The notes under the pieces are model-generated. The model was not told where the DNA came from. It did not search any database and was given only the letters and a program-made list of their open reading frames with translations. A DNA stretch of 64,000 nucleotides, from contig CAWFJP010000011.1 in NCBI GenBank assembly GCA_963816145.1, positions 288,001-352,000 on the forward strand. The letters run 5' to 3'. A program made the translations under genes and the position numbers. Positions 1-64,000 of the stretch are shown here, piece after piece (positions within the stretch are counted from its first letter, which is position 1; each line of letters begins with the position of its first letter). Origin of the DNA: an uncultured delta proteobacterium (GTDB lineage Bacteria > Desulfobacterota > Binatia > UBA9968).

Positions 1-11
1 GAGAAATCGTT

Positions 12-662
12 GTGACTGAGATCATGAATTGGATCATGGACTCCATCCGCGCCTACGGGCCTTGGAGTGTCTTTGCCGGCGTCATTATCGAATCGGTGAT
101 CGTGCCGATCCCGTCGCCGCTGATCATCATGGGCGCGGGCTTTATCTTGATCGGCGCCGATTTGACGTTTTTCCAAGCTCTGATGCCGATTTTGCTGCAG
201 ATCGTCCTGCCCGGCGCCGTCGCTTCAACCTTGGGCGCCTACATCGGTTACGCCATCGGTTACTGCGGCGGCAAACCGATGGTCGACCGCTGGGAGAGGT
301 TTCTCGGATTTAGTTGGAAAGATGTCGAAGCGTTGGAGCAACGCTTTCGCGACGGCCAGGTTCATACGACGGTCTTTTTTCTGCGCGCCCTGCCGATTTT
401 CCCGTTGTCGGTGATCTCCGCGGCGGCGGGTTTGCTGCGTTTGCCGTTAAAGCAATTCAGCCTCTGGACGTTCTACGGCGCTATTCCCCGCTGCTTGCTG
501 CTTGGTTATCTCGGCTGGGGTCTGGGCGAAACCTACCAAGGCATCGCCAAAGGCATCGACAAAGCGGAAGGAATTGTCTCGGGGATTCTCGTCGTCGCGA
601 TCATGGGGGTCATCATTTGGCTGCGCTCCCGCGTGCGCGGCAAGATACTCGATAACGGCTAA
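12..662 (+). CDS. DedA/VTT-domain membrane protein
   Basis: ESVIVPIPS motif, GxxxGY..GY..G segment, FFLRALPIFP..IS.AAG and hydrophobic helices typical of DedA. Confidence 0.85.
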   Translation: MTEIMNWIMDSIRAYGPWSVFAGVIIESVIVPIPSPLIIMGAGFILIGADLTFFQALMPILLQIVLPGAVASTLGAYIGYAIGYCGGKPMVDRWERFLGFSWKDVEALEQRFRDGQVHTTVFFLRALPIFPLSVISAAAGLLRLPLKQFSLWTFYGAIPRCLLLGYLGWGLGETYQGIAKGIDKAEGIVSGILVVAIMGVIIWLRSRVRGKILDNG

Positions 663-686
663 GCCCGGATCACCCGACAGCACTGG

Positions 687-1397
687 CTAGAACCAGTGCT
701 GCTCGGAGCCGATTTTCCAGCCAAGAATGAGTCCGAATCCGATGCTGGCAAATCCCGCGATCACCCGTATCCAACGGTTCATCACTGAAAAGCGCTGCGC
801 CGTCAGGATGAATGGCAAGCCGATGATGCCGCTCAAAAGCAACATTCCGCCCACTGAGCCCAGACCGAATATGACAATGTAAGCCAGCCCCGCGAGCGGC
901 GATGGAATCGTGCCGAGGACAAGCAACATCAACGCCGCGCTGCCGGCCAGACCATGCACCATGCCGACGAAAAACGGCCGGCGCATGGCTTTGAACGGAT
1001 GGCTGTGGCGATGATCCTGCTGCGGTTTTTCATGCACGTGAAAATGGCTGTGGGTTTCCGGATTATGTGTATGGGTATGCAAATGAACTTGCGCGGGGCC
1101 GAAGGTGCGCCACAAGACGTTCAGTCCGAGCACCACCAACATGATCGCGACCAGAAACTCGAGACCGGCCGCTACCGAGTCGGAAATCGTCACGCGCAAA
1201 CCGATAACCAGCAGGCCGACGAGAAACAACGTCGTCGTGTGGCCTAGACCCCAAAAGGCGCCGATCAACGACGCCCACTTGAAGTTTTTATGCTCGCTGA
1301 CGATGGTCGACACTGCGATCAAGTGATCGGGATCGAGCGCATGTTGAATGCCCAGTAGCAGGCCTAAACCGAAGGCGGCGTAAAGCGAAGCTTCCAT
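687..1397 (-). CDS. Ni/Co permease (UreH/NicO-RcnA-like)
   Basis: HALDPDH, WGLGHT and GMVHGLAGS motifs with a His-rich loop (HLHTHTH..HSHFHVH); start moved to the ATG at 1397. Confidence 0.85.
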   Translation of the reverse strand: MEASLYAAFGLGLLLGIQHALDPDHLIAVSTIVSEHKNFKWASLIGAFWGLGHTTTLFLVGLLVIGLRVTISDSVAAGLEFLVAIMLVVLGLNVLWRTFGPAQVHLHTHTHNPETHSHFHVHEKPQQDHRHSHPFKAMRRPFFVGMVHGLAGSAALMLLVLGTIPSPLAGLAYIVIFGLGSVGGMLLLSGIIGLPFILTAQRFSVMNRWIRVIAGFASIGFGLILGWKIGSEQHWF

Positions 1398-1482
1398 GGT
1401 GTCAAGCGAGACAGAGTGACGAAACAGAGATCGCGATCCTCGAAGCCCTTCGAGTTGCAAGCGTTATCTCTGTCTCAATTCT

Positions 1483-1911
1483 CTATCTCCGTAGTGGTTG
1501 GCCGGTCTGGGTGCCGATCCATACTTCGCCGCCCTCATAAACCTCTTTCTTCCAGATCGGCACGGTCTTCTTGATCTCTTCGATGGCGAAGCGGCTGGCG
1601 TCAAACGCGGCCTCGCGGTGGGCCGAGGAGACAGCGATAATCACGCTCGCCTCGCCGATCTGCACCGGGCCTAAGCGATGGACGATCGCCAGGCGGCGGA
1701 TCTGCCATTTTTGCGCCGCCTCGGCGCCGATGCGCGCCAGTTCCTTCTCCGCCATCTCAGGATAGGCCTCGTATTCCAGCGCGATCACTTTGCGCCCTTC
1801 GTTGTTGTTGCGCGTAGTGCCGATGAAGGTAGCGATGGCGCCGGCTTCAGCATCGGTGACGTAACGCACCAGTTCAGCGAGATCGATCGGCTTACTTTGC
1901 ACGCGAAACAT
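1483..1911 (-). CDS. moaE: molybdopterin synthase catalytic subunit
   Basis: LEYEAY, HRLG, SSAHR and KKTVPIWKKE motifs. Confidence 0.95.
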   Translation of the reverse strand: MFRVQSKPIDLAELVRYVTDAEAGAIATFIGTTRNNNEGRKVIALEYEAYPEMAEKELARIGAEAAQKWQIRRLAIVHRLGPVQIGEASVIIAVSSAHREAAFDASRFAIEEIKKTVPIWKKEVYEGGEVWIGTQTGQPLRR

Positions 1912-1917
1912 ATTTTA

Positions 1918-2163
1918 TCAGCCTCCACTCACCGGAGGGATGAACACCACTTCGTCGCCATCACGCAACGTATCGTTAGATCCGACATAGTTCTGGTTGA
2001 CGGCGTAGAGCAGCCGAATGCCTGGGACATCGAGCTGGGGAAATTGTTTCTGCAAACCGCGCCACAGATCGGCCACTGTGGCGCCTTCGCTGAGTTCCTG
2101 AATCACTTCGGCAGTCCCGGCGCGCTCGCGCAGGATCGCGAAGAACTTCACGCGAACTTTCAT
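1918..2163 (-). CDS. moaD: molybdopterin synthase sulfur carrier subunit
   Basis: 81-aa ubiquitin-like protein ending PPVSGG; adjacent to moaE. Confidence 0.95.
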   Translation of the reverse strand: MKVRVKFFAILRERAGTAEVIQELSEGATVADLWRGLQKQFPQLDVPGIRLLYAVNQNYVGSNDTLRDGDEVVFIPPVSGG

Positions 2164-2666
2164 TTTCCTTGGAGCTGCGAAACCATATGGCGAATTTCCG
2201 GCAGAATCAGCTTCTCCATTGCCAAGCTCACTGCGCCGTTCGATCCCGGTAGCGAGATCAACACTTTGCCGCGCGCCGTTCCGGCGGCGGCCCGGCTCAT
2301 AATCGCCGCCGAACCAATGTCGAGATAACTCAAATAGCGAAAGATCTCACCGAAGCCGTCAAGCTTTTTATCGAGATAGCGGCTGACCACTTCGTAAGTG
2401 CCGTCCCGCGGCGCGATGCCGGTACCGCCATTGACGATCACCGCTTCGACGTCGCTGGTTCCGAGCGCTTGGTTGAGCAACGCCTCGATCTCTACCGGCT
2501 CGTCTTTGACGATCCGGTAGCCCGCGGTCTGATGCCCTTCGCCGGTGAGAAACCGCGTGATCGTTTGGCCGCTCGTGTCGGTGCTTTCGTCGCGCGTATC
2601 GCTCACCGTGATGACAAAACAGCGCACGCTTTTCTTGGCTTTCTCTTTATGCTCGTGGACCGACAT
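2160..2666 (-). CDS. moaB: molybdenum cofactor biosynthesis protein MoaB/MogA family
   Basis: ITVSD, DTSG, NGGTGIAPRD, SRAAAG and SLPGS motifs; start at ATG 2666. Confidence 0.9.
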   Translation of the reverse strand: MSVHEHKEKAKKSVRCFVITVSDTRDESTDTSGQTITRFLTGEGHQTAGYRIVKDEPVEIEALLNQALGTSDVEAVIVNGGTGIAPRDGTYEVVSRYLDKKLDGFGEIFRYLSYLDIGSAAIMSRAAAGTARGKVLISLPGSNGAVSLAMEKLILPEIRHMVSQLQGK

Positions 2667-2996
2667 AGATGCCTCGCAATGGTTTTTCACCGGCGACTAT
2701 AACAACCGACCCTGGTGAATTCAAACCAGTGAATTTTCAACTCATTTGTCATCTTCACCTTGGCGTACCGCTGCGAAAAAAGCGATCATGCCGGCCGAAG
2801 CGAATGGTCCAGCCAAGATCATCCGCATCCGAAGATTTTGGTCCATGGTTCGCGGAGTCAGGCCGATTCATAAATCTTCCCCCCTTAGAACACGCAACCA
2901 ACCGGCTCTCTCGTTGCGCGGCGAGTCTCTGCTCCAGTCAATCACGGCAATTAACGGATTGAACTCCTCCGTGCCGAGCTCTAGGATAGGAGTAGC

Positions 2997-4157
2997 ATGA
3001 AGAGCGAGCCCTTTTCACTCTACATTCACATACCCTACTGCGTCAGCAAGTGTCCGTACTGCGACTTCAATTCCCATGTGGTGGCGCAGATCCCGGAAGA
3101 CGGCTATACCGACGCACTGTTGCGCGAGCTGGAGTATTTCGGAGACCAGGCGGGCTGGCGCGGCCGCACACTGCAAAGCATCTTCTTCGGCGGCGGCACG
3201 CCGTCGACCTTCAAACCCACCAGCATCGGCAAACTGCTGGCGTGGGCGGCCGCGACCTTCCCCATCGCCAACGACTGCGAGATCACCATGGAGGCCAATC
3301 CCGGCACGGTCGACGCCGCCAACTTCGCCGGCTACCGCGACGCCGGCGTCAATCGCATCAGCATCGGCGTGCAGTCGTTCCAGCCGAAACTACTGAGATT
3401 TTTGGGCCGAATCCATTCGGCCGACGAAGCCAAGAAAGCGTTGAACGTCGTCAAACAGTCCGGCTTTGAAAACTTTAGCTTCGACTTGATGTATGCTAAC
3501 CCAGGGCAAACTCTGGCCGATCTCGAAGCCGATCTCGACACCGCTCTGACATTTCAGCCACCTCACTTATCGGCTTACAATCTCACGTTCGAGGAGGGCA
3601 CGCCCTTCCATCATGAGTACAGTGCCGGCCGAATGGCGAATCTAAACGAGGACGAAGAGATCGCGATGGCGGAGCTGATCGATACCAAACTCGGCGCCGC
3701 CGGCTTGAAACGATACGAGATCTCCAACTATGCCCGCCCCTGGTTTCACTCGCGCCACAATGTGAACTATTGGCATTGCGGCGATTATTTAGGCCTCGGT
3801 GCCGGGGCGCATAGTTACCAGCGCAACGACGATGGCATCACCGGACAACGCTGGAACAATGAAAAAAATCCGGCCAAGTACATCGCCCAGATCGACGAAA
3901 GCCGTCATGCCATGATTGAACGTGAAACTATCGACTCTCACAAAGCCGCAGCCGAGTTCATGTTCCTCGGCCTGCGCATGACCGAGGGCATCCGTCTCGA
4001 TATTTTTCGTCAACGCTTCGGCCAAACACCGCTGGAATTATATCCCCAGATCGACACCTGGATCGGCAGCGATCTGTTGGTGGAGAACGGGGGATTTTTG
4101 CGCTTCACAGCCAAAGGACTTATGCTTGCCAACTCGATCTTCGTGCATTTCATGTAA
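2997..4157 (+). CDS. hemW: radical SAM heme chaperone HemW
   Basis: YIHIPYCVSKCPYCDFNS, GGGTPS, YEISNY and the HemW-type HNxxYW motif; RBS GGAG upstream. Confidence 0.9.
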   Translation: MKSEPFSLYIHIPYCVSKCPYCDFNSHVVAQIPEDGYTDALLRELEYFGDQAGWRGRTLQSIFFGGGTPSTFKPTSIGKLLAWAAATFPIANDCEITMEANPGTVDAANFAGYRDAGVNRISIGVQSFQPKLLRFLGRIHSADEAKKALNVVKQSGFENFSFDLMYANPGQTLADLEADLDTALTFQPPHLSAYNLTFEEGTPFHHEYSAGRMANLNEDEEIAMAELIDTKLGAAGLKRYEISNYARPWFHSRHNVNYWHCGDYLGLGAGAHSYQRNDDGITGQRWNNEKNPAKYIAQIDESRHAMIERETIDSHKAAAEFMFLGLRMTEGIRLDIFRQRFGQTPLELYPQIDTWIGSDLLVENGGFLRFTAKGLMLANSIFVHFM

Positions 4158-4208
4158 GGGCGACTGGCTGGTTGCCCGTAGCAAAAAACTCATTCTCTGG
4201 AGGACGCT

Positions 4209-5385
4209 ATGACCACCGTGGACTTGAACAAAATCCGCATCGATCATATCGGTAGCTTAGTGCGCCCGGCAAAGCTTAAAGAGGTCTTTGTCCGCTTCGA
4301 CCGCGGCCAAGCCGACAAAGAAGAATTGGTCCAAGCGCAAGACCGGGCGATTGACGACGTCATCGCGCAGCAGGAAAACCACGGCTATCCCGTCGTCACC
4401 GACGGCGAATTTCGCCGCCACAGTTTTCAAGAGAGTTTTTCCGAATGCGTCAGCGGCTTCGACGTGCCGAAAAATATCAATCTTTACTACGAAAAGCGCG
4501 AGTTGAACGAAAGCCCGCTTGAGCGGGCCGAGCAGAATTTTGAAGAAGCCGGACCGGCAATCATCACCCGGCGCGGCGCGGTCGAGCGCTTGAAGGCGGT
4601 GCGCAACCTGCCTATGGAGGAATTTCGCTACGCCCAGAGCGTTGCCAAAGTACCCGCAAAAGTGACGATCCTGGGCCCCGACCGCATCGCCCAACGTTTC
4701 AAATGGGAAGGATCGCTAAACGTCTACAAAGGGCTCGACGACTTTGTCGAGCATATCGTCGAGATCGAGCGTCAGATGATCGCCCAATTGGTCAACGCCG
4801 GCTGCAAATACATTCAGATCGATGCCCCTGGCTACACCGCCTACGTCGACAAAGTATCGCTGGAGCGAATGCGCTCGCGCGGCGAAGATCCGGCGAGAAA
4901 CTTCCAACGCTCCATCGACGCCGACAACGCGCTCATCGAAGGCTTTCCCGGTGTCACCTTCGGCATCCACATCTGCCGCGGCAACGCCCGCACCATCGAT
5001 CCCAAGACCGGCAAGTTGGTCCCCCAATGGCACCGCGAAGGCTCCTACGACGCCATCGCCGAAAAACTATTCAACACGCTCAAACACCAAAGGATTACTG
5101 TTGGAATACGACAGCGACCGCGCCGGCGGCTTCGAACCGTTGCGCCTGGTGCCGAGAGACAAAATCGTCGTGCTCGGCTTGGTCTCGACGAAAAACTCCG
5201 ACATGGAAAGCGTCGACGATTTGAAACGGCGCATCGACCAAGCGAGCAAACACCTGCCGCTCGATCAACTGGCGTTGAGCCCGCAGTGCGGCTTCGGCGG
5301 TATCGACTCGAAGGTGCTGAGCGAATCGGCAATGTGGACCAAATTGGATACGATCGTGAAGACGGCGCGACAGGTGTGGAATTAG
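4209..5385 (+). CDS. cobalamin-independent methionine synthase II family protein (single catalytic domain), frameshifted near 5090
   Basis: DHIGSLVRP, TDGEFRR and HICRGN in the first frame; LLEYD, LGLVSTK and SPQCGF continue in another frame to the stop at 5385; one extra base in caaaggattactg. Confidence 0.85.
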
Positions 5386-5721
5386 TGTCGTGGGTGCGGT
5401 TTTTATTATCGTTCCACCATTCTTCCGTGGACGCCAACGCCGTCAATGTTCGGGTCGATATCGACGGAGAAAAAGATAGCTCCTATAGCCCGCGCCGCCA
5501 CCATCGCTGGTGCTTTTTGTGACGCGTCTGGTTCACGGCCCGACGGTGATTGAGCCGGTTTCCTTTCTTGCAGAATCCAATCGGACCTGACAGTTTAGCG
5601 TCAAAAACACTTTCACTTAAAGGCACTCAATTCATTTCATGGCTCTAAACCCAAACAAAAGAATCTGCTTGATGGCCAGCGCCGGCTTTCAGTGCAAACC
5701 TGCAGTCCTCACCCAAAGCAA

Positions 5722-6957
5722 ATGACGAGCCGATCCATTAACAATAATTAATCTTGCAACCAGCGCTCGCTGTTGCGCGATTCTTGGTCTTTTTTGCGCA
5801 CTTGATCGGACTCATAGCTATTACCCGATTCGCACGTCCCCTCAAGTACAGGCGTCACTCACAGATTTCGTTGATTTTTGGGCGTCATCGCGCTTACTGA
5901 TCAATGGTGGAAATCCATTTTCACCTGTCGGAAGTTTTAGAGTTGCAGCAATCGGTAGGCTTTGCGCGAACCCAAACCACTTTTGATCTGGAATCCGCCG
6001 TGGACACTTTCGTTCCTTCTGCCCATTCGGCGCTATGCCCTTCCAGATTCAGCCAATTTGTGCTGGCTTATCTAATGAACGTTTTCTTCGTTCTGTTATC
6101 GGCGCAAAGCTATGGGCGATTTATTGTCACACCGTACCGACAACGCCTATTTGCCATGGATTGCCGCTTTCACGTTCGTTCCAACCTGAATGGTCTTGAT
6201 AATCGGCCAGATGTACACCGCTCGTCCTCCTAGGGATTGTCGGTTTTCTGCTACTTTGAAAGGAAAAACCAGCTTTACTGGGCGGGCGTATCAACAGTGA
6301 TCATGTCGGTCAAACCGCATTTGGTCTATCTGTTTTGGATCGGATTGATCCTTTGGATTTGGAAACAACGTCGACTGGCGGATTGCAGTCGGTGCGATCT
6401 TGGCTGGCATAATTATCGCCATCATACCGGCAATCATCGATCCAGCGATATATTTTCAGTTTCTCGAAATGTACCGATTCCCTGGACGATCGACTCCGTT
6501 TAATTTGCCGGCACCAAGCATCGGCAGTTTTCTGACGCTTTACGTTCCCCATGGGAATTTTCCGATTCAATTCCTGCCGCCGCTCCTCGGAAGTTTATGG
6601 TTTTTGTGGCATTGGGATAAACATAAGGAGCATTGGAATTGGTCGGAACAAACTCCGCTGATGATCTTGGTATCTCTCGCTTTCAGTCCTTACGCTTGGA
6701 CCTACGATCAGGTCATTCTACTTCCCGCGGTGATCCATGGTTTGTGATGGTAAAGCGGCAAAGCGGTTCGTGGTACAAATCCGGCCCGGGCCTCTTCGTA
6801 TATCGCGGCTAACGGATGCTATTTCGCAGGCAAGTTGTTTGTGACTACAGACTGCTTATTACTTCTGGCTCGCTCCGGCGTTTTTGCTGATATACCTGGG
6901 AGCCGGCACAGTTTCCCGCAGCAGCAGTTCGCTCAACGCGCTCTTAAAATTGCATAG
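5722..6957 (+). pseudogene. glycosyltransferase family 87 / DUF2029-like membrane protein, multiply frameshifted
   Basis: Fragments in alternating frames: DFVDFWASSRLLINGGNPF, LLIWNPPWTL, KPHLVYLFW, PYAWTYDQVILLP; boundaries approximate; true decay versus read errors unresolved. Confidence 0.65.
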
Positions 6958-7110
6958 ATACCCTTATCGATCGCTGCGAGAGATTTCACTGTCGGTACTG
7001 ATGGATATAGAATTTTAAACGACAACGAGCGGCGGCAAAAGCTCAATCCCGGCGAAGAGAACGACCAAATAAGCCGGACCGGTCAGGCAGCTATCGAAGA
7101 ACAGCCTCAA

Positions 7111-7389
7111 CTATCCGGTGTCACAACGACTCAGCCACTCCTCATGCACATCGACCCAGATGGTGTCGGTATCGTGGCAGGGCGACAGTTCGCTCAAATC
7201 GAATTTGACCGTGTAGAGCGGCTTGTGAATGCCGCGGTGATCGCGGACGTTTTCCAAAATGCCGTGAACTAGGCCGATGACACCGCGCTTGCCGCGGATG
7301 TAGCGTGGCGTGCGCGGATTGCCGGCTGGGTTGTCGTTGGCGACCATCACGGCGTCGCCGATTTTGTATTTGTTATTGGTCTCGCTCAT
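7111..7389 (-). CDS. nitrile hydratase beta-subunit C-terminal (SH3-like) domain protein
   Basis: GDAVMV..NPAGNPRTPRYIRGKRGVI, PLYTVKF..EL, DVHEEWL; directly downstream of an NHase alpha-like gene. Confidence 0.85.
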   Translation of the reverse strand: MSETNNKYKIGDAVMVANDNPAGNPRTPRYIRGKRGVIGLVHGILENVRDHRGIHKPLYTVKFDLSELSPCHDTDTIWVDVHEEWLSRCDTG

Positions 7390-7397
7390 AACCTTTC

Positions 7398-8471
7398 TCA
7401 ATCGGGCCGCACCCGCGGCATCTCCGGTTCGACATGGGCAGCTTCTCGCTCGCGTAGCTGCGACGGTTCGAGCGCGTAGCCGGCACCGATCAAACTATCG
7501 ACGGTGACGAGCTTGGCCAATTCCTGTTCCGACATTCCATCCGTGCCGGGAGGACGCTGCGGCAGGACGAAGTAGCGCACGTCGGAGGTGCTGTCCCAGA
7601 CCCGCATCTCCTTTTCGCGGGGAATTTCCAGCTGGAACATATCTTTGACGCAGGCGCGAGGGTTTTGCACGATGTTGGTGCGGTAGCTCTCATGCTTGTA
7701 CCACCAGGGGGTGTCGCCGAGGATGTCGTAGGGATAGCAAGAACATAATGTGCAGACGACGACGTTGTGCGTCTGCTCGGTGTTTTCGACGACAACCAAT
7801 TTGCCGACCTTCCCCTGATGTACGCCCATTTCTCTGAGCGCCTCGCGGCCGGTATCGAGCAACGCCCGTTTGAATTCCGGATCGGTCCACGCCTTCGCCA
7901 CGATCGCGCCGCCGGCCCAGGGCCGCTCTTCATGTAACTGCTTCCAACGCTGTGCCAAGTCCTCGCGCGTCGCCCAACCGCGCTGGATCAAGGCTTGGAC
8001 AAAGACCTCGAGCAATCCGTTATAATCGGTCAAATCCTGCTGCAAGTTCACCATGCGCTCTTCGAGCGTGCCGTGATGCTCTTTCTTTTTAATTTTGAAA
8101 AAATCGTCGTAGTCGCCCCGCTCCTTGCGATTGTCCTCGGTGACCATGTCCATGCCTTCGACGGTGCGCGCCGAGACCAGGGCGATGCCCTTGACGTATT
8201 CATCGAGCCACTCTTCGAGATGACGCACGCGAGCTTCGATATTCTTTCCCTGAGGCTTGGCGATCTTGAAGAAATGATCCCTCTTCTTAAGCGTCGAGCG
8301 CACTTTGAGCAAATCGTAAAACGTCACGACGTTGCGCCGCAGTAAATAAAAAAGCCGTGGCTCGAAGCGCTTGGCGCGGTAATACTCTAAGTCTTCCTCG
8401 ACGGCCTTAACATGCGCCACGTAATCATGCATGTGGCCTTCGAACGGCTTGTGGCCATGTTTTCCTGACAT
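7398..8471 (-). CDS. nitrile hydratase alpha / thiocyanate hydrolase gamma-like subunit with ~150-aa N-terminal extension
   Basis: IVAKAWTDPEFK, VVCTLCSCYP (Co-type metal site), PWWYK..YR, YFVLPQRP.GT..MSEQELAKLVT.DSLIG. Confidence 0.9.
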   Translation of the reverse strand: MSGKHGHKPFEGHMHDYVAHVKAVEEDLEYYRAKRFEPRLFYLLRRNVVTFYDLLKVRSTLKKRDHFFKIAKPQGKNIEARVRHLEEWLDEYVKGIALVSARTVEGMDMVTEDNRKERGDYDDFFKIKKKEHHGTLEERMVNLQQDLTDYNGLLEVFVQALIQRGWATREDLAQRWKQLHEERPWAGGAIVAKAWTDPEFKRALLDTGREALREMGVHQGKVGKLVVVENTEQTHNVVVCTLCSCYPYDILGDTPWWYKHESYRTNIVQNPRACVKDMFQLEIPREKEMRVWDSTSDVRYFVLPQRPPGTDGMSEQELAKLVTVDSLIGAGYALEPSQLREREAAHVEPEMPRVRPD

Positions 8472-8496
8472 CTGGCTTCCTCCGCGTAACTTCGCT

Positions 8497-10212
8497 TCAG
8501 TGGGTATCGAATATTTCTTGGTACTGTTTCATCTTCGTTTCGGTCGCAGCGGTTTCTGCCTGAGTCGGTTTTGCCGGGTCAAGCGCTGGCGGCACGCAGC
8601 CAAACTTTAACAAACACGCCATTAGCAGCAGCCTCGCCTTGGTCGCGGTCAGATTGCTGCCGGCGATCGCCAGCGGATCGCGCGTGGCATCGACAAAGCC
8701 GCCGGCATTGCCGCGGCCAACTTTAACCACCGGCATGCCGCTGAAAGTGGCGCGCTTGAGGGCCGCATCGACCGAGTTGCTCATGGCGCCGAACGGCGCC
8801 GAACCCTCGGCCACGAAGCCGGCGAGCGGTGCCACCCGCAAGTTATTTTCAATGCGCGCGAGAATATCGACTTCGCTACTGGCGTCGCCGGAAGCATCCG
8901 CCGGCAGGTATCGCGCATGCTTGACGATGGTCACCTTGGGAATCGCCGCGGCAAGCAGCGCCCCCGTGGTATCTTTGACCGGCAGGTTGATCGTTCCAAT
9001 CGTTGCACCTTGAACCCTTGAACCTTGAACGCTTGCCGGCAACCCGCTTATATTCACTAGCGAATTGTGCGTATGCCGTTTGATTGGCTTGAATGAAAAC
9101 TGCGGCGCGCCGGGATGACCCATTCTGCCGATGATCCCGCCATGCCCGCCCGTGGGAATGTAACCGCCGGGGCGAGCGTCGGCTTTTTGCACATCGCGCG
9201 CAGTAAAAATCTGCTCGTCGAGAATCGCGACCGCGCCGATGCAGTCCCGGCCCTGCTCATCGGCCCATATCTTCGAAGTGATGTAATCCACTGAATCGAC
9301 GATGTTACGGTCGCCGTCGTTGCCGATGGCGCCGTGTGGACGTTGCGACGAATTACCGACAATCGGTACCGTCGTGTCGATCAACAAATTGAGCCAATAG
9401 GTGGTTTCTTCGACGAATGGACTGCCCTCGAGCCAGATTCCGCCGGAATATTTGCCGCCACCCAAAGCTTGCTGAACCACATTGGTCAAACGCGCCAAAG
9501 CAGCCATGGGCGGCTCTTTGCGCAGATAGCCGGGGCGATAGGGAAAGAAATCGCTGCCACGAGTCTCAGGCGGAACATCGCCTGCGCCAATATCGGTACG
9601 TTCGCTCTCGCGCCGTCCTTTCGCGTAACCGCCCGACGGCAAGGCGCGGTAAAAGTCGAAGTCTGCCTTGGCCGTCAGCAGACAACCGACGCCTTCATCG
9701 GAAATGCCTAAACGATCGATCTCTTCGAATAATCGTGAGCCGTCTGGGAAAAATGGCACGCGGACCCGATCCGCAGAAACATTTTTGTCCGTGCCGTCCA
9801 TCTCCCAAGGCTGGCCGTTGTTTTGGCGCGCCATATAGGGCAACGGATAGAGGCCGTCTTCCGGTTTTAGAATGATCTCGTAAACCGGCTTGTCAGCAGC
9901 ACTGCTGCGATCCTTGTGAAATACTCCAGTCACGTCGAGATAGCCGTCTGGCGGCGCGTATAGTTCAGCGTGGTCCCGTTCCAAAGGGTGAGCGGTGAAC
10001 TGTTCGACATAGACCGTCACGGGTGCCGCCAAGCGCTGCGCCCGCAACACGTCGAAACGCATCGGCGAGCCATCTTTATTGGTGCGAACCGGCAAGCCGT
10101 ACTTCACCCGCGCCTTGTTGCTGGTCACCAACGGCTCGCTGTTTTGGATCGTCGCCGTCGGTCCGGAAAATACCGCGATGCGCGGTTTGGCGTCGCTGCC
10201 TGTGTCAGCCAT
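8497..10212 (-). CDS. asparaginase-fold protein with altered active-site motifs
   Basis: SGPTATI, EGSPFVEETTYWLNLL, SQRP..DGDRN, RDVQK and NLTATKARLLLMACL..QEIFDTH align with the type I/II asparaginase pattern. Confidence 0.75.
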   Translation of the reverse strand: MADTGSDAKPRIAVFSGPTATIQNSEPLVTSNKARVKYGLPVRTNKDGSPMRFDVLRAQRLAAPVTVYVEQFTAHPLERDHAELYAPPDGYLDVTGVFHKDRSSAADKPVYEIILKPEDGLYPLPYMARQNNGQPWEMDGTDKNVSADRVRVPFFPDGSRLFEEIDRLGISDEGVGCLLTAKADFDFYRALPSGGYAKGRRESERTDIGAGDVPPETRGSDFFPYRPGYLRKEPPMAALARLTNVVQQALGGGKYSGGIWLEGSPFVEETTYWLNLLIDTTVPIVGNSSQRPHGAIGNDGDRNIVDSVDYITSKIWADEQGRDCIGAVAILDEQIFTARDVQKADARPGGYIPTGGHGGIIGRMGHPGAPQFSFKPIKRHTHNSLVNISGLPASVQGSRVQGATIGTINLPVKDTTGALLAAAIPKVTIVKHARYLPADASGDASSEVDILARIENNLRVAPLAGFVAEGSAPFGAMSNSVDAALKRATFSGMPVVKVGRGNAGGFVDATRDPLAIAGSNLTATKARLLLMACLLKFGCVPPALDPAKPTQAETAATETKMKQYQEIFDTH

Positions 10213-10252
10213 CGTGAACTCGCTGGACTAGATTGAACTCAATCGACGAATT

Positions 10253-10831
10253 TTATTTGAGTTCAAACGGCAGCTGCTTGGGCCCATAACCCTGCCAATA
10301 TTTGTTGGTCGCGGGGTCGTAGCGCCCTTGGAGAAAACCGCCGGCCTTTTCTGCACGTACGATGATCGCTACCGTCCGTTGATCGCCGCTTTCCTCCGCG
10401 TGAATCGCATAGGGCGGAACCAAGTCGATCTTGCCGGCGCTGACTTTGACGTTCACCGACTTGCGCACCTCGGCGTAGTTCGGCTTCGAGCCGTCGTCGA
10501 GTCGCTCGTAACGCTCGATCGATTCGGAACCGTCGAGCACGCCGTAAAGCGTCCAGTTATGCGCGTGATCGTGGATTGCTGTGCGAGTATGTGGCGCCTT
10601 GATCAAACCATTGATGACGAACTTGTAATCGGGATCCTCGTAGAATAGAAGATTCTCAGCACGCTCGCCGCCCTGGGAGCAATCGGGCCAGTATTTTGAC
10701 TGTTCTTTCACTGCCGGATCGGCGATCAACTCCTGGAGGAGCGGCGTCATTTTCTCCCAGCGTTTTGCCGGGTCGGCTTCCTCGGCGTGAAGCATGCGTG
10801 CGGACGCGATAAATTTCTTTACAGCGGACAT
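10253..10831 (-). CDS. cupin, cysteine-dioxygenase-like metalloenzyme
   Basis: TAIHDHAHNW.LYGVL.G.E..ERY and IHAE (3-His cupin); RBS AAGGAGG before the ATG at 10831. Confidence 0.75.
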   Translation of the reverse strand: MSAVKKFIASARMLHAEEADPAKRWEKMTPLLQELIADPAVKEQSKYWPDCSQGGERAENLLFYEDPDYKFVINGLIKAPHTRTAIHDHAHNWTLYGVLDGSESIERYERLDDGSKPNYAEVRKSVNVKVSAGKIDLVPPYAIHAEESGDQRTVAIIVRAEKAGGFLQGRYDPATNKYWQGYGPKQLPFELK

Positions 10832-10949
10832 AAGATCCTCCTTTGGCATAATGCCAATTATGACTAGTTATCGAATTATTAGTCCGATGAGACGCTAGTC
10901 GTCAAGCTGGACTAGAGGATTTCAATTTACCGATTCCAAATTCCAAAAT

Positions 10950-10988
10950 AAAAAAGTCTCCGACAGCGATCAAGCCAGCGGAGCCTTT
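10950..10988 (-). terminator. probable intrinsic terminator after ahcY
   Basis: Minus strand AAAGGCTCCG...CGGAGACTTTTTT, an imperfect stem followed by a U-run. Confidence 0.5.
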
Positions 10989-11010
10989 CGGACCGGTTAG
11001 TAAATCGAAC

Positions 11011-12342
<1,332 letters not shown>

Positions 12343-12350
12343 CTACATTC

Positions 12351-12375
12351 GCAGGGTGCGCCCAGCGCACCCTGC
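12351..12375. repeat. REP-like palindrome in the metK-ahcY spacer
   Basis: Perfect 10-bp stem GCAGGGTGCG-CCCAG-CGCACCCTGC. Confidence 0.55.
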
Positions 12376-12437
12376 TCATCTTTTATTGTCGTTGGTGATG
12401 AAAAATGACCGGCTAGCGCCGGTGGTGGAAGCGATCG

Positions 12438-13616
12438 CTAAACCCGCCCAGCAGCTTTCTTGAGATCGGCTGCGCGATCAGTCTTTTCCCAAGTGAACAT
12501 GCCCTCTTCCGGTGCGCGGCCAAAGTGGCCGTAGGCCGCCGTGGCGCGATAAATCGGCCGCTTTAGATCGAGGGTGTGAATGATACCCTTGGGGCTCAAA
12601 TCGAAACTGTCTTGGACGATTTTGGCAATCTTATCTTCGGGAATCTTCGCGGTACCGAAGGTGTCGACCAGAACCGAAACCGGCTGCGCCACGCCGATCA
12701 CATAGGCGAGTTGCACTTCGCATCGTTGAGCCAGTTCCGCGGCGACGATATTCTTAGCGACATAGCGCGCCATGTAGGCCGCGCTACGGTCGACCTTCGA
12801 CGGGTCTTTGCCCGAGAAAGCACCGCCGCCATGCCGGCCCATGCCGCCGTAGGTGTCGACGATAATTTTTCGGCCGGTCAAACCGCAATCGCCTTGCGGG
12901 CCGCCAACAACGAACCGGCCGGTCGGGTTCACATGAAAGACCGTGTCTTCGTCCAGAAATTCGCCAGGTATCACAGCTCTAATGACACCGTCGATTATCG
13001 TCTCGCGTAATTTCGCATACTCGACATCGGCGCTATGTTGTGTCGAAATCACGACGTTTTTGACTTTGACCGGTTTGCCATCGCGATACTCGACGGTGAC
13101 CTGGGATTTACTGTCGGGGCGGAGAAAATAAGCCTCGCCGCCTTTGCGGACTTTGGCTAAATAGTGGACCAAACTATGCGCCATCTGGATCGGGAAAGGC
13201 ATCAATTCCGGAGTCTCATCGCAAGCGTAACCGAACATCATGCCTTGATCGCCGGCGCCCTGCTCCTTGTGCAAGCCTTCGCCCTCGGTGACGCCTTGCG
13301 AGATGTCGGGCGACTGCTGTTCCACCGCCGTGAGAATCGCGCAGGTATTGCCGTCAAAACCCATCGACGAATCCGTGTAACCGATGTCGCGCACGACCTC
13401 GCGCACGATATCGACATAAGGAACCTTGATCTTGCTGGTGATTTCGCCAGCGACGACGACCATGCCAGTCTTGGCTAAACTCTCGCAGGCAACGCGGCTG
13501 TCAGGATCACCGGCAAGGTGGGCATCGAGAATGGCGTCGGACACTTGATCGCAAAGCTTATCCGGATGCCCTTCCGAAACGGACTCCGAGGTAAATAAGA
13601 AATTTTTGCCGGCCAT
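12438..13616 (-). CDS. metK: S-adenosylmethionine synthetase
   Basis: [19 protein letters not shown] and [16 protein letters not shown] signatures. Confidence 0.98.
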
Positions 13617-13694
13617 CAGTAAAGACCTCCAAGGTTCGAGAAATGCGGGAATTTAATCTGCGCATACTATCGGATCAGGGGTGGGTAATCAACC

Positions 13695-13970
13695 TTATTC
13701 ACTCTCGTTGAAGCGCGCGTCAATGAGCATTTCGAGCGCTTTCACCGCCTTCTCGGCGTCGTCGCCGGTGGCTTCGATTTGAATTTTGCTTCCCCGTGGC
13801 ACTCCCAACGACATCACGCCCAAAATGCTTCGGCCATCGGTGCTTTGACCGTCCGCAGAAAAAATAATCTGAGCGGAGAATTTATTGACGGTTTGCACGA
13901 GCAGCGCCGCTGCGCGCGCATGGACGCCCAGCTTGTTTTTGATTTCAATCTTCTTGACGACTTTACTCAT
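13695..13970 (-). CDS. ptsH: HPr/NPr phosphocarrier protein
   Basis: NKLGVHARAA (His15) and RSILGVMSL (Ser46); start at ATG 13970. Confidence 0.9.
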   Translation of the reverse strand: MSKVVKKIEIKNKLGVHARAAALLVQTVNKFSAQIIFSADGQSTDGRSILGVMSLGVPRGSKIQIEATGDDAEKAVKALEMLIDARFNESE

Positions 13971-13974
13971 AACC

Positions 13975-14841
13975 TCACTTGTCGATGTCCCGATGCTTGA
14001 TATGGACGCGCAAGCTGCCGCCGCCGAAACGCTTTCGCAGTTCTTCAACCAAGGCCACGGATCGGTGTTGCCCCCCCGTGCAACCGAGCCCTAACGTCAA
14101 ACTGCTTTTGCCCTCGCGTTCGTAGAGCGGTAAAGTGAATTCCAAAAGCGCGTACAGGCGATCGAGAAAAGCGCGAGTTTCCGAATTGCCAAGCACGTAT
14201 TTCTCAACCTCCTGATCAAGTCCGCTCTTGCCGCGCAACTCGCTGACGAAATACGGATTGGGAAGAAAACGCACATCGAAAACGATATCGGTGTCGTGCG
14301 GAATACCGAACTTGTAACCGAATGAGGTTAGAAACAGAGTCATGCGGCGCGCCGAAGGGGCATCGCAAAACTGTTGTTCCATCTCGCGCTTGAGCTGATG
14401 CACATTGAAGTCGCTGGTATCGATCACCTTGTCGGCCAAAGCGCGGATCGACTCCAAGGCTTTGCGTTCCCGCGAGATGCCATCCAAGATAGACCCGCCG
14501 ACAGCGGAGGGGTGAGGCCGCCGAGTTTCACTGAAGCGCCGCAACAGCACATCATCCGACGCGTCAAAGAACAGCACTTGAACATGATGCCCGGCGTCGC
14601 GCATCGCGGTTAGGACCTCGGGCAATGCGCGCAGAAACTGACTGCCACGTAGATCGACGCCCAAAGCGATGCGTATTATGTCTTCCTGGTAGCCTTGGCA
14701 AAGCTCGACGAACTTCGGAATCAACGGCGCCGGCAAATTGTCGATACAAAAAAAACCGTTGTCTTCCAGGGCGCGTATCGCAAAACTCTTACCCGAACCC
14801 GAAAGGCCAGTGATGATAAATATATCTAGGGCGCTGGCCAT
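13975..14841 (-). CDS. rapZ: RNase adapter RapZ
   Basis: GLSGSGKS P-loop, CIDNLP, SFGYKFG, DVRFLPNP and GCTGGQHRSV motifs. Confidence 0.95.
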   Translation of the reverse strand: MASALDIFIITGLSGSGKSFAIRALEDNGFFCIDNLPAPLIPKFVELCQGYQEDIIRIALGVDLRGSQFLRALPEVLTAMRDAGHHVQVLFFDASDDVLLRRFSETRRPHPSAVGGSILDGISRERKALESIRALADKVIDTSDFNVHQLKREMEQQFCDAPSARRMTLFLTSFGYKFGIPHDTDIVFDVRFLPNPYFVSELRGKSGLDQEVEKYVLGNSETRAFLDRLYALLEFTLPLYEREGKSSLTLGLGCTGGQHRSVALVEELRKRFGGGSLRVHIKHRDIDK

Positions 14842-14851
14842 AGTCGGACGA

Positions 14852-15313
14852 TTAGAACTTGTCGTCCTCGTCGCTAATTAGCGCAAACAACTCCTGTTGG
14901 TTTTTCCCCGTCATTAAGCGCTGGCGAAAAGCTGCGTCCTTTAGCAGCCGCGAAATTCGCGCCAGCGCTTTTAGGTGATCGGCGGCGGCGTTCTCCGGCG
15001 CGATCAATACAAAAAAAAGATGTGTCGGCTCTCCGTCAAGGGAGTTAAAATCTACCCCCGCCTGGCTGCGCGCAAACACGCCGTAGATCTTATCTAAGCC
15101 AGGTAATTTGCCATGGGGAATCGCCACACCGTCACCGATCGCCGTCGAACTGATCCGTTCCCGTTCCTGGAGAACGCCGAGAACTCTTTGTCGGTCCAAG
15201 TGATCGTACTTGGCGGCCAACCCAGCCGCAAGCTCGACCAGCGCTGTGTCCTTTTCGCGGCTGGCGAGATCGGGGATGACGCTGTGAACGCTAACAAAAT
15301 CGATAATCTTCAC
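14852..15313 (-). CDS. ptsN: PTS IIA(Ntr)-type nitrogen regulatory protein
   Basis: RERISSTAIGDGVAIPHG and HLKALARISR; lies downstream of rpoN; GTG start. Confidence 0.9.
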   Translation of the reverse strand: MKIIDFVSVHSVIPDLASREKDTALVELAAGLAAKYDHLDRQRVLGVLQERERISSTAIGDGVAIPHGKLPGLDKIYGVFARSQAGVDFNSLDGEPTHLFFVLIAPENAAADHLKALARISRLLKDAAFRQRLMTGKNQQELFALISDEDDKF

Positions 15314-15465
15314 GCGTTTTTCCTTATGCGGTTGAGTTGGGTCTGTTCATCGGGCAGTCGCTCTGACGCACGCTCTTGGCCACTTGTCTGGCATAAAGTC
15401 GGCGCAGTCATGGCGAAACCAAATAGAAATTGGCTGTCCGTCATCGCCCGCGGATCTCCGTTCGA

Positions 15466-16941
15466 CTACTTGCGCACGAAATGGCGCCGCTTGGACGACG
15501 GCAACACACCCATGGCTTCGCGGTATTTGGCCACGGTTCGGCGGGCGATCTCGATGGAGTCGTCGGACAGCATCGCGGCGATATGCTGATCGCTATACGG
15601 CTTGCGGGGATCTTCGGCCGCAACGATCGCACGAATCTTTTCCTTGACGCTTTCGCTGGCGACATCGTCGCCGCCGCGACTCATCAATCCGCTCTGGAAG
15701 AAAAACTTGAGCTCAAATAACCCTTGAGGGGTATGCACGTATTTGTTAGCCGTCGCCCGGCTCACCGTCGACTCATGCATCGAAATGTCTTCAGCGACCT
15801 GGCGCAACACCATGGGTTTTAAATGACTCACGCCATGATCGAGAAACTCTTCCTGAAACTTGAAAATGCTCTGGGTAACCTTCATCAGCGTTGCTTGGCG
15901 CTGTTGAATACTCTTGATCAGCCAAGTGGCAGCCCGGACTTTTTCCTGGAGGTACTGGCGGGCTTGGTCTTCTTCCGCCCCTTCTTGCCCGGCCATACGG
16001 CGATATAACGAACTCACCCGTAGCCGCGGCACGCCATCATCGTTCAGGTAGATCACCCATTCGCCGCTGATTTTCTCGACGAAAACATCAGGCAATACGG
16101 TGCGCACATCGTCTTGCTCGAAGCCGCGAGACGGTTTCGGCTCCAGGGATGCGATCAAGTGCGCGGCATCGACGATCTCATCGACAGTGACACCGAGATC
16201 CTTGGCAAGCTTTTCATAGCGCTTCGATTCGAGATAACTCAAGTGGCCGTCGACGACCCGCGCCGCCAGGCTGTCGATCAGCTTGAGATTTTCCAGCTGT
16301 ACCAGCAAACACTCGCGCAGATCCCGCGCCGCGACCCCCACGGGATCGAAAAACTGGATGCGCTTTAGCACCGTTGCGGCTTCATCAGGAGTGCATTCCA
16401 CCGCATTGCAGATCTCGTCGAGACTCAGGGCCAGATAGCCGTTCTCATTGATGTTCTGGATGATGTAGAAACCGATGTTCGATTCTCGTTCGCTGATCTT
16501 CGACAAGCGCAACTGCCAAATTAGGTGATCTTCGAGGGAAGTTTTTTTCGTTAAACTATTCTCCCACGATGGCGGCGAGTCGCCATCGTCTGACATCGCT
16601 TCGGCCGTCAGCGAGCTATGCACACCGTTGGAATGGCTATCGAGATACTCTTGCCAATCCAGAGTGCCGATCTTGTCCACCGTATTGGGCTCGCGCGGCG
16701 CCACCAATTCGGCGAACTCTTCGGTCGGCTCACTCTTGGTTTCGACGCGCGGTTGCTCGGCGACTTCGGGCTCGTCGCTGGCGCCCTCTTCCAGAACTGG
16801 GTTTTCTAGCAGTTCTTTGAGAACCATTTCTTCAAGCTCGACGCGGGACAGTTGCAATAACTTGATTGCCTGCTGCAGCTGCGGCGTCATAACCAACGTC
16901 TGAGTCAGCTTTTGAACTTGGTGTAGATTTAGACCTGCCAT
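15466..16941 (-). CDS. rpoN: RNA polymerase sigma-54 factor
   Basis: Gln-rich region I (MTPQLQQAIKLLQL), HESTVSR and the RpoN box ARRTVAKYRE. Confidence 0.98.
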   Translation of the reverse strand: MAGLNLHQVQKLTQTLVMTPQLQQAIKLLQLSRVELEEMVLKELLENPVLEEGASDEPEVAEQPRVETKSEPTEEFAELVAPREPNTVDKIGTLDWQEYLDSHSNGVHSSLTAEAMSDDGDSPPSWENSLTKKTSLEDHLIWQLRLSKISERESNIGFYIIQNINENGYLALSLDEICNAVECTPDEAATVLKRIQFFDPVGVAARDLRECLLVQLENLKLIDSLAARVVDGHLSYLESKRYEKLAKDLGVTVDEIVDAAHLIASLEPKPSRGFEQDDVRTVLPDVFVEKISGEWVIYLNDDGVPRLRVSSLYRRMAGQEGAEEDQARQYLQEKVRAATWLIKSIQQRQATLMKVTQSIFKFQEEFLDHGVSHLKPMVLRQVAEDISMHESTVSRATANKYVHTPQGLFELKFFFQSGLMSRGGDDVASESVKEKIRAIVAAEDPRKPYSDQHIAAMLSDDSIEIARRTVAKYREAMGVLPSSKRRHFVRK

Positions 16942-16943
16942 GG

Positions 16944-17666
16944 TTAGAACTTGAATCCTTCCCCCAAATAAAACTTTCGCGCCCTAGGGCTGGCGGCAAT
17001 CGATTGCGGTGTGCCCTCTTCCAAGATCGTACCCTCGTTGACGATATAGGCCCGGTCACAGATACCCAGTGTCTCTCTAACGTTATGATCGGTAATCAAG
17101 ATGCCGATACCGCTGGTGATGAGATTGCGAATGATTTTTTGAATCTCCGCGACCGCGATCGGGTCGATACCGGTGAAGGGCTCGTCGAGCAAGAGAAAAA
17201 ACGGCGAGAGCACCAATGCTCGGGCAATCTCGACACGCCGCCGTTCGCCGCCGGATAAGGTAAACGCCTTATGGGTCGCAAGATGGCTCACGCCGAGCAT
17301 TTTCATAAGCCCGGCCCCTCGTTCTTTTTGATCAGCACTGCTCAAATCGAGGGTTTGCAGGATCGCCAGTAAGTTTTGCTCTACCGTCAAGCGGCGAAAC
17401 ACCGAGGATTCCTGCGGCAGGTAACTAATTCCGGCCCGGGCGCGCTGATAAATCGGCGCTTGAGTTAGATCGTCTTCGTTCAATAACACATGACCTTCAT
17501 CGGGCTGAACCAGACCAACCATCATATGAAACGTGGTGGTCTTACCAGCGCCATTGGGACCTAATAAACCAACCACTTCACCGCTTTCGACCACCAAGTT
17601 CACTCCATTGACGACACGGCGTCCGCCGTAAGACTTGGCAACCGACAATGCCTTGAGCACACTCAT
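16944..17666 (-). CDS. lptB: LPS export ABC transporter ATP-binding protein
   Basis: [26 protein letters not shown] and LITDHNVRE motifs; directly upstream of rpoN. Confidence 0.95.
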
Positions 17667-18223
17667 TTCGACTTGGCATCCCCTTGCTCCCGGACCTTTA
17701 ACTCCTCTGGGAATATCGTCGCCGAAACCCTAACCTTACCATCGCTTTCGACCATGGCGCGATCCTGTTCAATAAAATAAACCACCTTCGCACCGCTGAC
17801 TTGATTGTTGCCTTGGCGCATCACCGGGTTACCGGTCAGAGTAACCGTTTTGGCCTTATCATCGAAAACGGCACGATCACCGGTGGCAACACGCGCCCCT
17901 TGGGTTGCATTGACCTTGCCATCTAAGACGATTTGTTTCATTTGCTTCATTTCAGGATCGTAATATGCGGTTAGAACGTCACTACGCATGGTCATATCGG
18001 ACTGCACCGCAACCACCCGGCCTTTGTAAATGATAGTACTCTTCACTTGATCGACTTCCATCCAGTCAGCAGTGATGTAGATCGGATCTTTTTTATTAAA
18101 CTCGAAGGCATTGACGGTCTTTTTGCCTTCCACCGCCGCTGCAGCCGCTACGGCGTGCGCTGATGGAAAAGAAATGGACCAACATACGCCCAAGACGATT
18201 GCCAAGAGGGCTTTCTCTATCAT
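17663..18223 (-). CDS. lptA: LPS transport periplasmic protein LptA
   Basis: Signal peptide, PIYITAD, OstA-like beta-jellyroll (LTGNP..QG.N.VSG); synteny lptC-lptA-lptB. Confidence 0.85.
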
Positions 18224-18224
18224 G

Positions 18225-18851
18225 TTATCCCCCTACCCTTGGATTGTTCGATGTCTTGGTTTTCTTGATGGCCAGTTTTTCCGGTTCGATCTTTGTTTTG
18301 ACGTCACGCACCATGCGAATTATTTTTCCTTCTAGCTCGACTTCCATACTCGCTCCCTCGATCGAAATACCCTCACCAACGACCTGAGTTCGGCTCGGCA
18401 ACGAGATCTGGTCCTTGGCAGGGAGATAATTGGCCGACTCCGAAGTCAACACGTACCCCTTCATCTCGACCCGGACCCCGCCTTTGAGTTCCAACCGTTC
18501 GAGCTCCTTCTCATTCAAGAAAATGTGCGCGGTCTCAGCCGAAGTTTCCGCCGCCTCATCTTTTTTATCGTAGTAAAAAAATCGCGGCCGCTTGATCAAC
18601 GCTTCGCGCTTGTCCTTCAGATAATTGGCTTCGTCGCCAAACAGCTCCCAGACCTTGCGGCCGTTTTCGATCTTGGCACGATGAAAATCTTTGATATGCA
18701 ACGTGGATTCAGGTAACGCATCGAGGACAGCAACGGGACTTTTTACGACAACCTTCTTCATCTGCCGCACGACATCGGCAACTTTATATGCCACTCCACC
18801 CAGTGAAAGGAGGATGACAGTGAGGAGGAGGGCTCGTCTGGTCTTACGCAT
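18225..18851 (-). CDS. lptC: LPS export periplasmic protein LptC
   Basis: Single N-terminal TM helix then a beta-rich domain; position between kdsC and lptA. Confidence 0.8.
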   Translation of the reverse strand: MRKTRRALLLTVILLSLGGVAYKVADVVRQMKKVVVKSPVAVLDALPESTLHIKDFHRAKIENGRKVWELFGDEANYLKDKREALIKRPRFFYYDKKDEAAETSAETAHIFLNEKELERLELKGGVRVEMKGYVLTSESANYLPAKDQISLPSRTQVVGEGISIEGASMEVELEGKIIRMVRDVKTKIEPEKLAIKKTKTSNNPRVGG

Positions 18852-18875
18852 GGTCAAATCAGCAATGTAAACGCA

Positions 18876-18904
18876 AAAATACCACTCTTAAGAATTTCTG
18901 TAAA
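18876..18904 (-). promoter_or_regulatory. candidate sigma70 promoter for lptC-lptA-lptB-rpoN
   Basis: Minus strand TTTACA-N17-TATTTT with TG just before the -10 (extended -10). Confidence 0.5.
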
Positions 18905-18908
18905 GGAT

Positions 18909-18925
18909 TAGGCACGAAATTTGCT
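18909..18925 (+). promoter_or_regulatory. sigma54 -24/-12 element, reverse-oriented relative to the rpoN operon
   Basis: TAGGCACGAAATTTGCT closely matches TGGCACG-N4-TTGCW with exact GG-N10-GC spacing. Confidence 0.7.
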
Positions 18926-18965
18926 TTGAAGATTGGTAAGCTTCTGGTGCGATTGAGGATTTCGT

Positions 18966-19493
18966 CTAACGGAGGAGCAAGTTTGCCCACTTATTCTGGG
19001 CTTTGATTATCAGCTCGGCGACTTCACGGACCGCGCCGACTCCGCCCTGCGCGAGGGTAACGTAGTCGGCATACGGCTTGAGCTCTGCCGAACCGTCGCC
19101 AACCATAACCGCCAATCCGACACTGCGCAGCACGGGTAGATCTATGATGTCGTCGCCAACATAGGCAATCTGCTCGTCGGTCAGGCGCGTCTTCTCCTTA
19201 ATTTGCTCATAGATCATCAGCTTGTCCTGAACGCCCTGGAAAACTAGCGAGACCTTCAGATCCTTAGCTCGATGGCGGACAACTTTGGACGAGCGTCCTG
19301 TGATGAACCCCACTTCTATCCCGCTGCGCTTTAAAAATGAAATTCCTTGGCCGTCGCGGACATGAAAGTGCTTGGTTTCGACCCCGCGGTCGTCGATGAT
19401 AATGCGCCCGTCTGTGAGCACACCGTCAACGTCCAATAAAAGCAGTCGAATGTTCGCGGCCTTTTTGCGCACCGAAGCAGGAAGGGTCTTCAC
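18966..19493 (-). CDS. kdsC: KDO 8-phosphate phosphatase (HAD family)
   Basis: LLDVDGVLTDG, GDDIIDLP and GG.GAVRE motifs. Confidence 0.95.
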   Translation of the reverse strand: MKTLPASVRKKAANIRLLLLDVDGVLTDGRIIIDDRGVETKHFHVRDGQGISFLKRSGIEVGFITGRSSKVVRHRAKDLKVSLVFQGVQDKLMIYEQIKEKTRLTDEQIAYVGDDIIDLPVLRSVGLAVMVGDGSAELKPYADYVTLAQGGVGAVREVAELIIKAQNKWANLLLR

Positions 19494-19503
19494 GGCGCGC
19501 GTA

Positions 19504-20475
19504 CTAAAGACCGGCTTTGATCAGATCGTGCAAATGAACGATGCCGACCGGTTTCTTGGTCTCGTGCTCAAGCACGAACAACGACGTGATCGGAAACTTT
19601 TCCATGACCGCGACGGCTTCACTCGCCAAGGTTTCAGCGGGGATGGTTTTGGGATTGCGTGTCATTAATTCTCGGGCCGGCAAGGAGAGAATCTGTCCCT
19701 TACTCTCCAACCCGCGGCGCAGATCGCCATCGGTGAGAACCCCGACGAGCTGTTGTTTGTCGTTAATCACACCAGTGACGCCCAGGCGCTTTGCGGTAAT
19801 CTCGAACAGCGCATCCTTTACAGTGGTCGTCTCCCGAACCAATGGCAAACGCTCGCCGCGATACATCAAGTCTTCGACTCGCAACAACAGCTTGCGGCCC
19901 AACATGCCGCCTGGATGGCGCATGGCGAAGTCCGCCTCATTGAAGCCCTTCTGCTCAAGCAGAACCACCGCGAGGGCATCGCCCATGGCCAAAGTAACCG
20001 TCGTGCTGGTGGTCGGCGCCAAACCGAGCGGACAGGCCTCTTCTTTGACGCCAACATCCAGAACAACTTCTCCCGCTTTAGCGAGTGTCGATTCCGGATT
20101 GCCGGTGATTACAATTAGCTTGAGGCCATAATGTTTGAAATGGGGCAGCAGTTTCAATATTTCATCGGTCTCACCGCTGTTGGAAACCGCCACCACGACA
20201 TCGTCCGGCATCACCATGCCGAGATCGCCATGCAAAGCATCGGCGGAATGCAGGAATAACGCCGGGGTGCCCGTGCTTGACAAAGTTGAGGCGATTTTCG
20301 CACAGATCAGACCCGACTTGCCGACGCCGGCGACGACCACCTTGCCTTTGCAGTGCTTCATAATCTCGACGGCGCGGACGAAGTTTTCGTCCAAGCGGTC
20401 AATCACGGACAGGAGCCCCTCGGCCTCCGTCCGCAAAACCTTGGCGGCACGGCTAAGAATGGTTTGCTTATTCAC
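19504..20475 (-). CDS. kdsD: arabinose-5-phosphate isomerase (KpsF/GutQ; SIS plus 2 CBS domains)
   Basis: GVGKSG, HGDLG, SNSGET, EACPLGLAPTTST and HPGG motifs; C-terminal CBS pair. Confidence 0.95.
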   Translation of the reverse strand: MNKQTILSRAAKVLRTEAEGLLSVIDRLDENFVRAVEIMKHCKGKVVVAGVGKSGLICAKIASTLSSTGTPALFLHSADALHGDLGMVMPDDVVVAVSNSGETDEILKLLPHFKHYGLKLIVITGNPESTLAKAGEVVLDVGVKEEACPLGLAPTTSTTVTLAMGDALAVVLLEQKGFNEADFAMRHPGGMLGRKLLLRVEDLMYRGERLPLVRETTTVKDALFEITAKRLGVTGVINDKQQLVGVLTDGDLRRGLESKGQILSLPARELMTRNPKTIPAETLASEAVAVMEKFPITSLFVLEHETKKPVGIVHLHDLIKAGL

Positions 20476-20479
20476 AATA

Positions 20480-21307
20480 TCAAAGGCCTTTGATCAGCGC
20501 GTCGATCTCTTTGACCTTGCGAATCAACGCTTCGAAGTTTTCCAGCGCCAAGGAATTAGGCCCATCGCTCAACGCCTGATCGGGGTTTTCATGCACTTCC
20601 ATGAACAGCGCATCAACCCCGGTGGCGACCCCGGCACGCGACAGGGCAGGAATATACTTGCGTTCGCCGCCGGAAGCGTTGCCCAAGCCGCCGGGCAACT
20701 GCAAGCTATGCGTGGCGTCGAAAACCACCGGGTAGCCCATTTCGCGCATGACCACGAGTGAGCGCATGTCGGAAACGAGATTATTGTAACCGAATGACGC
20801 GCCGCGCTCGGTGACGAGAATCTGCTCGTTGCCAGCGGCAAGAATTTTGTCGATGACGTTGCGCATATCCCAGGGCGCGAGAAACTGGCCCTTCTTGACG
20901 TTAACGACCCTGCCGGATCGGGCGACCGCGACGACGAAATCCGTCTGGCGGCAGAGAAACGCCGGGATTTGCAGAATATCGACAACCTCTTTGACCGCCG
21001 CCACTTGATCGGTTTCGTGGACATCGGTGAGCACCGGCACGCCGATCTTTTGTTTGATCTCGGCCAGAATCGCCAACCCCTTGTCGAGACCGAGTCCGCG
21101 GAAGGAGTTGAGCGAGCTGCGGTTGGCCTTGTCGTAAGATGATTTGAAAATATACGGCACGCCGACGCGGTCGGCACGATCTTTGAGCGCCGCGGCGTGG
21201 CGCAACGCCGACTCCCTGCTTTCGATTACACAAGGTCCGGCGATGACCGCCAGCGGGCCGTCGCCGCCGATGGCCACGTTATTAATTTTTATCAGCTTGG
21301 TAGGCAT
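20480..21307 (-). CDS. kdsA: KDO 8-phosphate synthase
   Basis: [26 protein letters not shown] and DATHS motifs. Confidence 0.97.
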
Positions 21308-21325
21308 CGATGCAGACGGACTAGA

Positions 21326-22981
<1,656 letters not shown>

Positions 22982-23755
22982 TCAGTTTGACCGCCGCTTC
23001 AAGTAATTCTCCGCCCGCAGCAGATCCGCGGGAGTATCCACTTCCACCGACCGCTCGTCCACCTGGGCCACGTAAATCCGATGACCGTTTTCTAACGCGC
23101 GCAACTGCTCCAAGCTTTCGATCTGTTCCAACGCTGTCGGCCGGAGCCGCGAGAATTTCAACAAGAATTCCCGCCGATAAACATACAAGCCGAGATGCCG
23201 ATAGCCCCAAAGCCGGCGCCTACTACTTCCAGCGATTTTCTTGCCGCTTGGATCGAAGGCATCGTTGCGTCGAAACGGAATCGGCGCACGGGTAAAAAAC
23301 AACGCCAGCCGGGCCTTGTCGGTAAGCACTTTGACAACATTCGGATTGCGCCATTCGCTTTCATCGTAAATCGCCGTGCAGACCGTGCCCATCGGGATGT
23401 TGCGGTCACGCCGTAAAGGTTGCACCGCCTGAGTAATCGTTTTATCGCTAATAAACGGCAAATCGCCCTGAACATTCACCAGCAGATCAGCCTTGATCCT
23501 GCGCGCCACCTCCGCCAAACGATCGGTGCCGCTGGCATGATCGGGCGAGGTCATCATGACCTCGCCGCCAAATTTCTTTACCGCAGCTTCAATGCGCCGG
23601 TCGTCGGTAGCCACGATCACCCGGTCCAACACTCTGGCTTTGGCCGCGCTCTGGTAAACATGCTGGATCATCGGCCGGCCGCCGATCCGGGCTAACGGTT
23701 TACCCGGTAAACGGGTCGATCCAAAGCGCGCCGGGATAATCGCCACAACGCGCAT
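22982..23755 (-). CDS. kdsB: CMP-KDO synthetase
   Basis: IPARFGSTRLPGKPL, SGTDR, NVQGD and ESLEQLRALENG motifs. Confidence 0.96.
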   Translation of the reverse strand: MRVVAIIPARFGSTRLPGKPLARIGGRPMIQHVYQSAAKARVLDRVIVATDDRRIEAAVKKFGGEVMMTSPDHASGTDRLAEVARRIKADLLVNVQGDLPFISDKTITQAVQPLRRDRNIPMGTVCTAIYDESEWRNPNVVKVLTDKARLALFFTRAPIPFRRNDAFDPSGKKIAGSSRRRLWGYRHLGLYVYRREFLLKFSRLRPTALEQIESLEQLRALENGHRIYVAQVDERSVEVDTPADLLRAENYLKRRSN

Positions 23756-24035
23756 GGAATCACGATTTCACGGATGCAATGACGATCGAATAAATGGTTA
23801 ATGTTGGCATGGCGTTGCCAAAAACAAAAAACCGCAATGGCTTTCCCCGAAAGCGCATCACGGAATTCGATAATACGCCCGAGCCTAAAAGCTGTCAACG
23901 CGAAATGGCCATTCCGACATGTCGACAGCAAAAAAGTTCTCCATCGATGCAAGACTGTGGATAATTCGGCGCTTGACGGATCGAGGCAAAGTCGTGATAG
24001 AAGTGGAGGGAGATTTGCGGATTAGGAATTTACCC

Positions 24036-24962
24036 ATGGCAGAGTTAATCAAAATCAAAGCGGGCTTCGCCACGGTCGGCCAGGGGGCCGGGCCGATGAT
24101 GGTAACTTGGAAAGCCGGATTGTTCCGCAAGCATGGCCTCGATGTCGACCGCCCGCCGGTCATGGGCGGCGCCAAGGGCGTGGTGCGCGGCTTAATGTCG
24201 GGCGAAATTCAGTTTGGTAACCTGGCGGCGCCGGCGCCGCTGCGTGCCAATCTCAAGGGCGAGGCCGATGTGGTTTTCCTGACCGGCGGTATCAATCAAC
24301 AATTTCTAGTCGGGCGCCCCGGCATCAACGGCCGAGAAGAATTGGCTGGTAAGAAAATCGGCACGGTTAACGACGGCGGCATCGGCGACGCGCTGGTGAA
24401 GTTCGTGATCGCCAAACTCGCCGCCGCCGGCATCAAGGGCCTGCAAGAAGTGACCATCGATCATGGCGCCGCGGCGGAGATGGACGCGCTGCTCAGCGGA
24501 AAAGTCGATGTCGTCGTCGGCACGCCGCCCGAATGCATCGACGCCATCCGCCGTGGCTGCAAGTATTTGATCGATTTCGCCGATTACGGGCTTAACTACG
24601 CCTTGGGGGGCATCGCCGGACGCCGCGATTACATCGAGAAGAATCCCGACATCACCCGGCGATTCGTCAAAGCCTACATCGAAGGCATGCACCGTTACCG
24701 CACCGACCGGGAATTTACCGTCGATGTCCAGGCCGACTACAGCGGCATCGCCGACCGCACCATCGCCGAGGAAACCTACGACCTCACCCAACCTGGCATG
24801 CCGCGGGCGCCCTACCCGGTAGTCGCCTCGCTGCAAACCCTGCTCGATTTCATGGCCAGGGATCTACCCGAGGCCAGAGGTGCCGACGCCAGGAAATTTG
24901 TCGACGACCGGTTTATCCGTGAGCTGGAGAATAACGGTTTTATCAATTCATTGGGTCAGTAG
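24036..24962 (+). CDS. NMT1/THI5-like (SsuA/TauA-type) substrate-binding-fold protein with no obvious signal peptide
   Basis: GLFRKHGLDV, ELAGKKIG, ALLSGKVD, ..NPDITRRFVKAY and FVDDRFI motifs; start placed at ATG 24036. Confidence 0.8.
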   Translation: MAELIKIKAGFATVGQGAGPMMVTWKAGLFRKHGLDVDRPPVMGGAKGVVRGLMSGEIQFGNLAAPAPLRANLKGEADVVFLTGGINQQFLVGRPGINGREELAGKKIGTVNDGGIGDALVKFVIAKLAAAGIKGLQEVTIDHGAAAEMDALLSGKVDVVVGTPPECIDAIRRGCKYLIDFADYGLNYALGGIAGRRDYIEKNPDITRRFVKAYIEGMHRYRTDREFTVDVQADYSGIADRTIAEETYDLTQPGMPRAPYPVVASLQTLLDFMARDLPEARGADARKFVDDRFIRELENNGFINSLGQ

Positions 24963-25973
24963 ATGAAAATGTGCAAGTTTAGGACTGGAGTCCTCGTTTT
25001 GTTGTGGGTCTCGCTACTGCCCGCAGTTGTCAACGCAGCTGCCACTGAGAGTTTGATCGATGCCGCCAAGCGGGAGGGCGAGCTTGTCTATTACGCGTCG
25101 ATGAATCTGGGCGAAGCCAATGCCATTATCAACGAGTTCGAGAAGCGCTATCCGTACATCAAAGTCAGACTGCAGCGCACCGGCAGTGAAAAGTTGCTGA
25201 CCCGAGTCTTGACTGAATTCCGCGCCAAGAAAACTTTTGCCGACATCATTCAGACTGTGGAATTCAGCATGCATATATTCAATCGCAGCGGCGTGCTGGC
25301 GCGTTACATGCCGCAATCGAATGGTTTGTACGCCAAAGATTTTAAGGAAGAAGGATTTTGGACCACGGTCTATTACAACGCCTACGTGAGTGCTTACAAC
25401 ACCCGCTTGGTACCAGCGGGGCAACTAGCGAAATCCTATGCCGATCTGCTCGATAGCAAATGGAAGGGCAAGCTGTTGATGGAAGGAACCAAGGCCGATT
25501 GGTTCGCCGGCATGTTACAAATCCTTGGGCCAGAGCGCGGCCTCAAATACATGCGGGAGTTGGCCAGGCAACAGCCGAGCCCGCGCGAAGGCCATGAGCT
25601 GTTGGCACAATTAGTCGTTGCCGGTGAAGGCGTTTACGATATCAATATTCCAGCGTCGTCGGTGGAGCGCATGAAAGAACGCGGCGCGCCGATTGATTGG
25701 ACCGCGCTTGGCCCGGTGCCGGCGATCATGGTCGGCGCGGGGATCGCCACCGGCGCGCCGCATCCGAACGCCGCGAAATTGTTTTTGGAATTTGTGTTAT
25801 CGCGCGAAGGACAGAAGCTTATGCAGACCCCCGGCCGCCATATCGCCCGCAGCGACCTTGCCAACGAGCAGGCGGCGATGCTCAAAGCGTTGAAGATCGT
25901 CCCGGTCGAGCCGGCGCTGGCGGAAAGACTCGACGAGTACGCCAAACAAATGCGCGGGATTTTTGGCGGCTAA
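24963..25973 (+). CDS. extracellular solute-binding protein (Fe3+/thiamine/polyamine-like class)
   Basis: Signal peptide, AAKREGELVYY, YNTRLV, DLLD.KWKG and APHPNAAKLF motifs. Confidence 0.85.
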   Translation: MKMCKFRTGVLVLLWVSLLPAVVNAAATESLIDAAKREGELVYYASMNLGEANAIINEFEKRYPYIKVRLQRTGSEKLLTRVLTEFRAKKTFADIIQTVEFSMHIFNRSGVLARYMPQSNGLYAKDFKEEGFWTTVYYNAYVSAYNTRLVPAGQLAKSYADLLDSKWKGKLLMEGTKADWFAGMLQILGPERGLKYMRELARQQPSPREGHELLAQLVVAGEGVYDINIPASSVERMKERGAPIDWTALGPVPAIMVGAGIATGAPHPNAAKLFLEFVLSREGQKLMQTPGRHIARSDLANEQAAMLKALKIVPVEPALAERLDEYAKQMRGIFGG

Positions 25974-26013
25974 CCTAATAACGAGCCATTCTTAATCAGC
26001 AAAGGAGAAAACC

Positions 26014-26787
26014 ATGCGTTTCATGTTTTTAAACCATTCTGCTCAACGGCATTCCGCCGAGCTCGAAGTCCATATCGCTAAGCTGCTCAAGAGTTATGCT
26101 TCACCGGATACCACCTTCGAGCTCGCCTATCCGGAAGATCTTGGCGGCGGCGCCGTGTTGAGCTTGCTCGAAGAGCGCAAAGCTCTCTCCGGCCTGCATC
26201 ATATTTTGGAAACTCCGGCGCTGGTGAAAAAAGCCATCGAAGCCGAGCATCAAGGCTTCGACGCGGTGATCCAGAGCAACACCTTCGATCCCGGCGTCGA
26301 AGCGAGCCGCTTGGCGGTGCGCATCCCGGTGATCGGCCTGTTGCGCGCGTCATTACACTTCGCCGCCAGCATCTGCGACCGTTTCGGCCTGATCGTGCCG
26401 TTGGAAACCCATATGCCGCACACCATGCGCATGGTGCAAACCTATGGCATGACCCAGTTCGTCAGCGGTATCCGCACCGTCGGCCTCTATGACACCGGCG
26501 ATCTGTCGGGCTATCATGATGTCGTCATCGAGCGCACTCTGGCGGTCGGCAAAGAGCTGGTCGCCCAAGGCGCCCAGGCGATTATTCCCCTGGGCGGCAA
26601 GATTTATCCCTACGTGGTCACCCCGGAAGAGTTGGAACCCCATCTCGGCGTGCCGGTGATCAATACTAAAGCGGTCGGCGTGAGCTACGCGGAACTAATG
26701 GCGCGCAACCATATTAAACACAGCATCAAAGCCTATCCCTGCCCCACGGGTCTTGATCCCGACGCGGTATCCAAACGGTCCAAGTAG
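26014..26787 (+). CDS. Asp/Glu/hydantoin racemase-family protein lacking the canonical catalytic Cys pair
   Basis: AE..GFDAVI...FDPGVEASR..RIPVIG, GAQAII and LGVPVIN pattern. Confidence 0.75.
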   Translation: MRFMFLNHSAQRHSAELEVHIAKLLKSYASPDTTFELAYPEDLGGGAVLSLLEERKALSGLHHILETPALVKKAIEAEHQGFDAVIQSNTFDPGVEASRLAVRIPVIGLLRASLHFAASICDRFGLIVPLETHMPHTMRMVQTYGMTQFVSGIRTVGLYDTGDLSGYHDVVIERTLAVGKELVAQGAQAIIPLGGKIYPYVVTPEELEPHLGVPVINTKAVGVSYAELMARNHIKHSIKAYPCPTGLDPDAVSKRSK

Positions 26788-26868
26788 TCAGTACAGCAGC
26801 CAGTTGCAAAGGGCTTGTGCAGTCACTATGAGTTAGATTTGAATTTTACGTGAGGAGACGCCGAGGTC

Positions 26869-27963
26869 ATGATTATCGATAGCGACGGACATTTTTTCGA
26901 GACCGAAGAAATCTTCGACAAATACATGGAACCGGCTCTGCGCAATTACCGGCCGCGCCTGCTGGGCGACGAGCAAGGCCATAACTTCTGGGTGGTCGAC
27001 GGCCAGACCTCTTACAAACGACCGACCATCAAAGGCGCCGGTGCACCGGGAACCGCCGCCCCTCCAGGAAAAGCGCTGCAATCGGCGCGGCGCGCTTCGC
27101 CGGGAAGCCAGACCCTGACCAATTTGAAAGAACGATTGGTCGATCTCGACCGTGAAAAGATCGACTTGCAGTTCATCTACCCGAGTTTTCTGCTCCATGC
27201 CAACTCCTGGCCCGACGGTGTTTTGGGCAACGGCATCTGCCGCGCTTACAACACCTGGCTCAACGAAGCATGCAACCAAGCGCCGGATCGCTTGAAGGCG
27301 GTCGGCGTCGTGACCTTGCTCGATCCGGAGGGGGCGGCCAAAGAGATCACCCGGCTCAACGACATGGGTGTCAAAGCGGTTATGATCAACGGCACCGCCG
27401 GCGCCAGACGCTTGGATCATCCCGAGCATGACGTCTTCTTCGCCGAATGCGACCGGGTGAGAATGCCGATCGCAGTGCACTTTAGTTTGCAGTTCCCATT
27501 CGTCGACAAACTGTTCGAGCACCACTTCCCCAACCGCGTGCTTGCCGGCATCTTTCCGATCATGGCGGGCCTCACCAGTGTGCTCTGCTCCGGCCTGTTG
27601 GATCGTTTCCAGAACCTCAAGTTCGCCTTCTTAGAGGGCGGTATCAGCTGGGTGCCGGCCCATGTCGAGCGCATGGACGACCACTTTGAAAATCCGCGCT
27701 ACGGCGCCAAGGATCTGCTCAGCCATCCGCCCAGCGACTATCTCAAGAGCGGCAGGATTTTCTTCGGCTGCGAAGGCAACGAGGCGACCCTGCCGAAGAT
27801 CGTGAGCGAAGTCGGCGAGGATCTCTTCATGTTTTCTTCCGACTATCCCCACGCCGACCGCAGCGAAGGCACGGCGACGGTGCTCAAGGATCGCGGCGAT
27901 ATCGCCGTCTCGGTGCGCAAGAAACTTTTAGAGGACAACGCGCGCCATTTTTACAGTCTGTAG
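26869..27963 (+). CDS. amidohydrolase_2 family protein
   Basis: IIDSDGHFFE, RAYN.WL, IAVH, FLEGG..W, FSSDYPHAD and NARHFY motifs. Confidence 0.9.
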   Translation: MIIDSDGHFFETEEIFDKYMEPALRNYRPRLLGDEQGHNFWVVDGQTSYKRPTIKGAGAPGTAAPPGKALQSARRASPGSQTLTNLKERLVDLDREKIDLQFIYPSFLLHANSWPDGVLGNGICRAYNTWLNEACNQAPDRLKAVGVVTLLDPEGAAKEITRLNDMGVKAVMINGTAGARRLDHPEHDVFFAECDRVRMPIAVHFSLQFPFVDKLFEHHFPNRVLAGIFPIMAGLTSVLCSGLLDRFQNLKFAFLEGGISWVPAHVERMDDHFENPRYGAKDLLSHPPSDYLKSGRIFFGCEGNEATLPKIVSEVGEDLFMFSSDYPHADRSEGTATVLKDRGDIAVSVRKKLLEDNARHFYSL

Positions 27964-28028
27964 CTGTTCCAGCAGGACCTGCGATGGAGAAGAAAGCCAA
28001 CGAATCGCGCTCTCTTTCGATTCGCTAG

Positions 28029-28062
28029 GGGGAATCGACGATGTCGATTGCCCCTTTTTTTT
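28029..28062 (+). terminator. intrinsic terminator
   Basis: GGGGAATCGAC-GAT-GTCGATTGCCC followed by a T run. Confidence 0.8.
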
Positions 28063-28203
28063 ATGTCCTACGCGAACAAAGCTCGAATTCCTGTGTTTTT
28101 GCCCGCTCAAGAACCTAGCTTGATTTACCCTCTTCCAATACTATAAAATTTTCTCACTTGATCGAGCTGAAACCCTGTCGAGGTGATGCAAGGAGGAGTG
28201 GTG

Positions 28204-28386
28204 ATGGATTTTCCGAAATGTCAGAAATGCAATAACGGCGTGCTCATCCCGCTCTCAGACTATGGCCAAGACGGCGCCTCGGTGATGTACAAAGCCTGGG
28301 CTTGCACCAACCCCGACTGCGGCTTTTCTCTACGGGTCGATAAAGGCGAGGTTACGTATGGTAAGAAGATCGAGCACAAACACTGA
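28204..28386 (+). CDS. small Zn-ribbon-like protein of unknown function
   Basis: CQKC and CTNPDC Cys pairs; strong RBS AGGAGG; 60 aa. Confidence 0.75.
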   Translation: MDFPKCQKCNNGVLIPLSDYGQDGASVMYKAWACTNPDCGFSLRVDKGEVTYGKKIEHKH

Positions 28387-28475
28387 GGATGCTTGTCTAA
28401 TCTGCTGTTTCTAAGCGATCTGGAGATTCCCTTGGCGTTCTTTAACCCTCACTCTGCGTCCAAATAACCCCATTC

Positions 28476-29132
28476 TCATGCTGGCATGGTCCGATTGAAG
28501 CTCTGAATCGCCCGGCCAAACAGTTCACATCCGGTGTTCAAAGCCGCCAAGCATTTCTGCTGTGTCTCGGCTTCGGTGGCGTAACGTTTTAGAATTTCCG
28601 GGGCGATCCATTCATGGCCTTCTTCTTCGGCGAGCAACACGTCGCGGTAGATTGCCGCGGTGGTCGGATCGATGGCGCCGACCCGCTCGATAAACGACTT
28701 TGAGGTTCGCGGGAAAAACTCTTCGTGGCCGAACTGCACGCTGGCGATCAGCTCGCACAAGGAACCCAAGCCGGCATGAAAATCCCACAGCTCTTTTAAC
28801 TCGGCCAGAGGACTGTTCCACAACCCGTCAGGGTCGCCGTTGAGATCGCTAATGCGCTTGCGCAGGATCGAGGTATGTTTCAACTCGTTGACGACATATT
28901 CGGACATCGGCTGTTGGAGGTCGAGGTCGGGGATCTTGCTCACCCATGGCGCGGTCACTTCGGCGGCTTTGCGCTCCATGACAACACCAAATTGCAAACG
29001 GCGCAGCACGATCGCCGGCGTCAACGGCTTCTCTGCGCCGTAGCTCTTGCGTTCAGCATTCATCTTCTCCCAAAAAGCTTCGCGCGTGGCGACTAGTTGC
29101 TGCAAAAATTCATCGGGCTTCAGTGCTTCCAT
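28476..29132 (-). CDS. ferritin-like diiron four-helix-bundle protein
   Basis: Two ExxH motifs (NELKH, EEEGH) with upstream Glu residues (MERK, HEE); RBS GGAGG before ATG 29132. Confidence 0.7.
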   Translation of the reverse strand: MEALKPDEFLQQLVATREAFWEKMNAERKSYGAEKPLTPAIVLRRLQFGVVMERKAAEVTAPWVSKIPDLDLQQPMSEYVVNELKHTSILRKRISDLNGDPDGLWNSPLAELKELWDFHAGLGSLCELIASVQFGHEEFFPRTSKSFIERVGAIDPTTAAIYRDVLLAEEEGHEWIAPEILKRYATEAETQQKCLAALNTGCELFGRAIQSFNRTMPA

Positions 29133-29257
29133 GATTCCTCCGCCGGATCTCGTCCCAACGATTGACTCCGCCAATCATTTAGGTTTTAACAATACAGGAA
29201 ATTAGACCTCGGTGAAAGCTGGTTAACCGGCCTAAGCGCTCATAATCAAAGACTTTA

Positions 29258-30001
29258 ATGGACTCCGGCCAAGCAAAAATCTTCGTTGATGATCTTTACG
29301 AGCAAGTCTACCGCCACTGGCAAAAGCGCATTCACCACGGCGAGTTCATGACCCGCCTGCGTGACGGCACGTTGCCGTTACCCTGCCTGCGGCGCTTTTT
29401 CAAAGACTGGGGGTTATTCTCCATCGAGGTGGTCGCTCTCAATGCGGTATCCTATTATGTCCATTTGCCTTTCTTCGTGGAGAATTTCGATTTGCTGGCG
29501 CCGCTCTGCGACAAAGTCGCCGAAGAACTGATTTCGCCGAAACCGCCAGGCCATATTTTGATCTTGCTGGAAACGGCCAACGCTTTGGGGTTAAGCAAAG
29601 AAGAACTCTTCGAACAACCGGCCTCGGCGCCGGGACGCGCCATCAGCGACTACTGTCGACGAGTGTTTCAAGACGGTTCGATCATCGAACTCTGGGGCGC
29701 CCATGTTTACGAAGAGACCCTCGGCCATTGGTCGCAGCAATGGAGCCAGGCGCTGGTCGGCCATTACGGCTTGAGCCAACGCCAAGCGATTTATTTCAAT
29801 GCCCACGCCGAAGCCGACCTGGTCCAGCATGAAGACCATATGGGCCATGGGCCACTCAATCGCATGATCCTTCAGCGCATTCTTGAGCAGGGTAAGACGG
29901 CTAAGAAATTAGGCTATGATCCAAAGTACTGCGCCTTCACCATGGTCGACCTTCAGGCGCTCATGGAACAGCACGCCCTGGACAATCCCTACCCCGCATA
30001 A
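29258..30001 (+). CDS. heme-oxygenase-like diiron oxidase (TenA/PqqC/CADD-like)
   Basis: EEL......GH, VYEE, YG...YF.AH..AD..H..H metal-ligand pattern. Confidence 0.7.
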   Translation: MDSGQAKIFVDDLYEQVYRHWQKRIHHGEFMTRLRDGTLPLPCLRRFFKDWGLFSIEVVALNAVSYYVHLPFFVENFDLLAPLCDKVAEELISPKPPGHILILLETANALGLSKEELFEQPASAPGRAISDYCRRVFQDGSIIELWGAHVYEETLGHWSQQWSQALVGHYGLSQRQAIYFNAHAEADLVQHEDHMGHGPLNRMILQRILEQGKTAKKLGYDPKYCAFTMVDLQALMEQHALDNPYPA

Positions 30002-30060
30002 CCCTACGCGAACCGACCACGCTGCGATCTCAAACTCTTAACGGCGCTTCGGAATTACCC

Positions 30061-31059
30061 TTGAAGACTTATTCACCACACAGACGCAGAGAACGCAGAG
30101 AATTCGTAATTTTAATTCTCCTCCGCGCCTCTGCGGTGATATTTCCGTGCCTCTTAGCCGTATTCACCCCCCCCCACGACGCATTCGCGCAACTACCTGG
30201 TAAGTGGACAACGCGCGCGCCCATGCCGTCGGCTCGCAGCGAAGTCGGCGCAGCGGAGATCGGCGGCAGGATATACGTCATGGGCGGTTACGTGAAAAAC
30301 GGCAATCTGGTCGAGGAGTACGACCCGGCAACCGATAGTTGGCGCAGCCGTGCGCCATTGCCAAAACCGCTGCATCATATTGGCGCCGCCGCCCTCAACG
30401 GCAAGATCTATGTCATCGGCGGCTATATTTCCGGCGTCGGTCCGGTGGATACCGTTTACGAATACGATCCCGTCAAGGATCAGTGGACGACGAAGAAAGC
30501 AATGCCGACCCCGCGTGGAGCGCTCGCTGTCGGCGTCATCTCCGGCAAGATCTATGCGGTCGGTGGAGTAACGACGAATGGCCGCAATACACCAGCCAAC
30601 GAGTCCTACGATCCGGTTCAAGACTTCTGGAGCAGCAAGCACGCGCGCATGATCACGCCGCGCGATCATCACGCCATTGGCGTCGTCGAAGGCAAACTGT
30701 ACGCCATCGCCGGCCGCGTCAACGGCAATCATGATCGCAGCGTCGGTGATAACGAAGAATATGACCCAGCCAACAACCGCTGGCGCACACGGCCATCGAT
30801 CCCAACCGTGCGCAGCGGTATCGTTGGCGCTGTGCTCGGCGGGCGGATCTTCGTCTTCGGCGGCGAATACGGCCGCCAGACCCACGCCAATGTCGAATCC
30901 TACGATCCCGCCAAAAATAAATGGCAAGCTTGGGCCCCCATGCCCACCGCCCGCCACGGGTTAGGCGCCGCCGTCATCGGCAACTCCATCTACGTCATCT
31001 CCGGCGGCCCCCAGCCCGGCGCGACATTTTCGTCGGTGAATGAAGTGCTGACGCCGTGA
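30061..31059 (+). CDS. secreted Kelch-repeat beta-propeller protein
   Basis: About six repeats of IY..GG / YDP..W / MP.R; N-terminal hydrophobic signal; exact start uncertain. Confidence 0.9.
   Translation: MKTYSPHRRRERREFVILILLRASAVIFPCLLAVFTPPHDAFAQLPGKWTTRAPMPSARSEVGAAEIGGRIYVMGGYVKNGNLVEEYDPATDSWRSRAPLPKPLHHIGAAALNGKIYVIGGYISGVGPVDTVYEYDPVKDQWTTKKAMPTPRGALAVGVISGKIYAVGGVTTNGRNTPANESYDPVQDFWSSKHARMITPRDHHAIGVVEGKLYAIAGRVNGNHDRSVGDNEEYDPANNRWRTRPSIPTVRSGIVGAVLGGRIFVFGGEYGRQTHANVESYDPAKNKWQAWAPMPTARHGLGAAVIGNSIYVISGGPQPGATFSSVNEVLTP
30074..30138. repeat. nonamer-based inverted repeat element within the Kelch gene 5' end
   Basis: CACC..CAGACGCAGAGAACGCAGAG ... CTCCGCGCCTCTGCGGTG. Confidence 0.6.
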
Positions 31060-31071
31060 GACAACTTAACC

Positions 31072-32073
31072 CTAACCCGAAGCGGCGAAAAACTCGGCGA
31101 TTCGCTGCGGCAGCCAACTGAGCGATCCCGGAAATGCTCCTCGAACGAAACCGACATGACCGCCAGAATTTGGGAACTCCAAAGTCACGGAATCGGAAAC
31201 TTCTTCCCGTGTCGGGAGCGCGCCGGCTGGCAGGAACGGATCGTTTTGCGCGTTGAGTAGCAGTGTCGGCACACGAATATGCTTTAGCAACGGTTTGCTG
31301 CTCGCGCGTGTCCAGTAATCGTCGGCGTCTTTGAAGCCATGGATCGGCGCGGTGTAAAGGTCGTCGATCTGACGAAACGTCGAACAGCTACGCACGGCAG
31401 CGCTGTCGATATTCAGCCCATGTGTTGAAATCTTGGCCAGCACTTTTTCCCGTAGCGAGCGCAGGAAACGGTTCGTGTAAATCGCTCTCCGGTAGCCGAA
31501 GTCCAACACCGCCGCGGCAGCGTGCAAATCCACCGGCGCCGACACCGCCATCGCTCGGTTCACCACCGGTACCGCCGCGGCGCCCTGCTCGCCGAGCCAT
31601 TTAAGCAGCATGTTGCCGCCCAACGATGCGCCGGCGACATTGATTTCGCAGTCGGGATTGTCACTCTTTAGCCGGCGCAGGATCCAGTCGATCTCGGCGG
31701 CATCACCGGAATGATAGGCGCGCGCCAGCCGATTAATCTCGCCGCTGCAACCGCGAAAGTGCGGTACCACGCCGCGCCAACCGATTTGCTGCGCCACTGT
31801 CATCAAGCTCAGCGCATAGTGACTACGCGAGCAACCTTCGAGGCCGTGAAACATCACAAGCAGCTTCGCCGCGCCTCCCTGGCGATTCACCCAGTCGAGA
31901 TCGATGAAATCGCCGTCGGGCGTCTCCCAGCGCTGGCGCTCATACCCCACCTTGTAGTTCCGCGCCAGTGAGCGCGCATAAATTGTCTGCAAATTGCCGC
32001 CCGGCAGCCACCAAGGCGGGGTGTAAATAGAATTCACTAATCCGGTTTTCTCGCCCGCGTCAGCGACCTGCAT
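31072..32073 (-). CDS. YheT-family alpha/beta hydrolase
   Basis: PWWLPGGNLQTI, FHGLEG, GASLGGN nucleophile elbow, NDPF and GGHVGF; start 32073 or GTG 32037. Confidence 0.9.
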   Translation of the reverse strand: MQVADAGEKTGLVNSIYTPPWWLPGGNLQTIYARSLARNYKVGYERQRWETPDGDFIDLDWVNRQGGAAKLLVMFHGLEGCSRSHYALSLMTVAQQIGWRGVVPHFRGCSGEINRLARAYHSGDAAEIDWILRRLKSDNPDCEINVAGASLGGNMLLKWLGEQGAAAVPVVNRAMAVSAPVDLHAAAAVLDFGYRRAIYTNRFLRSLREKVLAKISTHGLNIDSAAVRSCSTFRQIDDLYTAPIHGFKDADDYWTRASSKPLLKHIRVPTLLLNAQNDPFLPAGALPTREEVSDSVTLEFPNSGGHVGFVRGAFPGSLSWLPQRIAEFFAASG

Positions 32074-32118
32074 TCGAACGATTTGAACCATTTGAACGGC
32101 TTGAACGTTTTGAACGCG
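32074..32118. repeat. five tandem nonamers T(T/C)GAACnnn
   Basis: TCGAACGAT TTGAACCAT TTGAACGGC TTGAACGTT TTGAACGCG directly after the putA stop. Confidence 0.75.
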
Positions 32119-32119
32119 T

Positions 32120-35050
32120 TCATTTCTTCCGCCGCTCCGGCACGAATCCGTGGCGCGAAGTGTTTTCCGATACTGTCCGCGGTTCGACAAACTGCAAGAG
32201 ATAATCCGGCCCGCCCGCCTTGGAACCTATGCCGGACAGTTTCAAACCACCGAAGGGCTGGCGCTCGACAACGGCGCCGGTGATGCCGCGATTGATATAA
32301 AGATTGCCGACGCGAAAATCCTTGCGCGCTTGTTCGATATGCGCCGGCGAGCGCGAAAAGATGCCGCCGGTCAAGGCGAATTCCGAATCATTAGCGATCG
32401 CCAAGGCGTGATTGAAGTCCTCGGCTTTGAGCACCGACAACACCGGCCCGAAGATTTCTTCCCGCGCCAGCCGGCTCTTCGGATCGACGTCGCGAAAAAT
32501 CGTCGGCCCGATAAAAAATCCGCCCGCCGGCGCAGTCATTTCGAGCACGCACTTGGCTTGCCGCTTGCCGAACTGAATATATTCGGCGATCCGCTCGCGA
32601 GCTTCCGCATCGATCACTGGGCCGATGGCGTTGCCAGGATCTTCCGGTGGGCCGATCTTGAGGCTGCCCACAGCGTCGACCAGCCGGCGCAGAAATCGAT
32701 CATGCACTTCGCTCAGTAGAATAACCCGCGAAGCCGCCGAACACTTCTGCCCTTGGTAACCGAAGGCGGAATCGATGACATGCACCACCGCTTCGTCGAG
32801 ATCGGCATCGTTGTCGACGATCACGCCATTCTTGCCGCCCATCTCGCAGACCACCCGCTTCACATGGGTTTGCCCGGCCCGATGGGTGTAGGCTTCGCGG
32901 AGGATTTCCAGGCCGACCTGGCGCGAACCGGTGAAGGCGATCAAGTGAATCTTGGGCGAGCGGACAAAATGGGCGCCGATGTTACCGCCGCCTTGAAGCA
33001 ATTGACAGGCGCCGTCCGGCAATCCCGCCGATTGAAGAATATTGAGCAGCTGCGCGCCCATGATCGGCGCCTGCTCGGCCGGCTTCATGAGCACACAATT
33101 GCCGGTCGCCAGCGCCGCCGCGGTCATGCCGGTGAGAATCGCCAGGGGAAAGTTCCACGGCGCAATGACCGCGGCCAGACCGCGCGGCTCATAAAAATAT
33201 GTATTGGCCTCGCTCGGCAACTGCTGGGTTTCGCGCGCCGGGGCGAGCCGCAACATTTCGTGCGCATAGTAATCGAGATAGTCGATCGCCTCGCAAACAT
33301 CGGCATCCGCTTCGCGCCAACCCTTGCCGACTTCGAACAGCTCAGTCGCCGCCAGTTGCCAGCGCCGTTGGCGCATGATCTCGGCGGCTTTGAATAGAAT
33401 CTCCGCCCGTTCGGCGGCCGGAGTGGCGCGCCACTCGGGGAAAAAGAGCGCCGCCTTATCGATCGCTTTTTCGGTCTCGGCGATGCTTGCCGGCCGCACC
33501 CGGCCGACCACCTCGCCGGGGTTCGCCGGATTTACCGACTCAAGCCAGCTACCGCTGCTACTGCGGCGCCGTTGCCTCTGCCATTCGCCGCGGACTTCCT
33601 GGAGAGTCGCGGCAAAGCGTTGCCGATTATCTAGCCGTGAAAAATCGATCAGCGCTTGATTGCGAAACCGTTGCCGACCACCCGCTTCGTCATCGGCTTG
33701 AACAGCGGAAATCGCCGATGCCGGCGCTTTGGTCAAACTCTCGACCGCCTTTTTCTCGGCGTAGGTCTGGCGCAGGAAGGAAGTATTAGACGTATTCTCC
33801 ATCAAGCGCCGGATCAGATAAGAGATGCCGGGCAGCAGTTCGCCAACAGGCAAATAAACCCGCACGCGCTGGCCGTTTTGAATGATCGCTTGGCGCACCG
33901 GCTCGGCCATGCCGTAGAGCATCTGCATCTCGTAGCCTTTGACGGGCACGCCGATCTCCTTGGCTGCGACGATGGCATGGGCCAGGCTGCGCAGATTGTG
34001 GCTGCCGAAGGCGGCATCGATGACATCATGGGCTTCGAGCAGCATGCGGCTCAGCCGCTCGTAGTTCGCATCGGTGGCGGCTTTGTCCAGGAAGACCGGG
34101 ATCGGCCAGCTCTTTTGTTTGGCCCAAGCGATCTCGCTATCCCAGTACGCCCCCTTGACCAGGCGCACGCCGACGCGGCGGCGCTGGCCGCGCGCCCAGC
34201 GGATCAATGCGCTGACATCCTGCGCCGAATCTTTCAGGTAAGCTTGCAATGCGATCGCCGCGTCGGGCTGATCGCGGAACTCGTCCTCTGTCAGAACGCC
34301 GCGAAAAATCTCCAGGGTCAGTTCGCGAAAGCCGTTCTGCTCCATGTCGACGGTCACCGCCGCTCCCAATTGCACCGCTTGGCGCAGTAGCTCGCGCAAC
34401 CGCTGGCGCACGACCGCTTCGGTGTTGGGATCCAATGGATCGAAGCGCGCGCATAGGGACGAAAGCTTTACCGATAAATTGACCCGGGGGATTTTGCCCT
34501 TGGGCGAGTCGTCGATTTGTGGACAATCCGGCCACTTGGCGCTCGCCGCGGCGAGCCGGCGCATGAGATCGAGATAGCGCAGCTGCATCGCCGCCGCTTC
34601 GCCATCGCTCAACGTCGCCTCGCCGACGACATCGATGGTAAAGACCGCCGGCTCCTGGCGCAGGCTCGAAAGAACCGAAGGCAAATGGTTGCCGCTCTCC
34701 TCGGCGATAAAGCGGCGCGCCAGCTTGATAACGTTGCGCCGGACAATCGGCGCGACCAGAGTCCCCGCGTGCAATGCCTGCGCAAGAATCGCCAGGCCGC
34801 TCAGCGCATGATCGACCCGGGCAAAGTATTCTTCGAGGTGGCGGCCAATCTCCGAGGAAGATTCCAGGCTCGGCAGGACATCGACGAAACGGAACAGCGC
34901 CACCCGCAGCGACTCATCGTCCAACGACCAGTCGATCATCCGGCCCAACAAATCTTGCGCGTCAAACAGCGCCGGCTTCTGCCGCGCCGCCTTCTGATAC
35001 AGCGCCCGTGCCAGTTTCTGGATTTCTTGTTCTGACGTTACGTTCGCCAT
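32120..35050 (-). CDS. putA: bifunctional proline dehydrogenase / glutamate-semialdehyde dehydrogenase
   Basis: VRLVKGAYWD, SHN and YLIRRLMENT (PRODH); PWNFP, EMGGKN, GQKCSA and EEIFGP (ALDH); start at ATG 35050. Confidence 0.95.
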   Translation of the reverse strand: MANVTSEQEIQKLARALYQKAARQKPALFDAQDLLGRMIDWSLDDESLRVALFRFVDVLPSLESSSEIGRHLEEYFARVDHALSGLAILAQALHAGTLVAPIVRRNVIKLARRFIAEESGNHLPSVLSSLRQEPAVFTIDVVGEATLSDGEAAAMQLRYLDLMRRLAAASAKWPDCPQIDDSPKGKIPRVNLSVKLSSLCARFDPLDPNTEAVVRQRLRELLRQAVQLGAAVTVDMEQNGFRELTLEIFRGVLTEDEFRDQPDAAIALQAYLKDSAQDVSALIRWARGQRRRVGVRLVKGAYWDSEIAWAKQKSWPIPVFLDKAATDANYERLSRMLLEAHDVIDAAFGSHNLRSLAHAIVAAKEIGVPVKGYEMQMLYGMAEPVRQAIIQNGQRVRVYLPVGELLPGISYLIRRLMENTSNTSFLRQTYAEKKAVESLTKAPASAISAVQADDEAGGRQRFRNQALIDFSRLDNRQRFAATLQEVRGEWQRQRRRSSSGSWLESVNPANPGEVVGRVRPASIAETEKAIDKAALFFPEWRATPAAERAEILFKAAEIMRQRRWQLAATELFEVGKGWREADADVCEAIDYLDYYAHEMLRLAPARETQQLPSEANTYFYEPRGLAAVIAPWNFPLAILTGMTAAALATGNCVLMKPAEQAPIMGAQLLNILQSAGLPDGACQLLQGGGNIGAHFVRSPKIHLIAFTGSRQVGLEILREAYTHRAGQTHVKRVVCEMGGKNGVIVDNDADLDEAVVHVIDSAFGYQGQKCSAASRVILLSEVHDRFLRRLVDAVGSLKIGPPEDPGNAIGPVIDAEARERIAEYIQFGKRQAKCVLEMTAPAGGFFIGPTIFRDVDPKSRLAREEIFGPVLSVLKAEDFNHALAIANDSEFALTGGIFSRSPAHIEQARKDFRVGNLYINRGITGAVVERQPFGGLKLSGIGSKAGGPDYLLQFVEPRTVSENTSRHGFVPERRKK

Positions 35051-35103
35051 GATGCGCTTTTCCAAGGTACGGTTCACTACGACAGTCGATTGGCGTCTCA
35101 GAT

Positions 35104-35192
35104 AAATCCCCCTTGTTCCCCCCTTTACAAAACGGGGATAGAGATCCCGACATCGGTTCCCCTCTTTGAAAAAGAGGGGCAAGGGGAGATTT
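35104..35192. repeat. REP/REPIN-like double hairpin element
   Basis: Outer arms AAATCCCCCTTG / CAAGGGGAGATTT enclose two CCCC.CTTT-nnn-AAA.GGGG hairpins. Confidence 0.7.
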
Positions 35193-35306
35193 TCGTCAAA
35201 CAGTAATTGCCAATTCGATTCATTAATATCTTTACCACAATCTCATAGCCAAGCGGCAGTACAAGCGTTGTCACGCCTCCGCGACCCTGTTACGCTGAGC
35301 GCAGCG

Positions 35307-36992
35307 ATGACAACAGATTCAATGACCGGCGCCGAAGCCGCGGTGGAAATGCTCAGGCTGCACGGCGTCGAAATTATTTTCGGCCTGTGCGGCGATACCA
35401 GCTTGCCGTTTTACGACGCCTTGGCGCGTGTGCCGCACGGCATGACCCATATTCTTGCCCGCGACGAACGCTCAGCCGCCTACATGGCGGACGGTTACGC
35501 CCGTGTGTCGGGCAAGGTCGGCGTCTGCGAGGGGCCGAGCGGCGGCGGTGTCACTTACATCATCCCGGGTGTCTCTGAAGCCAACGAATCTTCGGTGCCG
35601 CTCTTGTGCATCAATAGCGACATCTCGGTCGGCGCGCGCGGCCACTACACGCTAACCGAATTGGATCAACGCGCGCTCATGCGGCCGGTGACCAAATGGA
35701 ACACCGTGCTCGATCGCGCCCAAGATCTGCCCGAGGCTTTTCGCGAAGCATTCAGACAAATCACTTCGGGCCGTCCCGGCGCGGCGCATATCGCGCTGCC
35801 CTTCGATGTGCAGAACGATATAGTGGCGCGTGCGGAAATTTACGGTGATCCAAGCTTCGGCAGTTGTCCGGCGGAGCGCAGCGCGCCTACTGCTGATGCA
35901 GTGGCAGCGGCGGCGCGCTTACTTATGCAAGCGCGCAGTCCGGTAATTATCTGCGGCGGCGGAGTTGTGATCTCGCATGCCGAGGCCGAGCTCGTCCAAC
36001 TCGCCGAACGGCTCTCGGCGTCGGTGGCGACAACCATCAGCGGCAAATGTTCCATTGACGAACAACATATGCTCGCCGTCGGCGTAGTCGGCTCCAACGG
36101 CGGCACGTTGGAGACGCGGGCGATTGTCGATCAAGCCGATCTGATTTTTTTCATCGGCTGCCGCGCCGGCTCAGTGACCACCGAACGTTGGCACCATCCA
36201 GCAAAGGGAAGTGGCAAAATAATTCATCTCGACGTCGATCCCGCGGTTCCTGGCACGAATTATCCGGCGGACGCGGCGCTGGTGGGCGACGCCAACCGCG
36301 GGCTGAAAATGTTGAATGACGCGTTGGCGGCCAGTCGCCGCCCCCTCGACGCATCCCATGTGGACGCAGCGAAGGAAATGAAATTCGCCAAATTCCAAGC
36401 GCTGGCGGAGTCCAATGAAACGCCGATCAAACCCGAGCGCGTGGTCGCCGAGTTGACGCGAGCGCTCGACCCGGACGCAATCGTGGTTGCCGACGCCGGC
36501 ACGCCTTGCCCATATCTTTCCGCCTACTATCCGGTGCGCGGCAACGGCAGAAAATTCATTTCCAACCGCGCCCACGGTGCGCTGGGTTACTCGATGGCGG
36601 CCGCCATGGGCGCGCACTTCGCGCAACCGAAAGCCAAATGCGTCGCGGTGATGGGCGACGGCAGCTTCGGCTTTACCTGCGGCGAACTGGAAACCGCCGT
36701 GCGTTATCGGCTGCCGGTTACGTTTATCGTGATCGCCAACGCCAGCTACGGTTGGATCAAAGCCGGCCAGCGTTCAGGCTATGGCCAACGATATTTTTCC
36801 GTGGATTTCGCTGTCACCGATCACGCCGCGGTAGCTTCGGCGTTCGGCGTAAAGAGTTGGCGCGTAACCGACCCGAGCGAATTAGCCAAGGTGTTAAAGG
36901 GAGCGTTGGCGCACGGCGGGCCGAGCTTGGTAGACATCGTCTGCCAGCCGTTGCAAGAAGCCAAAGCGCCGGTGTCGGAGTGGATCGCTTAA
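35307..36992 (+). CDS. thiamine diphosphate-dependent enzyme (acetolactate synthase large subunit-like)
   Basis: RDERSAAYMADGYAR, GRPG.AH and GDGSF..(N) ThDP-binding motif; no regulatory subunit nearby, so probably catabolic. Confidence 0.9.
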   Translation: MTTDSMTGAEAAVEMLRLHGVEIIFGLCGDTSLPFYDALARVPHGMTHILARDERSAAYMADGYARVSGKVGVCEGPSGGGVTYIIPGVSEANESSVPLLCINSDISVGARGHYTLTELDQRALMRPVTKWNTVLDRAQDLPEAFREAFRQITSGRPGAAHIALPFDVQNDIVARAEIYGDPSFGSCPAERSAPTADAVAAAARLLMQARSPVIICGGGVVISHAEAELVQLAERLSASVATTISGKCSIDEQHMLAVGVVGSNGGTLETRAIVDQADLIFFIGCRAGSVTTERWHHPAKGSGKIIHLDVDPAVPGTNYPADAALVGDANRGLKMLNDALAASRRPLDASHVDAAKEMKFAKFQALAESNETPIKPERVVAELTRALDPDAIVVADAGTPCPYLSAYYPVRGNGRKFISNRAHGALGYSMAAAMGAHFAQPKAKCVAVMGDGSFGFTCGELETAVRYRLPVTFIVIANASYGWIKAGQRSGYGQRYFSVDFAVTDHAAVASAFGVKSWRVTDPSELAKVLKGALAHGGPSLVDIVCQPLQEAKAPVSEWIA

Positions 36993-36993
36993 C

Positions 36994-37082
36994 TAGGCTT
37001 GAGGCGTGAGGCGACCGGCAAGAGTAAGAGATCTGGAGGCGAAATTCTTAACTCATGCCGCGTGCCTAAAGCCTCACGCCTA
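36994..37082. repeat. inverted heptamer-repeat element between convergent genes
   Basis: TAGGCTTGAGGCGTGAGGC ... GCCTAAAGCCTCACGCCTA. Confidence 0.7.
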
Positions 37083-37084
37083 TT

Positions 37085-37552
37085 TCAATTCTTCAACCGC
37101 ACCTTAGTCCCAAGACCGGCGCAATCCTCATCGGTCAGCAATCCCGCGGCGCGAATGCCATGGGCGGCGAGTTCCTCGTCCCGTTCTTGCGTGTCGCCGG
37201 TGACACCGACAGCGCCGATCACATCGCCGGCCTTGTCACGGATCAACATGCCGCCGCCTTCGGGAAAAATCTGATCCTCCGAGACCCGGATGAGATATTG
37301 CATAAACAGCGGCCGCTCTTCCGTGCGCATGCGCACGAGCGAGGAGGAACGGCCAAGTGCGAGCGCGGCGTAAGCCTTGCCGTAAGCCATTTCAAAGCGC
37401 ATCATCGCCGAGTCATCTTCTTTCTGAAAAGCTTTTACCTTGGCGCCCGGCTCGACGACAATCACACTCATCGGCCGGCAAGCCAGCTCACGGCCGCGGG
37501 TGAAGATCGCTTCGATGATGCGATTAGCTTGGTCCAGGGTGATCATGCTCAT
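37085..37552 (-). CDS. GlcG/HbpS-family heme-binding protein
   Basis: ITLDQA, MAYGKAYAA, GGMLI...VIGAVGVTG...DEELA pattern. Confidence 0.85.
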   Translation of the reverse strand: MSMITLDQANRIIEAIFTRGRELACRPMSVIVVEPGAKVKAFQKEDDSAMMRFEMAYGKAYAALALGRSSSLVRMRTEERPLFMQYLIRVSEDQIFPEGGGMLIRDKAGDVIGAVGVTGDTQERDEELAAHGIRAAGLLTDEDCAGLGTKVRLKN

Positions 37553-37646
37553 GGGGCCTCCTCGATGATCTCCATGCGGTCCTGAGCGAAAAGATGGGGC
37601 GACCGGCGATCGCTCTTCGCCTGTTATCTTGCAGGAACCATAAACT

Positions 37647-38501
37647 CTAGCGAAACAACACCGCGGCCAGCTCCGACCGATACTTGTCGATCAGCGGATC
37701 GTCCGAGCCCAGCACTTCGAAGATTTGGATCATCGCCTTGCGCGCGCCGTCGTCGTTGAACTTACGGTCGGCCTTGACGACTTCGAGAAATTCCTTGAGC
37801 GCGTCATCGTACTTTTCCACGCCGGCCAGCGCCTGGGCCAATTCAAAGCGCGCTGCGATATTCTTCGGGTCGGCAGCGACCTTCTCTCGCAACGCCGCCT
37901 CGCTTTGCGCACCGCCGGCCTGCAGATTGAGCCGGGCAACCAAGCGGTCGGCTTCCTTGCGCTCATCGGCGACGATCGATATTCGATCGAGATACTCAAA
38001 CGCCGCGGCGTTATCGCCGCCGTTCATCGCCGCGCGGGCCATGCCCAACAACGCCTGGCCGTGATTGGGGTCAGCGGCCAAGATCGCTTCATAGGCGGCT
38101 TTGGCTTCAAGCAATTTTCCCTCGGCCTCAAGGACCATGGCCGCCTGAGCTTCTTTATCGCTCGCCGTCGGCAAAAACTTGGTGAGAAACTCGCGCAGCA
38201 TCGGTTCCGGCAAGGCTCCGGTAAACTCGGAGGCCAAATCGCCATCGCGAAATAATTTCACTGCGGGAATGCCTTGGATGCCGAACATGCCCGCCAAGTT
38301 GGGGTTTTCATCGACATTGAGTTTGGCGAGCACAAAGCCGCCGGCGTATTCGTCGGCCAACTTTTCCAACACCGGCCCGAGCGCTTTGCACGGCCCGCAC
38401 CACTCGGCCCAGAAGTCGACCAACACCGGCACCTCGCTGGAGCGCTCTAGCACCGCCGCTTCAAAATTCTCCTCGTTAACGTCGATCGTCCACTGACTCA
38501 T
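37647..38501 (-). CDS. thioredoxin-TPR chaperedoxin (YbbN/CnoX-like)
   Basis: N-terminal WCGPC thioredoxin plus C-terminal TPR helices ending YRSELAAVLF. Confidence 0.9.
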   Translation of the reverse strand: MSQWTIDVNEENFEAAVLERSSEVPVLVDFWAEWCGPCKALGPVLEKLADEYAGGFVLAKLNVDENPNLAGMFGIQGIPAVKLFRDGDLASEFTGALPEPMLREFLTKFLPTASDKEAQAAMVLEAEGKLLEAKAAYEAILAADPNHGQALLGMARAAMNGGDNAAAFEYLDRISIVADERKEADRLVARLNLQAGGAQSEAALREKVAADPKNIAARFELAQALAGVEKYDDALKEFLEVVKADRKFNDDGARKAMIQIFEVLGSDDPLIDKYRSELAAVLFR

Positions 38502-38521
38502 TTGTGATTCACTCGTTTCGT

Positions 38522-38557
38522 TGGAACGTTTGGAACTGCTGGAACCATTGGAACAAC
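38522..38557. repeat. four tandem nonamers TGGAACnnn
   Basis: TGGAACGTT TGGAACTGC TGGAACCAT TGGAACAAC directly after the CMD-gene stop. Confidence 0.7.
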
Positions 38558-38802
38558 TATTTAGCGGTTACCGCTTTGGCGAGGTTGCGCACCTTGGCTG
38601 CCGCCGGACGCATGGCGTAAACCACCGCTTCGGTGATCTCATCTTCGGTTGCGCCGCACTCGCGCGCCTTGGCCAGATGTAGCTTGGCGCCGTCCTCGTG
38701 ACCGATCGCGATGCAAACGGCGAAAAACACCAGCTGCGCGGTTTTCGGATCGAGCGAACCTTCTTTGTACTTTACATTGAAAAATTCCTTTTCGACAGTC
38801 AT
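38557..38802 (-). CDS. carboxymuconolactone decarboxylase / AhpD-like small protein
   Basis: GSLDPKT..LV, H...AR..GATEDEI.EAV pattern; RBS AGGAG. Confidence 0.8.
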   Translation of the reverse strand: MTVEKEFFNVKYKEGSLDPKTAQLVFFAVCIAIGHEDGAKLHLAKARECGATEDEITEAVVYAMRPAAAKVRNLAKAVTAK

Positions 38803-39274
38803 GTTTTCTCCTTTATCGATTTATGGATTGATGCTCAAGATGAAAGGAGGAGGCTCAAACCCGCCCTAACAGATCCCGATTCTCTACAGTGTCCTCCCCG
38901 CCCTTTGCCGCAATCCGCTTCTTAGCCGAAAACCTACAATACGTCTTATACGCCGCTGGATCGAACGCCAAGCCGTTGAGCAGATATTCGCGCGTGACTT
39001 CGGTCGGCTTACGGATGGTTTGGCTTACCTAATAATCGCCCCCTATATCCTCCGTCAGGCAATTCGCCAAGCCCTCGGTCGCGCTTTATATATTCAGAAT
39101 TATCGGGAGAATCCAACCAGCAAAATTAACGGTTCACTTGGGGTTTGGCAAATTCTTGGGAGTCAGGTTGGGTTCACGGCGGGGCCTCACTGTCGACGCC
39201 GCAACTGTATGTGAAAGCGACCGGCGGCGCTTAAAGTGGTTTATTCTTTTATTTTCCCGGCAAATCTGCTTTAC

Positions 39275-40198
39275 ATGGCGGCGATGATACCTGGACCTAA
39301 CGATTTCCGCGTGCGCTTTTGGGGCGTGCGCGGCAGCTATCCCACCACCGGCCAAAGCACCAGCGAGATCGGCGGCGACACCTCTTGCGTTGAAATCAGC
39401 GTCGCCGGCCAGCGACTCATCTTCGACGCCGGCACTGGCATCATTCCCCTCGGCAAAGCGATTTGCCGGCGTGCCGCGAGCCATCCCACGAGTTACGTAT
39501 TTTTGAGCCATACGCATATCGATCACTTGCTGGGGCTGTATTTTTTTGAACCGCTACTGACCGCAGGCGCCCGGTCGTTTATTTACGGTCCGGGCCGGTC
39601 GAACGGTGCCTTGCAGCAAACCTTGCAGCAGTTGACCCACAGCAATCTTTTTCCGGTCACCTTCGATGATCTCAAGGGTAAGATCGAAGTTCACTCACTT
39701 GGCGGCGGCGAGACACTGCGATTTGGCGCGCCGGGCAAGCGGCTAACGGTACGTAAGCATCCACCAGCGCGCCAGAACCCGAATGGCGAATTGTCGATCA
39801 CCACCCATCAGAGCCAAGCCCATCCGCGTGAGGGCGTGATGCTTTACCGCATCGAATACCGCGGCAAGACTCTTGTCTACGCGACCGACGTCGAACAGCG
39901 GCCGGGCGGCTATACCGACGTCATCGCGTTTGCCGATGGCGCCGACATGCTGATTCATGACGCGCAGTATTTGCACGGCGAGTATTATTCCCGGACCAAG
40001 TCGAAAAAGGGTTGGGGCCATAGCACCATCGAAATGGCCGCCGAAGTCGCCGCCAAGGCGCGAGTCAAACAGCTCGTGCTGTTTCATCATGAACCGCAGC
40101 ACGACGATTCGGCGATGCGACGCATCGCCCGGCTCGGTAAAAAATTGTTCCCTGGCTCGATCGTCGCTTCTCAAGGATTGGAGTTGAAGCTGCTGTGA
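39275..40198 (+). CDS. MBL-fold metallo-hydrolase (RNase Z / phosphodiesterase-like)
   Basis: FWGVRGS.P, GGDTSCV, DAGTG, SHTHIDH, HDAQY, GWGHS and LFHHEP motifs. Confidence 0.9.
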   Translation: MAAMIPGPNDFRVRFWGVRGSYPTTGQSTSEIGGDTSCVEISVAGQRLIFDAGTGIIPLGKAICRRAASHPTSYVFLSHTHIDHLLGLYFFEPLLTAGARSFIYGPGRSNGALQQTLQQLTHSNLFPVTFDDLKGKIEVHSLGGGETLRFGAPGKRLTVRKHPPARQNPNGELSITTHQSQAHPREGVMLYRIEYRGKTLVYATDVEQRPGGYTDVIAFADGADMLIHDAQYLHGEYYSRTKSKKGWGHSTIEMAAEVAAKARVKQLVLFHHEPQHDDSAMRRIARLGKKLFPGSIVASQGLELKLL

Positions 40199-41190
40199 TC
40201 GCCAAGCTGACATCACGCAGGGCAGGCGCACTGCATGCATTTGCCCTTCTGCTTATCCTCACCACGGTCGCACCGGCCCAAGCCCAGACAAAAGCACGCA
40301 TCGGCGTGCTGTTGCCGGAGCTCGGCCGGGCTCAGTCCCAGTCCGTCAAAGGATTGAACGAAGAACTCAAGCGATTAGGTTTCATCGAGCGCAAAAATCT
40401 AATTGTCGAGACCCGCAACGCCAAAGGCGACCGCGGCGCCTTGCGTCCTGCCGCCGACGAACTAATAGCGCGCAAAGTCGAGATCATTTTTACCACCGGC
40501 ACCCGCGCGACCATGGCGGCGGCCGGCGCCAGCACTGACATTCCCATCGTATTTGTCCATCCCGGCGACCCGGTCGCCGCCGGCATGGCAAAAAGTATGG
40601 GCGAGCCGCCGCGCAACATAACCGGCATCGCCGGCTTCGCTGTCGAGAAGACCGAGAAACGTTTAGCGTTATTGAAAGAACTGATTCCCGAGCTGCGCGA
40701 AGTGCATATCTTTTTCGATAGTAACAATAATTTTTCCCGTGACAACTTCGCAATTGCCCAGGCTGCGGCAAAAAAACTTGGTCTGCCGGTGATCGAACAT
40801 GGCGTCAAGTCCGCCGACGAACTGAAGACGACTCTCAGCAGCTTGCGCACCGCGCCGGGCGTGGCGCTATTTCACGTACCCGACGACCTGGTCGAAGGCG
40901 AAGCGGAGTTCATCTTCAAGACTGCTCGGCAGAAGAAATTGCCGAGCATGTTCAACGAAGAATCCTGGGCGATCCTAGGCGCCACTGCGGCCTATGGTCC
41001 GAGCTACCTTGACATGGGGCGGCGCGCCGGGGCTATGATCGGGCGCATCTTGAAAAATCCCAAGAGCGCGCTGCCGGCCATCGAACGGGCCGAAAAGTTC
41101 GAGTTCGTCATCAACTACCGGACGGCAAACTTCATGGGCTTGCAATTGCCGCCGGCGGTCTTGAAGCGTGCCGACAAGGTCATCCGCTGA
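40195..41190 (+). CDS. ABC_sub_bind (PF04392-type) substrate-binding protein
   Basis: Signal peptide, IPIVF..GDPV..G, NITG, KRL.LLKE and C-terminal FEFVIN..TA..GL.LP..L.RADKVIR. Confidence 0.9.
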   Translation: MIAKLTSRRAGALHAFALLLILTTVAPAQAQTKARIGVLLPELGRAQSQSVKGLNEELKRLGFIERKNLIVETRNAKGDRGALRPAADELIARKVEIIFTTGTRATMAAAGASTDIPIVFVHPGDPVAAGMAKSMGEPPRNITGIAGFAVEKTEKRLALLKELIPELREVHIFFDSNNNFSRDNFAIAQAAAKKLGLPVIEHGVKSADELKTTLSSLRTAPGVALFHVPDDLVEGEAEFIFKTARQKKLPSMFNEESWAILGATAAYGPSYLDMGRRAGAMIGRILKNPKSALPAIERAEKFEFVINYRTANFMGLQLPPAVLKRADKVIR

Positions 41191-41201
41191 GCCGAACCAC
41201 C

Positions 41202-43835
41202 ATGGAACCACTGGCCGACACCATACGTGGCATTTCGATCTTTTCCGGCCTGACGCGCGAGGATGTCGCCAAGGTCTTGGGCAAGATGGAAGAGCTCAAC
41301 CTCGCCGCTGGCGAGACGATAGTTCGTCAGGGCGATCAGGGCGACGCCTTTTATTTGATTCAGTCGGGCGCCGTGCAAGTGGTCGTCGACAGCGGCGCCG
41401 GCAACTCCGAGATCGTGGCGATTTTGGGGCCCCAAGACTGCTTCGGCGAGATGGCTCTGTTCTCGGGCGAGCCGCGCTCGGCGACCATCGTCACGGTCAA
41501 AGATTCCATCCTGTGGCGTTTGAGCCGGCAGGACTGGGACGAATTAATCGCCAAATATCCCAGTTGGCTGTTGCAGCTCTGCGCCACCCTCAGCAAGCGC
41601 TTAGCCTACGTCGACCGGCAGTACTCCACCGGGCGCGAAGCGTTTAACTCGCTCGCCGAAGAGTTCTACGCCGGCCGCTCGCCGCGCCAGCAAGAATTCT
41701 TCCGCCATGCATCTCTGTTGCACGCCATGGACGGCGCCACCGTCGAACATCTGTTTCAATCGAAGTCGATCGCGCGTGTGCTCGCCGACTTGAGCAAGAG
41801 CCAGTCACCCTTGGTGCGCCATCTCGGCAATGACCGCATCGAGTTTCACAGTTTCTTCAAAGATTTTTTGCACGAGAAACTGCTCGCCATCGATGGCGGC
41901 GAAACCAAGCAGCGACTCCACGGCAATTTTGCCAAACGCTACGCCGCCATTGGCGACTGGCAGCAGGCGATCCATCACGCCGCCCAAGTGCCGGACTGGC
42001 CCGAAGTCATCAGGCTTGTCAAAGCCCAGAGTAAAGAAGCGCTGACTGCGGCGGCGCAATCGGTCAGAAACATTTTGGAGCGCATCCCGCGCGAGTACTT
42101 CATCGCCGACACCGCCCTGGTCAATTTGAAGAGCGATCTCTTGATCCATCTGGGCGATCTACCCGGCGCCTTTCGCGCCTATCAAGAAATCTTAGCCCAG
42201 CGCGCCGCCGCCGGCGAAGCCGTTGCCAGTTACCGCCGCATCGCCGACACCTTGGCGCGACGCAAAGAATATGGCCAGGCCATCGGCCAACTGCGCAGCG
42301 CGCTCAGCTTGATCGAGCGCGACATGACGCTACCGGAACACTATGCCAATGTGGCACCCGAGCCGGTGTCGTTTAACGGCGAGCGCACCGGCGATGACGC
42401 GCCGCGCCGCTGGCAATTGTCCGCCGCAGCATTACAGTCAGCGCCCTTGAGCAAATGGTTCGGCGCGCTGTTGGGTCTCGGTGTCGGCGGCTATCTATGG
42501 TTTGGCACACCGGACATCGGCTTGGAGCCCTCCGGCACCAAGCTCCTGGGTCTGATCTCGTTAACCCTGATCTTTTGGGTGTTTCGCACCTTGCCGGATT
42601 ACGGCGTCGCGCTGGTGTTCGCCATGGCTGTCATCATAACCAAACTGGAGTCGGCGCCGACCGTAATGGGCGGCTTCGCCAGCACGACTTGGTTTATGAC
42701 CCTCGGCGTCTTAGGGCTCGGCGCGGCGATCACTGGCTGCGGGCTATTTTATCGTTTGTCGCTCCATCTGGTGCGGCTCTTTCCGCTGAACTTTCACTGG
42801 CAGATCGTCGCCACCGGCATCATGGGTGTGGTGGTCATGGCGCTGATCCCGCAGCAGACCGCGCGCACGGTGATCACCAGTCAAATGCTCATCAATCTAT
42901 CCGAAAGCCTGGGTTACAAGACACCGTCGAAGGCATCCACCGGACTATTCGTCGCGAGCTTTCTCGGCCTGGGCCAACTGGGATTCTTGTTTCTCACAGG
43001 TTCCACCACCAGCTTGATCGCCTGGGGACTATTGCCGCCCGACGTGCGCGAGCAATTCAGTTGGGGCTATTGGTTTTTGGCCGCGCTGCCGCCGACCTTG
43101 GTCGTCGTCGTCATCATCTTGGCGGTCACGGTTTTTCTCTATCGCCCGGAAGGCCAGTCGCATATCTCATATAAAATGGTGCAAACCCAGCTCGACATCT
43201 TGGGCGGAATGTCGCGCAAGGAATGGATCAGTCTGCTCGTCTTGCTGTTCACCGTCATCGGCTGGCTCACCGCGCCCTACCATGGGATCGACGGCGCGTG
43301 GATCGCCATTATCGCTTTCGCGGTGCTGGTCAACACGTCGATTCTCGACTGGGGCATGATGCGCAAAGGCATCGACTGGGAGCTGTTGATTCACATGGGC
43401 GTGACCCTGAGCCTGCCGACGCTGATGAAGCAGGCCAAGATCGACCAGTGGCTGGTCGATGTGCTTTCGCCGCTGATCCTGCCTTTCATGGACAGCCCGG
43501 TGTGGTTTTTTATCGTGATCGCGCTGCTGACTTACGTCTTGAAGCTGGTATTTACCAGCTTCTTAGCCGTGGTCACGCTCTGCGTGGCGCTGTTGCCGCT
43601 GTCCATCGATGTCGGCATGAACCCGTGGATCATCGCCATGATGATTCTGATCGCCTCGGAAGTTTGGTTTTTCCCCTATCAAGTCGACTGGCATATGCTC
43701 GCCTTCTCCACTACCGAAGGCAGAGGGTTTTCGTACCCGCTCATGTGCCGGATCAATCCGGTCTACGCCCTCGCCTATATTGTCGCATTGCTGTTGGCGA
43801 TCCCCTACTGGCGTTTCTTAGGCTTGATGAATTAG
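41202..43835 (+). CDS. fusion of a cNMP-binding domain, a helical/TPR segment and a DASS (SLC13-like) anion permease
   Basis: FGEMALFSGEPRSAT phosphate-binding cassette; TPR-like aa ~230-370; multi-TM C-terminal half with GF...W, IP..TAR, FLTG, MS..EW, I.W and PYW. Confidence 0.8.
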   Translation: MEPLADTIRGISIFSGLTREDVAKVLGKMEELNLAAGETIVRQGDQGDAFYLIQSGAVQVVVDSGAGNSEIVAILGPQDCFGEMALFSGEPRSATIVTVKDSILWRLSRQDWDELIAKYPSWLLQLCATLSKRLAYVDRQYSTGREAFNSLAEEFYAGRSPRQQEFFRHASLLHAMDGATVEHLFQSKSIARVLADLSKSQSPLVRHLGNDRIEFHSFFKDFLHEKLLAIDGGETKQRLHGNFAKRYAAIGDWQQAIHHAAQVPDWPEVIRLVKAQSKEALTAAAQSVRNILERIPREYFIADTALVNLKSDLLIHLGDLPGAFRAYQEILAQRAAAGEAVASYRRIADTLARRKEYGQAIGQLRSALSLIERDMTLPEHYANVAPEPVSFNGERTGDDAPRRWQLSAAALQSAPLSKWFGALLGLGVGGYLWFGTPDIGLEPSGTKLLGLISLTLIFWVFRTLPDYGVALVFAMAVIITKLESAPTVMGGFASTTWFMTLGVLGLGAAITGCGLFYRLSLHLVRLFPLNFHWQIVATGIMGVVVMALIPQQTARTVITSQMLINLSESLGYKTPSKASTGLFVASFLGLGQLGFLFLTGSTTSLIAWGLLPPDVREQFSWGYWFLAALPPTLVVVVIILAVTVFLYRPEGQSHISYKMVQTQLDILGGMSRKEWISLLVLLFTVIGWLTAPYHGIDGAWIAIIAFAVLVNTSILDWGMMRKGIDWELLIHMGVTLSLPTLMKQAKIDQWLVDVLSPLILPFMDSPVWFFIVIALLTYVLKLVFTSFLAVVTLCVALLPLSIDVGMNPWIIAMMILIASEVWFFPYQVDWHMLAFSTTEGRGFSYPLMCRINPVYALAYIVALLLAIPYWRFLGLMN

Positions 43836-43844
43836 CGCGACACC

Positions 43845-45188
43845 ATGGCGAGCAAAATCCTCATCGTCGACGACGAACCGTTCAACCTCGACCTGCTCGA
43901 ACAGGAGTTGGCCGATCTTGGCTATGTAACGGAGCGGGCGAACAATGGTGCTCAAGCATTGCAAAAAATCGCCAGAGCTAATCCCGATCTAGTCCTGCTC
44001 GATTATCAGATGCCCGACATGAACGGCATCGAAGTGCTGCGCAACGTCCGTCAGACGGACAAAGACTTGCCAGTGGTTTTGATCACCGCCCATGGCAGCA
44101 TCGAACGCGCCGTCGAAGCGGTCAAAGCCGGTGCCGACGACTTCATCACCAAGCCATTCGATCCCGAACACTTGGCCGTGGTCGTCAAAAAAGCTCTCGA
44201 TCGCGCCCAGCTCAAACAAGATGTTGAATTCTTCGCTCAGGAACTGGGCGGCCGCAACCATCTGGTGGCGGGCGACAGCGCCGCCATGCGCGGCATCATC
44301 GACGAAGCGAAAAAAGCCGCGGCTAGCAAATCGACGGTACTGCTCTTGGGTGAAAGCGGCACGGGCAAGGAACTGTTCGCCCGCTCGATCCACGACTGGA
44401 GCGAACGCCGGTTAAAACCCTTCGTCGCCATCAACTGCGCCGGCCTCGCCAAAGAACTCCTCGAAAGCGATTTGTTCGGCCATGAGAAAGGCGCCTTTAC
44501 CGGCGCCCATCAATTGAAAAAGGGCAAGCTGGAATTTGCCCATGGCGGCACGGTGTTTCTCGACGAGATCGGCGATCTGGCGTTGGAGCTGCAAACCAAG
44601 CTCTTGCGCGTCTTGCAGGAACGCGAGTTCGAACGGGTCGGCGGGACAACGAAGATCAATGCCGATCTGCGCATCATCGCCGCCACCAATCGCGATCTCG
44701 AAACCGCGGTCAACGCGGGCACTTTCCGCGCCGATCTTTATCACAGACTCAACGTCATCGCCGTGACGCTGCCGCCGCTGCGCGAGCGCAAAGACGATAT
44801 TCCCGCCTTGGCGAATTATTTTTTGCAACGCTGCGCCGCCGATACCAAGAAGAACTTTTCGACCATCGCCGACGACGCCCTGGAAAAACTCCTGGCCTAC
44901 AGTTGGCCGGGCAACGTCCGGGAACTCGCCAACGTCATCGAGCGCGCCGTGGTTTTGGGCGACGGTCCGCAACTAACACTGCACCATCTCCCCGCCCGAG
45001 TGGTCGGCGCCCAACCGCCCGGCGGTTCCGAGGTAATATCGTTCCACGACGCCATCAACAGTTACCGCCGCGAACTCATCGTCCGCGCCCTGGCAACCAC
45101 CCAAGGCAACCGCGCCAACGCCGCCAAGGCGCTGGGCATGCACCGCACCCACTTCATGAAGCTACTCAAAGCGCTGCAAATCACCTAG
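43845..45188 (+). CDS. sigma54-dependent response regulator (NtrC family)
   Basis: Receiver, [28 protein letters not shown] and a C-terminal Fis-type HTH. Confidence 0.95.
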
Positions 45189-45193
45189 AAAAC

Positions 45194-45267
45194 GGTAAGG
45201 CGTGAGGGGTAAAGGGTTAGACGTTTTTCGACCCCGACGCCTCACCCCTTACCCTTTACCCCTTACG
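45194..45267. repeat. inverted heptamer-repeat element, empty form
   Basis: GGTAAGG CGTGAGG GGTAAAG GGTTAGA ... CCTCACC CCTTACC CTTTACC CCTTACG. Confidence 0.8.
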
Positions 45268-45282
45268 TGCTACTGATCCAAC

Positions 45283-45324
45283 TGTCGCATTTTAACTACA
45301 CCGAGTATCAAAACGACTACTCGG
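45283..45324. promoter_or_regulatory. candidate tandem enhancer (UAS) for a sigma54 activator
   Basis: TGT-N12-ACA (45283-45300) and AGT-N12-ACT (45304-45321, inside the perfect IR CCGAGTA-N10-TACTCGG), 21 bp apart. Confidence 0.55.
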
Positions 45325-45416
45325 ACCAGGTATGCTAACCTCTGGCTGCTTTCGCCGGAACTGCAATTCCTCCACACTTTTAACCACTTAGATCGATCTT
45401 GCCGGTATTGCAGTCC

Positions 45417-45432
45417 TGGTACAGCCATTGCG
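45417..45432 (+). promoter_or_regulatory. sigma54 -24/-12 promoter
   Basis: TGGTACAGCCATTGCG with GG-N10-GC spacing and TTGC; lies between the NtrC-type gene and the SBP genes. Confidence 0.65.
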
Positions 45433-45548
45433 CTAGTGAAGCTTGGAAACTCTATGTGCTCTGTGTGTCCGCAGGTCGCTATCGTTCGCCAATATCCTGG
45501 TTGCTCGTTTCACCGATGCAGCCCAGCCGGAAGGTTGCGCAAAATTTT

Positions 45549-46523
45549 ATGATTACTAAGTTTACCCTAGTCATCGCCATGTGGCTGGTACTGCTTGCTC
45601 CGCCCGCCCGCGCGCAGCAGGCCAACAAACAGCCCCGGGTTGGATTTCTCGCGGCTGGCGGCTCCAACATCCCCGAACCGTTCGTACAAAAGCTGCGCGA
45701 TCTGGGTCATATCGATGGGTCTAATATAGCCTTTGAACTGCAAACGAGGCGCAACCCAAACAGCGATTGGTCCGAACCAGTAGCCCAACTCATCAAACTG
45801 AAAGTCGACATCATCGTCGCCGACGGCTCGGGTCCGGCCACCGCCGCCATGAAAGCCACCAAAACGATTCCCATCGTCATGACCAGCAGCACCGATCCCG
45901 TCGGCATCGGCCTGGTCGCCAGCCTGGCCCAGCCCGGCGGTAACGTCACCGGCCTGTCGAGCGTCAGCGGTGAGTTGGGCGGCAAGCTGTTGGAGATTTT
46001 AAAGGAGATCATGCCCCGCCTCACGCGCGTCGTTGTCCCCGGACCGCCGCCCGGCAGTACGACACAAGATCTATTCATGAAGGAAAGTGTGGCGCCCGCC
46101 CAAGCGCTCAAAGTGGAACTGATCCGCGTTACCGTGCGTGGATCGGAAGACTACGACCAAGTTTTTCAAACCGCCGCCAAAAGAAAGGCTCAAGCGCTGG
46201 TCGTGCGCATCCCCGCCAGTATTCCGCCGGTCCAACGCCAGCAGTTCACCCAACTGGCGGCCAAGCATCGTCTGCCAGCGATGTATCAAGCCACCAACTG
46301 GGTCGCCGCCGGCGGCCTGATCTCTTACGGCGCCGATCGCACCCATCAGTTCCAACGCAGCGCCATCTATGTCGACAAAATATTGAAAGGCGCCAAGCCC
46401 GCCGATCTTCCGATTGAGCAGCCCATGAAGTTCGAGTTTGTGATAAACCTAAAAGCCGCCAAACAGATCGGCCTGACGATCCCGCCGAATGTGTTGGCGC
46501 GGGCGGATCGGGTGATCCGGTAG
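45549..46523 (+). CDS. ABC_sub_bind substrate-binding protein
   Basis: Signal peptide (ARA-QQ), TIPIVM..DPV..GLVASLA.PGGNVTG and ILKGAKPADLP...RADRVIR. Confidence 0.9.
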   Translation: MITKFTLVIAMWLVLLAPPARAQQANKQPRVGFLAAGGSNIPEPFVQKLRDLGHIDGSNIAFELQTRRNPNSDWSEPVAQLIKLKVDIIVADGSGPATAAMKATKTIPIVMTSSTDPVGIGLVASLAQPGGNVTGLSSVSGELGGKLLEILKEIMPRLTRVVVPGPPPGSTTQDLFMKESVAPAQALKVELIRVTVRGSEDYDQVFQTAAKRKAQALVVRIPASIPPVQRQQFTQLAAKHRLPAMYQATNWVAAGGLISYGADRTHQFQRSAIYVDKILKGAKPADLPIEQPMKFEFVINLKAAKQIGLTIPPNVLARADRVIR

Positions 46524-46558
46524 ACGTGAGCCATGTGGTGCACCGAGCGAGAGAAACA

Positions 46559-47548
46559 ATGAAGATAAAAAGATTTTCTGCCGCTCTTGGCAGTGTTCTT
46601 CTGACATGTTCCACAATGCCAAGGCGCAGAGCCGGCGAAGAGTCCTGCGCATCGGCGTCTTGCTGTCCGGTTCACACCGTCCGTGTCATCAGCGCGCATT
46701 ACGAGCATTTCAGCAGGGCCTCCGTGATCTTGGCTATGTCGAAGGAAAAAATCTCGTCATTGAATACCGGTATGCCGACGGTGAAGTTAGATCCCGTGCC
46801 AGCATCTTTGCGGCTGAGCTGGTGAGCCTCAACGTTGATGTCATACTCACAGATACTTCGAATGCCACTCAGGCGGCCAAGAACGCGACCAGGACCATTC
46901 CGATAGTATTTACAATGGCCAACGATCCCGTCGCGGATGGTCAAGTGACCAGCCTGGCGCGACCAGGCGGGAACCTCACCGGGTTTTCGATCCTCGCCAT
47001 CGACCTGAATGGAAAGCGGCTTGACCTTCTCAAGGAGAGCGATTCCCAAGGTTACAAGGGTAGGCTTTCTCACGAGAATGGGCACAACGCTGGCGAAACG
47101 TTTCGAAGGAAGCCGACGCCGACGCCAAAGGATTGGGCTTGCGTTTACACTTTCTTGGGGCAAAAGGCGTCGAAGGATCTCGAAAGTGTATTCGAAGCGG
47201 CAAAACGCGAGGGGTTCAGGCCGTTCTTGCGCACCCAAGCACATTCGTTGCGACGAACCGGGCCAGTATAATCGCCCTCGCAGCAAAGTCCCGGCTACCG
47301 GTGATGTTACCCAAACACGGATTATGTCGAGGCCGGCGGCCTGATGAGCTACGGAGCCAGATGCTATCGATGACTATCGACGTGCCGCCGGCTATGTCGA
47401 CAAGATATTCAAAGGCACCAAACCCGCGGATCTCCCGGTCCAACAACCGATGAAGTTCGAGTTTGCGATCAACTTGAAAGCGGCGAATGCGATCGGTTTG
47501 ACTATACCTCCCAACCTGCTCGCGCGGGCGGATCGGGTGATTCGATAG
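46559..47548 (+). pseudogene. ABC_sub_bind substrate-binding protein, multiply frameshifted
   Basis: LGYVEGKNLVIEYRYA, SLARPGGNLTG and the RADRVIR tail are spread over several frames; decay versus read errors unresolved. Confidence 0.8.
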
Positions 47549-47593
47549 GTGCGAACAATGAGGCGAAACCAGCCCATCGCCACTCGTAGGCCA

Positions 47594-47981
47594 TTAGAGC
47601 GGATAGATGGGGAAACGCAGCGCGCGGGCGGCGGTGATCATGCGCTCGTCGTAGCTCGCCAAGGCAACAGTTTTGTCCTTGTTTGTGCAGAAAATCGAGC
47701 GCCGCCAAGTGGAGCGCATCGAGAGTTCTGACCGGACTTGGAAAAGGTTCCAGTGCCCGCGTCAATACCGGTGGTGCGAGCTCGACCAAGGCGACACGCC
47801 CCAACAACGAGCGCACTTCGTCGGCATGCGATCGGCCGAGCTTGCGGGCGTTGATGCGCGTCCAGATCTCGTATTCAAGGAGCCGGCTGGAGATCAAGTG
47901 CTCGTCCCAAAGTTTTTCTGGCGGCGAGCGGTCTTCGGCGAGGAGATGCGCCAGCGCCACCGAAGTATCGAGATAAATCAA
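47594..47981 (-). CDS. PIN-domain (VapC) toxin, +1 insertion near 47672
   Basis: MIYLDTS and RTLDALHLA; the C-terminus ..ALASYDERM..FPIYPL* is restored by removing one base from a homopolymer. Confidence 0.85.
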
Positions 47982-48268
47982 CGCTCGCTCCGGTCGTCAT
48001 CCAGTTCACGTTTGAGGTCGCGAAAGAGCATCACTGGATTGCGCGGCGGCACGCCCTTCGACGACAACGCGGGCGGCATAATCCATCCCTGGCGCACCGC
48101 CTCGGCCAACATCGCATCGGCAAGCACCGGACTGCGGCTCGGCTCCGGCGGCACGATCTCGGCAACCACACGGTCACGATCCGTCACCAGAATCGTCTCG
48201 CCACGCTCGGCCAAGCGCACGTACTCGCTGAGCTTGTTCTTGAGAACTTTCAAACCTACGGATCGCAT
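47978..48268 (-). CDS. Phd/YefM-family antitoxin
   Basis: VG...LKNKLSEYV..AE.GE.ILVT.R..VAEI.P; overlaps the toxin start (ATGA). Confidence 0.9.
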   Translation of the reverse strand: MRSVGLKVLKNKLSEYVRLAERGETILVTDRDRVVAEIVPPEPSRSPVLADAMLAEAVRQGWIMPPALSSKGVPPRNPVMLFRDLKRELDDDRSER

Positions 48269-48275
48269 ACAAGAG

Positions 48276-48305
48276 ATTGTAGCTACTAGTAGCTACCTAC
48301 GTCAA
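48276..48305 (-). promoter_or_regulatory. TA promoter with palindromic operator; probably a leaderless transcript
   Basis: TTGACG-N18-TACAAT; perfect palindrome GTAGCTACTAGTAGCTAC at 48279-48296; ATG 7 nt after the -10. Confidence 0.75.
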
Positions 48306-48489
48306 GACAATGGATTATGGCAGACCCAGAGAGATTTCTGGAGATTGGGGCGGTCAACGGCTTGTTGTCGTCACAATCACTATATCTTCGGCGAGGTTTT
48401 TGTCGGCTCCATGCTACCAAGCAAGTCCGCCTGCAGCGCGGCGCAAAGCAAGCCGGACACTTGCAGTGTACGGATTACTCGGCGGACCA

Positions 48490-48583
48490 AAGTCTAAATG
48501 CCGGCGAAAGTAAGACTGCCTGGCAGATCGGCGTGACCATTCCGCAGTCGGCGCTCTTCCGGGCGGATCGGGTGATTCGATGA
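48490..48583 (+). pseudogene. orphan 3' remnant of an ABC_sub_bind gene
   Basis: KTAWQIGVTIPQSALFRADRVIR* with no recognisable upstream body. Confidence 0.75.
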
Positions 48584-48671
48584 ACCGTAGAGGTCTATTC
48601 ATGGGAAACATCTCGACTTTTGCCGCTGGCCGAGAATCTTCAGCGACGCGACCGACTGACATTGCGTTAGC

Positions 48672-48699
48672 TTGACAGTTTCCATTTGTCCGTCATACT
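48672..48699 (+). promoter_or_regulatory. candidate sigma70 promoter of the AbrB-PIN pair
   Basis: TTGACA-N16-CATACT followed by RBS AAGGAG. Confidence 0.55.
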
Positions 48700-48741
48700 A
48701 GAATTGGTCGGAAAGTTTATATTTGTAAGGAGATTATTAGT

Positions 48742-48990
48742 ATGTCCGCCGCGACAAAGATCACCGCGAAATTTCAGATCACGTTACCCCGAGAAGTGCG
48801 CCGCGCGTTAAAGGCCAAGGTCGGGGACTTATTGGTCTTCGTACAACAGGCGGATGGTTCGTACAGGATACAAGCCGTACCGCCGCGGCTAACCGACGCT
48901 CTTCGGCTGGCCGGCAGCCGATTATCTCCCGGAAACTTCCTGCGGGTGCACCGGGAGTTCGAAGAAGGTTGGGAAGATGAGCGAAGCTAA
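48742..48990 (+). CDS. AbrB/MazE/SpoVT-family antitoxin
   Basis: KITAKFQITLPREVRRAL...GD.L.F pattern. Confidence 0.9.
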   Translation: MSAATKITAKFQITLPREVRRALKAKVGDLLVFVQQADGSYRIQAVPPRLTDALRLAGSRLSPGNFLRVHREFEEGWEDERS

Positions 48991-49438
48991 TGATGGTCCG
49001 CTGGCGTGTTTGGACGCCAACGTCTTTCTCGCCGCGCTGATTCCGGAAGCGACCAAAGCTCCCAAGGACGAGATATTAGGTTCGGCGCGGGTACTCAGGG
49101 CGCTCGAAGAAGGGCGCTTGCGGTGCGTATCCACGGCGATCCTCCTGGGTGAAGTCCGTTATGTCTATCTTCGCGAGGATAAAGCAGGTTTTGAAATCGC
49201 CAGAGCAGCGATCGAAGCGGAGACCGGCATGCGCTTGTTAAGCGTGACCGCATCGTTGGCCATTCACGCCGCCGAGTTACGCCGAAAATACTATTCGAAA
49301 AAGAACGCTTTTTCCTACAACGATGCCCTTTATCTAGCGACGGGATTAGCGGAACACGCCGAGCTGCTGATTACCACCGACCCGCATCTGTTGAACGTTG
49401 CCGAACTGAAGACGTTACGGCCAAGCCAGTACCGTTAA
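48977..49438 (+). CDS. PIN-domain (VapC) toxin
   Basis: CLDANVF, S...L.EV, SYNDALYLAT and LITTD motifs; overlaps the antitoxin gene. Confidence 0.88.
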   Translation: MSEANDGPLACLDANVFLAALIPEATKAPKDEILGSARVLRALEEGRLRCVSTAILLGEVRYVYLREDKAGFEIARAAIEAETGMRLLSVTASLAIHAAELRRKYYSKKNAFSYNDALYLATGLAEHAELLITTDPHLLNVAELKTLRPSQYR

Positions 49439-49844
49439 AAGCTGTTAGCAAAAGAAACTCAACAATTCGCGAGTCGCCTCGGTCACCAGCGATGGCCAAT
49501 CACCCCAAGCTAATACAGACGAAATCACCCGCACCTGGTGCTCTTCGAGGCTAATCGGATAATCCAGTCGACAGAGGTGTGAAGCAGCAAATAGGATTCG
49601 CTGAGAGCCGACTGTCAAACCCGTGTCGTCGAACTGATGGTCGTCTCCAAAAAAGACGTGGAACATGCGTCGAAAAGCTCGGCTTGAACGAATTTTTGGC
49701 AAAACTCTCAAGCCGCGCTCCATTCGGCCCGCGCGTGTCGAAGCCCGCCGAGCGTGTATTTCGGCATCGTGCTACCAATTTGAGCGCTCGAACAAACCAC
49801 GCCTCCCATGCTACAAGTGGATCAGTGTGAACCGCAGGTAAATA

Positions 49845-52781
49845 ATGAATTTTAGAGACTTGCCGGTAATTCGCTACTTCGCCGGGCGCCAGCGCGGCCG
49901 GCTGATGCGCGATTACTTTTTGATCTCGGTATTGCTGGTCGGCAGCGGGCTGGTGACCAGCGGCGCCATCGAGATCTACTACCGCTATCTCGAAAGCCAG
50001 GAGACCCTGGCACTGTTGCAGCGCGAGGTCGCCGCCGGCGCCGCTTTCAAGATCGAGAACTTCGTCCAAGATATTCACAGCACGCTGCGCGGCGCCACGC
50101 GCAGCCGGGAGATCGCGCCCAAGGGGCTGACCAACGATTTTCGTTTCGAGTTGGAAAAGCTTTTATTGATCGCACCGTCGATCACCGAGGCGATCGCGCT
50201 CAATCAAGACGGCGGCATCCAGGTCCAAGCATCTCGACTGCGCACGGTGCTGCCTGACGTCAAACGCGACTTCGCCAATTCACCGCCATTCCTCCAGGCC
50301 AAAAAAGGTCAATCCTACTTCGGCCCGGTTTACTTTGTGCGCGGCTCAGAGCCCTACATGACCATCGCCGTGCCCATCGAACGCTTCGCCGGCGACGTCA
50401 TCGGCGTGCTCCAGGCTGAGGTCAATCTCAAATACATCGGCGACGTGGTGTCGAATTTGAAAATCGGCCAAGCCGGCTACGCCTACGTCATCAGCCGCAG
50501 CGGCGAACTGATCGCCCACCCCGATATCAGTTTGGTCTTGCAGCGGCGTAACGTCGCCAAGTTGGAATCGACCAAAGCCGCTTTCACCCCGGCCGACCAA
50601 AGGCCAAAGCGCCAAGCTCTGGTCACGCCCAACGTCCAAGGCAAAAAAGTCTTGACCGCCTCGGCTCAAGTGAGCGGACTCGATTGGGCGGTCATCGTCG
50701 ACCGGCCGGTGGAAGAGGCCTATGAGCCGCTTTACGCGTCGGTCTTGCGCACCTCCACCGTGCTGCTATTCGGCCTCGGACTGGCGCTCATGGCGAGTCT
50801 GTTCATCGGCCGGCGCGTCGTCCGGCCGGTCGGCATCCTGCGCGAGGGGGTCGAGCGCATCGGCAAAGGCGATCTGAGCCATCGGTTGGATCTCAAAACC
50901 GGTGACGAGATCGAAGTCCTGGCCGACGAATTTAACAAAATGACTTCCCAGCTCCAGGAGTCCTACAGCAACTTGGAGCAAAAGGTCGAAGACCGCACCA
51001 AGGAATTGACCGAGTCGCTGGAGCAGCAGACCGCCACCAGCGAGATCCTGGGCGTCATCGCCAGCTCGCCGACCGACATCCAACCGGTGCTCGATGTCGT
51101 GGCTGAGAGAGCCGCGCGCTTGTGCGACGCCAGCGACGCGCAAATCCTGCGCATCAACGGTGAAATAATTCGCTGCGTCGCGGGCTTCGGCTCGCTGCCG
51201 GCGGTGCAAGACACACCGCTCAAACGCACTTGGCCCGGCAGCCGGGCGATCATCGACCGGGACACGATTCATATTCACGATCTCGCCGCGGTGGTCGATA
51301 CGGAATACCCGGATGTCAAAGCGTTTCAGCAACAGTGGGGGCACCGCACCGTGCTGGCGACGCCGTTGTTACGCGAAGGCATTCCGATCGGCGCGATTCT
51401 AATCCGGCGCATGGAAGTGCGGCCGTTCAGCGAAAAGCAGATCGCCTTACTGAGAACTTTCGCGGACCAAGCGGTGATCGCCATCGAAAACGTCCGGCTA
51501 TTCCAAGAATTGGAAACCAGAAACCGTGAAGTGACGGAATCTTTAGAGCAACAGACCGCGACCAGCGAGATCTTGGGCGTCATCGCCAGCTCGCCGAGCG
51601 ATCTGCATCCGGTCTACCAAACCATACTCGCCAACATCACGCGCCTGTGCGAGTCCAACATCGCCGCGCTGTTTCTGTGGGACGGCCAGACCCTGAGCAC
51701 CGCGGAAAGCTACGGCACCACCGAGGCGTTCGCCGCGCACTTGAGAAGCAGCCGTCCCCGTCCAGGTCATGAAACTTCCACGCGGTTGGCCGCCCTCGAA
51801 GGGCGCATCGTTCATGTCCTCGACCTATTGAACGACCCAGCCTTCGCGCCGAACCCGCGTGAACTCTATGAGCAGGAAAACGTCCGCACGGTAATTTCGG
51901 TGCCGATGCTACGGGAAAATCAATTGGTCGGAGTCATGACGACCTGGCGGCGCGAGAGCAGAGCGTTCAGCGACAAGCAGATCGCCTTGCTCAAAACCTT
52001 CGCCGATCAGGCGGTGATCGCCATCGAAAACGTCCGCCTGTTCCGCGAGCTCGGTGAGAAGAACGACCAGTTGGAAGCCGCCAACAAACACAAATCTCAG
52101 TTCTTGGCCAATGTCAGCCACGAGCTGCGCACGCCCTTGAACTCGATCATCGGCTTCACCCGCATCGTGCTGCGCCGCACCGAGGGTAAGATCGATCAAC
52201 TGCAAAAAGACAATTTGCAAAAAGTACTGGTCAGCTCCGAGCACCTGTTGAGCCTGATCAACGAACTGCTCGATCTGGCCAAAATCGAAGCCGGGCGCAT
52301 GGATGTTTACTCTGAGAACTTCAAGCTCGAAGAAGTCATGCGCATCGCCACCGCCACCGTCGAGCCCTTGCTCAAAAACGGCAACGTCAAGCTGGTTACG
52401 GAAATGCCGCCGGACTTGCCGCCACTCAAATCCGACCGCGACAAGTTGAAGCAGATTGTTTTGAATCTGCTCAGCAACTCGGCCAAATTCACTGAAAAAG
52501 GCGAGATCAAAGTCGCCGCCGTGCGCGACGACGGCATGCTCCGGCTCACGGTCTCGGACACCGGTATCGGCATGAATGCCGAAGCCCTGAAATACATCTT
52601 CGACGAGTTCCGCCAGGTCGACATGTCGACGACCCGAAAGTACGGCGGCACCGGCCTCGGCCTCGCCATCGTCAGACGTCTCGCCCAGCTCCTCGGCGGC
52701 GACATCACCGTCGCCAGCGAAGAAGGCAAAGGCTCCCAGTTCACCGTGACCATACCGATGGAGCTGAAAATACAATCGTGA
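49845..52781 (+). CDS. membrane sensor histidine kinase (Cache-HAMP-GAF-GAF-HisKA-HATPase)
   Basis: Two TM helices flank a Cache domain (YAYVI..G.LIAHPD); HAMP (GDEI..LA..FN.M); two GAFs ending FADQAVIAIENVRLF; SHELRTPL, NLLSNSAKF, DTGIG and GGTGLGL boxes. Confidence 0.93.
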   Translation: MNFRDLPVIRYFAGRQRGRLMRDYFLISVLLVGSGLVTSGAIEIYYRYLESQETLALLQREVAAGAAFKIENFVQDIHSTLRGATRSREIAPKGLTNDFRFELEKLLLIAPSITEAIALNQDGGIQVQASRLRTVLPDVKRDFANSPPFLQAKKGQSYFGPVYFVRGSEPYMTIAVPIERFAGDVIGVLQAEVNLKYIGDVVSNLKIGQAGYAYVISRSGELIAHPDISLVLQRRNVAKLESTKAAFTPADQRPKRQALVTPNVQGKKVLTASAQVSGLDWAVIVDRPVEEAYEPLYASVLRTSTVLLFGLGLALMASLFIGRRVVRPVGILREGVERIGKGDLSHRLDLKTGDEIEVLADEFNKMTSQLQESYSNLEQKVEDRTKELTESLEQQTATSEILGVIASSPTDIQPVLDVVAERAARLCDASDAQILRINGEIIRCVAGFGSLPAVQDTPLKRTWPGSRAIIDRDTIHIHDLAAVVDTEYPDVKAFQQQWGHRTVLATPLLREGIPIGAILIRRMEVRPFSEKQIALLRTFADQAVIAIENVRLFQELETRNREVTESLEQQTATSEILGVIASSPSDLHPVYQTILANITRLCESNIAALFLWDGQTLSTAESYGTTEAFAAHLRSSRPRPGHETSTRLAALEGRIVHVLDLLNDPAFAPNPRELYEQENVRTVISVPMLRENQLVGVMTTWRRESRAFSDKQIALLKTFADQAVIAIENVRLFRELGEKNDQLEAANKHKSQFLANVSHELRTPLNSIIGFTRIVLRRTEGKIDQLQKDNLQKVLVSSEHLLSLINELLDLAKIEAGRMDVYSENFKLEEVMRIATATVEPLLKNGNVKLVTEMPPDLPPLKSDRDKLKQIVLNLLSNSAKFTEKGEIKVAAVRDDGMLRLTVSDTGIGMNAEALKYIFDEFRQVDMSTTRKYGGTGLGLAIVRRLAQLLGGDITVASEEGKGSQFTVTIPMELKIQS

Positions 52782-52804
52782 GGGGTCAAGGGTAAAGGGT
52801 TAGG
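52777..52804. repeat. left heptamer arm flanking the four-helix-bundle gene
   Basis: CGTGAGG GGTCAAG GGTAAAG GGTTAGG; contains the kinase stop codon. Confidence 0.8.
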
Positions 52805-52819
52805 CGTTCAGATAGATTC

Positions 52820-53185
52820 ATGGAGAAACCGCATAAGAAACTCGATGCGTGGAAAGTAGCAATGGACCTAGTCCTTGATATTTATCGTTCGATTGAAACA
52901 TTTCCCAAAGATGAAAAATACGGTCTCGTCGATCAGATTCGTAGAGCAACGATCAGCGTTCCAAGCAATATCGCAGAGGGTGCGGCGAGGCAGACAAAAA
53001 AAGAATTTGCGCAGTTTCTTCATATCGCCCAAGCATCGCTCAGTGAGTTGGATACTCAGGTCGAGCTGGCGCGCCGCCTCGGATATCTAAGTGAATCTAG
53101 TTGGCAAGATCTCGACTTGAAAATGGATAGAATCGACAAGTTGGTCACGGGACTTATCAATCACCTAAACAAGACTGAAAGGTAA
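52820..53185 (+). CDS. four helix bundle protein (23S rRNA IVS protein family)
   Basis: L.AW..AM.L, FP.DEKYGL..QIRRA..SVPSNIAEG..R and F..FL.IA..SL.EL.TQ pattern. Confidence 0.92.
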   Translation: MEKPHKKLDAWKVAMDLVLDIYRSIETFPKDEKYGLVDQIRRATISVPSNIAEGAARQTKKEFAQFLHIAQASLSELDTQVELARRLGYLSESSWQDLDLKMDRIDKLVTGLINHLNKTER

Positions 53186-53221
53186 AAGCGGGCCTAAGGC
53201 ATAGGGCGGCGTCCGAGATCG

Positions 53222-53249
53222 CCTTACCCCTTACCATTCACCCCTTACG
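53222..53249. repeat. right heptamer arm flanking the four-helix-bundle gene
   Basis: CCTTACC CCTTACC ATTCACC CCTTACG, inverted relative to 52777-52804. Confidence 0.8.
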
Positions 53250-53270
53250 AATCAGTCTAAAGGAGCCTCC

Positions 53271-53636
53271 ATGGCAAAGAAAAAGATATTGGTCGTCGAC
53301 GACACTGAATTTAACCGCGACCTGGTCGTGCAACTGCTGGAAGAGGACTACGACATGGTGATCGCGGAAAATGGCGCGGAGGCTTTGACTGTAAGCGCGA
53401 AGGAACGGCCGGATTTGATCTTGATGGATCTGGGCATGCCGGTGATGGACGGCTGGGAAGCGACCCGGCGGCTCAAGGCTAACGACGAATTGAAAAATAT
53501 TCCGGTCATCGCCGTTACTTCCCATGCCATGGTCGGCGACGAGATCGAAGCACGCAAAGCCGGCTGCGACGATTATCTGCCCAAACCCATCGACGACGAA
53601 CTGCTGATGAAGAAGATCAAAAACTTCATCGGATGA
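53271..53636 (+). CDS. single-domain response regulator (DivK-like)
   Basis: ILVVDD, PDLILMD..MP.MDGWEAT, VIAVT.HAM.GD and AGCDDY..KP motifs. Confidence 0.92.
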   Translation: MAKKKILVVDDTEFNRDLVVQLLEEDYDMVIAENGAEALTVSAKERPDLILMDLGMPVMDGWEATRRLKANDELKNIPVIAVTSHAMVGDEIEARKAGCDDYLPKPIDDELLMKKIKNFIG

Positions 53637-53678
53637 TGCCATTATAGATTTTCGAATTGAGTTTGGCGGAACCAAAGT

Positions 53679-54779
53679 GTGACGGTGGCGGCTCGGTTAA
53701 CAATTTTGCAGTATGATTTACGCACTCCGCAGTTTGTAGATCCGATTAGGCAATGGGCCGCTCGGTTGTTTCCGAACTCCGACAATCCAAAATCCAAACT
53801 CCAAAATCTAAAATTGTTGAAGTTCTTTGCAATCGTTTTCCTTATCCTCCTCGGCAACACAGTCGCGGCACAGAACCCATCAAAGCTCTCTAAGATCGGC
53901 TGGCTCTCCGCCGTCTCCGGTCGCAGCCGAGGGCAAGAGGAAATTATTAGTCGGCTCCGCGAGCTCGGCTATGTCGAGGGCAAGACTGTCGTTTACGAAT
54001 TTCGCTACGCCGACACCAAGCTCGACCGTCTTCCCGCACTCGCTGGCGAGCTGGTTCGTCTTAAGGTCGATGTACTCATCGCCCCTGGTACCCCCGGCGC
54101 CCTGGCTTTGAAGAAGGCTACCAAGACGATCCCGATCGTTTTTGCCGACGTGACCGATCCGGTCGCTGCCGGATTGGTCGACAGCCTGGCCCATCCCGGC
54201 GGCAACATCACCGGCTTCAGCAGCGTCGAGTCCCTGCTCGCCGGCAAACGGTTGGAGATTCTGAAAGAAACCGTTGCAAAACTCACCCACGTTGCGGTGC
54301 TATGGGATCCACGCAATCCGAGCTCGAAGCTAGAGTGGCAAGACAGCCAGGTGGCGGCGCGCGAACTCGGCTTGCAACTTTACTCGCTGGAAGTCAGCAG
54401 CGCCGACAAGTACGAGAGCGCGTTGCGCGAGGCAAGCAAGTCCCATAGCGGCGCACTCTCCGTGCTGTCGACCCCATTGGCCGCCGCCCAACAAGAACAA
54501 ATCGTCGGCCTGGCGATGAAATACCGCCTGCCGGCGATTTATGTTCAAGAAAACTTCATCACCAGCGGCGGATTAATGTCCTATGGACCGAATCAAAGCG
54601 AACGCTACAAGCGCATCGCGGTTTTTATCGACAAGATTTTAAAGGGCGCCAAGCCCGCCGACCTCCCCGTCGAGCAGCCGACCAAATTTGAATTCATCAT
54701 CAATCTCAAGGCTGCGAAGCAAATCGGATTAACGATCCCGCCTAATGTTTTGGTCAGAGCGAACCGGGTGATTCAGTGA
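53679..54779 (+). CDS. ABC_sub_bind substrate-binding protein (true start probably further downstream)
   Basis: LGYVEGK, DPVAAGLVDSLAHPGGNITG and RANRVIQ tail. Confidence 0.88.
   Translation: MTVAARLTILQYDLRTPQFVDPIRQWAARLFPNSDNPKSKLQNLKLLKFFAIVFLILLGNTVAAQNPSKLSKIGWLSAVSGRSRGQEEIISRLRELGYVEGKTVVYEFRYADTKLDRLPALAGELVRLKVDVLIAPGTPGALALKKATKTIPIVFADVTDPVAAGLVDSLAHPGGNITGFSSVESLLAGKRLEILKETVAKLTHVAVLWDPRNPSSKLEWQDSQVAARELGLQLYSLEVSSADKYESALREASKSHSGALSVLSTPLAAAQQEQIVGLAMKYRLPAIYVQENFITSGGLMSYGPNQSERYKRIAVFIDKILKGAKPADLPVEQPTKFEFIINLKAAKQIGLTIPPNVLVRANRVIQ
53784..53814. repeat. tandem heptamers AATCCAA
   Basis: AATCCAA AATCCAA ACTCCAA AATCTAA AAT; degenerate complementary arm at about 53641-53666. 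Confidence 0.7.
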
Positions 54780-54861
54780 TAGGCTACACCAAATTCCAGC
54801 CAGACTTACCGTCGGAACGAGTGCGCTCAAAGAACCCCAGCCAAAAGTAAGGACCCAGATA

Positions 54862-55847
54862 TTGCTAAAAAAACTATCGTTGTCAGTGCTCGTTGTTTCT
54901 CGTGCTCATAATTGCTGAATCGGCCCAAGCGCAGCAGGTTAAGATCCCCCGATTGGGATTTCTCATCGCCAGTTCGGCGCCGGTGCAAAAGCCGCGCTTG
55001 GAAGCGTTCCGCCAGGGGTTGCAGGCGCTGGGCTACGTTGAAGGCAAGAATATTCTGATCGATTACCGCTACGCCGAGGGCAAACCAGAGCGCTTGCCCG
55101 TCGTTGGCGGCGGAGCTGCTGCAACTGAATGTCGACATCATCGTTGCCGCTGGCGGTTCGCCGCCGGCGCAGGCGGCTAAGAACGCCACCAAAACGATCC
55201 CCATCGTCATGACCAATCCAGCCGATGCCGTCGGCGACGGACTAGTCGCCAGCCTGGCCCACCCCGGCGGTAATGTTACCGGCATCAGCACGTTTGCGCC
55301 GGAGTTGAGCGGCAAGCGGCTGGAGCTCCTTAAAGAGATGTTGCCGGGAATTTCCCGGGTGGCGGTGCTGGCCAATCGGGAGTTTCAAGGTTACGGGGCG
55401 CAGGCCAAAGAGATCGAAGCCGCGGCCCACGCTTTGGCGCTCAATTTAAAATTCGTCGAGGTGCGCGGAGCCAATGATCTCGACAACGCCTTCGCGGCGA
55501 TCTCGACGGCGCGCAGCGGCGCCATCCTGACCTTGAGCGATCCGGTGACTTTCACTCTGTTAAAACGCATCGTCGAAATGTCGATCAAGAATCGCGTGCC
55601 GTCCATGCATTTGCAGGCGGAGTACGCCGAAGCCGGCGGCATGGTTGCCTATGGACCGAGCTACGCCGAGCTGTACCGCCGCGCCGCGACCTACGTCGAT
55701 AAGATCCTCAAAGGTACGCCGCCGTCCGACCTGCCGGTCGAACAGCCGACCAAGTTTGAATTCATCGTGAATTTGAAAACCGCCAAGCAGATCGGCGTGA
55801 CAATTCCACCGAACCTACTCGTGCGGGCAGATCGGGTCATCAAATAG
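54862..55847 (+). CDS. ABC_sub_bind substrate-binding protein, frameshifted (near 54892 and 55098)
   Basis: ORFs 54893-55180 and 55104-55847 join into one typical protein if one C is removed from ttgcccgtcg. Confidence 0.85.
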
Positions 55848-55853
55848 CAGTGT

Positions 55854-55962
55854 TGAGGACTGAGTCAATGAGGACTGAGCTAAATTCATCTGAACGGCGA
55901 AACGGACCGGCTGACGTGTCACGACCAAGAACCTCAGCGCTCGTCGCTCGTTACTCAGTCCT
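55854..55962. repeat. degenerate inverted heptamer element overlapping an SBP 5' end
   Basis: TGAGGACTGAG..TGAGGACTGAG ... CTCAGCGCTC..ACTCAGTCCT. Confidence 0.6.
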
Positions 55963-56920
55963 TTGCGTTGCGCTTAGCGCTTTGCTCTTGCCTTTTGGCT
56001 CCCCCACCAAGGCGCAGCAGCCCGGTAAAGTTCCGCGCGTCGGTATGCTCTTCATCGGTGGCCGTGACCAGCCGCACCTGGAATCGTTCAAGCAAGTCCT
56101 GCGCGAGCGCGGCTATATCGAGGGCAAGAATATCCGTTTCGAATACCGCTATGCCGAAGGCAAAGAGGATCGGCTCGATCAACTCGCCGCCGAGCTGGTT
56201 CGGGACAAAGTCGACGTGATCGTGACCACGGCATCGATCAGCGCGCTGGCGGCGCGCAAGGCGAGCCACTCGATACCGATCGTGATGACCAGCGGCAATC
56301 CGTTGGAGATGGGGCTGGCCAAGAGCCTGGCGCAGCCCGGCGGCAACGTCACGGGTCTCACGGTGATGCTGTCGGACTTGAGTAGCAAGCGATTGGAGAT
56401 CCTCAAAGACACTTTGCCCAAGATGACCCGCGTGGCCGTGCTCTGGACGCCACAGAACCGGGAATCCAGCATAGGGTTTGATGAAACGGCAGCGGCGGCA
56501 AAAGCCTTTTCCCTGCAGCTGCAAGCAGCGCCGATTCAATCCGCCAATGACTTGAACCAGGCGTTTGCGGAGATGTCCAAAGCCCAGGTCGGCGGTTTAG
56601 CCGTAATCTTATCGCCGCTCGCGACGCTCCACTCCAAACGCATTGTCGAGCTCGCTACCAAACACCGCGTGGCTGGGATATATCCGACTCGCCAATTCGC
56701 CGAGGAAGGCGGCCTGATGGCATACGGTCCCCTGATCGGCGACCTCTACCGGCGCGCCGCTGTGTATGTCGACAAGATTTTAAAAGGCGCCAAACCGGCT
56801 GATCTTCCGGTCGAGCAACCGATGAAGTTCGAATTCATCGTCAACCTCAAAACCGCCAAGCAGATCGGCGTGACGGTTCCGCCCAACGTGTTGGTGCGGG
56901 CGGATCGGGTGATCAGATAG
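55868..56920 (+). CDS. ABC_sub_bind substrate-binding protein
   Basis: GYIEGKNI.FEYRYAEG, SLAQPGGNVTG and RADRVIR tail. Confidence 0.9.
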   Translation: MRTELNSSERRNGPADVSRPRTSALVARYSVLCVALSALLLPFGSPTKAQQPGKVPRVGMLFIGGRDQPHLESFKQVLRERGYIEGKNIRFEYRYAEGKEDRLDQLAAELVRDKVDVIVTTASISALAARKASHSIPIVMTSGNPLEMGLAKSLAQPGGNVTGLTVMLSDLSSKRLEILKDTLPKMTRVAVLWTPQNRESSIGFDETAAAAKAFSLQLQAAPIQSANDLNQAFAEMSKAQVGGLAVILSPLATLHSKRIVELATKHRVAGIYPTRQFAEEGGLMAYGPLIGDLYRRAAVYVDKILKGAKPADLPVEQPMKFEFIVNLKTAKQIGVTVPPNVLVRADRVIR

Positions 56921-56970
56921 GCGTGAGCCATGAGGCGCGAGGCTTGAGTTAAATCCGCGGAGTGAAATTC

Positions 56971-57946
56971 ATGATGCAAAAAATATGTGGCTTGTTAATG
57001 GCAACTGTGTTGCTATCACCCGTTTCTGGTGCCGCCGCGCAGCCGGAGAAAATCCCGCGCATCGGTGTAATCCATATGGGCGGCGTGCTTGGCACGGTGG
57101 CCGACGGCTTGCGCGCGGGGCTGAAAGAGTTGGGGATTGAAGATGGCAAACAGATCGTCCTGGACGTCCAGGATCTCAAGGGCGACGCCAAGGGTGCCGA
57201 AAGCCTGGCGCAAAAGTTTGAGCAGGACAAGGTCAAATTGATTTTCACCAACACCCAGCCGGTGACTACGGCAGCGATGAAGGCGACCAAGAATGTGCCG
57301 ATCGTGTTTGCCGTCGGCACCGATCCAGTGGCACACGGTTACGTTCAGAGCTTCGCCAGACCGGGCAGCCGGCTCACCGGCATCCACTACCTGGCGCGAG
57401 ATCTCACCGACAAGCGCCTGGAGATTCTTAAAGAGTTTCTCCCCAAACTGCGCACGATAGTCACATTCTACGATCCGAACGAATGACGTCTCGGTCCAAG
57501 CCGCAAAAATCGGACGCGACGAGGCGCAGAGGCAAAATGTCAAATTCATCGAGCGAAAAATCAAGTCCATTGACGAACTCAAAGCCGAGCTCGACGGCGT
57601 CAAGGCCGGCGAGTTCGATGCCTACCTATATGTCGCCGACGCCAGAGTGGCGAGCCAGGCGCAGCTCGTCATCGATACAGCGAGCGCCAAGAAATTGCCG
57701 ACCATGTTTCACGATCAGGCTTTGGTCGCGAGCGGCGCCCTGGCGAGCTATGGCCAGAGTTATTTCGAGATCGGCCGGCGCTCGGCGAAGTACGTGCGCC
57801 AGATTCTCAACGGCGTTTCACCCGCCGATCAGCGAGTGGAGACCATCGAAGATGTCGAGCTCGCGTTTAACTTGAAAACCGCCAAGGAAATCGGCGTGAC
57901 GATCCCGCCGAACGTGCTCACGCGCGCGGCCAAGGTGGTGCGGTGA
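56971..57946 (+). CDS. ABC_sub_bind substrate-binding protein, frameshifted at about 57481
   Basis: ORF 56962-57486 continues in the frame of 57647-57946 after removing one G (gatccgaac-g-aatgac). Confidence 0.85.
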
Positions 57947-58039
57947 TTAGCCACACGTGAACAACCGTCACACCGGCGCTCTGCAATCTTTGTCCGACAA
58001 TTCAAAATCGAAACAATTCAAAATGGTAATGGGTGATTT

Positions 58040-59125
58040 ATGCCAAACAAGATCTTAATCGTCGACGACGAGCCGTTTAATCTCGATCTGCTCGAACAGG
58101 AGCTGATGGAGTACGACTATGTGCTCGAGCGCGCTACGGATGGGGTGGACGCGCTGGAGAAGGCCGACCGTTTCGCTCCGGACATCATTCTGCTCGACTA
58201 CATGATGCCGAAGATGAACGGTCTCGAGGTCGTCAAAGCGCTGCGCCAGAGCGAGCGCCACAAGAGCGTGCCGGTCATTCTCCTAACCGCCAAAGCGACC
58301 CAGGAAGACAAGGTCGCCGGCCTCGACGCCGGCGCCGATGACTATGTCACCAAGCCGTTCGATTCCTTCGAGCTGCTGGCGCGGGTGCGCGCAATGCTGC
58401 GCATCAAAGAGCTGCATGACCAGCTGGAAGAGTGGAACCGCACCCTGGCCGACAAAGTTCGGACACAGGTGGAAGAGATTCAACACATGGGGCGGCTCAA
58501 GCGCTATCTGTCGCCACAGATCGCTGAGTCCATCTTGCGCAACGACGAGGATTTATTCAAAACCCATCGTCGTGAGATAACCATCGTATTTCTCGACCTG
58601 CGCGGCTTCACGGCGTTCTCAGACAACGCCGAACCCGAGGAGGTCATGGACTTTCTCCGCGACTATCATGCCGAGATGGGCAAGCTGATTTTCAAATTCG
58701 AAGGCACGCTGGAACGTTTTGTCGGCGACGGCATCGTGGTGATCTTCAACGATCCGCTGCCCTGCGAAGACCATGGCCACAAAGCCGTCAGCATGGCGAT
58801 CGAAATGCGCGACCGGGTCAAAGAACTGCGCGTCGCATGGATCAAAAAGGGTTACCACCTCGATCTCGGCGTCGGCTTAGCGACCGGCTACGCAACTCTG
58901 GGTACCATCGGCTTCGAGGGACGCATGGATTACAGCAGCGTCGGCAATTTGCCCAACCTCGCGGCGCGCATGTGCGCCGAGGCCAAGGGTGGCCAGATCC
59001 TCACGGATCAAAAAACCATGAGCCGGCTGGACGATGCGTTCGACAGCGAAGCGTTTGAAGAGTTTCAGTTGAAGGGACTAAGCCGGCCGGTGAAAGTTTT
59101 TAACATCGTCGGCATGAAGGAGTAG
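58040..59125 (+). CDS. response regulator receiver fused to a class III nucleotide cyclase
   Basis: Receiver plus coiled coil, then VFLDLRGFT, GTLERFVGDG and RMDY..VG..PNLAAR. Confidence 0.92.
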   Translation: MPNKILIVDDEPFNLDLLEQELMEYDYVLERATDGVDALEKADRFAPDIILLDYMMPKMNGLEVVKALRQSERHKSVPVILLTAKATQEDKVAGLDAGADDYVTKPFDSFELLARVRAMLRIKELHDQLEEWNRTLADKVRTQVEEIQHMGRLKRYLSPQIAESILRNDEDLFKTHRREITIVFLDLRGFTAFSDNAEPEEVMDFLRDYHAEMGKLIFKFEGTLERFVGDGIVVIFNDPLPCEDHGHKAVSMAIEMRDRVKELRVAWIKKGYHLDLGVGLATGYATLGTIGFEGRMDYSSVGNLPNLAARMCAEAKGGQILTDQKTMSRLDDAFDSEAFEEFQLKGLSRPVKVFNIVGMKE

Positions 59126-59480
59126 GAACCACCAAGCGGTAAATAGGTTATCCATCGCGACGGACAAGAAAGTACGAAAGTCTACCAGCCAAGGCGCGCT
59201 TTGTCTTTCCGACTTCCCAACGCAGAAATCCTATTCCCCATCGTGAATCGTTTTTCCCAGCACGAGGTGACGTCAAACGAGTGATCGTATTTCAAAAATA
59301 AGTCCTCAACTCCGTCGCGTCGCGCTCTCACAACGCGCCACGAGGCATAATTCTCAGAATAAAACGCTGCGCTGTTAGTCTATCGCTCATAGTTCTGCAC
59401 AAACTCCATCAATGGCATGTTATTCCAGCCGGCAAGGAATCTAAAAAAATTAAAAAAAATTCTAGAATGTTATTTTTTTC

Positions 59481-59510
59481 TTGACATACCATTCATTGTG
59501 TCACTATACT
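59481..59510 (+). promoter_or_regulatory. strong sigma70-type promoter
   Basis: TTGACA-N18-TATACT preceded by A/T tracts (UP-element-like). Confidence 0.75.
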
Positions 59511-59624
59511 CGCGACAGATACAAAATATGGGAGGGTTATCGATAGTAAACTGTCTTCGCCTGAGTCAAGTTTGAAATCCTATCAAGAAAATGCCCGCCC
59601 GTTTAATCTTACAAGGAGGTGCTT

Positions 59625-59672
59625 ATGGCTGCTAAGAAAAAAGCCAAAAAGAAAGCCAAAAAGAAAAAGTAG
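59625..59672 (+). CDS. 15-aa Lys/Ala-rich peptide MAAKKKAKKKAKKKK (not in the ORF track)
   Basis: RBS AAGGAGGT 4 nt before ATG; own promoter upstream and terminator downstream; mixed AAA/AAG codons. Confidence 0.7.
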   Translation: MAAKKKAKKKAKKKK

Positions 59673-59751
59673 TTAATTGAGTGGTGGGGTGGTGGTGGTA
59701 TAAACCCTCCTAACTCTCAGGCGACCAGATAACCGTTCTGGTTATCTATCA

Positions 59752-59792
59752 CAGAAAGCCCTCCGGAAATGTTTCGGGGGGCTTTCTGCTTT
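59752..59792 (+). terminator. intrinsic terminator
   Basis: CAGAAAGCCCTCCGGAA-ATG-TTTCGGGGGGCTTTCTG-CTTT. Confidence 0.8.
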
Positions 59793-59960
59793 TAATAAAC
59801 CCGGTATTCATCCACTCTAGCCATCTCAGAACATAATATCGGCAGAGTAATTGTCGAAGAGTTCCCCCTGCGACTGCCAGTGCGAACCCTTTTACCGCAC
59901 CGCCAGTTACATCAGAGACTGTATTGCGTCGCTTTGAGCAGTTCGTTAGAGTTGTTGGCA

Positions 59961-60536
59961 ATGACAAAGACACCTCGTCCGAAATTATTGTTAGCTTTTT
60001 GCCTGGTCCAGCTGTTATTTCTCGGATCGAGACTGTCAGCAAACGGCGCTGAGTCGACAACCAAAGTCGACTACAAAAAAATGGTGCCGATTCTCACGCC
60101 GATGAAAGAGGTCGCACCGACACCGGAATTCAATCTCGCCACACCCGACGGTAAAAAGATTTCCTTGCGCGACTTTCGCGGCAAGATCGTCATGTTGAAT
60201 TTCTGGGCCACTTGGTGCGTTCCTTGCCGGGAAGAGATGCCGGCGATGGAAAAGCTGTATCAAGAATTCAAGGACAAGAACTTTGTCATCCTCGCGGTGG
60301 CGGTCAAAGATCGCAAGCAAGACGCTATTGATTTCGTCAAAGAATTGAAACTGACCTATCCGATCGCTCTCGATCCAGAGGCGAAAGTTGGCCAAGAATA
60401 TGGCGCTTGGGGATTGCCCGCGACCTATCTCATCGGTCCCAAAGGCGAAGGACTGGCACGCGGCTGGGGACCCGCGGAGTGGTATGGTGCCGGCGCGCGC
60501 AAGCTGATCAGAGAATTGGTCGACGGCAAACGATGA
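59961..60536 (+). CDS. TlpA/ResA-family thiol:disulfide oxidoreductase
   Basis: Signal/TM segment, LNFWATWCVPCREEMP and GLP.TYLI; next to ccdA. Confidence 0.9.
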   Translation: MTKTPRPKLLLAFCLVQLLFLGSRLSANGAESTTKVDYKKMVPILTPMKEVAPTPEFNLATPDGKKISLRDFRGKIVMLNFWATWCVPCREEMPAMEKLYQEFKDKNFVILAVAVKDRKQDAIDFVKELKLTYPIALDPEAKVGQEYGAWGLPATYLIGPKGEGLARGWGPAEWYGAGARKLIRELVDGKR

Positions 60537-61270
60537 CCGACGTCAACGCCTTTGTCGCTTTTGCCGCCGGGATATTTTCCTTCCTCTCTCCTTGCGTGCT
60601 GCCACTGATCCCATCTTATCTTTCCTTCGTTTCGGGCGTTTCCCTCGAGGAGATGCGCAGCGAGCAGGCGCGCTCACAGGTACGTTGGCGCGTGGTGCTC
60701 AATTCGCTGGCGTTTATCTTGGGCTTCTCCTTGGTATTCGTCTCCCTGGGCGCCTCGGCGAGTTTTCTCGGCGGCCTGTTCATGGGCTACCGCAATGTCA
60801 TTCGCATCACCGGCGGCATTTTTATCTTGCTCGTCGGCCTCTATCTGGTCGGCGCTTTCAAGATCGCCGCACTCGATCGTTATTTGCAGTTCAATTTGAA
60901 GGACAAACCGGCCGGCTATCTCGGTTCGGTTCTCGTCGGCATCACCTTCGCTGTCGCCTGGACGCCTTGCGTCGGTCCAATCCTTGGCGCGACTTTGGCA
61001 CTGGCGAGCACCTCCGGAGAAGTCGGTCGTGGGACATTCTTATTGATGAGCTACGCCGCCGGGCTGGCCTTGCCGTTTTTCTTGAGCGCACTGGCGATCG
61101 ATTCGTTTTTTGAGTTCTCGCAGAAACTGCGCCGCTATATCCAAGCGATACATGTCATCGGCGGCATTCTTCTAATCGTCGTCGGCATCCTTTTGATCAC
61201 CGACTATATGACGTTTTTGAATGCCTACGTCCTCCGCTTCACCCCTACTTGGCTGCTGCAACGGCTCTAG
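60533..61270 (+). CDS. ccdA: cytochrome c biogenesis protein CcdA
   Basis: SFLSPCVLPLIP.Y and WTPCVGPIL motifs; six TM helices. Confidence 0.92.
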   Translation: MTDVNAFVAFAAGIFSFLSPCVLPLIPSYLSFVSGVSLEEMRSEQARSQVRWRVVLNSLAFILGFSLVFVSLGASASFLGGLFMGYRNVIRITGGIFILLVGLYLVGAFKIAALDRYLQFNLKDKPAGYLGSVLVGITFAVAWTPCVGPILGATLALASTSGEVGRGTFLLMSYAAGLALPFFLSALAIDSFFEFSQKLRRYIQAIHVIGGILLIVVGILLITDYMTFLNAYVLRFTPTWLLQRL

Positions 61271-61360
61271 CCGCCGGCTTGTTTGACCCACCACAGGCTA
61301 AATGTTAGTTTTTTTAGACTTTACTCCAAGCTGATCGTTCCCGCCCGTAGCGGAGCAACC

Positions 61361-61909
61361 ATGGAAGAACACATTCGGCAAATTCTCAAAGCCATCGGCG
61401 AAGACCCTGAGCGCGAAGGGTTGGTCAAAACCCCCCATCGCGTTGCTCAAGCATTGACCTTTCTCACCAAGGGTTATGACATGGACCCTGCGAAAGTGAT
61501 CAACGACGCGCTTTTCACCGAAGATTATGAAGAGATGATCGTGCAAAAAGACATCGATTTTTACTCTCTGTGCGAGCACCACATGCTGCCATTTTTCGGC
61601 AAGGCTCATGTTGCCTACATTCCGCATCATAAAATCGTCGGCATTTCCAAACTCGCCCGTCTGGTCGATGTCTACGCGCGGCGCTTGCAAGTCCAAGAGC
61701 GTATGACCAACCAAATCGCCACGACGATCATGGAAAAGCTCGACGCCCTGGGTGTCGCCGTCGTGCTCGAAGCCGAGCATTTGTGCATGCGCATGCGCGG
61801 CGTGGAAAAGCAGAACTCCTACGTGATCACCAGCAGCCTGCTCGGTGCCTTCCGCACCCGCCAGGAAACCCGCGCCGAGTTCATGAACCTGATCCGACGC
61901 AAGGATTGA
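61361..61909 (+). CDS. folE: GTP cyclohydrolase I
   Basis: REGL.KTP.RV, SLCEHH, GISKLAR, QVQER and HLCM.MRG motifs. Confidence 0.96.
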
Positions 61910-61923
61910 TCGAGAGCGCCATT

Positions 61924-63399
61924 ATGGAAATTCGTTTTCGCGATACTCTTGCCGACCGTATACGGTCCGACTTGGTCGTTATCCCTGTGCGCGATAAGCG
62001 GCTCGACGACCCAGTCATCCGTGCGCTCGACCGCCGTCTCAAAGGCCATCTGCGGGCGCGCATGAGCAAAAGCAACTTTACCGGTGCCGAAGGCAGTAGC
62101 TTGCTGCATCCAACCGCCGGCGTGCTGCCGGCGGCGTATCTGTTGCTACTTGGCATCGGCGCCGGCGATCCCAGCGGCGATACTTGGCGCAAGACCGGCG
62201 CCAAGGCGCGCAAAGAAGCCGGTGCCATCGGTGCCAATGAATTCGCCCTGCTCTTTGCCCCAGAAAAAGTTCCCGAGAGCGCCGCCGGGGCTATCGTCGA
62301 AGGCGCGGCGCTCGCCGGCTATCAGTTCAATAAATATCGATCGAACGGCAAGCCTGCCACGGAAGTAAGGTCGCTGACGCTGTTCCGCTCCGGCCTAAAG
62401 AAAACCGCCGCGCTGCAAAAGGCGGTGGATACGGCGCAATCCACCGCGCCCGGAGTATTCCTGGCGCGCGATTTGGTTAACGAACCGCCATCGGTGGCGA
62501 CCGCGAAATTTCTCGGCGCCCAAGCCCAGCGCGTCTGCCAGGGGCGTGGCCTGACGGTGGAAGTTTGGAACAAAAAGAAGATCGAAGCGATGAAGCTGGC
62601 CGGCCTGCTGGCGGTCAATCGCGGTAGCTTGGAAGAACCACGCTTCATTCGCATCCACTACCGTCCCACCGGCAAAGCGCGCAAGCGAGTTGCGCTCATC
62701 GGTAAAGGCATTACCTTCGATTCCGGCGGTCTATCGCTCAAACCGTCGAAATCCATGGAGACCATGAAGCTCGACATGGCCGGCGGCGCCGCAGTCATCG
62801 CGACCATGAGTTGCCTGCCCAAGCTCGGTCTCGATCTTGAAGTCACCGGCTACGTGCCGACCACCGACAACTTGCCGGGGCACAATGCCCAGAAGCCAGG
62901 CGATGTAATTCGTTATTTGAATGGAAAAACCATCGAAGTGCTGAATACCGATGCCGAGGGGCGCTTGATCTTAGCCGACGCGCTGGCGCTAGCGGCGCAG
63001 CAAAAGCCCGACTATATGATCAACTTGGCAACGTTGACCGGCGCCTGCATGACCGCCCTCGGCACCCAGGTCGCCGGCGTCTTTAGCAACCACCAACCTT
63101 TGGCCGATACTCTGTTGCGGTGCAGCCAGGAGGCGGGCGAAAAGTTGTGGCAATTACCACTGGTGAAAGAATACAAGGAGCTGATCAAAAGCGGCATCGC
63201 CGATATGAAAAACATCGGCGGCGCCCATGGCGGCGCCATCACCGCGGCGCTGATCCTGCAGGAATTCGTCGGCGATATCGCCTGGGCGCATCTCGACATC
63301 GCCGGACCGGCCTTTGCCGAAAGCGACACCCTGCTCTGTCCCAAGGGCGGCACCGGATTTGGTGTGCGTACGTTAATTAATTTCTTAATGAGTCTTTAA
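61924..63399 (+). CDS. pepA: leucyl aminopeptidase (M17)
   Basis: GKGITFDSGG, MK.DMAG, NTDAEGRL and HLDIAG motifs. Confidence 0.95.
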   Translation: MEIRFRDTLADRIRSDLVVIPVRDKRLDDPVIRALDRRLKGHLRARMSKSNFTGAEGSSLLHPTAGVLPAAYLLLLGIGAGDPSGDTWRKTGAKARKEAGAIGANEFALLFAPEKVPESAAGAIVEGAALAGYQFNKYRSNGKPATEVRSLTLFRSGLKKTAALQKAVDTAQSTAPGVFLARDLVNEPPSVATAKFLGAQAQRVCQGRGLTVEVWNKKKIEAMKLAGLLAVNRGSLEEPRFIRIHYRPTGKARKRVALIGKGITFDSGGLSLKPSKSMETMKLDMAGGAAVIATMSCLPKLGLDLEVTGYVPTTDNLPGHNAQKPGDVIRYLNGKTIEVLNTDAEGRLILADALALAAQQKPDYMINLATLTGACMTALGTQVAGVFSNHQPLADTLLRCSQEAGEKLWQLPLVKEYKELIKSGIADMKNIGGAHGGAITAALILQEFVGDIAWAHLDIAGPAFAESDTLLCPKGGTGFGVRTLINFLMSL

Positions 63400-63409
63400 G
63401 GAGGCAATC

Positions 63410-63736
63410 GTGGCAAAAATTACTGAAGTGGGCGATAACAATTTCGAATCCGAGGTTCTCAAATCCACCGTGCCGGTGCTGGTCGACTTTTGGGCGCCCT
63501 GGTGCGGTCCGTGCAAAGCGATCGCGCCGATGGTCGAAGAAATCGCTGGCGAATACGACGGCAAGTTGAAAGTCACCAAACTTAACGTCGACGATCATCC
63601 TGCCACCGCGGCGAAGTATGGCATCCGTGGTATTCCGAATCTGATTATTCTAAAAGGCGGCGCGGTCAAAGAACAGATCGTTGGCGCGGTACCAAAAACC
63701 AAATTGGTCGCGGCCATCGATAAAGCCTTGCAGTAA
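63410..63736 (+). CDS. trxA: thioredoxin
   Basis: DFWAPWCGPCK; 108 aa; RBS AAGGAGG with GTG start. Confidence 0.96.
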   Translation: MAKITEVGDNNFESEVLKSTVPVLVDFWAPWCGPCKAIAPMVEEIAGEYDGKLKVTKLNVDDHPATAAKYGIRGIPNLIILKGGAVKEQIVGAVPKTKLVAAIDKALQ

Positions 63737-63816
63737 ACCCGCAAGCTATTGCAAAATGGCTGGAGCGCTGGTCCGATGCCAGCCCTCCAGCATTCCGCTA
63801 ATCATCACTCGATTCT

Positions 63817-64000
63817 TCAGAAAACATAGCGCCGCATACTGACATTGATGATGACGCCGACGGCGAACATCATCGACGCCAGCGCCGAACCGCCGTAGCT
63901 CACCATCGGCAGCGGCACGCCGACCACCGGCATCACACCAGTCACCATCGACACGTTGATCACGACATGCCAGAAGACGATCGAGAGCATTCCGAACACC
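63817..64000 (-). CDS. rodA: rod shape-determining protein RodA (SEDS family), C-terminal part only
   Basis: IN..M..G.MPVVGVPLP.VSYGGS; truncated by the window edge. Confidence 0.85.
   Translation of the reverse strand, partial: VFGMLSIVFWHVVINVSMVTGVMPVVGVPLPMVSYGGSALASMMFAVGVIINVSMRRYVF

Follow-up and report, generated by a model that had tools for sequence, protein, structure and literature searches.

Gene content of the locus

The gene cluster described here belongs to a group of uncultured soil bacteria and lies in a 64-kb stretch of DNA that was analysed as a whole (the window). A Pfam profile search located all parts named in the original prediction on the plus strand between positions 39275 and 59125 (Table 1). 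No ABC permease or ATPase family was matched among 18 ORFs scanned across the locus, as had been claimed. Using intact substrate-binding proteins (SBPs) as tblastn queries, seven PF04392 genes and one C-terminal remnant were mapped, the number originally counted. A gene absent from the earlier inventory, encoding a four-helix-bundle 23S_rRNA_IVP protein, separates kinase and receiver and is found at the equivalent position in two relatives (L081 and L085). Toxin-antitoxin genes are present as predicted, but as two pairs, one on each strand, and not as a single inserted pair. The minus-strand Phd/YefM-PIN pair spans 47502-48268, and the minus frame of its toxin gene is the best conserved one in relatives. 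An ORF of 274 aa on the plus strand (47673-48497) was rejected as a gene, being a shadow of this pair.

Table 1. Features of the locus, in order of their position in the window
Feature	Position	Strand	Evidence and remarks
MBL-fold hydrolase, cytoplasmic, candidate (cyclic) nucleotide phosphodiesterase	39275-40198	+	PF12706 5.6e-20
SBP1, divergent PF04392 protein with signal peptide	40195-41190	+	PF04392 1.3e-46
cNMP-binding + DASS (SLC13-type) permease, 877 aa	41202-43835	+	PF00027 8.2e-27; PF00939 (Na_sulph_symp) 3e-37
NtrC-type sigma-54 activator, REC-AAA+-HTH_8	43845-45188	+	Pfam
Sigma-54 -24/-12 promoter, TGGTACA-N4-TTGC	45417-45432	+	sole strict match in the 64-kb window
SBP2, intact PF04392, first gene behind the sigma-54 promoter	45516-46523	+	PF04392 1e-44
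SBP3, PF04392, interrupted in present assembly	46606-47548	+	frames 1, 3, 1, 2 plus a stop
PIN-domain toxin, C-terminal end in another frame	47502-47981	-	PF01850 1.1e-08, profile positions 1-98 of 120
Phd/YefM antitoxin	47978-48268	-	PF02604 7.1e-08
PF04392 C-terminal remnant	48428-48583	+	tblastn
MazE/AbrB antitoxin	48742-48990	+	PF04014 3.3e-07
PIN toxin	48977-49438	+	PF01850 3.5e-14
Sensor histidine kinase, 978 aa	49845-52781	+	TM, dCache_1 (periplasmic), TM, HAMP, 2 GAF, HisKA, HATPase (Pfam)
23S_rRNA_IVP / four-helix-bundle protein	52820-53185	+	PF05635 2e-38
Stand-alone receiver (REC)	53271-53636	+	PF00072 1.3e-28
SBP4, intact PF04392	53679-54779	+	PF04392 2.2e-52; mature part from ~53871
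SBP5, PF04392, one frame change near 55101 in present assembly	54821-55847	+	tblastn
SBP6, intact PF04392	55850-56920	+	PF04392 2.9e-48
SBP7, PF04392, one frame change near 57482	56962-57946	+	Pfam + tblastn
Receiver fused to class III nucleotidyl cyclase	58040-59125	+	PF00072 1.7e-31; PF00211 3e-23

Substrate-binding proteins

Four SBPs, all carrying signal peptides, are certainly intact, and up to seven may be. In the SBP5 region, an independent metagenome contig (run X6) is one base shorter exactly at 55101 and does not contain the break, and in the SBP3 region another contig (X1) departs by five indels at 47037-47106. Since these contigs differ at the break sites, some of the breaks may be assembly errors or strain-specific. 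SBP1 shares only 29-33% identity with the other SBPs of the locus (tblastn) and is a long-branch outlier in the SBP tree. SBP2, whose start ATG is conserved, has orthologues of 80-84% identity in three relatives (L067, L068 and L070). The closest solved chains to SBP4 are 3LKV (9.1e-32), 3LFT and 6HNI. The remnant matches the C-terminal 23 residues of SBP6 at 74% identity and, over 54 residues, SBP2 at 41%; a similar remnant stands directly before the kinase gene in L068.

In the tree, SBP2, SBP4 and SBP6 each group with copies outside the locus before they group with one another, and they share one clade with about 36 copies adjoining catabolic genes. Judging by this grouping, a separate "signalling" SBP subfamily does not exist. 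The proposal that the SBPs form an exchangeable repertoire for one kinase is thus not borne out, given also that up to three of them are broken and that about 50 paralogues in the genome lie mostly beside catabolic genes (amidohydrolase, hydantoinase, acyl-CoA and others).

Kinase, regulators and carrier operon

The kinase contains TM-like segments at residues 24-42 and ~298-326, and its periplasmic part is 93-95% identical among four close relatives. A stand-alone receiver is likewise found behind the kinase of G291, G201 and G034. The activator has a GAFTGA loop at residue 216 and is 62% identical to a paralogue adjoining a GAF kinase on C14. The sigma-54 promoter, located directly before SBP2 and ahead of the SBP2/kinase operon, recurs at the homologous site in all five close relatives holding that spacer region, with invariant GG and TTGC elements and a variable spacer.

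The catalytic domain of the cyclase aligns with CyaB (3R5G, 2.3e-37) and keeps both metal aspartates together with the Asn and Arg; Arg/Ser occupy positions that are Lys/Thr in adenylate cyclases of the same type. Its receiver is 55% identical to that of the activator overall and identical to it over residues 4-22, a stretch that takes in helix alpha-1. In receivers, this helix carries partner specificity.

The MBL protein possesses an HTHIDH metal motif and lacks a signal peptide; its gene shares its last 4 nt with the beginning of SBP1. Matches to RNase Z models and NF041851 are weak and all below cut-off (NCBIfam). The best Foldseek matches of its model are 1ZKP, 6KNS (YhfI), RNase Z, 4OJV and Apyc1, with probability 1.0 to 1ZKP, 6KNS, 1Y44, 4OJV and 7U2S. 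These fold neighbours are nucleotide phosphodiesterases of RNase Z/ElaC/YhfI type, which agrees with its proposed role as candidate phosphodiesterase.

In the cNMP-DASS protein, a model of residues 1-440 places the cNMP-binding domain, a long helix, a winged helix and a TPR region ahead of the permease. The cNMP domain scores 93.5 bits and contains the FGE...RSA cassette; homologues of the protein carry PF25873. The solved chains closest to the DASS domain are DiT1 and DiT2.1 (9MCR and 9MCU, E 1.4e-10 and 1.8e-09). The same genome holds 15 class III cyclase matches and 12 matches to cNMP-binding domains, so that cross-talk is possible and the locus cannot be called self-contained, as it originally was.

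Conservation of the gene combination

Synteny was compared around 23 full-length cNMP-DASS relatives (53-91% identity). In 21 of 22 testable loci SBP1 is the immediate upstream neighbour of the DASS gene, and in 18 of 20 the MBL gene also lies upstream; 13 of 15 contain a receiver-cyclase orthologue, and the kinase orthologue was seen in 12 loci, with the lone receiver and cyclase directly behind the kinase in 10 relatives. Two gene orders keep the parts together: HK-REC-cyclase-MBL-SBP1-DASS and, as in our locus, MBL-SBP1-DASS-EBP-SBP-HK-REC-SBP-cyclase. In 16 relatives the sequence extends far enough to show what directly follows the carrier, and in 9 of them it is not the activator; the kinase is adjoined by between 0 and 4 SBP genes, depending on the relative. 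One relative (L088) has MBL and carrier alone, without SBP1, and another (L087) lacks MBL. Since the combination is conserved in relatives, it is not a chance neighbourhood, and the refutation envisaged beforehand, that no relative would share it, falls away.

PF04392 genes beside kinases and permeases

A co-oriented PF04392 gene immediately precedes a kinase homologue in G291 (C230 and C42), G034 (C7), G201 (C4, four in tandem), G276 (C130, two) and G216 (C4). On a further contig of G291 (C172) the distance is about 0.9 kb, and additional adjacencies occur at G220:C24, G206:C3 and G049:C157. The arrangement thus extends to distant genomes of the phylum. Kinase loci account for 3/3 PF04392 genes in G291, 5/5 in G201, 2/2 in G276, 1/2 in G216 and 1/3 in G034, and the contigs of these genes contain no PF02653 permease match. 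In G291, a sister genome, all three adjoin dCache kinases and none a permease. The more remote kinase homologues L060-L065 lack a neighbouring SBP gene.

G291 holds the SBP-kinase-REC-activator module, and a search with one query found no DASS domain there. The cyclic-nucleotide arm is therefore, as far as gene content tells, an add-on to the SBP-kinase module.

The source genome has 73 PF04392 matches and 10 PF02653 matches in five pairs; no PF04392 gene stands beside any of these pairs. Five relatives have 14-105 PF04392 matches each. Among 16 PF04392 clusters of the source genome outside the present locus, only 3 adjoin kinases of the family found here. Three loci besides the present one combine paralogous kinases and activators with PF04392 genes, and C31 encodes a kinase fused with a PF04392-like domain. 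The expectation that PF04392 accompanies Cache kinases and not permeases is thus supported for relatives, but most paralogues in the genome itself neighbour catabolic genes.

Discussion

We give a slightly better than even chance to reading the whole locus as a single conserved unit of signalling and transport, with an older module at its base that consists of a PF04392 SBP followed by a dCache histidine kinase, receiver(s) and a sigma-54 activator. Gene content, conserved combination, promoter, domain integrity and the missing cognate ABC genes were observed directly; as to physical interactions, direction of phosphotransfer, identity of the nucleotide and ligands, we infer the following. The exported PF04392 proteins, having no ABC partner, would bind periplasmic ligands and dock on the kinase dCache domain, in the manner of LuxP/LuxQ and HptA/HptS. 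The kinase would phosphorylate three receivers. Through one, the NtrC-type activator would fire the conserved promoter before SBP2 and the kinase operon, providing positive feedback and control of SBP supply; through another, the receiver-cyclase would make a cyclic nucleotide; the lone receiver may be a sink or modulator. Binding of the nucleotide to the cNMP domain at the N-terminus of the exchanger-type DASS carrier would switch transport, and the RNase Z/YhfI-like MBL enzyme encoded next door would degrade the nucleotide. SBP1, whose translation would be coupled to that of the MBL gene and whose gene precedes the carrier, may serve the carrier or be a second sensor itself. Among the points against this scheme are that the copy nearest the kinase is only a remnant, that the assembly shows breaks in three of the seven SBP genes, and that dCache domains as a rule bind small ligands themselves.

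The SBPs might instead be outputs: the kinase could sense a small molecule directly in its dCache pocket, the activator would switch the SBP genes on, and the SBPs would scavenge substrates that go to the DASS carrier, in the case of SBP1, or to permeases encoded at other sites. The promoter position directly before SBP2, the joining of SBP1 to the carrier gene and the catabolic neighbourhoods of most paralogues all suit this reading, as do solved PF04392 proteins described as binding aromatic amino acids for ABC importers (PMC10443332). We nevertheless consider it unlikely: no PF04392 gene adjoins any of the five permease pairs, those of G291, G201 and G276 are all in kinase loci without a transporter gene, none occurs in the 1.5-kb flanks of 22 other DASS genes sampled in the phylum, and L088 keeps the carrier without SBP1.

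It is more doubtful still that an SBP-kinase-activator two-component system and a cyclase-phosphodiesterase-cNMP carrier operon stand side by side by happenstance. The first occurs without the carrier arm in G291, L088 and L087 show partial carrier arms, and the genome has many other cyclases and cNMP domains; however, both arms stay joined through rearrangement of block order at 53-91% identity, the first 22 residues of the cyclase receiver nearly equal those of the activator, and lone receiver and cyclase directly follow the kinase in 10 relatives. That the SBP arrays are birth-and-death by-products of one paralogue family, with no role at the locus, is the least probable, since the copy numbers in this and related genomes, the fragments and remnants here and in relatives, and the varying SBP number beside the kinase have to be set against four intact copies with signal peptides, the SBP5 break missing in an independent contig, SBP2 held at 80-84% identity behind a conserved promoter, and an old, phylum-wide SBP-kinase adjacency.

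For the preferred reading, a conserved signalling-and-transport unit, the closest known systems are the SBP-stimulated kinases with dCache-like periplasmic domains (LuxP/LuxQ, HptA/HptS, ChvE/VirA) and AioX/AioS/AioR, likewise SBP-stimulated, with a sigma-54 activator as its last component (Matilla et al. 2021, PMC8050422). As in LuxP/LuxQ-type systems, the gene of an exported SBP adjoins the kinase and not a transporter, and two TM helices of the kinase enclose a bimodular alpha/beta domain in the periplasm. An NtrC-type activator forms the output, a feature shared with AioXSR. PF04392 is not among the families named in the available text of that review, where "ABC_sub_bind" has no occurrence (PMC8050422). 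Unlike in LuxP/LuxQ-type systems, several paralogous SBPs accompany one kinase, with dozens more in the genome, the output branches to a receiver-cyclase, and the SBP-kinase pairing is a prediction from gene order. TrpX-type binding proteins of ABC importers (3LKV, 3LFT, 6HNI) belong to the same Pfam family, whereas the SBPs of the locus have neither permease nor ATPase partner and score 114-149 bits against an NCBIfam TrpX cut-off of 390.

In the Bug/TctC expansions of Bordetella, orphan SBPs likewise far outnumber their membrane partners. One such SBP communicates with a kinase in BctC-BctE signalling (PMC8050422); SBP family and kinase sensor domain are different there. The carrier shares its DASS membrane domain with the DiT1/DiT2.1 exchangers and differs from them in its modelled N-terminal cNMP domain, winged helix and TPR arm and in the periplasmic SBP gene preceding it. 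Plug-in cytoplasmic regulatory domains on carriers have been reviewed (PMC10710835); the available text mentions cNMP domains only on MFS carriers, none of them characterised. The MBL protein has the fold and HxHxDH site of known phosphodiesterases (RNase Z/ElaC, B. subtilis YhfI, anti-Pycsar Apyc1, yeast PDE1), yet is only 12-21% identical to them and far under every NCBIfam cut-off.

Literature searches returned no described system combining these parts, in line with the original prediction. The gene cluster looks like one putative signalling circuit of known parts, and the orphan PF04392 family seems, from the SBP tree, to descend from kinase-linked copies.

Gene content and integrity of the locus

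The gene series of the locus was established from the ORF listing and a Pfam scan of its 18 ORFs.

Genes of the signalling locus in their order along the window (SBP, PF04392 binding protein; the 877-aa protein is referred to as the carrier)
Feature	Coordinates	Strand
MBL hydrolase	39275-40198	+
SBP1	40195-41190	+
Carrier: cNMP-binding domain and DASS permease, 877 aa	41202-43835	+
NtrC-type activator	43845-45188	+
SBP2	true ATG at 45516	+
SBP3, then SBP remnant, then MazE-PIN pair		+
Kinase: dCache_1-HAMP-GAF-GAF-HisKA-HATPase	49845-52781	+
23S_rRNA_IVP four-helix protein	52820-53185	+
Lone receiver, then SBP4 to SBP7		+
Receiver-class III cyclase	58040-59125	+

The genes at the head of the locus are tightly spaced: MBL hydrolase and SBP1 overlap by 4 nt, 11 nt separate SBP1 from the carrier and 9 nt the carrier from the activator. 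None of the 18 ORFs matched an ABC permease or ATPase family in Pfam, and Rfam gave no match within 38500-59900 at E up to 0.1. The original prediction had counted seven SBPs and one remnant, which our annotation bears out. It had also named one inserted toxin-antitoxin (TA) pair, where we find two. A 274-aa plus-strand ORF (47673-48497), seemingly a conserved gene without family, was rejected as a shadow: conservation is higher in the minus frame, which codes for a Phd/YefM antitoxin and a PIN toxin. The two TA pairs are thus MazE-PIN and Phd/YefM-PIN.

Three SBPs are interrupted in the assembly, SBP3 in several frames, SBP5 by a frame change near 55101 and SBP7 near 57482. Since none of the Pfam-scanned window ORFs outside the PF04392 family appeared split, the interruptions are concentrated in the paralogues. 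At exactly 55101 a contig from an independent metagenome run (X6) is one base shorter, and at 47037-47106 five indels separate the assembly from a contig of run X1; the interruptions may thus be real decay, strain differences or assembly errors. Metagenome cover of the locus consists of short contigs from related strains. Its gaps, as well as "joints" of SBP 3' ends with distant places, are most simply explained by paralogue similarity or differing cassette content. Short contigs (150-345 bases, 95-99% alike) of a soil metatranscriptome (X16) fall on SBP2, kinase and cyclase (45720-46152, 50985-51329, 52458-52608, 58282-58432); as evidence of expression in a related strain they are no more than suggestive, DNA carry-over being possible.

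Outside the locus the window carries housekeeping genes (rpoN, lptABC, kdsABC, pyrG, metK, ahcY, putA, folE, pepA). A 357-aa ORF on its minus strand (7398-8471) has a nitrile hydratase alpha domain in the C-terminal half only and neighbours an asparaginase-like ORF of 571 aa. As to the 23S_rRNA_IVP/four-helix-bundle gene that directly follows the sensor kinase, it occupies the same place in two relatives (L081:2322-2681, L085:6118-6471), follows a PF04392-domain kinase on contig C31 of the same genome (L020:7593-8051) and is found near the SBP-kinase pair of genome G034 (L055:6914-7240).

Conservation of the gene combination

The carrier protein was compared with species-representative genomes. 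This yielded 25 loci, 23 of them with a near-full-length match at 53-91% identity, in records whose titles include uncultured delta proteobacterium, Syntrophobacter sp. and Candidatus Binatia.

Occurrence of locus components in relatives holding the carrier (L, fetched loci)
Component	Present	Missing in
SBP1 directly upstream of carrier	21/22 testable	L088
MBL upstream of SBP1 or carrier	18/20	L077, L087
Cyclase orthologue, 73-91% identity	13/15	L077, L088; 8 loci end too early
Kinase orthologue	12 loci	L077, L088; other loci end too early
Activator directly after carrier	7 loci	9 with sufficient sequence; 7 untestable

The gene order of the window is common to the five closest relatives. Relatives of about 70% identity display the order [SBPs]-kinase-(IVP)-REC-cyclase-MBL-SBP1-carrier-(activator)-ahpC-dsbD-folE-pepA. 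Thus, the parts stayed together through block rearrangement. The original prediction was to fall if its gene combination was conserved in no relative; comparison of the 23 carrier relatives demonstrates that it is conserved. The number of SBP genes round the kinase ranges from 0 to 4 among relatives, some of them fragments, and identity in the periplasmic domain of the kinase is 93-95% for four close relatives. The sister genome (G291) holds an SBP-kinase-REC-activator module and gave no match to the DASS domain used as query. No PF04392 gene was found in the flanks of 22 other DASS loci of the phylum sample.

SBP genes beside kinase homologues in the phylum

The first 400 residues of the kinase were used to search 301 phylum genomes (designated G, with contigs C); 55 matched at E <= 1e-20, and 15 flanks were compared with the window proteins. 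In G291:C230, G291:C42, G034:C7, G201:C4, G276:C130 and G216:C4 the kinase homologue is immediately preceded by a PF04392 gene on the same strand. At the first of these places the kinase is followed by REC and an activator of 59.5% identity, G201:C4 contains four tandem SBPs with a fifth on the opposite strand, and G276:C130 contains two SBPs. Another PF04392 gene is located about 0.9 kb upstream of the kinase in G291:C172. In G034:C119 just 169 nt precede the kinase before the contig ends, too little to judge SBP adjacency. Six more distant kinase homologues (L060-L065) have no SBP in their flanks. Further adjacent pairs were detected in G220:C24, G206:C3 and G049:C157, and both genes occur in non-adjacent positions in G014, G033, G093, G026, G171, G223, G072, G140, G246, G036 and G294.

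Kinase loci hold all three PF04392 genes of G291, a 100% complete genome of the same family, as well as 5/5 of those in G201, 2/2 in G276, 1/2 in G216 and 1/3 in G034. The PF02653 permease family had no match on any contig carrying PF04392 genes in these genomes.

PF04392 is present in 128 of the 301 phylum genomes. In the listed rows a first look gives 1-16 candidates per genome, compared with 85 in the window's own genome. Because five relatives with the cNMP locus hold 14, 23, 44, 55 and 105 matches, PF04392 expansion is a trait of this large-genome clade. Elsewhere in the phylum two or three PF04392 domains are fused in tandem in single frames of about 940-1260 aa (e.g. G140:C16:30814-33543 and G234:C48:32498-35314); such fusions possibly act as sensors.

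To estimate relationships within the family, an unrooted tree of 52 full-length SBPs was constructed by a quick method with SH-aLRT support only; ORFs below 290 aa and one overlapping ORF of 445 aa were left out. SBP2, SBP4 and SBP6 fall into a single starred clade (40 rows, support 99), which also contains 35 other copies from the same genome and two kinase-adjacent SBPs of G291. SBP1 stands apart as an outlier on a long branch. Taken at its simplest, this unrooted tree suggests that the expanded family would descend from kinase-linked ancestors. The nearest kin of the window SBP copies are not each other. This being so for SBP2, SBP4 and SBP6, the proposed "exchangeable repertoire for one kinase" goes beyond the evidence.

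PF04392 genes in the host genome

The window's own genome (7.82 Mb in 31 contigs, 99.47% complete, 6.72% contamination) contains 73 PF04392 matches in 21 clusters, including a run of 23 on contig C3 and a run of 10 on C8. No cognate permease or ATPase was found beside them: the 10 PF02653 permease matches form five pairs, of which 0/5 adjoin a PF04392 gene. The closest of these permease pairs, at 9.5 kb from the C3 array, comes with its own Peripla_BP_6 protein and two ATPases. Intact SBPs of the locus carry the PF04392 domain with E 1.3e-46 to 2.2e-52; against the NCBIfam TrpX equivalog NF041285 they score 114-149 bits, the cut-off being 390.

Further, 344 ORFs in 20 flanks of PF04392 clusters were scanned. 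Most clusters neighbour amidohydrolases, hydantoinase pieces, ornithine cyclodeaminases and acyl-CoA enzymes, and they also lie amid many orphan SBPs of the TctC, NMT1 and SBP_bac_8 families. Up to seven TctC genes surround a single TctA in these flanks (L006, G000:C3:761026-780900, and others of L001-L020), and NMT1 and SBP_bac_8 genes are numerous between the catabolic enzymes. Hydantoinase B fragments stand at both ends of the 23-match C3 array (L007:12680-13933; L008:19021-19975).

Kinases of the window's family adjoin 3/16 PF04392 clusters, the window and fused-domain matches being left out of this count. On C14, two broken SBPs are followed by a dCache-HAMP kinase (55% identity to the window sensor, residues 15-389) and then a broken activator at about 562-566 kb, and a broken SBP stands with a creatininase, a GAF-GAF kinase (42% identity) and an activator (62% identity) at about 426-431 kb. 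On C8, SBPs come after a fragmented GAF kinase at about 7-13 kb, and C9 carries a further paralogous kinase with an SBP remnant of 90% identity to the end of SBP4. A kinase on C31 carries a fused PF04392-like domain, and C24 has a PF04392 match within a 653-aa frame. Kinase and activator paralogues beside other SBP clusters are split, with six GAF and kinase pieces on C8 (L012, G000:C8:6012-25999) and receiver and lid pieces on C14 (L016, G000:C14:553296-573222); these represent either decaying modules or assembly indels in these families.

Kinase, receivers and promoter

SBP N-termini, as read from sequence, are hydrophobic and end in AxA-type sites. The dCache_1 domain of the kinase is placed between TM-like segments at residues 24-42 and about 298-326. 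The gene arrangement fits that of SBP co-sensors: SBP genes stand together with signalling genes, the locus contains no ABC or other cognate permease, and adjacency to kinase homologues is conserved. Complex prediction for the kinase periplasmic domain (20-row alignment) and mature SBP4 (52-row alignment) scored 0.01 and 0.14, the mark being 0.32, which speaks neither for nor against contact. It is plausible that the SBPs would serve as receptors for the locus kinase, which was the core of the original prediction.

The activator and cyclase receivers share 55% identity over 120 residues. Since their residues 4-22 are identical and receiver helix alpha-1 carries much of the partner specificity, it is reasonable to infer that the two receivers may share one kinase. 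The NKFDE-type motif of cNMP-binding GAF domains was not found in the kinase; nucleotide feedback on the kinase is therefore unsupported.

The activator consists of REC, a sigma-54 AAA+ domain with GAFTGA loop and HTH_8, and a -24/-12 promoter lies nearby. Within the 64 kb of the window, the strict pattern TGG[CT]A[CT]-N5-TTGC matches only once, at position 45417, which is 84 nt ahead of the SBP2 start. The promoter occupies the same place in 5/5 close relatives holding the spacer (in one of them, L071, the next gene is the kinase), with invariant GG and TTGC elements and variable spacer letters. A conserved block downstream of it was rejected as a separate element, being the start of SBP2. 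In eight relatives with the other gene order, the relaxed sigma-54 pattern revealed no promoter ahead of SBP, kinase or MBL genes. A loose scan with two mismatches gave 23 matches in comparison with 32 expected by chance, so that only the strict pattern is informative. Sigma-70 and terminator scans were at chance level.

Cyclase, carrier and MBL hydrolase

The best alignment of the cyclase is to the catalytic domain of CyaB (3R5G; 2.3e-37). Both aspartates, presumably metal ligands, are kept, as are the Asn and Arg that we take to be transition-state residues. In class III cyclases the substrate is specified by a pair of residues, Lys with Asp or Thr for ATP and Glu with Cys or Ser for GTP. 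The locus cyclase has Arg/Ser where CyaB has Lys/Thr, and its product could be unusual.

The DASS part of the carrier scores 129.2 bits with Na_sulph_symp (gathering score 27) and 128.1 bits with TIGR00785, below the cut-off of 198.6. DiT1 and DiT2.1 exchangers are nearest to the membrane domain among solved chains. The cNMP domain scores 93.5 bits with PF00027 (27.5 required) and contains FGE...RSA, which we take to be the phosphate-binding cassette. In a model of residues 1-440 (mean pLDDT 74.6), the first TM helix is preceded by a beta-roll, a helix of 38 residues, a winged helix and TPR-like repeats. Homologues of the carrier contain PF25873 and TPR families; 678 proteins match at E <= 1e-5.

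The MBL hydrolase has an HTHIDH motif and no signal peptide. It scores far below the cut-offs of RNase Z models and of NF041851 (45.9 bits vs 400). The closest matches of its structural model (mean pLDDT 75.1) are the ElaC homologue 1ZKP, YhfI 6KNS and RNase Z, with yeast PDE1 and Apyc1 lower. Judging from this model, it may be considered a candidate phosphodiesterase, with resemblance at the fold level only.

The genome as a whole contains 15 PF00211 and 12 PF00027 matches. The locus thus does not have the nucleotide to itself, and calling the locus "self-contained" exceeds what the data support.

Relation to described systems and implications

The three solved PF04392 members bind Trp, Tyr and Phe (PMC10443332). 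A review of SBP-stimulated receptors deals with thirteen SBP families, and "ABC_sub_bind" is not among them in the part of its text available to us (PMC8050422). A review of transporter fusions, as far as its accessible text goes, reports cNMP domains on MFS carriers only, all uncharacterised; that second messengers control secondary transporters post-translationally has been proposed from domain fusions, with no characterised case in that text (PMC10710835). Titles and abstracts on COG2984/K01989 yielded none on signalling.

The locus is real, conserved and coherent. Judged by its sequence, we conclude that it would represent SBP-dependent two-component signalling in which a second messenger forms a branch to the carrier. 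No description of such a variant was found in the literature on PF04392, COG2984/K01989, SBP receptors and cNMP-DASS transporters. A more far-reaching model, which we rate as unlikely, is that in this clade of large-genome soil bacteria the dozens of orphan PF04392 proteins (14-105 matches per genome) would have no ABC partner and be swappable ligand adaptors converging on few dCache kinases, and that in this locus the signal would be passed on to a cyclic nucleotide gating the DASS carrier served by SBP1. The parts of the locus are small and soluble or encoded by single genes, and each arrow of the signalling model is separately testable.

If the signalling model holds, PF04392 would be added to the SBP families that feed sensor kinases, and the locus would be a compact case of a two-component system in which an outside signal is converted to a cyclic nucleotide acting directly on a membrane carrier. 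On the more far-reaching model, if true, the DASS carrier served by SBP1 would be a third kind of SBP-dependent secondary transporter, after TRAP and TTT. The signalling model would also explain the role of the large transporter-less sets of binding proteins in soil bacteria.

What the first reader, a model, noticed from the sequence alone, without database searches (positions are those of the whole stretch)
59481..59792. Stand-alone micro-gene for a 15-aa polycationic peptide MAAKKKAKKKAKKKK
Seen: a near-consensus promoter (TTGACA-N18-TATACT) with an A/T-rich upstream tract, RBS AAGGAGGT, an ORF at 59625-59672 (10 of 15 residues Lys) and a strong terminator. It is below the ORF-track cutoff, so it would normally be unannotated. 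Inference: a highly expressed nucleic-acid-binding peptide (histone H1-tail-like nucleoid protein, tiny ribosome-associated protein or polyamine substitute), or a Lys-sensing regulatory ORF. It does not resemble bTHX or bS22 as I recall them.
Basis: partly seen in the sequence, partly recalled or inferred. Interest (0 to 1): 0.75.

Follow-up and report, generated by a model that had tools for sequence, protein, structure and literature searches.

The report
Conserved gene for a 15-residue polylysine peptide
A tiny, unannotated but strongly conserved and transcribed gene encodes a 15-amino-acid peptide made almost only of lysine, and similar micro-genes turn up in several other bacterial phyla, so it may be an overlooked class of very small, highly basic bacterial proteins.

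Summary
Window 59481-59796 holds a complete unit: an 11/12 sigma-70 promoter, a 108-nt leader, RBS AAGGAGGTG, ATG..TAG ORF 59625-59672 (MAAKKKAKKKAKKKK) and a 17-bp terminator.

The unit is conserved.
- blastn (E<=1e-15) finds it in 32 of 36 genomes of the family and 5 of 5 of a sister family. It finds none in 19 of a third family.
- The ORF is kept in 49 of 49 loci, at 12-19 aa, with all length changes in frame. Differences fall at codon position 3 (805, against 146 and 138).
- A metagenome scan with only the 3' RNA element gave 112 usable matches. 105 keep RBS, ATG and the poly-Lys ORF; six of the other seven look like chance hits.
- RNA-library contigs lie wholly inside the unit.

Rfam, Pfam, NCBIfam and PDB give nothing.

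Best reading (0.6): a real stand-alone micro-gene whose polycationic peptide binds nucleic acid. I lean to rRNA/ribosome, by analogy with bS22/eL41. The structured mRNA would serve stability or translational control.

A cis Lys attenuator is unlikely: downstream genes are TlpA/CcdA and differ between families. Comparable 9-58 aa poly-Lys ORFs occur in Acidobacteriota, Planctomycetota and other groups.

The parts
59441..59480 (+). A/T-rich tract upstream of the -35 hexamer (UP-element-like)
   Evidence: Sequence. The 9 bases just before the -35 hexamer are ATTTTTTTC in 35 of 37 related loci.
59481..59510 (+). Sigma-70-type promoter: TTGACA, 18-nt spacer, TATACT
   Evidence: 11/12 match. TTGACA is present in 37 of 37 loci. 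The spacer is 18 nt in 31 loci and 17 nt in 6.
59517..59796 (+). Predicted transcript of about 280 nt (start inferred about 7 nt after the -10 hexamer; end at the terminator U-tract)
   Evidence: An RNA-library contig of 259 nt equals 59530-59787 with no differences. A 221-nt contig covers 59550-59766. The MFE of the whole transcript is -89.6 kcal/mol, z = -4.1 against shuffles.
59530..59538 (+). Element A, GGGAGGGTT (SD-like), near the 5' end
   Evidence: Nearly invariant. It is complementary to A'; the duplex is -17.3 kcal/mol. 97% of cells are paired in 37 sequences. One compensatory variant exists, in L175.
59558..59565 (+). Element B, CGCCTGAG
   Evidence: Seven of 8 pairs with B' never vary. 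The outer pair is CG in 28 sequences, UG in 4 and UA in 3. The duplex is -17.0 kcal/mol. B:B' is part of the RNAalifold consensus.
59593..59601 (+). Conserved C-rich block GCCCGCCCG (GCCCRCCC in relatives)
   Evidence: Alignments. RNAalifold pairs it with the G-rich tract, but single-sequence folds do not agree with each other.
59613..59621 (+). Ribosome-binding site AAGGAGGTG
   Evidence: AAGGAGGT is invariant in the 38 loci. One genus has the variant GGAGGC. It ends 5 nt before the ATG.
59625..59672 (+). ORF ATG..TAG encoding MAAKKKAKKKAKKKK
   Evidence: Kept in 49 of 49 genome loci and 105 of 112 metagenome loci, at 12-19 aa. Variation is in frame and at the wobble position.
59682..59699 (+). 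G-rich (GGT)n-like tract after the stop codon
   Evidence: Present in all 37 aligned units, in variable register. Its role is unknown.
59703..59710 (+). Element A', AACCCTCC (anti-SD-like), partner of A
   Evidence: It pairs more weakly with the RBS (-10.6 kcal/mol).
59716..59723 (+). Element B', CTCAGGCG, partner of B
59727..59747 (+). Hairpin P (AGATAACC / GGTTATCT) with conserved loop GTTCT
   Evidence: Six of 8 pairs show changes on both sides, and 97% of cells are paired. The loop is nearly invariant.
59752..59796 (+). Intrinsic terminator (17-bp stem, 3-nt loop) and T-tract
   Evidence: Thirteen of 17 pairs show changes on both sides.

Best explanation
This is a genuine, stand-alone, strongly expressed protein-coding micro-gene.

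How I think it works:
- A strong constitutive-type promoter drives an mRNA of about 280 nt.
- The 5' and 3' untranslated parts of that mRNA pair with each other. B pairs with B', and probably A pairs with A', which makes a pseudoknot-like clamp. A covarying hairpin and an intrinsic terminator follow.
- A perfect Shine-Dalgarno site loads ribosomes onto a 15-codon ORF.
- The product is the functional output: a 12-19-residue Lys/Ala peptide. By the recalled rule of Met removal before Ala it would lose its Met, leaving about +10 charge.
- I infer that the peptide acts as a polycation on nucleic acid. I lean to rRNA or the ribosome, as a minimal analogue of the tiny basic proteins bS22/eL41. Nucleoid DNA is the other candidate.
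- I infer that the conserved SD-like and anti-SD-like elements serve mRNA stability and/or feedback on translation.

Shown: the anatomy, conservation, coding signature, presence in RNA libraries, and helices B:B', P and T.
Inferred: translation itself, the peptide's target, and the role of A:A'.
For: Anatomy:
- All parts are at the stated coordinates.

Conservation:
- blastn at E<=1e-15 finds the unit in 32 of 36 genomes of family f1 and in 5 of 5 of f2.
- Five further f1 genera that lacked the strict pattern all have the unit (5 of 5).

Coding signature:
- The ORF with RBS and ATG is in 49 of 49 loci. There are 39 distinct nucleotide sequences giving 18 peptides.
- Lengths are 12-19 aa and every length difference is in frame.
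- Pairwise differences number 805 at codon position 3, against 146 and 138 at positions 1 and 2. Synonymous differences number 664, non-synonymous 181.
- Among AAN codons there are 0 AAT/AAC. Among purine-only codons there are 0 GAR/GGR and only 8 AGR (Arg). This speaks against a mere purine tract or an Hfq-type ARN motif (the Hfq motif is recalled).

Test that does not depend on the ORF:
- The metagenome scan used only the 3' RNA element. 105 of 112 matches with enough upstream sequence keep RBS, ATG and the poly-Lys ORF (66 distinct nucleotide sequences).
- Six of the 7 exceptions lack all other parts of the unit. One is a rearranged locus.

Expression:
- 8 of 24 listed runs are on record as RNA and hold part of the stretch, two of them libraries of only 35-41 million letters.
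- A 259-nt contig equals 59530-59787 exactly and a 221-nt contig equals 59550-59766. Contig depths reach 59-123 in X5.

Structure:
- Hairpin P has 6 of 8 pairs with changes on both sides and the terminator 13 of 17. B:B' is invariant except for one covarying pair.

Generality of the ORF rather than of the RNA:
- ORFs of 9-58 aa that are at least 80% Lys/Arg/Ala, with strong RBS, occur in loci labelled Acidobacteriota, Planctomycetota, Verrucomicrobia, candidate phyla and others. Their UTRs are unrelated.
- 52 of 62 such loci have a strong terminator within 220 nt, against 11 of 223 random windows.
- 22 of 41 genomes of one acidobacterial family carry a verified 12-19 aa version.

Precedent:
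- bS22 of Borrelia was unannotated, is 61% Lys/Arg, has an abundant transcript and binds a conserved 16S pocket. It is analogous to eL41 and mS38, and its authors expect it in other bacteria (PMC10618245, passages read).
Against: - No direct evidence of translation (no Ribo-seq, no proteomics). Contigs are unstranded and cannot give transcript ends or levels.
- The untranslated blocks are invariant across an order. That is more than an ordinary mRNA needs and could mean the RNA itself is the effector.
- Peptide length varies from 12 to 19 aa, and up to 58 aa elsewhere, with nearly pure Lys. This fits a non-specific polycation better than a fixed ribosomal pocket.
- There is no complementary distribution with bS22 or bTHX. 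The sister family without the unit also lacks both.
- Four f1 genomes (60-92% complete) show no unit.
- A:A' has one compensated variant but also two uncompensated ones.
- In Planctomycetota the poly-Lys ORF lies next to lysA, which hints at a lysine link that this reading does not explain.
Confidence: 0.6

Rival explanations
1. A translation-sensing riboregulator or dual-function sRNA. On this reading the abundant 280-nt RNA is the effector, for instance through its invariant C-rich anti-SD-like motif or its SD-like 5' motif. The poly-Lys ORF would serve as a built-in sensor of lysyl-tRNA supply or ribosome traffic that changes the RNA's fold or stability.
For: - Blocks A, B, A' and B' and the loop of hairpin P are almost invariant while the rest of the unit drifts to 67% identity.
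- The RNA shows long-range pairing and a z-score of -4.1.
- It assembles in small RNA libraries.
- In Planctomycetota the poly-Lys ORF sits beside lysA in 12 loci of the syntenic group (13 in the blastp cluster, one of them on the other strand).
- Precedent for an attenuator RNA and its leader peptide each acting in trans: the trpL system of Sinorhizobium. I saw only the start of that abstract in a search listing.
Against: - The feature shared between phyla is the ORF, not the RNA. The UTRs of the acidobacterial, planctomycete and candidate-phyla units are unrelated.
- No Rfam family matches any of them.
- Peptide-level features are kept, such as Ala or Thr after Met, Ala spacing and a C-terminal His in many Terriglobia. 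A mere codon counter would not need these.
- No target was identified.
Confidence: 0.2
2. A classical cis-acting, ribosome-mediated transcription attenuator. Stalling at Lys codons would relieve the terminator and switch on the genes downstream.
For: - The layout is a short ORF rich in one codon family followed by an intrinsic terminator, the layout of his/trp-type leaders.
- The weak Rfam hit to His_leader (21 bits against a gathering score of 49, E = 1) comes from the terminator.
- lysA lies downstream of the planctomycete ORFs.
Against: - The downstream genes here are a TlpA/ResA-type redoxin and CcdA, not lysine genes.
- In the sister family the next ORF is different, with an N-terminus that looks like an alpha/beta hydrolase; I read this from the sequence and did not scan it.
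- No segment of the purine-only ORF can pair with the G-rich tract that follows it, and no antiterminator overlapping the ORF appears in MFE, consensus or per-sequence folds.
- B' and A' lie 30-50 nt beyond the stop codon, out of reach of a stalled ribosome.
- The 108-nt structured leader before the ORF is atypical for such attenuators.
- In Planctomycetota the unit has its own terminator, followed by a conserved promoter-like TTGCAA-N17-TATACT before lysA.
Confidence: 0.05
3. A structured non-coding RNA in which the ORF is incidental, or a gene on the other strand. The reverse complement of the Lys codons would give a Phe/Leu-rich, type-I-toxin-like peptide.
For: - The RNA is strongly structured and conserved.
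- Changes at position 3 on the + strand are Leu/Phe changes in the codon-aligned antisense frame, so codon periodicity alone does not tell the strands apart.
Against: - RBS, ATG and stop codon are kept on the + strand in 49 of 49 and 105 of 112 loci.
- The antisense frame has no conserved start codon. In at least 11 of 38 loci a stop codon directly precedes the Phe/Leu tract and no start follows it.
- Promoter and terminator both point along the + strand.
- There are 0 AAY, GAR or GGR codons among about 400 purine codons.
Confidence: 0.04

Closest known systems
bS22 (with its analogues eL41 and mS38): tiny basic proteins in the h27/h44/h45 pocket of the small ribosomal subunit
   Same: Very short, very basic, missed by annotation and abundantly transcribed. 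bS22 of Borrelia is 61% Lys/Arg, and its authors expect more cases in other bacteria (PMC10618245, passages read).
   Different: No sequence relation. PF08213 finds nothing over its cut-off in this genome or in 5 carriers from other phyla. The peptide here is half as long, almost pure Lys/Ala, and variable in length. Binding to a ribosome was not tested.
bTHX and bL37, other lineage-specific micro ribosomal proteins
   Same: Size class and charge (recalled). They are lineage-restricted.
   Different: The PF17070 (Thx) search gives only a 15.6-bit sub-threshold hit, inside a 759-aa frame elsewhere in the genome. bL37 was not searched.
Leader peptides of ribosome-mediated attenuators (his, trp, leu, phe type)
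   Same: A short ORF dominated by codons of one amino acid, followed by a terminator.
   Different: No cognate biosynthetic operon lies downstream and no ORF-coupled antiterminator was found. The unit has a long structured 5' leader and a 5'-3' clamp.
Lys/Ala-rich histone-H1-like nucleoid proteins of bacteria (chlamydial Hc1/Hc2, AlgP-type tails; recalled, not searched)
   Same: Lys/Ala low-complexity composition. The planctomycete and verrucomicrobial versions (22-58 aa, KKKVAKKK repeats) look like free-standing H1-type tails.
   Different: Those are proteins of roughly 100 aa or more, with other domains or long repeat arrays. Pfam gave no family for 20-36 aa poly-Lys relatives. DNA binding was not tested.
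Autoregulated ribosomal-protein mRNAs with long-range pseudoknots (the L20 operator of E. coli; recalled)
   Same: A long-range pairing across an mRNA that encodes a small basic protein, with SD-related motifs involved.
   Different: This is analogy only. No evidence shows that the peptide binds its own mRNA.

Membership tests
bS22 / COX24_C (PF08213) | Sequence match to the family model | tested here: not met
   0 matches at E<=1 in G000. The control genome Corynebacterium glutamicum scores over the cut-off.
bS22 / COX24_C (PF08213) | Helical peptide bound in the 16S pocket formed by h2, h27, h44 and h45 | not testable with these tools
   Needs cryo-EM or ribosome proteomics. The pocket is described in PMC10618245.
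bS22 / COX24_C (PF08213) | Very high Lys/Arg content in a peptide under 40 aa | tested here: met
   10 of 15 residues are Lys.
bTHX (PF17070) | Sequence match to the family model | tested here: not met
   Best hit is 15.6 bits against a cut-off of 29.7, at another locus. Thermus scores over the cut-off in the control.
Ribosome-mediated transcription attenuator | Short ORF with a run of codons for the sensed amino acid | tested here: met
   10 Lys codons of 15.
Ribosome-mediated transcription attenuator | Intrinsic terminator between the leader ORF and the regulated genes | tested here: met
   Stem 59752-59788; covarying.
Ribosome-mediated transcription attenuator | Alternative antiterminator whose formation depends on the ribosome's position in the ORF | tested here: not met
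   None appears in the MFE, consensus or per-sequence folds. The ORF is purine-only and is followed by a G-rich tract.
Ribosome-mediated transcription attenuator | Downstream operon for synthesis or transport of the sensed amino acid | tested here: not met
   TlpA/ResA-type redoxin and DsbD_TM/CcdA lie downstream. The next ORF differs in the sister family.
Any Rfam RNA family (including the lysine riboswitch, 6S, tmRNA) | Covariance-model match at the gathering score | tested here: not met
   Best hit is 21 bits against 49 (E = 1), due to the terminator. There is no tRNA or tmRNA in the window.
Type I toxin-antitoxin (small hydrophobic peptide on the opposite strand) | Conserved start codon and open frame for the hydrophobic peptide | tested here: not met
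   No conserved start. A stop codon directly precedes the tract in at least 11 of 38 loci.
Histone-H1-like Lys/Ala nucleoid proteins | Match to a curated family, or DNA binding | tested here: inconclusive
   Pfam and NCBIfam give 0 families for 20-36 aa poly-Lys relatives. The 15-aa peptide is below the tools' length limit, and low-complexity filters apply.

The most novel reading that the evidence does not exclude
Dedicated, strongly expressed genes for ribosomally made oligolysine peptides (9-58 aa, most of them 12-19 aa) may form a widespread and unannotated class. They would occur in several bacterial phyla: the Binatia-labelled lineage, Acidobacteriota, Planctomycetota, Verrucomicrobiota, candidate phyla and others. 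They would be among the shortest conserved stand-alone protein-coding genes in bacteria. Their products would act as minimal eL41/bS22-like ribosome components or as protamine-like condensers of nucleic acid. Each lineage would have evolved its own structured mRNA to control the peptide's synthesis.
Probability: 0.3. Interest if true: 0.9.

Novelty: new variant of a known kind. Interest (0 to 1): 0.78.

Why it matters
Gene callers cannot see a 48-nt gene, so a conserved and abundant product of soil bacteria has gone unrecorded. If the peptide is real, three things follow.
- It adds a very small and very basic member to the bacterial micro-proteome.
- It gives a concrete candidate for unassigned density in ribosomes, or for nucleoid compaction, in phyla with few cultured members.
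- It offers a compact natural example of an mRNA whose 5' and 3' ends clamp around a micro-ORF using SD and anti-SD mimics.

The cross-phylum recurrence means the question can be tested in cultured Terriglobia or Planctomycetota rather than in the uncultured lineage of the window.

Tried and rejected
RNA families and tRNA:
- Rfam at E<=10 on 58900-60300 gave only chance-level hits.
- Rfam at gathering score on 14 poly-Lys loci of other phyla found only two tRNAs.
- ARAGORN on the window found nothing.

Protein libraries and searches:
- NCBIfam, Pfam and PDB searches with 20-36 aa poly-Lys relatives gave 0 families or chains. Low-complexity filters make this weak.
- The search for homologous proteins with a 43-aa planctomycete ORF gave 6213 word-sharing candidates, none at E<=0.001.

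Readings tested and rejected:
- Antisense Phe/Leu peptide: no conserved start.
- Polyamine-substitute idea: Spermine_synth occurs in 60 of 61 relatives, including the family without the unit.
- Complementarity with bTHX or bS22: neither is found in G000, in 5 genomes of the unit-less family or in 5 carriers of other phyla, so this is uninformative.
- A relaxed KKKK micro-ORF pattern in 5 genomes of the unit-less family gave only incidental matches. The strict pattern in a phylum sample matched 2 of 301 genomes, both in f1.

Structure:
- Fold of the inner domain (between B and B'): single-sequence MFEs disagree. No common structure around the RBS and ORF could be fixed.
- tRNA neighbourhood: three gammaproteobacterial loci have tRNA-Lys and tRNA-Arg about 1 kb away; the others do not.

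Reads laid:
- No contig covered 59300-59515 or 59813-60100 in the four RNA runs, and none bridged the terminator into the redoxin gene.
- X1 and X2 gave the same contig and may be one data set.

Acidobacterial unit:
- It is barely conserved at DNA level in its family (3 of 41), although the ORF pattern is common there.

Literature:
- No paper in the held library contains the peptide strings.
- Topic searches found no description of such genes.
- Of PMC10117765 I read one passage; it concerns a Thr/Lys leader candidate, not this.
- Supplementary files were not opened. The bS22 sequences of PMC10618245 are in its supplements, and I make no claim from them.
Full report
THE OBSERVATION

- An A/T-rich tract lies at 59441-59480.
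- The promoter is TTGACA (59481-59486), an 18-nt spacer and TATACT (59505-59510). It scores 11 of 12 and is the best of 5 promoter-like sites in 3 kb, where shuffles give 1.7.
- The RBS AAGGAGGTG is at 59613-59621.
- ATG is at 59625 and TAG at 59670-59672, giving MAAKKKAKKKAKKKK.
- A 17-bp stem at 59752-59788 is followed by CTTTT.

The ORF is too short for the ORF listing. The window holds no tRNA or tmRNA. No Rfam family matches; the best hit is 21 bits against a gathering score of 49, caused by the terminator.

CONSERVATION

A blastn search of 60 relatives with 59440-59800 gave these results at E<=1e-15.
- Family f1: 32 of 36 genomes have the unit. The four without are 60-92% complete.
- Sister family f2: 5 of 5 have it.
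- Family f3: 0 of 19, although most of those genomes are complete.

Identity falls to 67%, yet the alignments keep several blocks nearly unchanged.
- The -35 hexamer with the T-run before it. TTGACA is in 37 of 37 loci and ATTTTTTTC in 35 of 37.
- A 5' block CTACAAAATATGGGAGGGTT.
- CGCCTGAG.
- GCCCRCCC.
- The RBS and the start of the ORF.
- A G-rich tract after the stop codon.
- AACCCTCC, a few bases, then CTCAGGCG.
- A hairpin with loop GTTCT.
- The terminator.

Five f1 genera that failed a strict ORF pattern (f1 41 of 57, f2 0 of 5, f3 0 of 28) all have the unit by blastn (5 of 5), with variant peptides.

Titled genome records that carry the same unit are mostly labelled Candidatus Binatia bacterium. 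Twelve of the 120 loci carry its 3' RNA element.

In a sample of the phylum, the strict pattern matched only 2 of 301 genomes, both in f1.

IS IT CODING?

The ORF with RBS and ATG is present in 38 of 38 loci, and in 49 of 49 after adding more genera.
- Lengths are 12-19 aa, and all length differences are multiples of three.
- The 39 distinct nucleotide sequences give 18 peptides.
- Among same-length pairs, differences fall 805 times on codon position 3, against 146 and 138 on positions 1 and 2. Synonymous differences number 664 and non-synonymous 181.
- All 403 AAN codons are AAA or AAG. There is no GAR or GGR, and the few AGR (Arg) codons sit at the C-terminal end.

A purine tract or an A-R-N repeat (a recalled Hfq motif) would not impose this pattern.

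The codon-aligned antisense frame would read Phe/Leu and shares the periodicity. It has no conserved start, and in at least 11 of 38 loci it is closed by a stop right before the tract.

The strongest test is independent of the ORF.
- 112 matches had at least 230 nt upstream. 105 of them keep RBS, ATG and a poly-Lys ORF, with 17 peptides and 66 distinct nucleotide sequences.
- Six of the seven exceptions lack every other part of the unit and look like chance hits inside other genes.
- The seventh (L259) is a rearranged locus. There the last codons of the ORF are joined in frame to the end of a longer ORF.

The unit passes it.

TRANSCRIPTION

Twenty of 24 listed runs hold part of the stretch, and 8 of these are on record as RNA. 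Two soil libraries of only 35-41 million letters hold 58% of the sampled words, about the share that the 280-nt unit makes of the 461-nt query.

Four RNA runs were laid on 59300-60100.
- X1 and X2 each give a 259-nt contig that equals 59530-59787 without a difference. They may be one data set.
- X8 gives a 221-nt contig over 59550-59766.
- X5 gives contigs of depth 59-123.

So whole assembled molecules fit inside the predicted promoter-to-terminator span. Contigs are unstranded and show neither ends nor levels. I take this as support for transcription, and only as a weak hint for a discrete, abundant RNA.

THE RNA

The transcript folds better than its shuffles (-89.6 kcal/mol, z = -4.1). I counted pairs on 37 sequences.
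- Hairpin P (59727-59747) has 6 of 8 pairs with changes on both sides.
- The terminator has 13 of 17.
- B:B' (59558-59565 with 59716-59723) has 7 invariant pairs and one pair that covaries (CG 28, UG 4, UA 3). It is part of the RNAalifold consensus.
- A:A' (59531-59538 with 59703-59710) is 97% paired but almost invariant.

Among more units, one shows a compensated change in A:A' (U:A to C:G, L175) and two show an uncompensated change.

The order along the RNA is A, B, ORF, A', B'. If both helices form, they make a pseudoknot-like clamp that joins the two untranslated regions.

Duplex energies are -17.3 kcal/mol for A:A', -17.0 for B:B' and -10.6 for RBS:A'. A is SD-like and A' is anti-SD-like. 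A three-way constraint (RBS with the ribosome, A' with the RBS, A with A') would explain why these blocks cannot drift; this is inference.

No common fold could be fixed for the inner domain.

SURROUNDINGS AND THE ATTENUATOR IDEA

Neighbours in the window:
- Upstream is a response regulator fused to a nucleotide cyclase (58040-59125).
- Downstream are a TlpA/ResA-type redoxin (59880-60536) and a DsbD_TM/CcdA protein (60407-61270).

Neighbours in relatives:
- Within the genus the redoxin follows the unit in 19 of 19 loci that have downstream sequence. The upstream gene varies.
- In the sister family and some f1 genera the next ORF is different. Its N-terminus looks like an alpha/beta hydrolase, which I read from the sequence and did not scan.

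None of these genes concerns lysine. The ORF is purine-only and is followed by a G-rich tract, so it has no partner for a 1:2-type pairing. A' and B' lie 30-50 nt beyond the stop. A classical attenuator is therefore unlikely.

OTHER PHYLA

- Of 121 matches, 69 stop within 40 aa; nearly all of these are pure K/A/T/V peptides.
- The loci are labelled Terriglobia/Acidobacteriota, Planctomycetota, Verrucomicrobia, candidate phyla, Bdellovibrio and others.
- Their UTRs are unrelated to the one here, but the layout is the same: promoter-like site, strong RBS, micro-ORF, terminator.
- 52 of 62 have a strong hairpin plus T-run within 220 nt of the stop, against 11 of 223 random windows of the same loci. 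The loci are not independent of each other.

In one acidobacterial family the RBS + MA(x)KKKA pattern matched 25 of 41 genomes, and the reversed control 0 of 41.
- 22 genomes have a verified 12-19 aa ORF.
- At least two genomes have two verified copies; others show a second pattern match that I did not fetch. Most of the verified peptides end in His, and one is identical to the window's peptide.
- DNA-level similarity of that unit is found in only 3 of 41 genomes.

In Planctomycetota the ORFs are 22-58 aa.
- They lie 180-480 nt upstream of lysA (TIGR01048, 468 bits against a cut-off of 298) in 12 loci, with nadD divergent.
- Even there the unit has its own terminator, followed by a conserved promoter-like site before lysA.

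What recurs across phyla is the ORF, not the RNA. This is my main reason to rank the peptide above the RNA as the functional product.

WHAT THE PEPTIDE MIGHT DO

No curated family or solved chain matches 20-36 aa relatives.
- The genome has no bTHX or bS22 by their Pfam models, with positive controls.
- The sister family without the unit also has neither, and nor do 5 carriers from other phyla. So there is no complementary pattern.
- Spermidine-synthase-type domains occur in 60 of 61 relatives, which speaks against a polyamine substitute.

The closest precedent I could read is bS22 of Borrelia (PMC10618245, passages).
- It was unannotated, is 61% Lys/Arg and has an abundant transcript.
- It sits in a conserved 16S pocket and is analogous to eL41 and mS38.
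- Its authors expect it in other bacteria.

The similar 12-19 aa size in two unrelated lineages hints at a size-limited site. The 22-58 aa versions and the nearly pure Lys content point rather to a general polycation, like a free H1-type tail (recalled). I cannot decide between ribosome and nucleoid, and I lean slightly to RNA/ribosome.

VERDICT

The finding is real and more substantial than first described.
- I give 0.6 to a translated stand-alone micro-gene whose peptide is the functional product.
- I give 0.2 to a translation-sensing riboregulator.
- I give 0.05 to a cis attenuator.
- I give 0.04 to a non-coding or antisense reading.

I found no description in print.

Counts include the unpublished genomes G005, G035, G389 and G429, as set out under Tried and rejected.

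Noticed in passing
L044, L061, L065, L082, L085, L100, L109, L117, L124; L309-L335 (Terriglobia-labelled or related genomes): These loci carry poly-Lys micro-ORFs of 12-19 aa, such as MATKKKAKKKKH and MATKKKAKKAAKKKH. Each has its own promoter-like site, an upstream SD-like AAGGGAGAA motif and a terminator whose stem holds GGGCCTCC. 22 of 41 genomes of one family carry at least one, at least two genomes have two verified copies, and many peptides end in His.
   Followed up: partly
L058, L066, L072, L083, L094, L097, L107, L108, L112, L123, L135, L146: In Planctomycetota-labelled loci a 22-58 aa poly-Lys ORF lies 180-480 nt upstream of lysA and divergent from nadD. It has its own terminator, and a conserved promoter-like TTGCAA-N17-TATACT follows before lysA. 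The reason for the conserved lysA neighbourhood is unexplained.
   Followed up: partly
L259 (metagenome contig, 1321 nt): The 3' half of the unit is intact, from the last Lys codons onwards. The 5' half is replaced, so that the Lys tail is joined in frame to the end of a longer ORF (...DEDEEKKKAKKKKK). This could be a natural gene fusion or an assembly chimera.
   Followed up: no
L078, L105, L129 (Gammaproteobacteria-labelled): Poly-Lys ORFs of 20-29 aa lie about 1-2 kb from a tRNA-Lys(CTT) / tRNA-Arg(TCG) pair.
   Followed up: no
window 59572-59676 (+): A 34-aa TTG-started ORF in another frame overlaps the micro-ORF and also reads as polybasic (RKKPKRKPKRKSS). Its upstream part crosses a region whose indels are not multiples of three, so I did not take it as conserved. 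I did not test this formally.
   Followed up: no
window 59735-59739 (loop of hairpin P): The stem of hairpin P covaries freely, but the loop GTTCT with its closing C-G pair is almost invariant in 37 units. This suggests a sequence-specific contact with a protein or a loop-loop partner.
   Followed up: no
G003:C25:188348-188706 and G003:C26:27873-28231: One relative shows two copies of the unit with the same score, on two contigs. This may be a true duplication or a redundancy of the assembly.
   Followed up: no
window 58040-59125, 59880-60536, 60407-61270: The neighbours are a response regulator fused to an adenylate/guanylate cyclase domain, a TlpA/ResA-type thiol-disulfide oxidoreductase, and a CcdA/DsbD-type membrane protein. 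The last two frames overlap as listed, so the true start of the CcdA-type gene is probably further downstream.
   Followed up: partly
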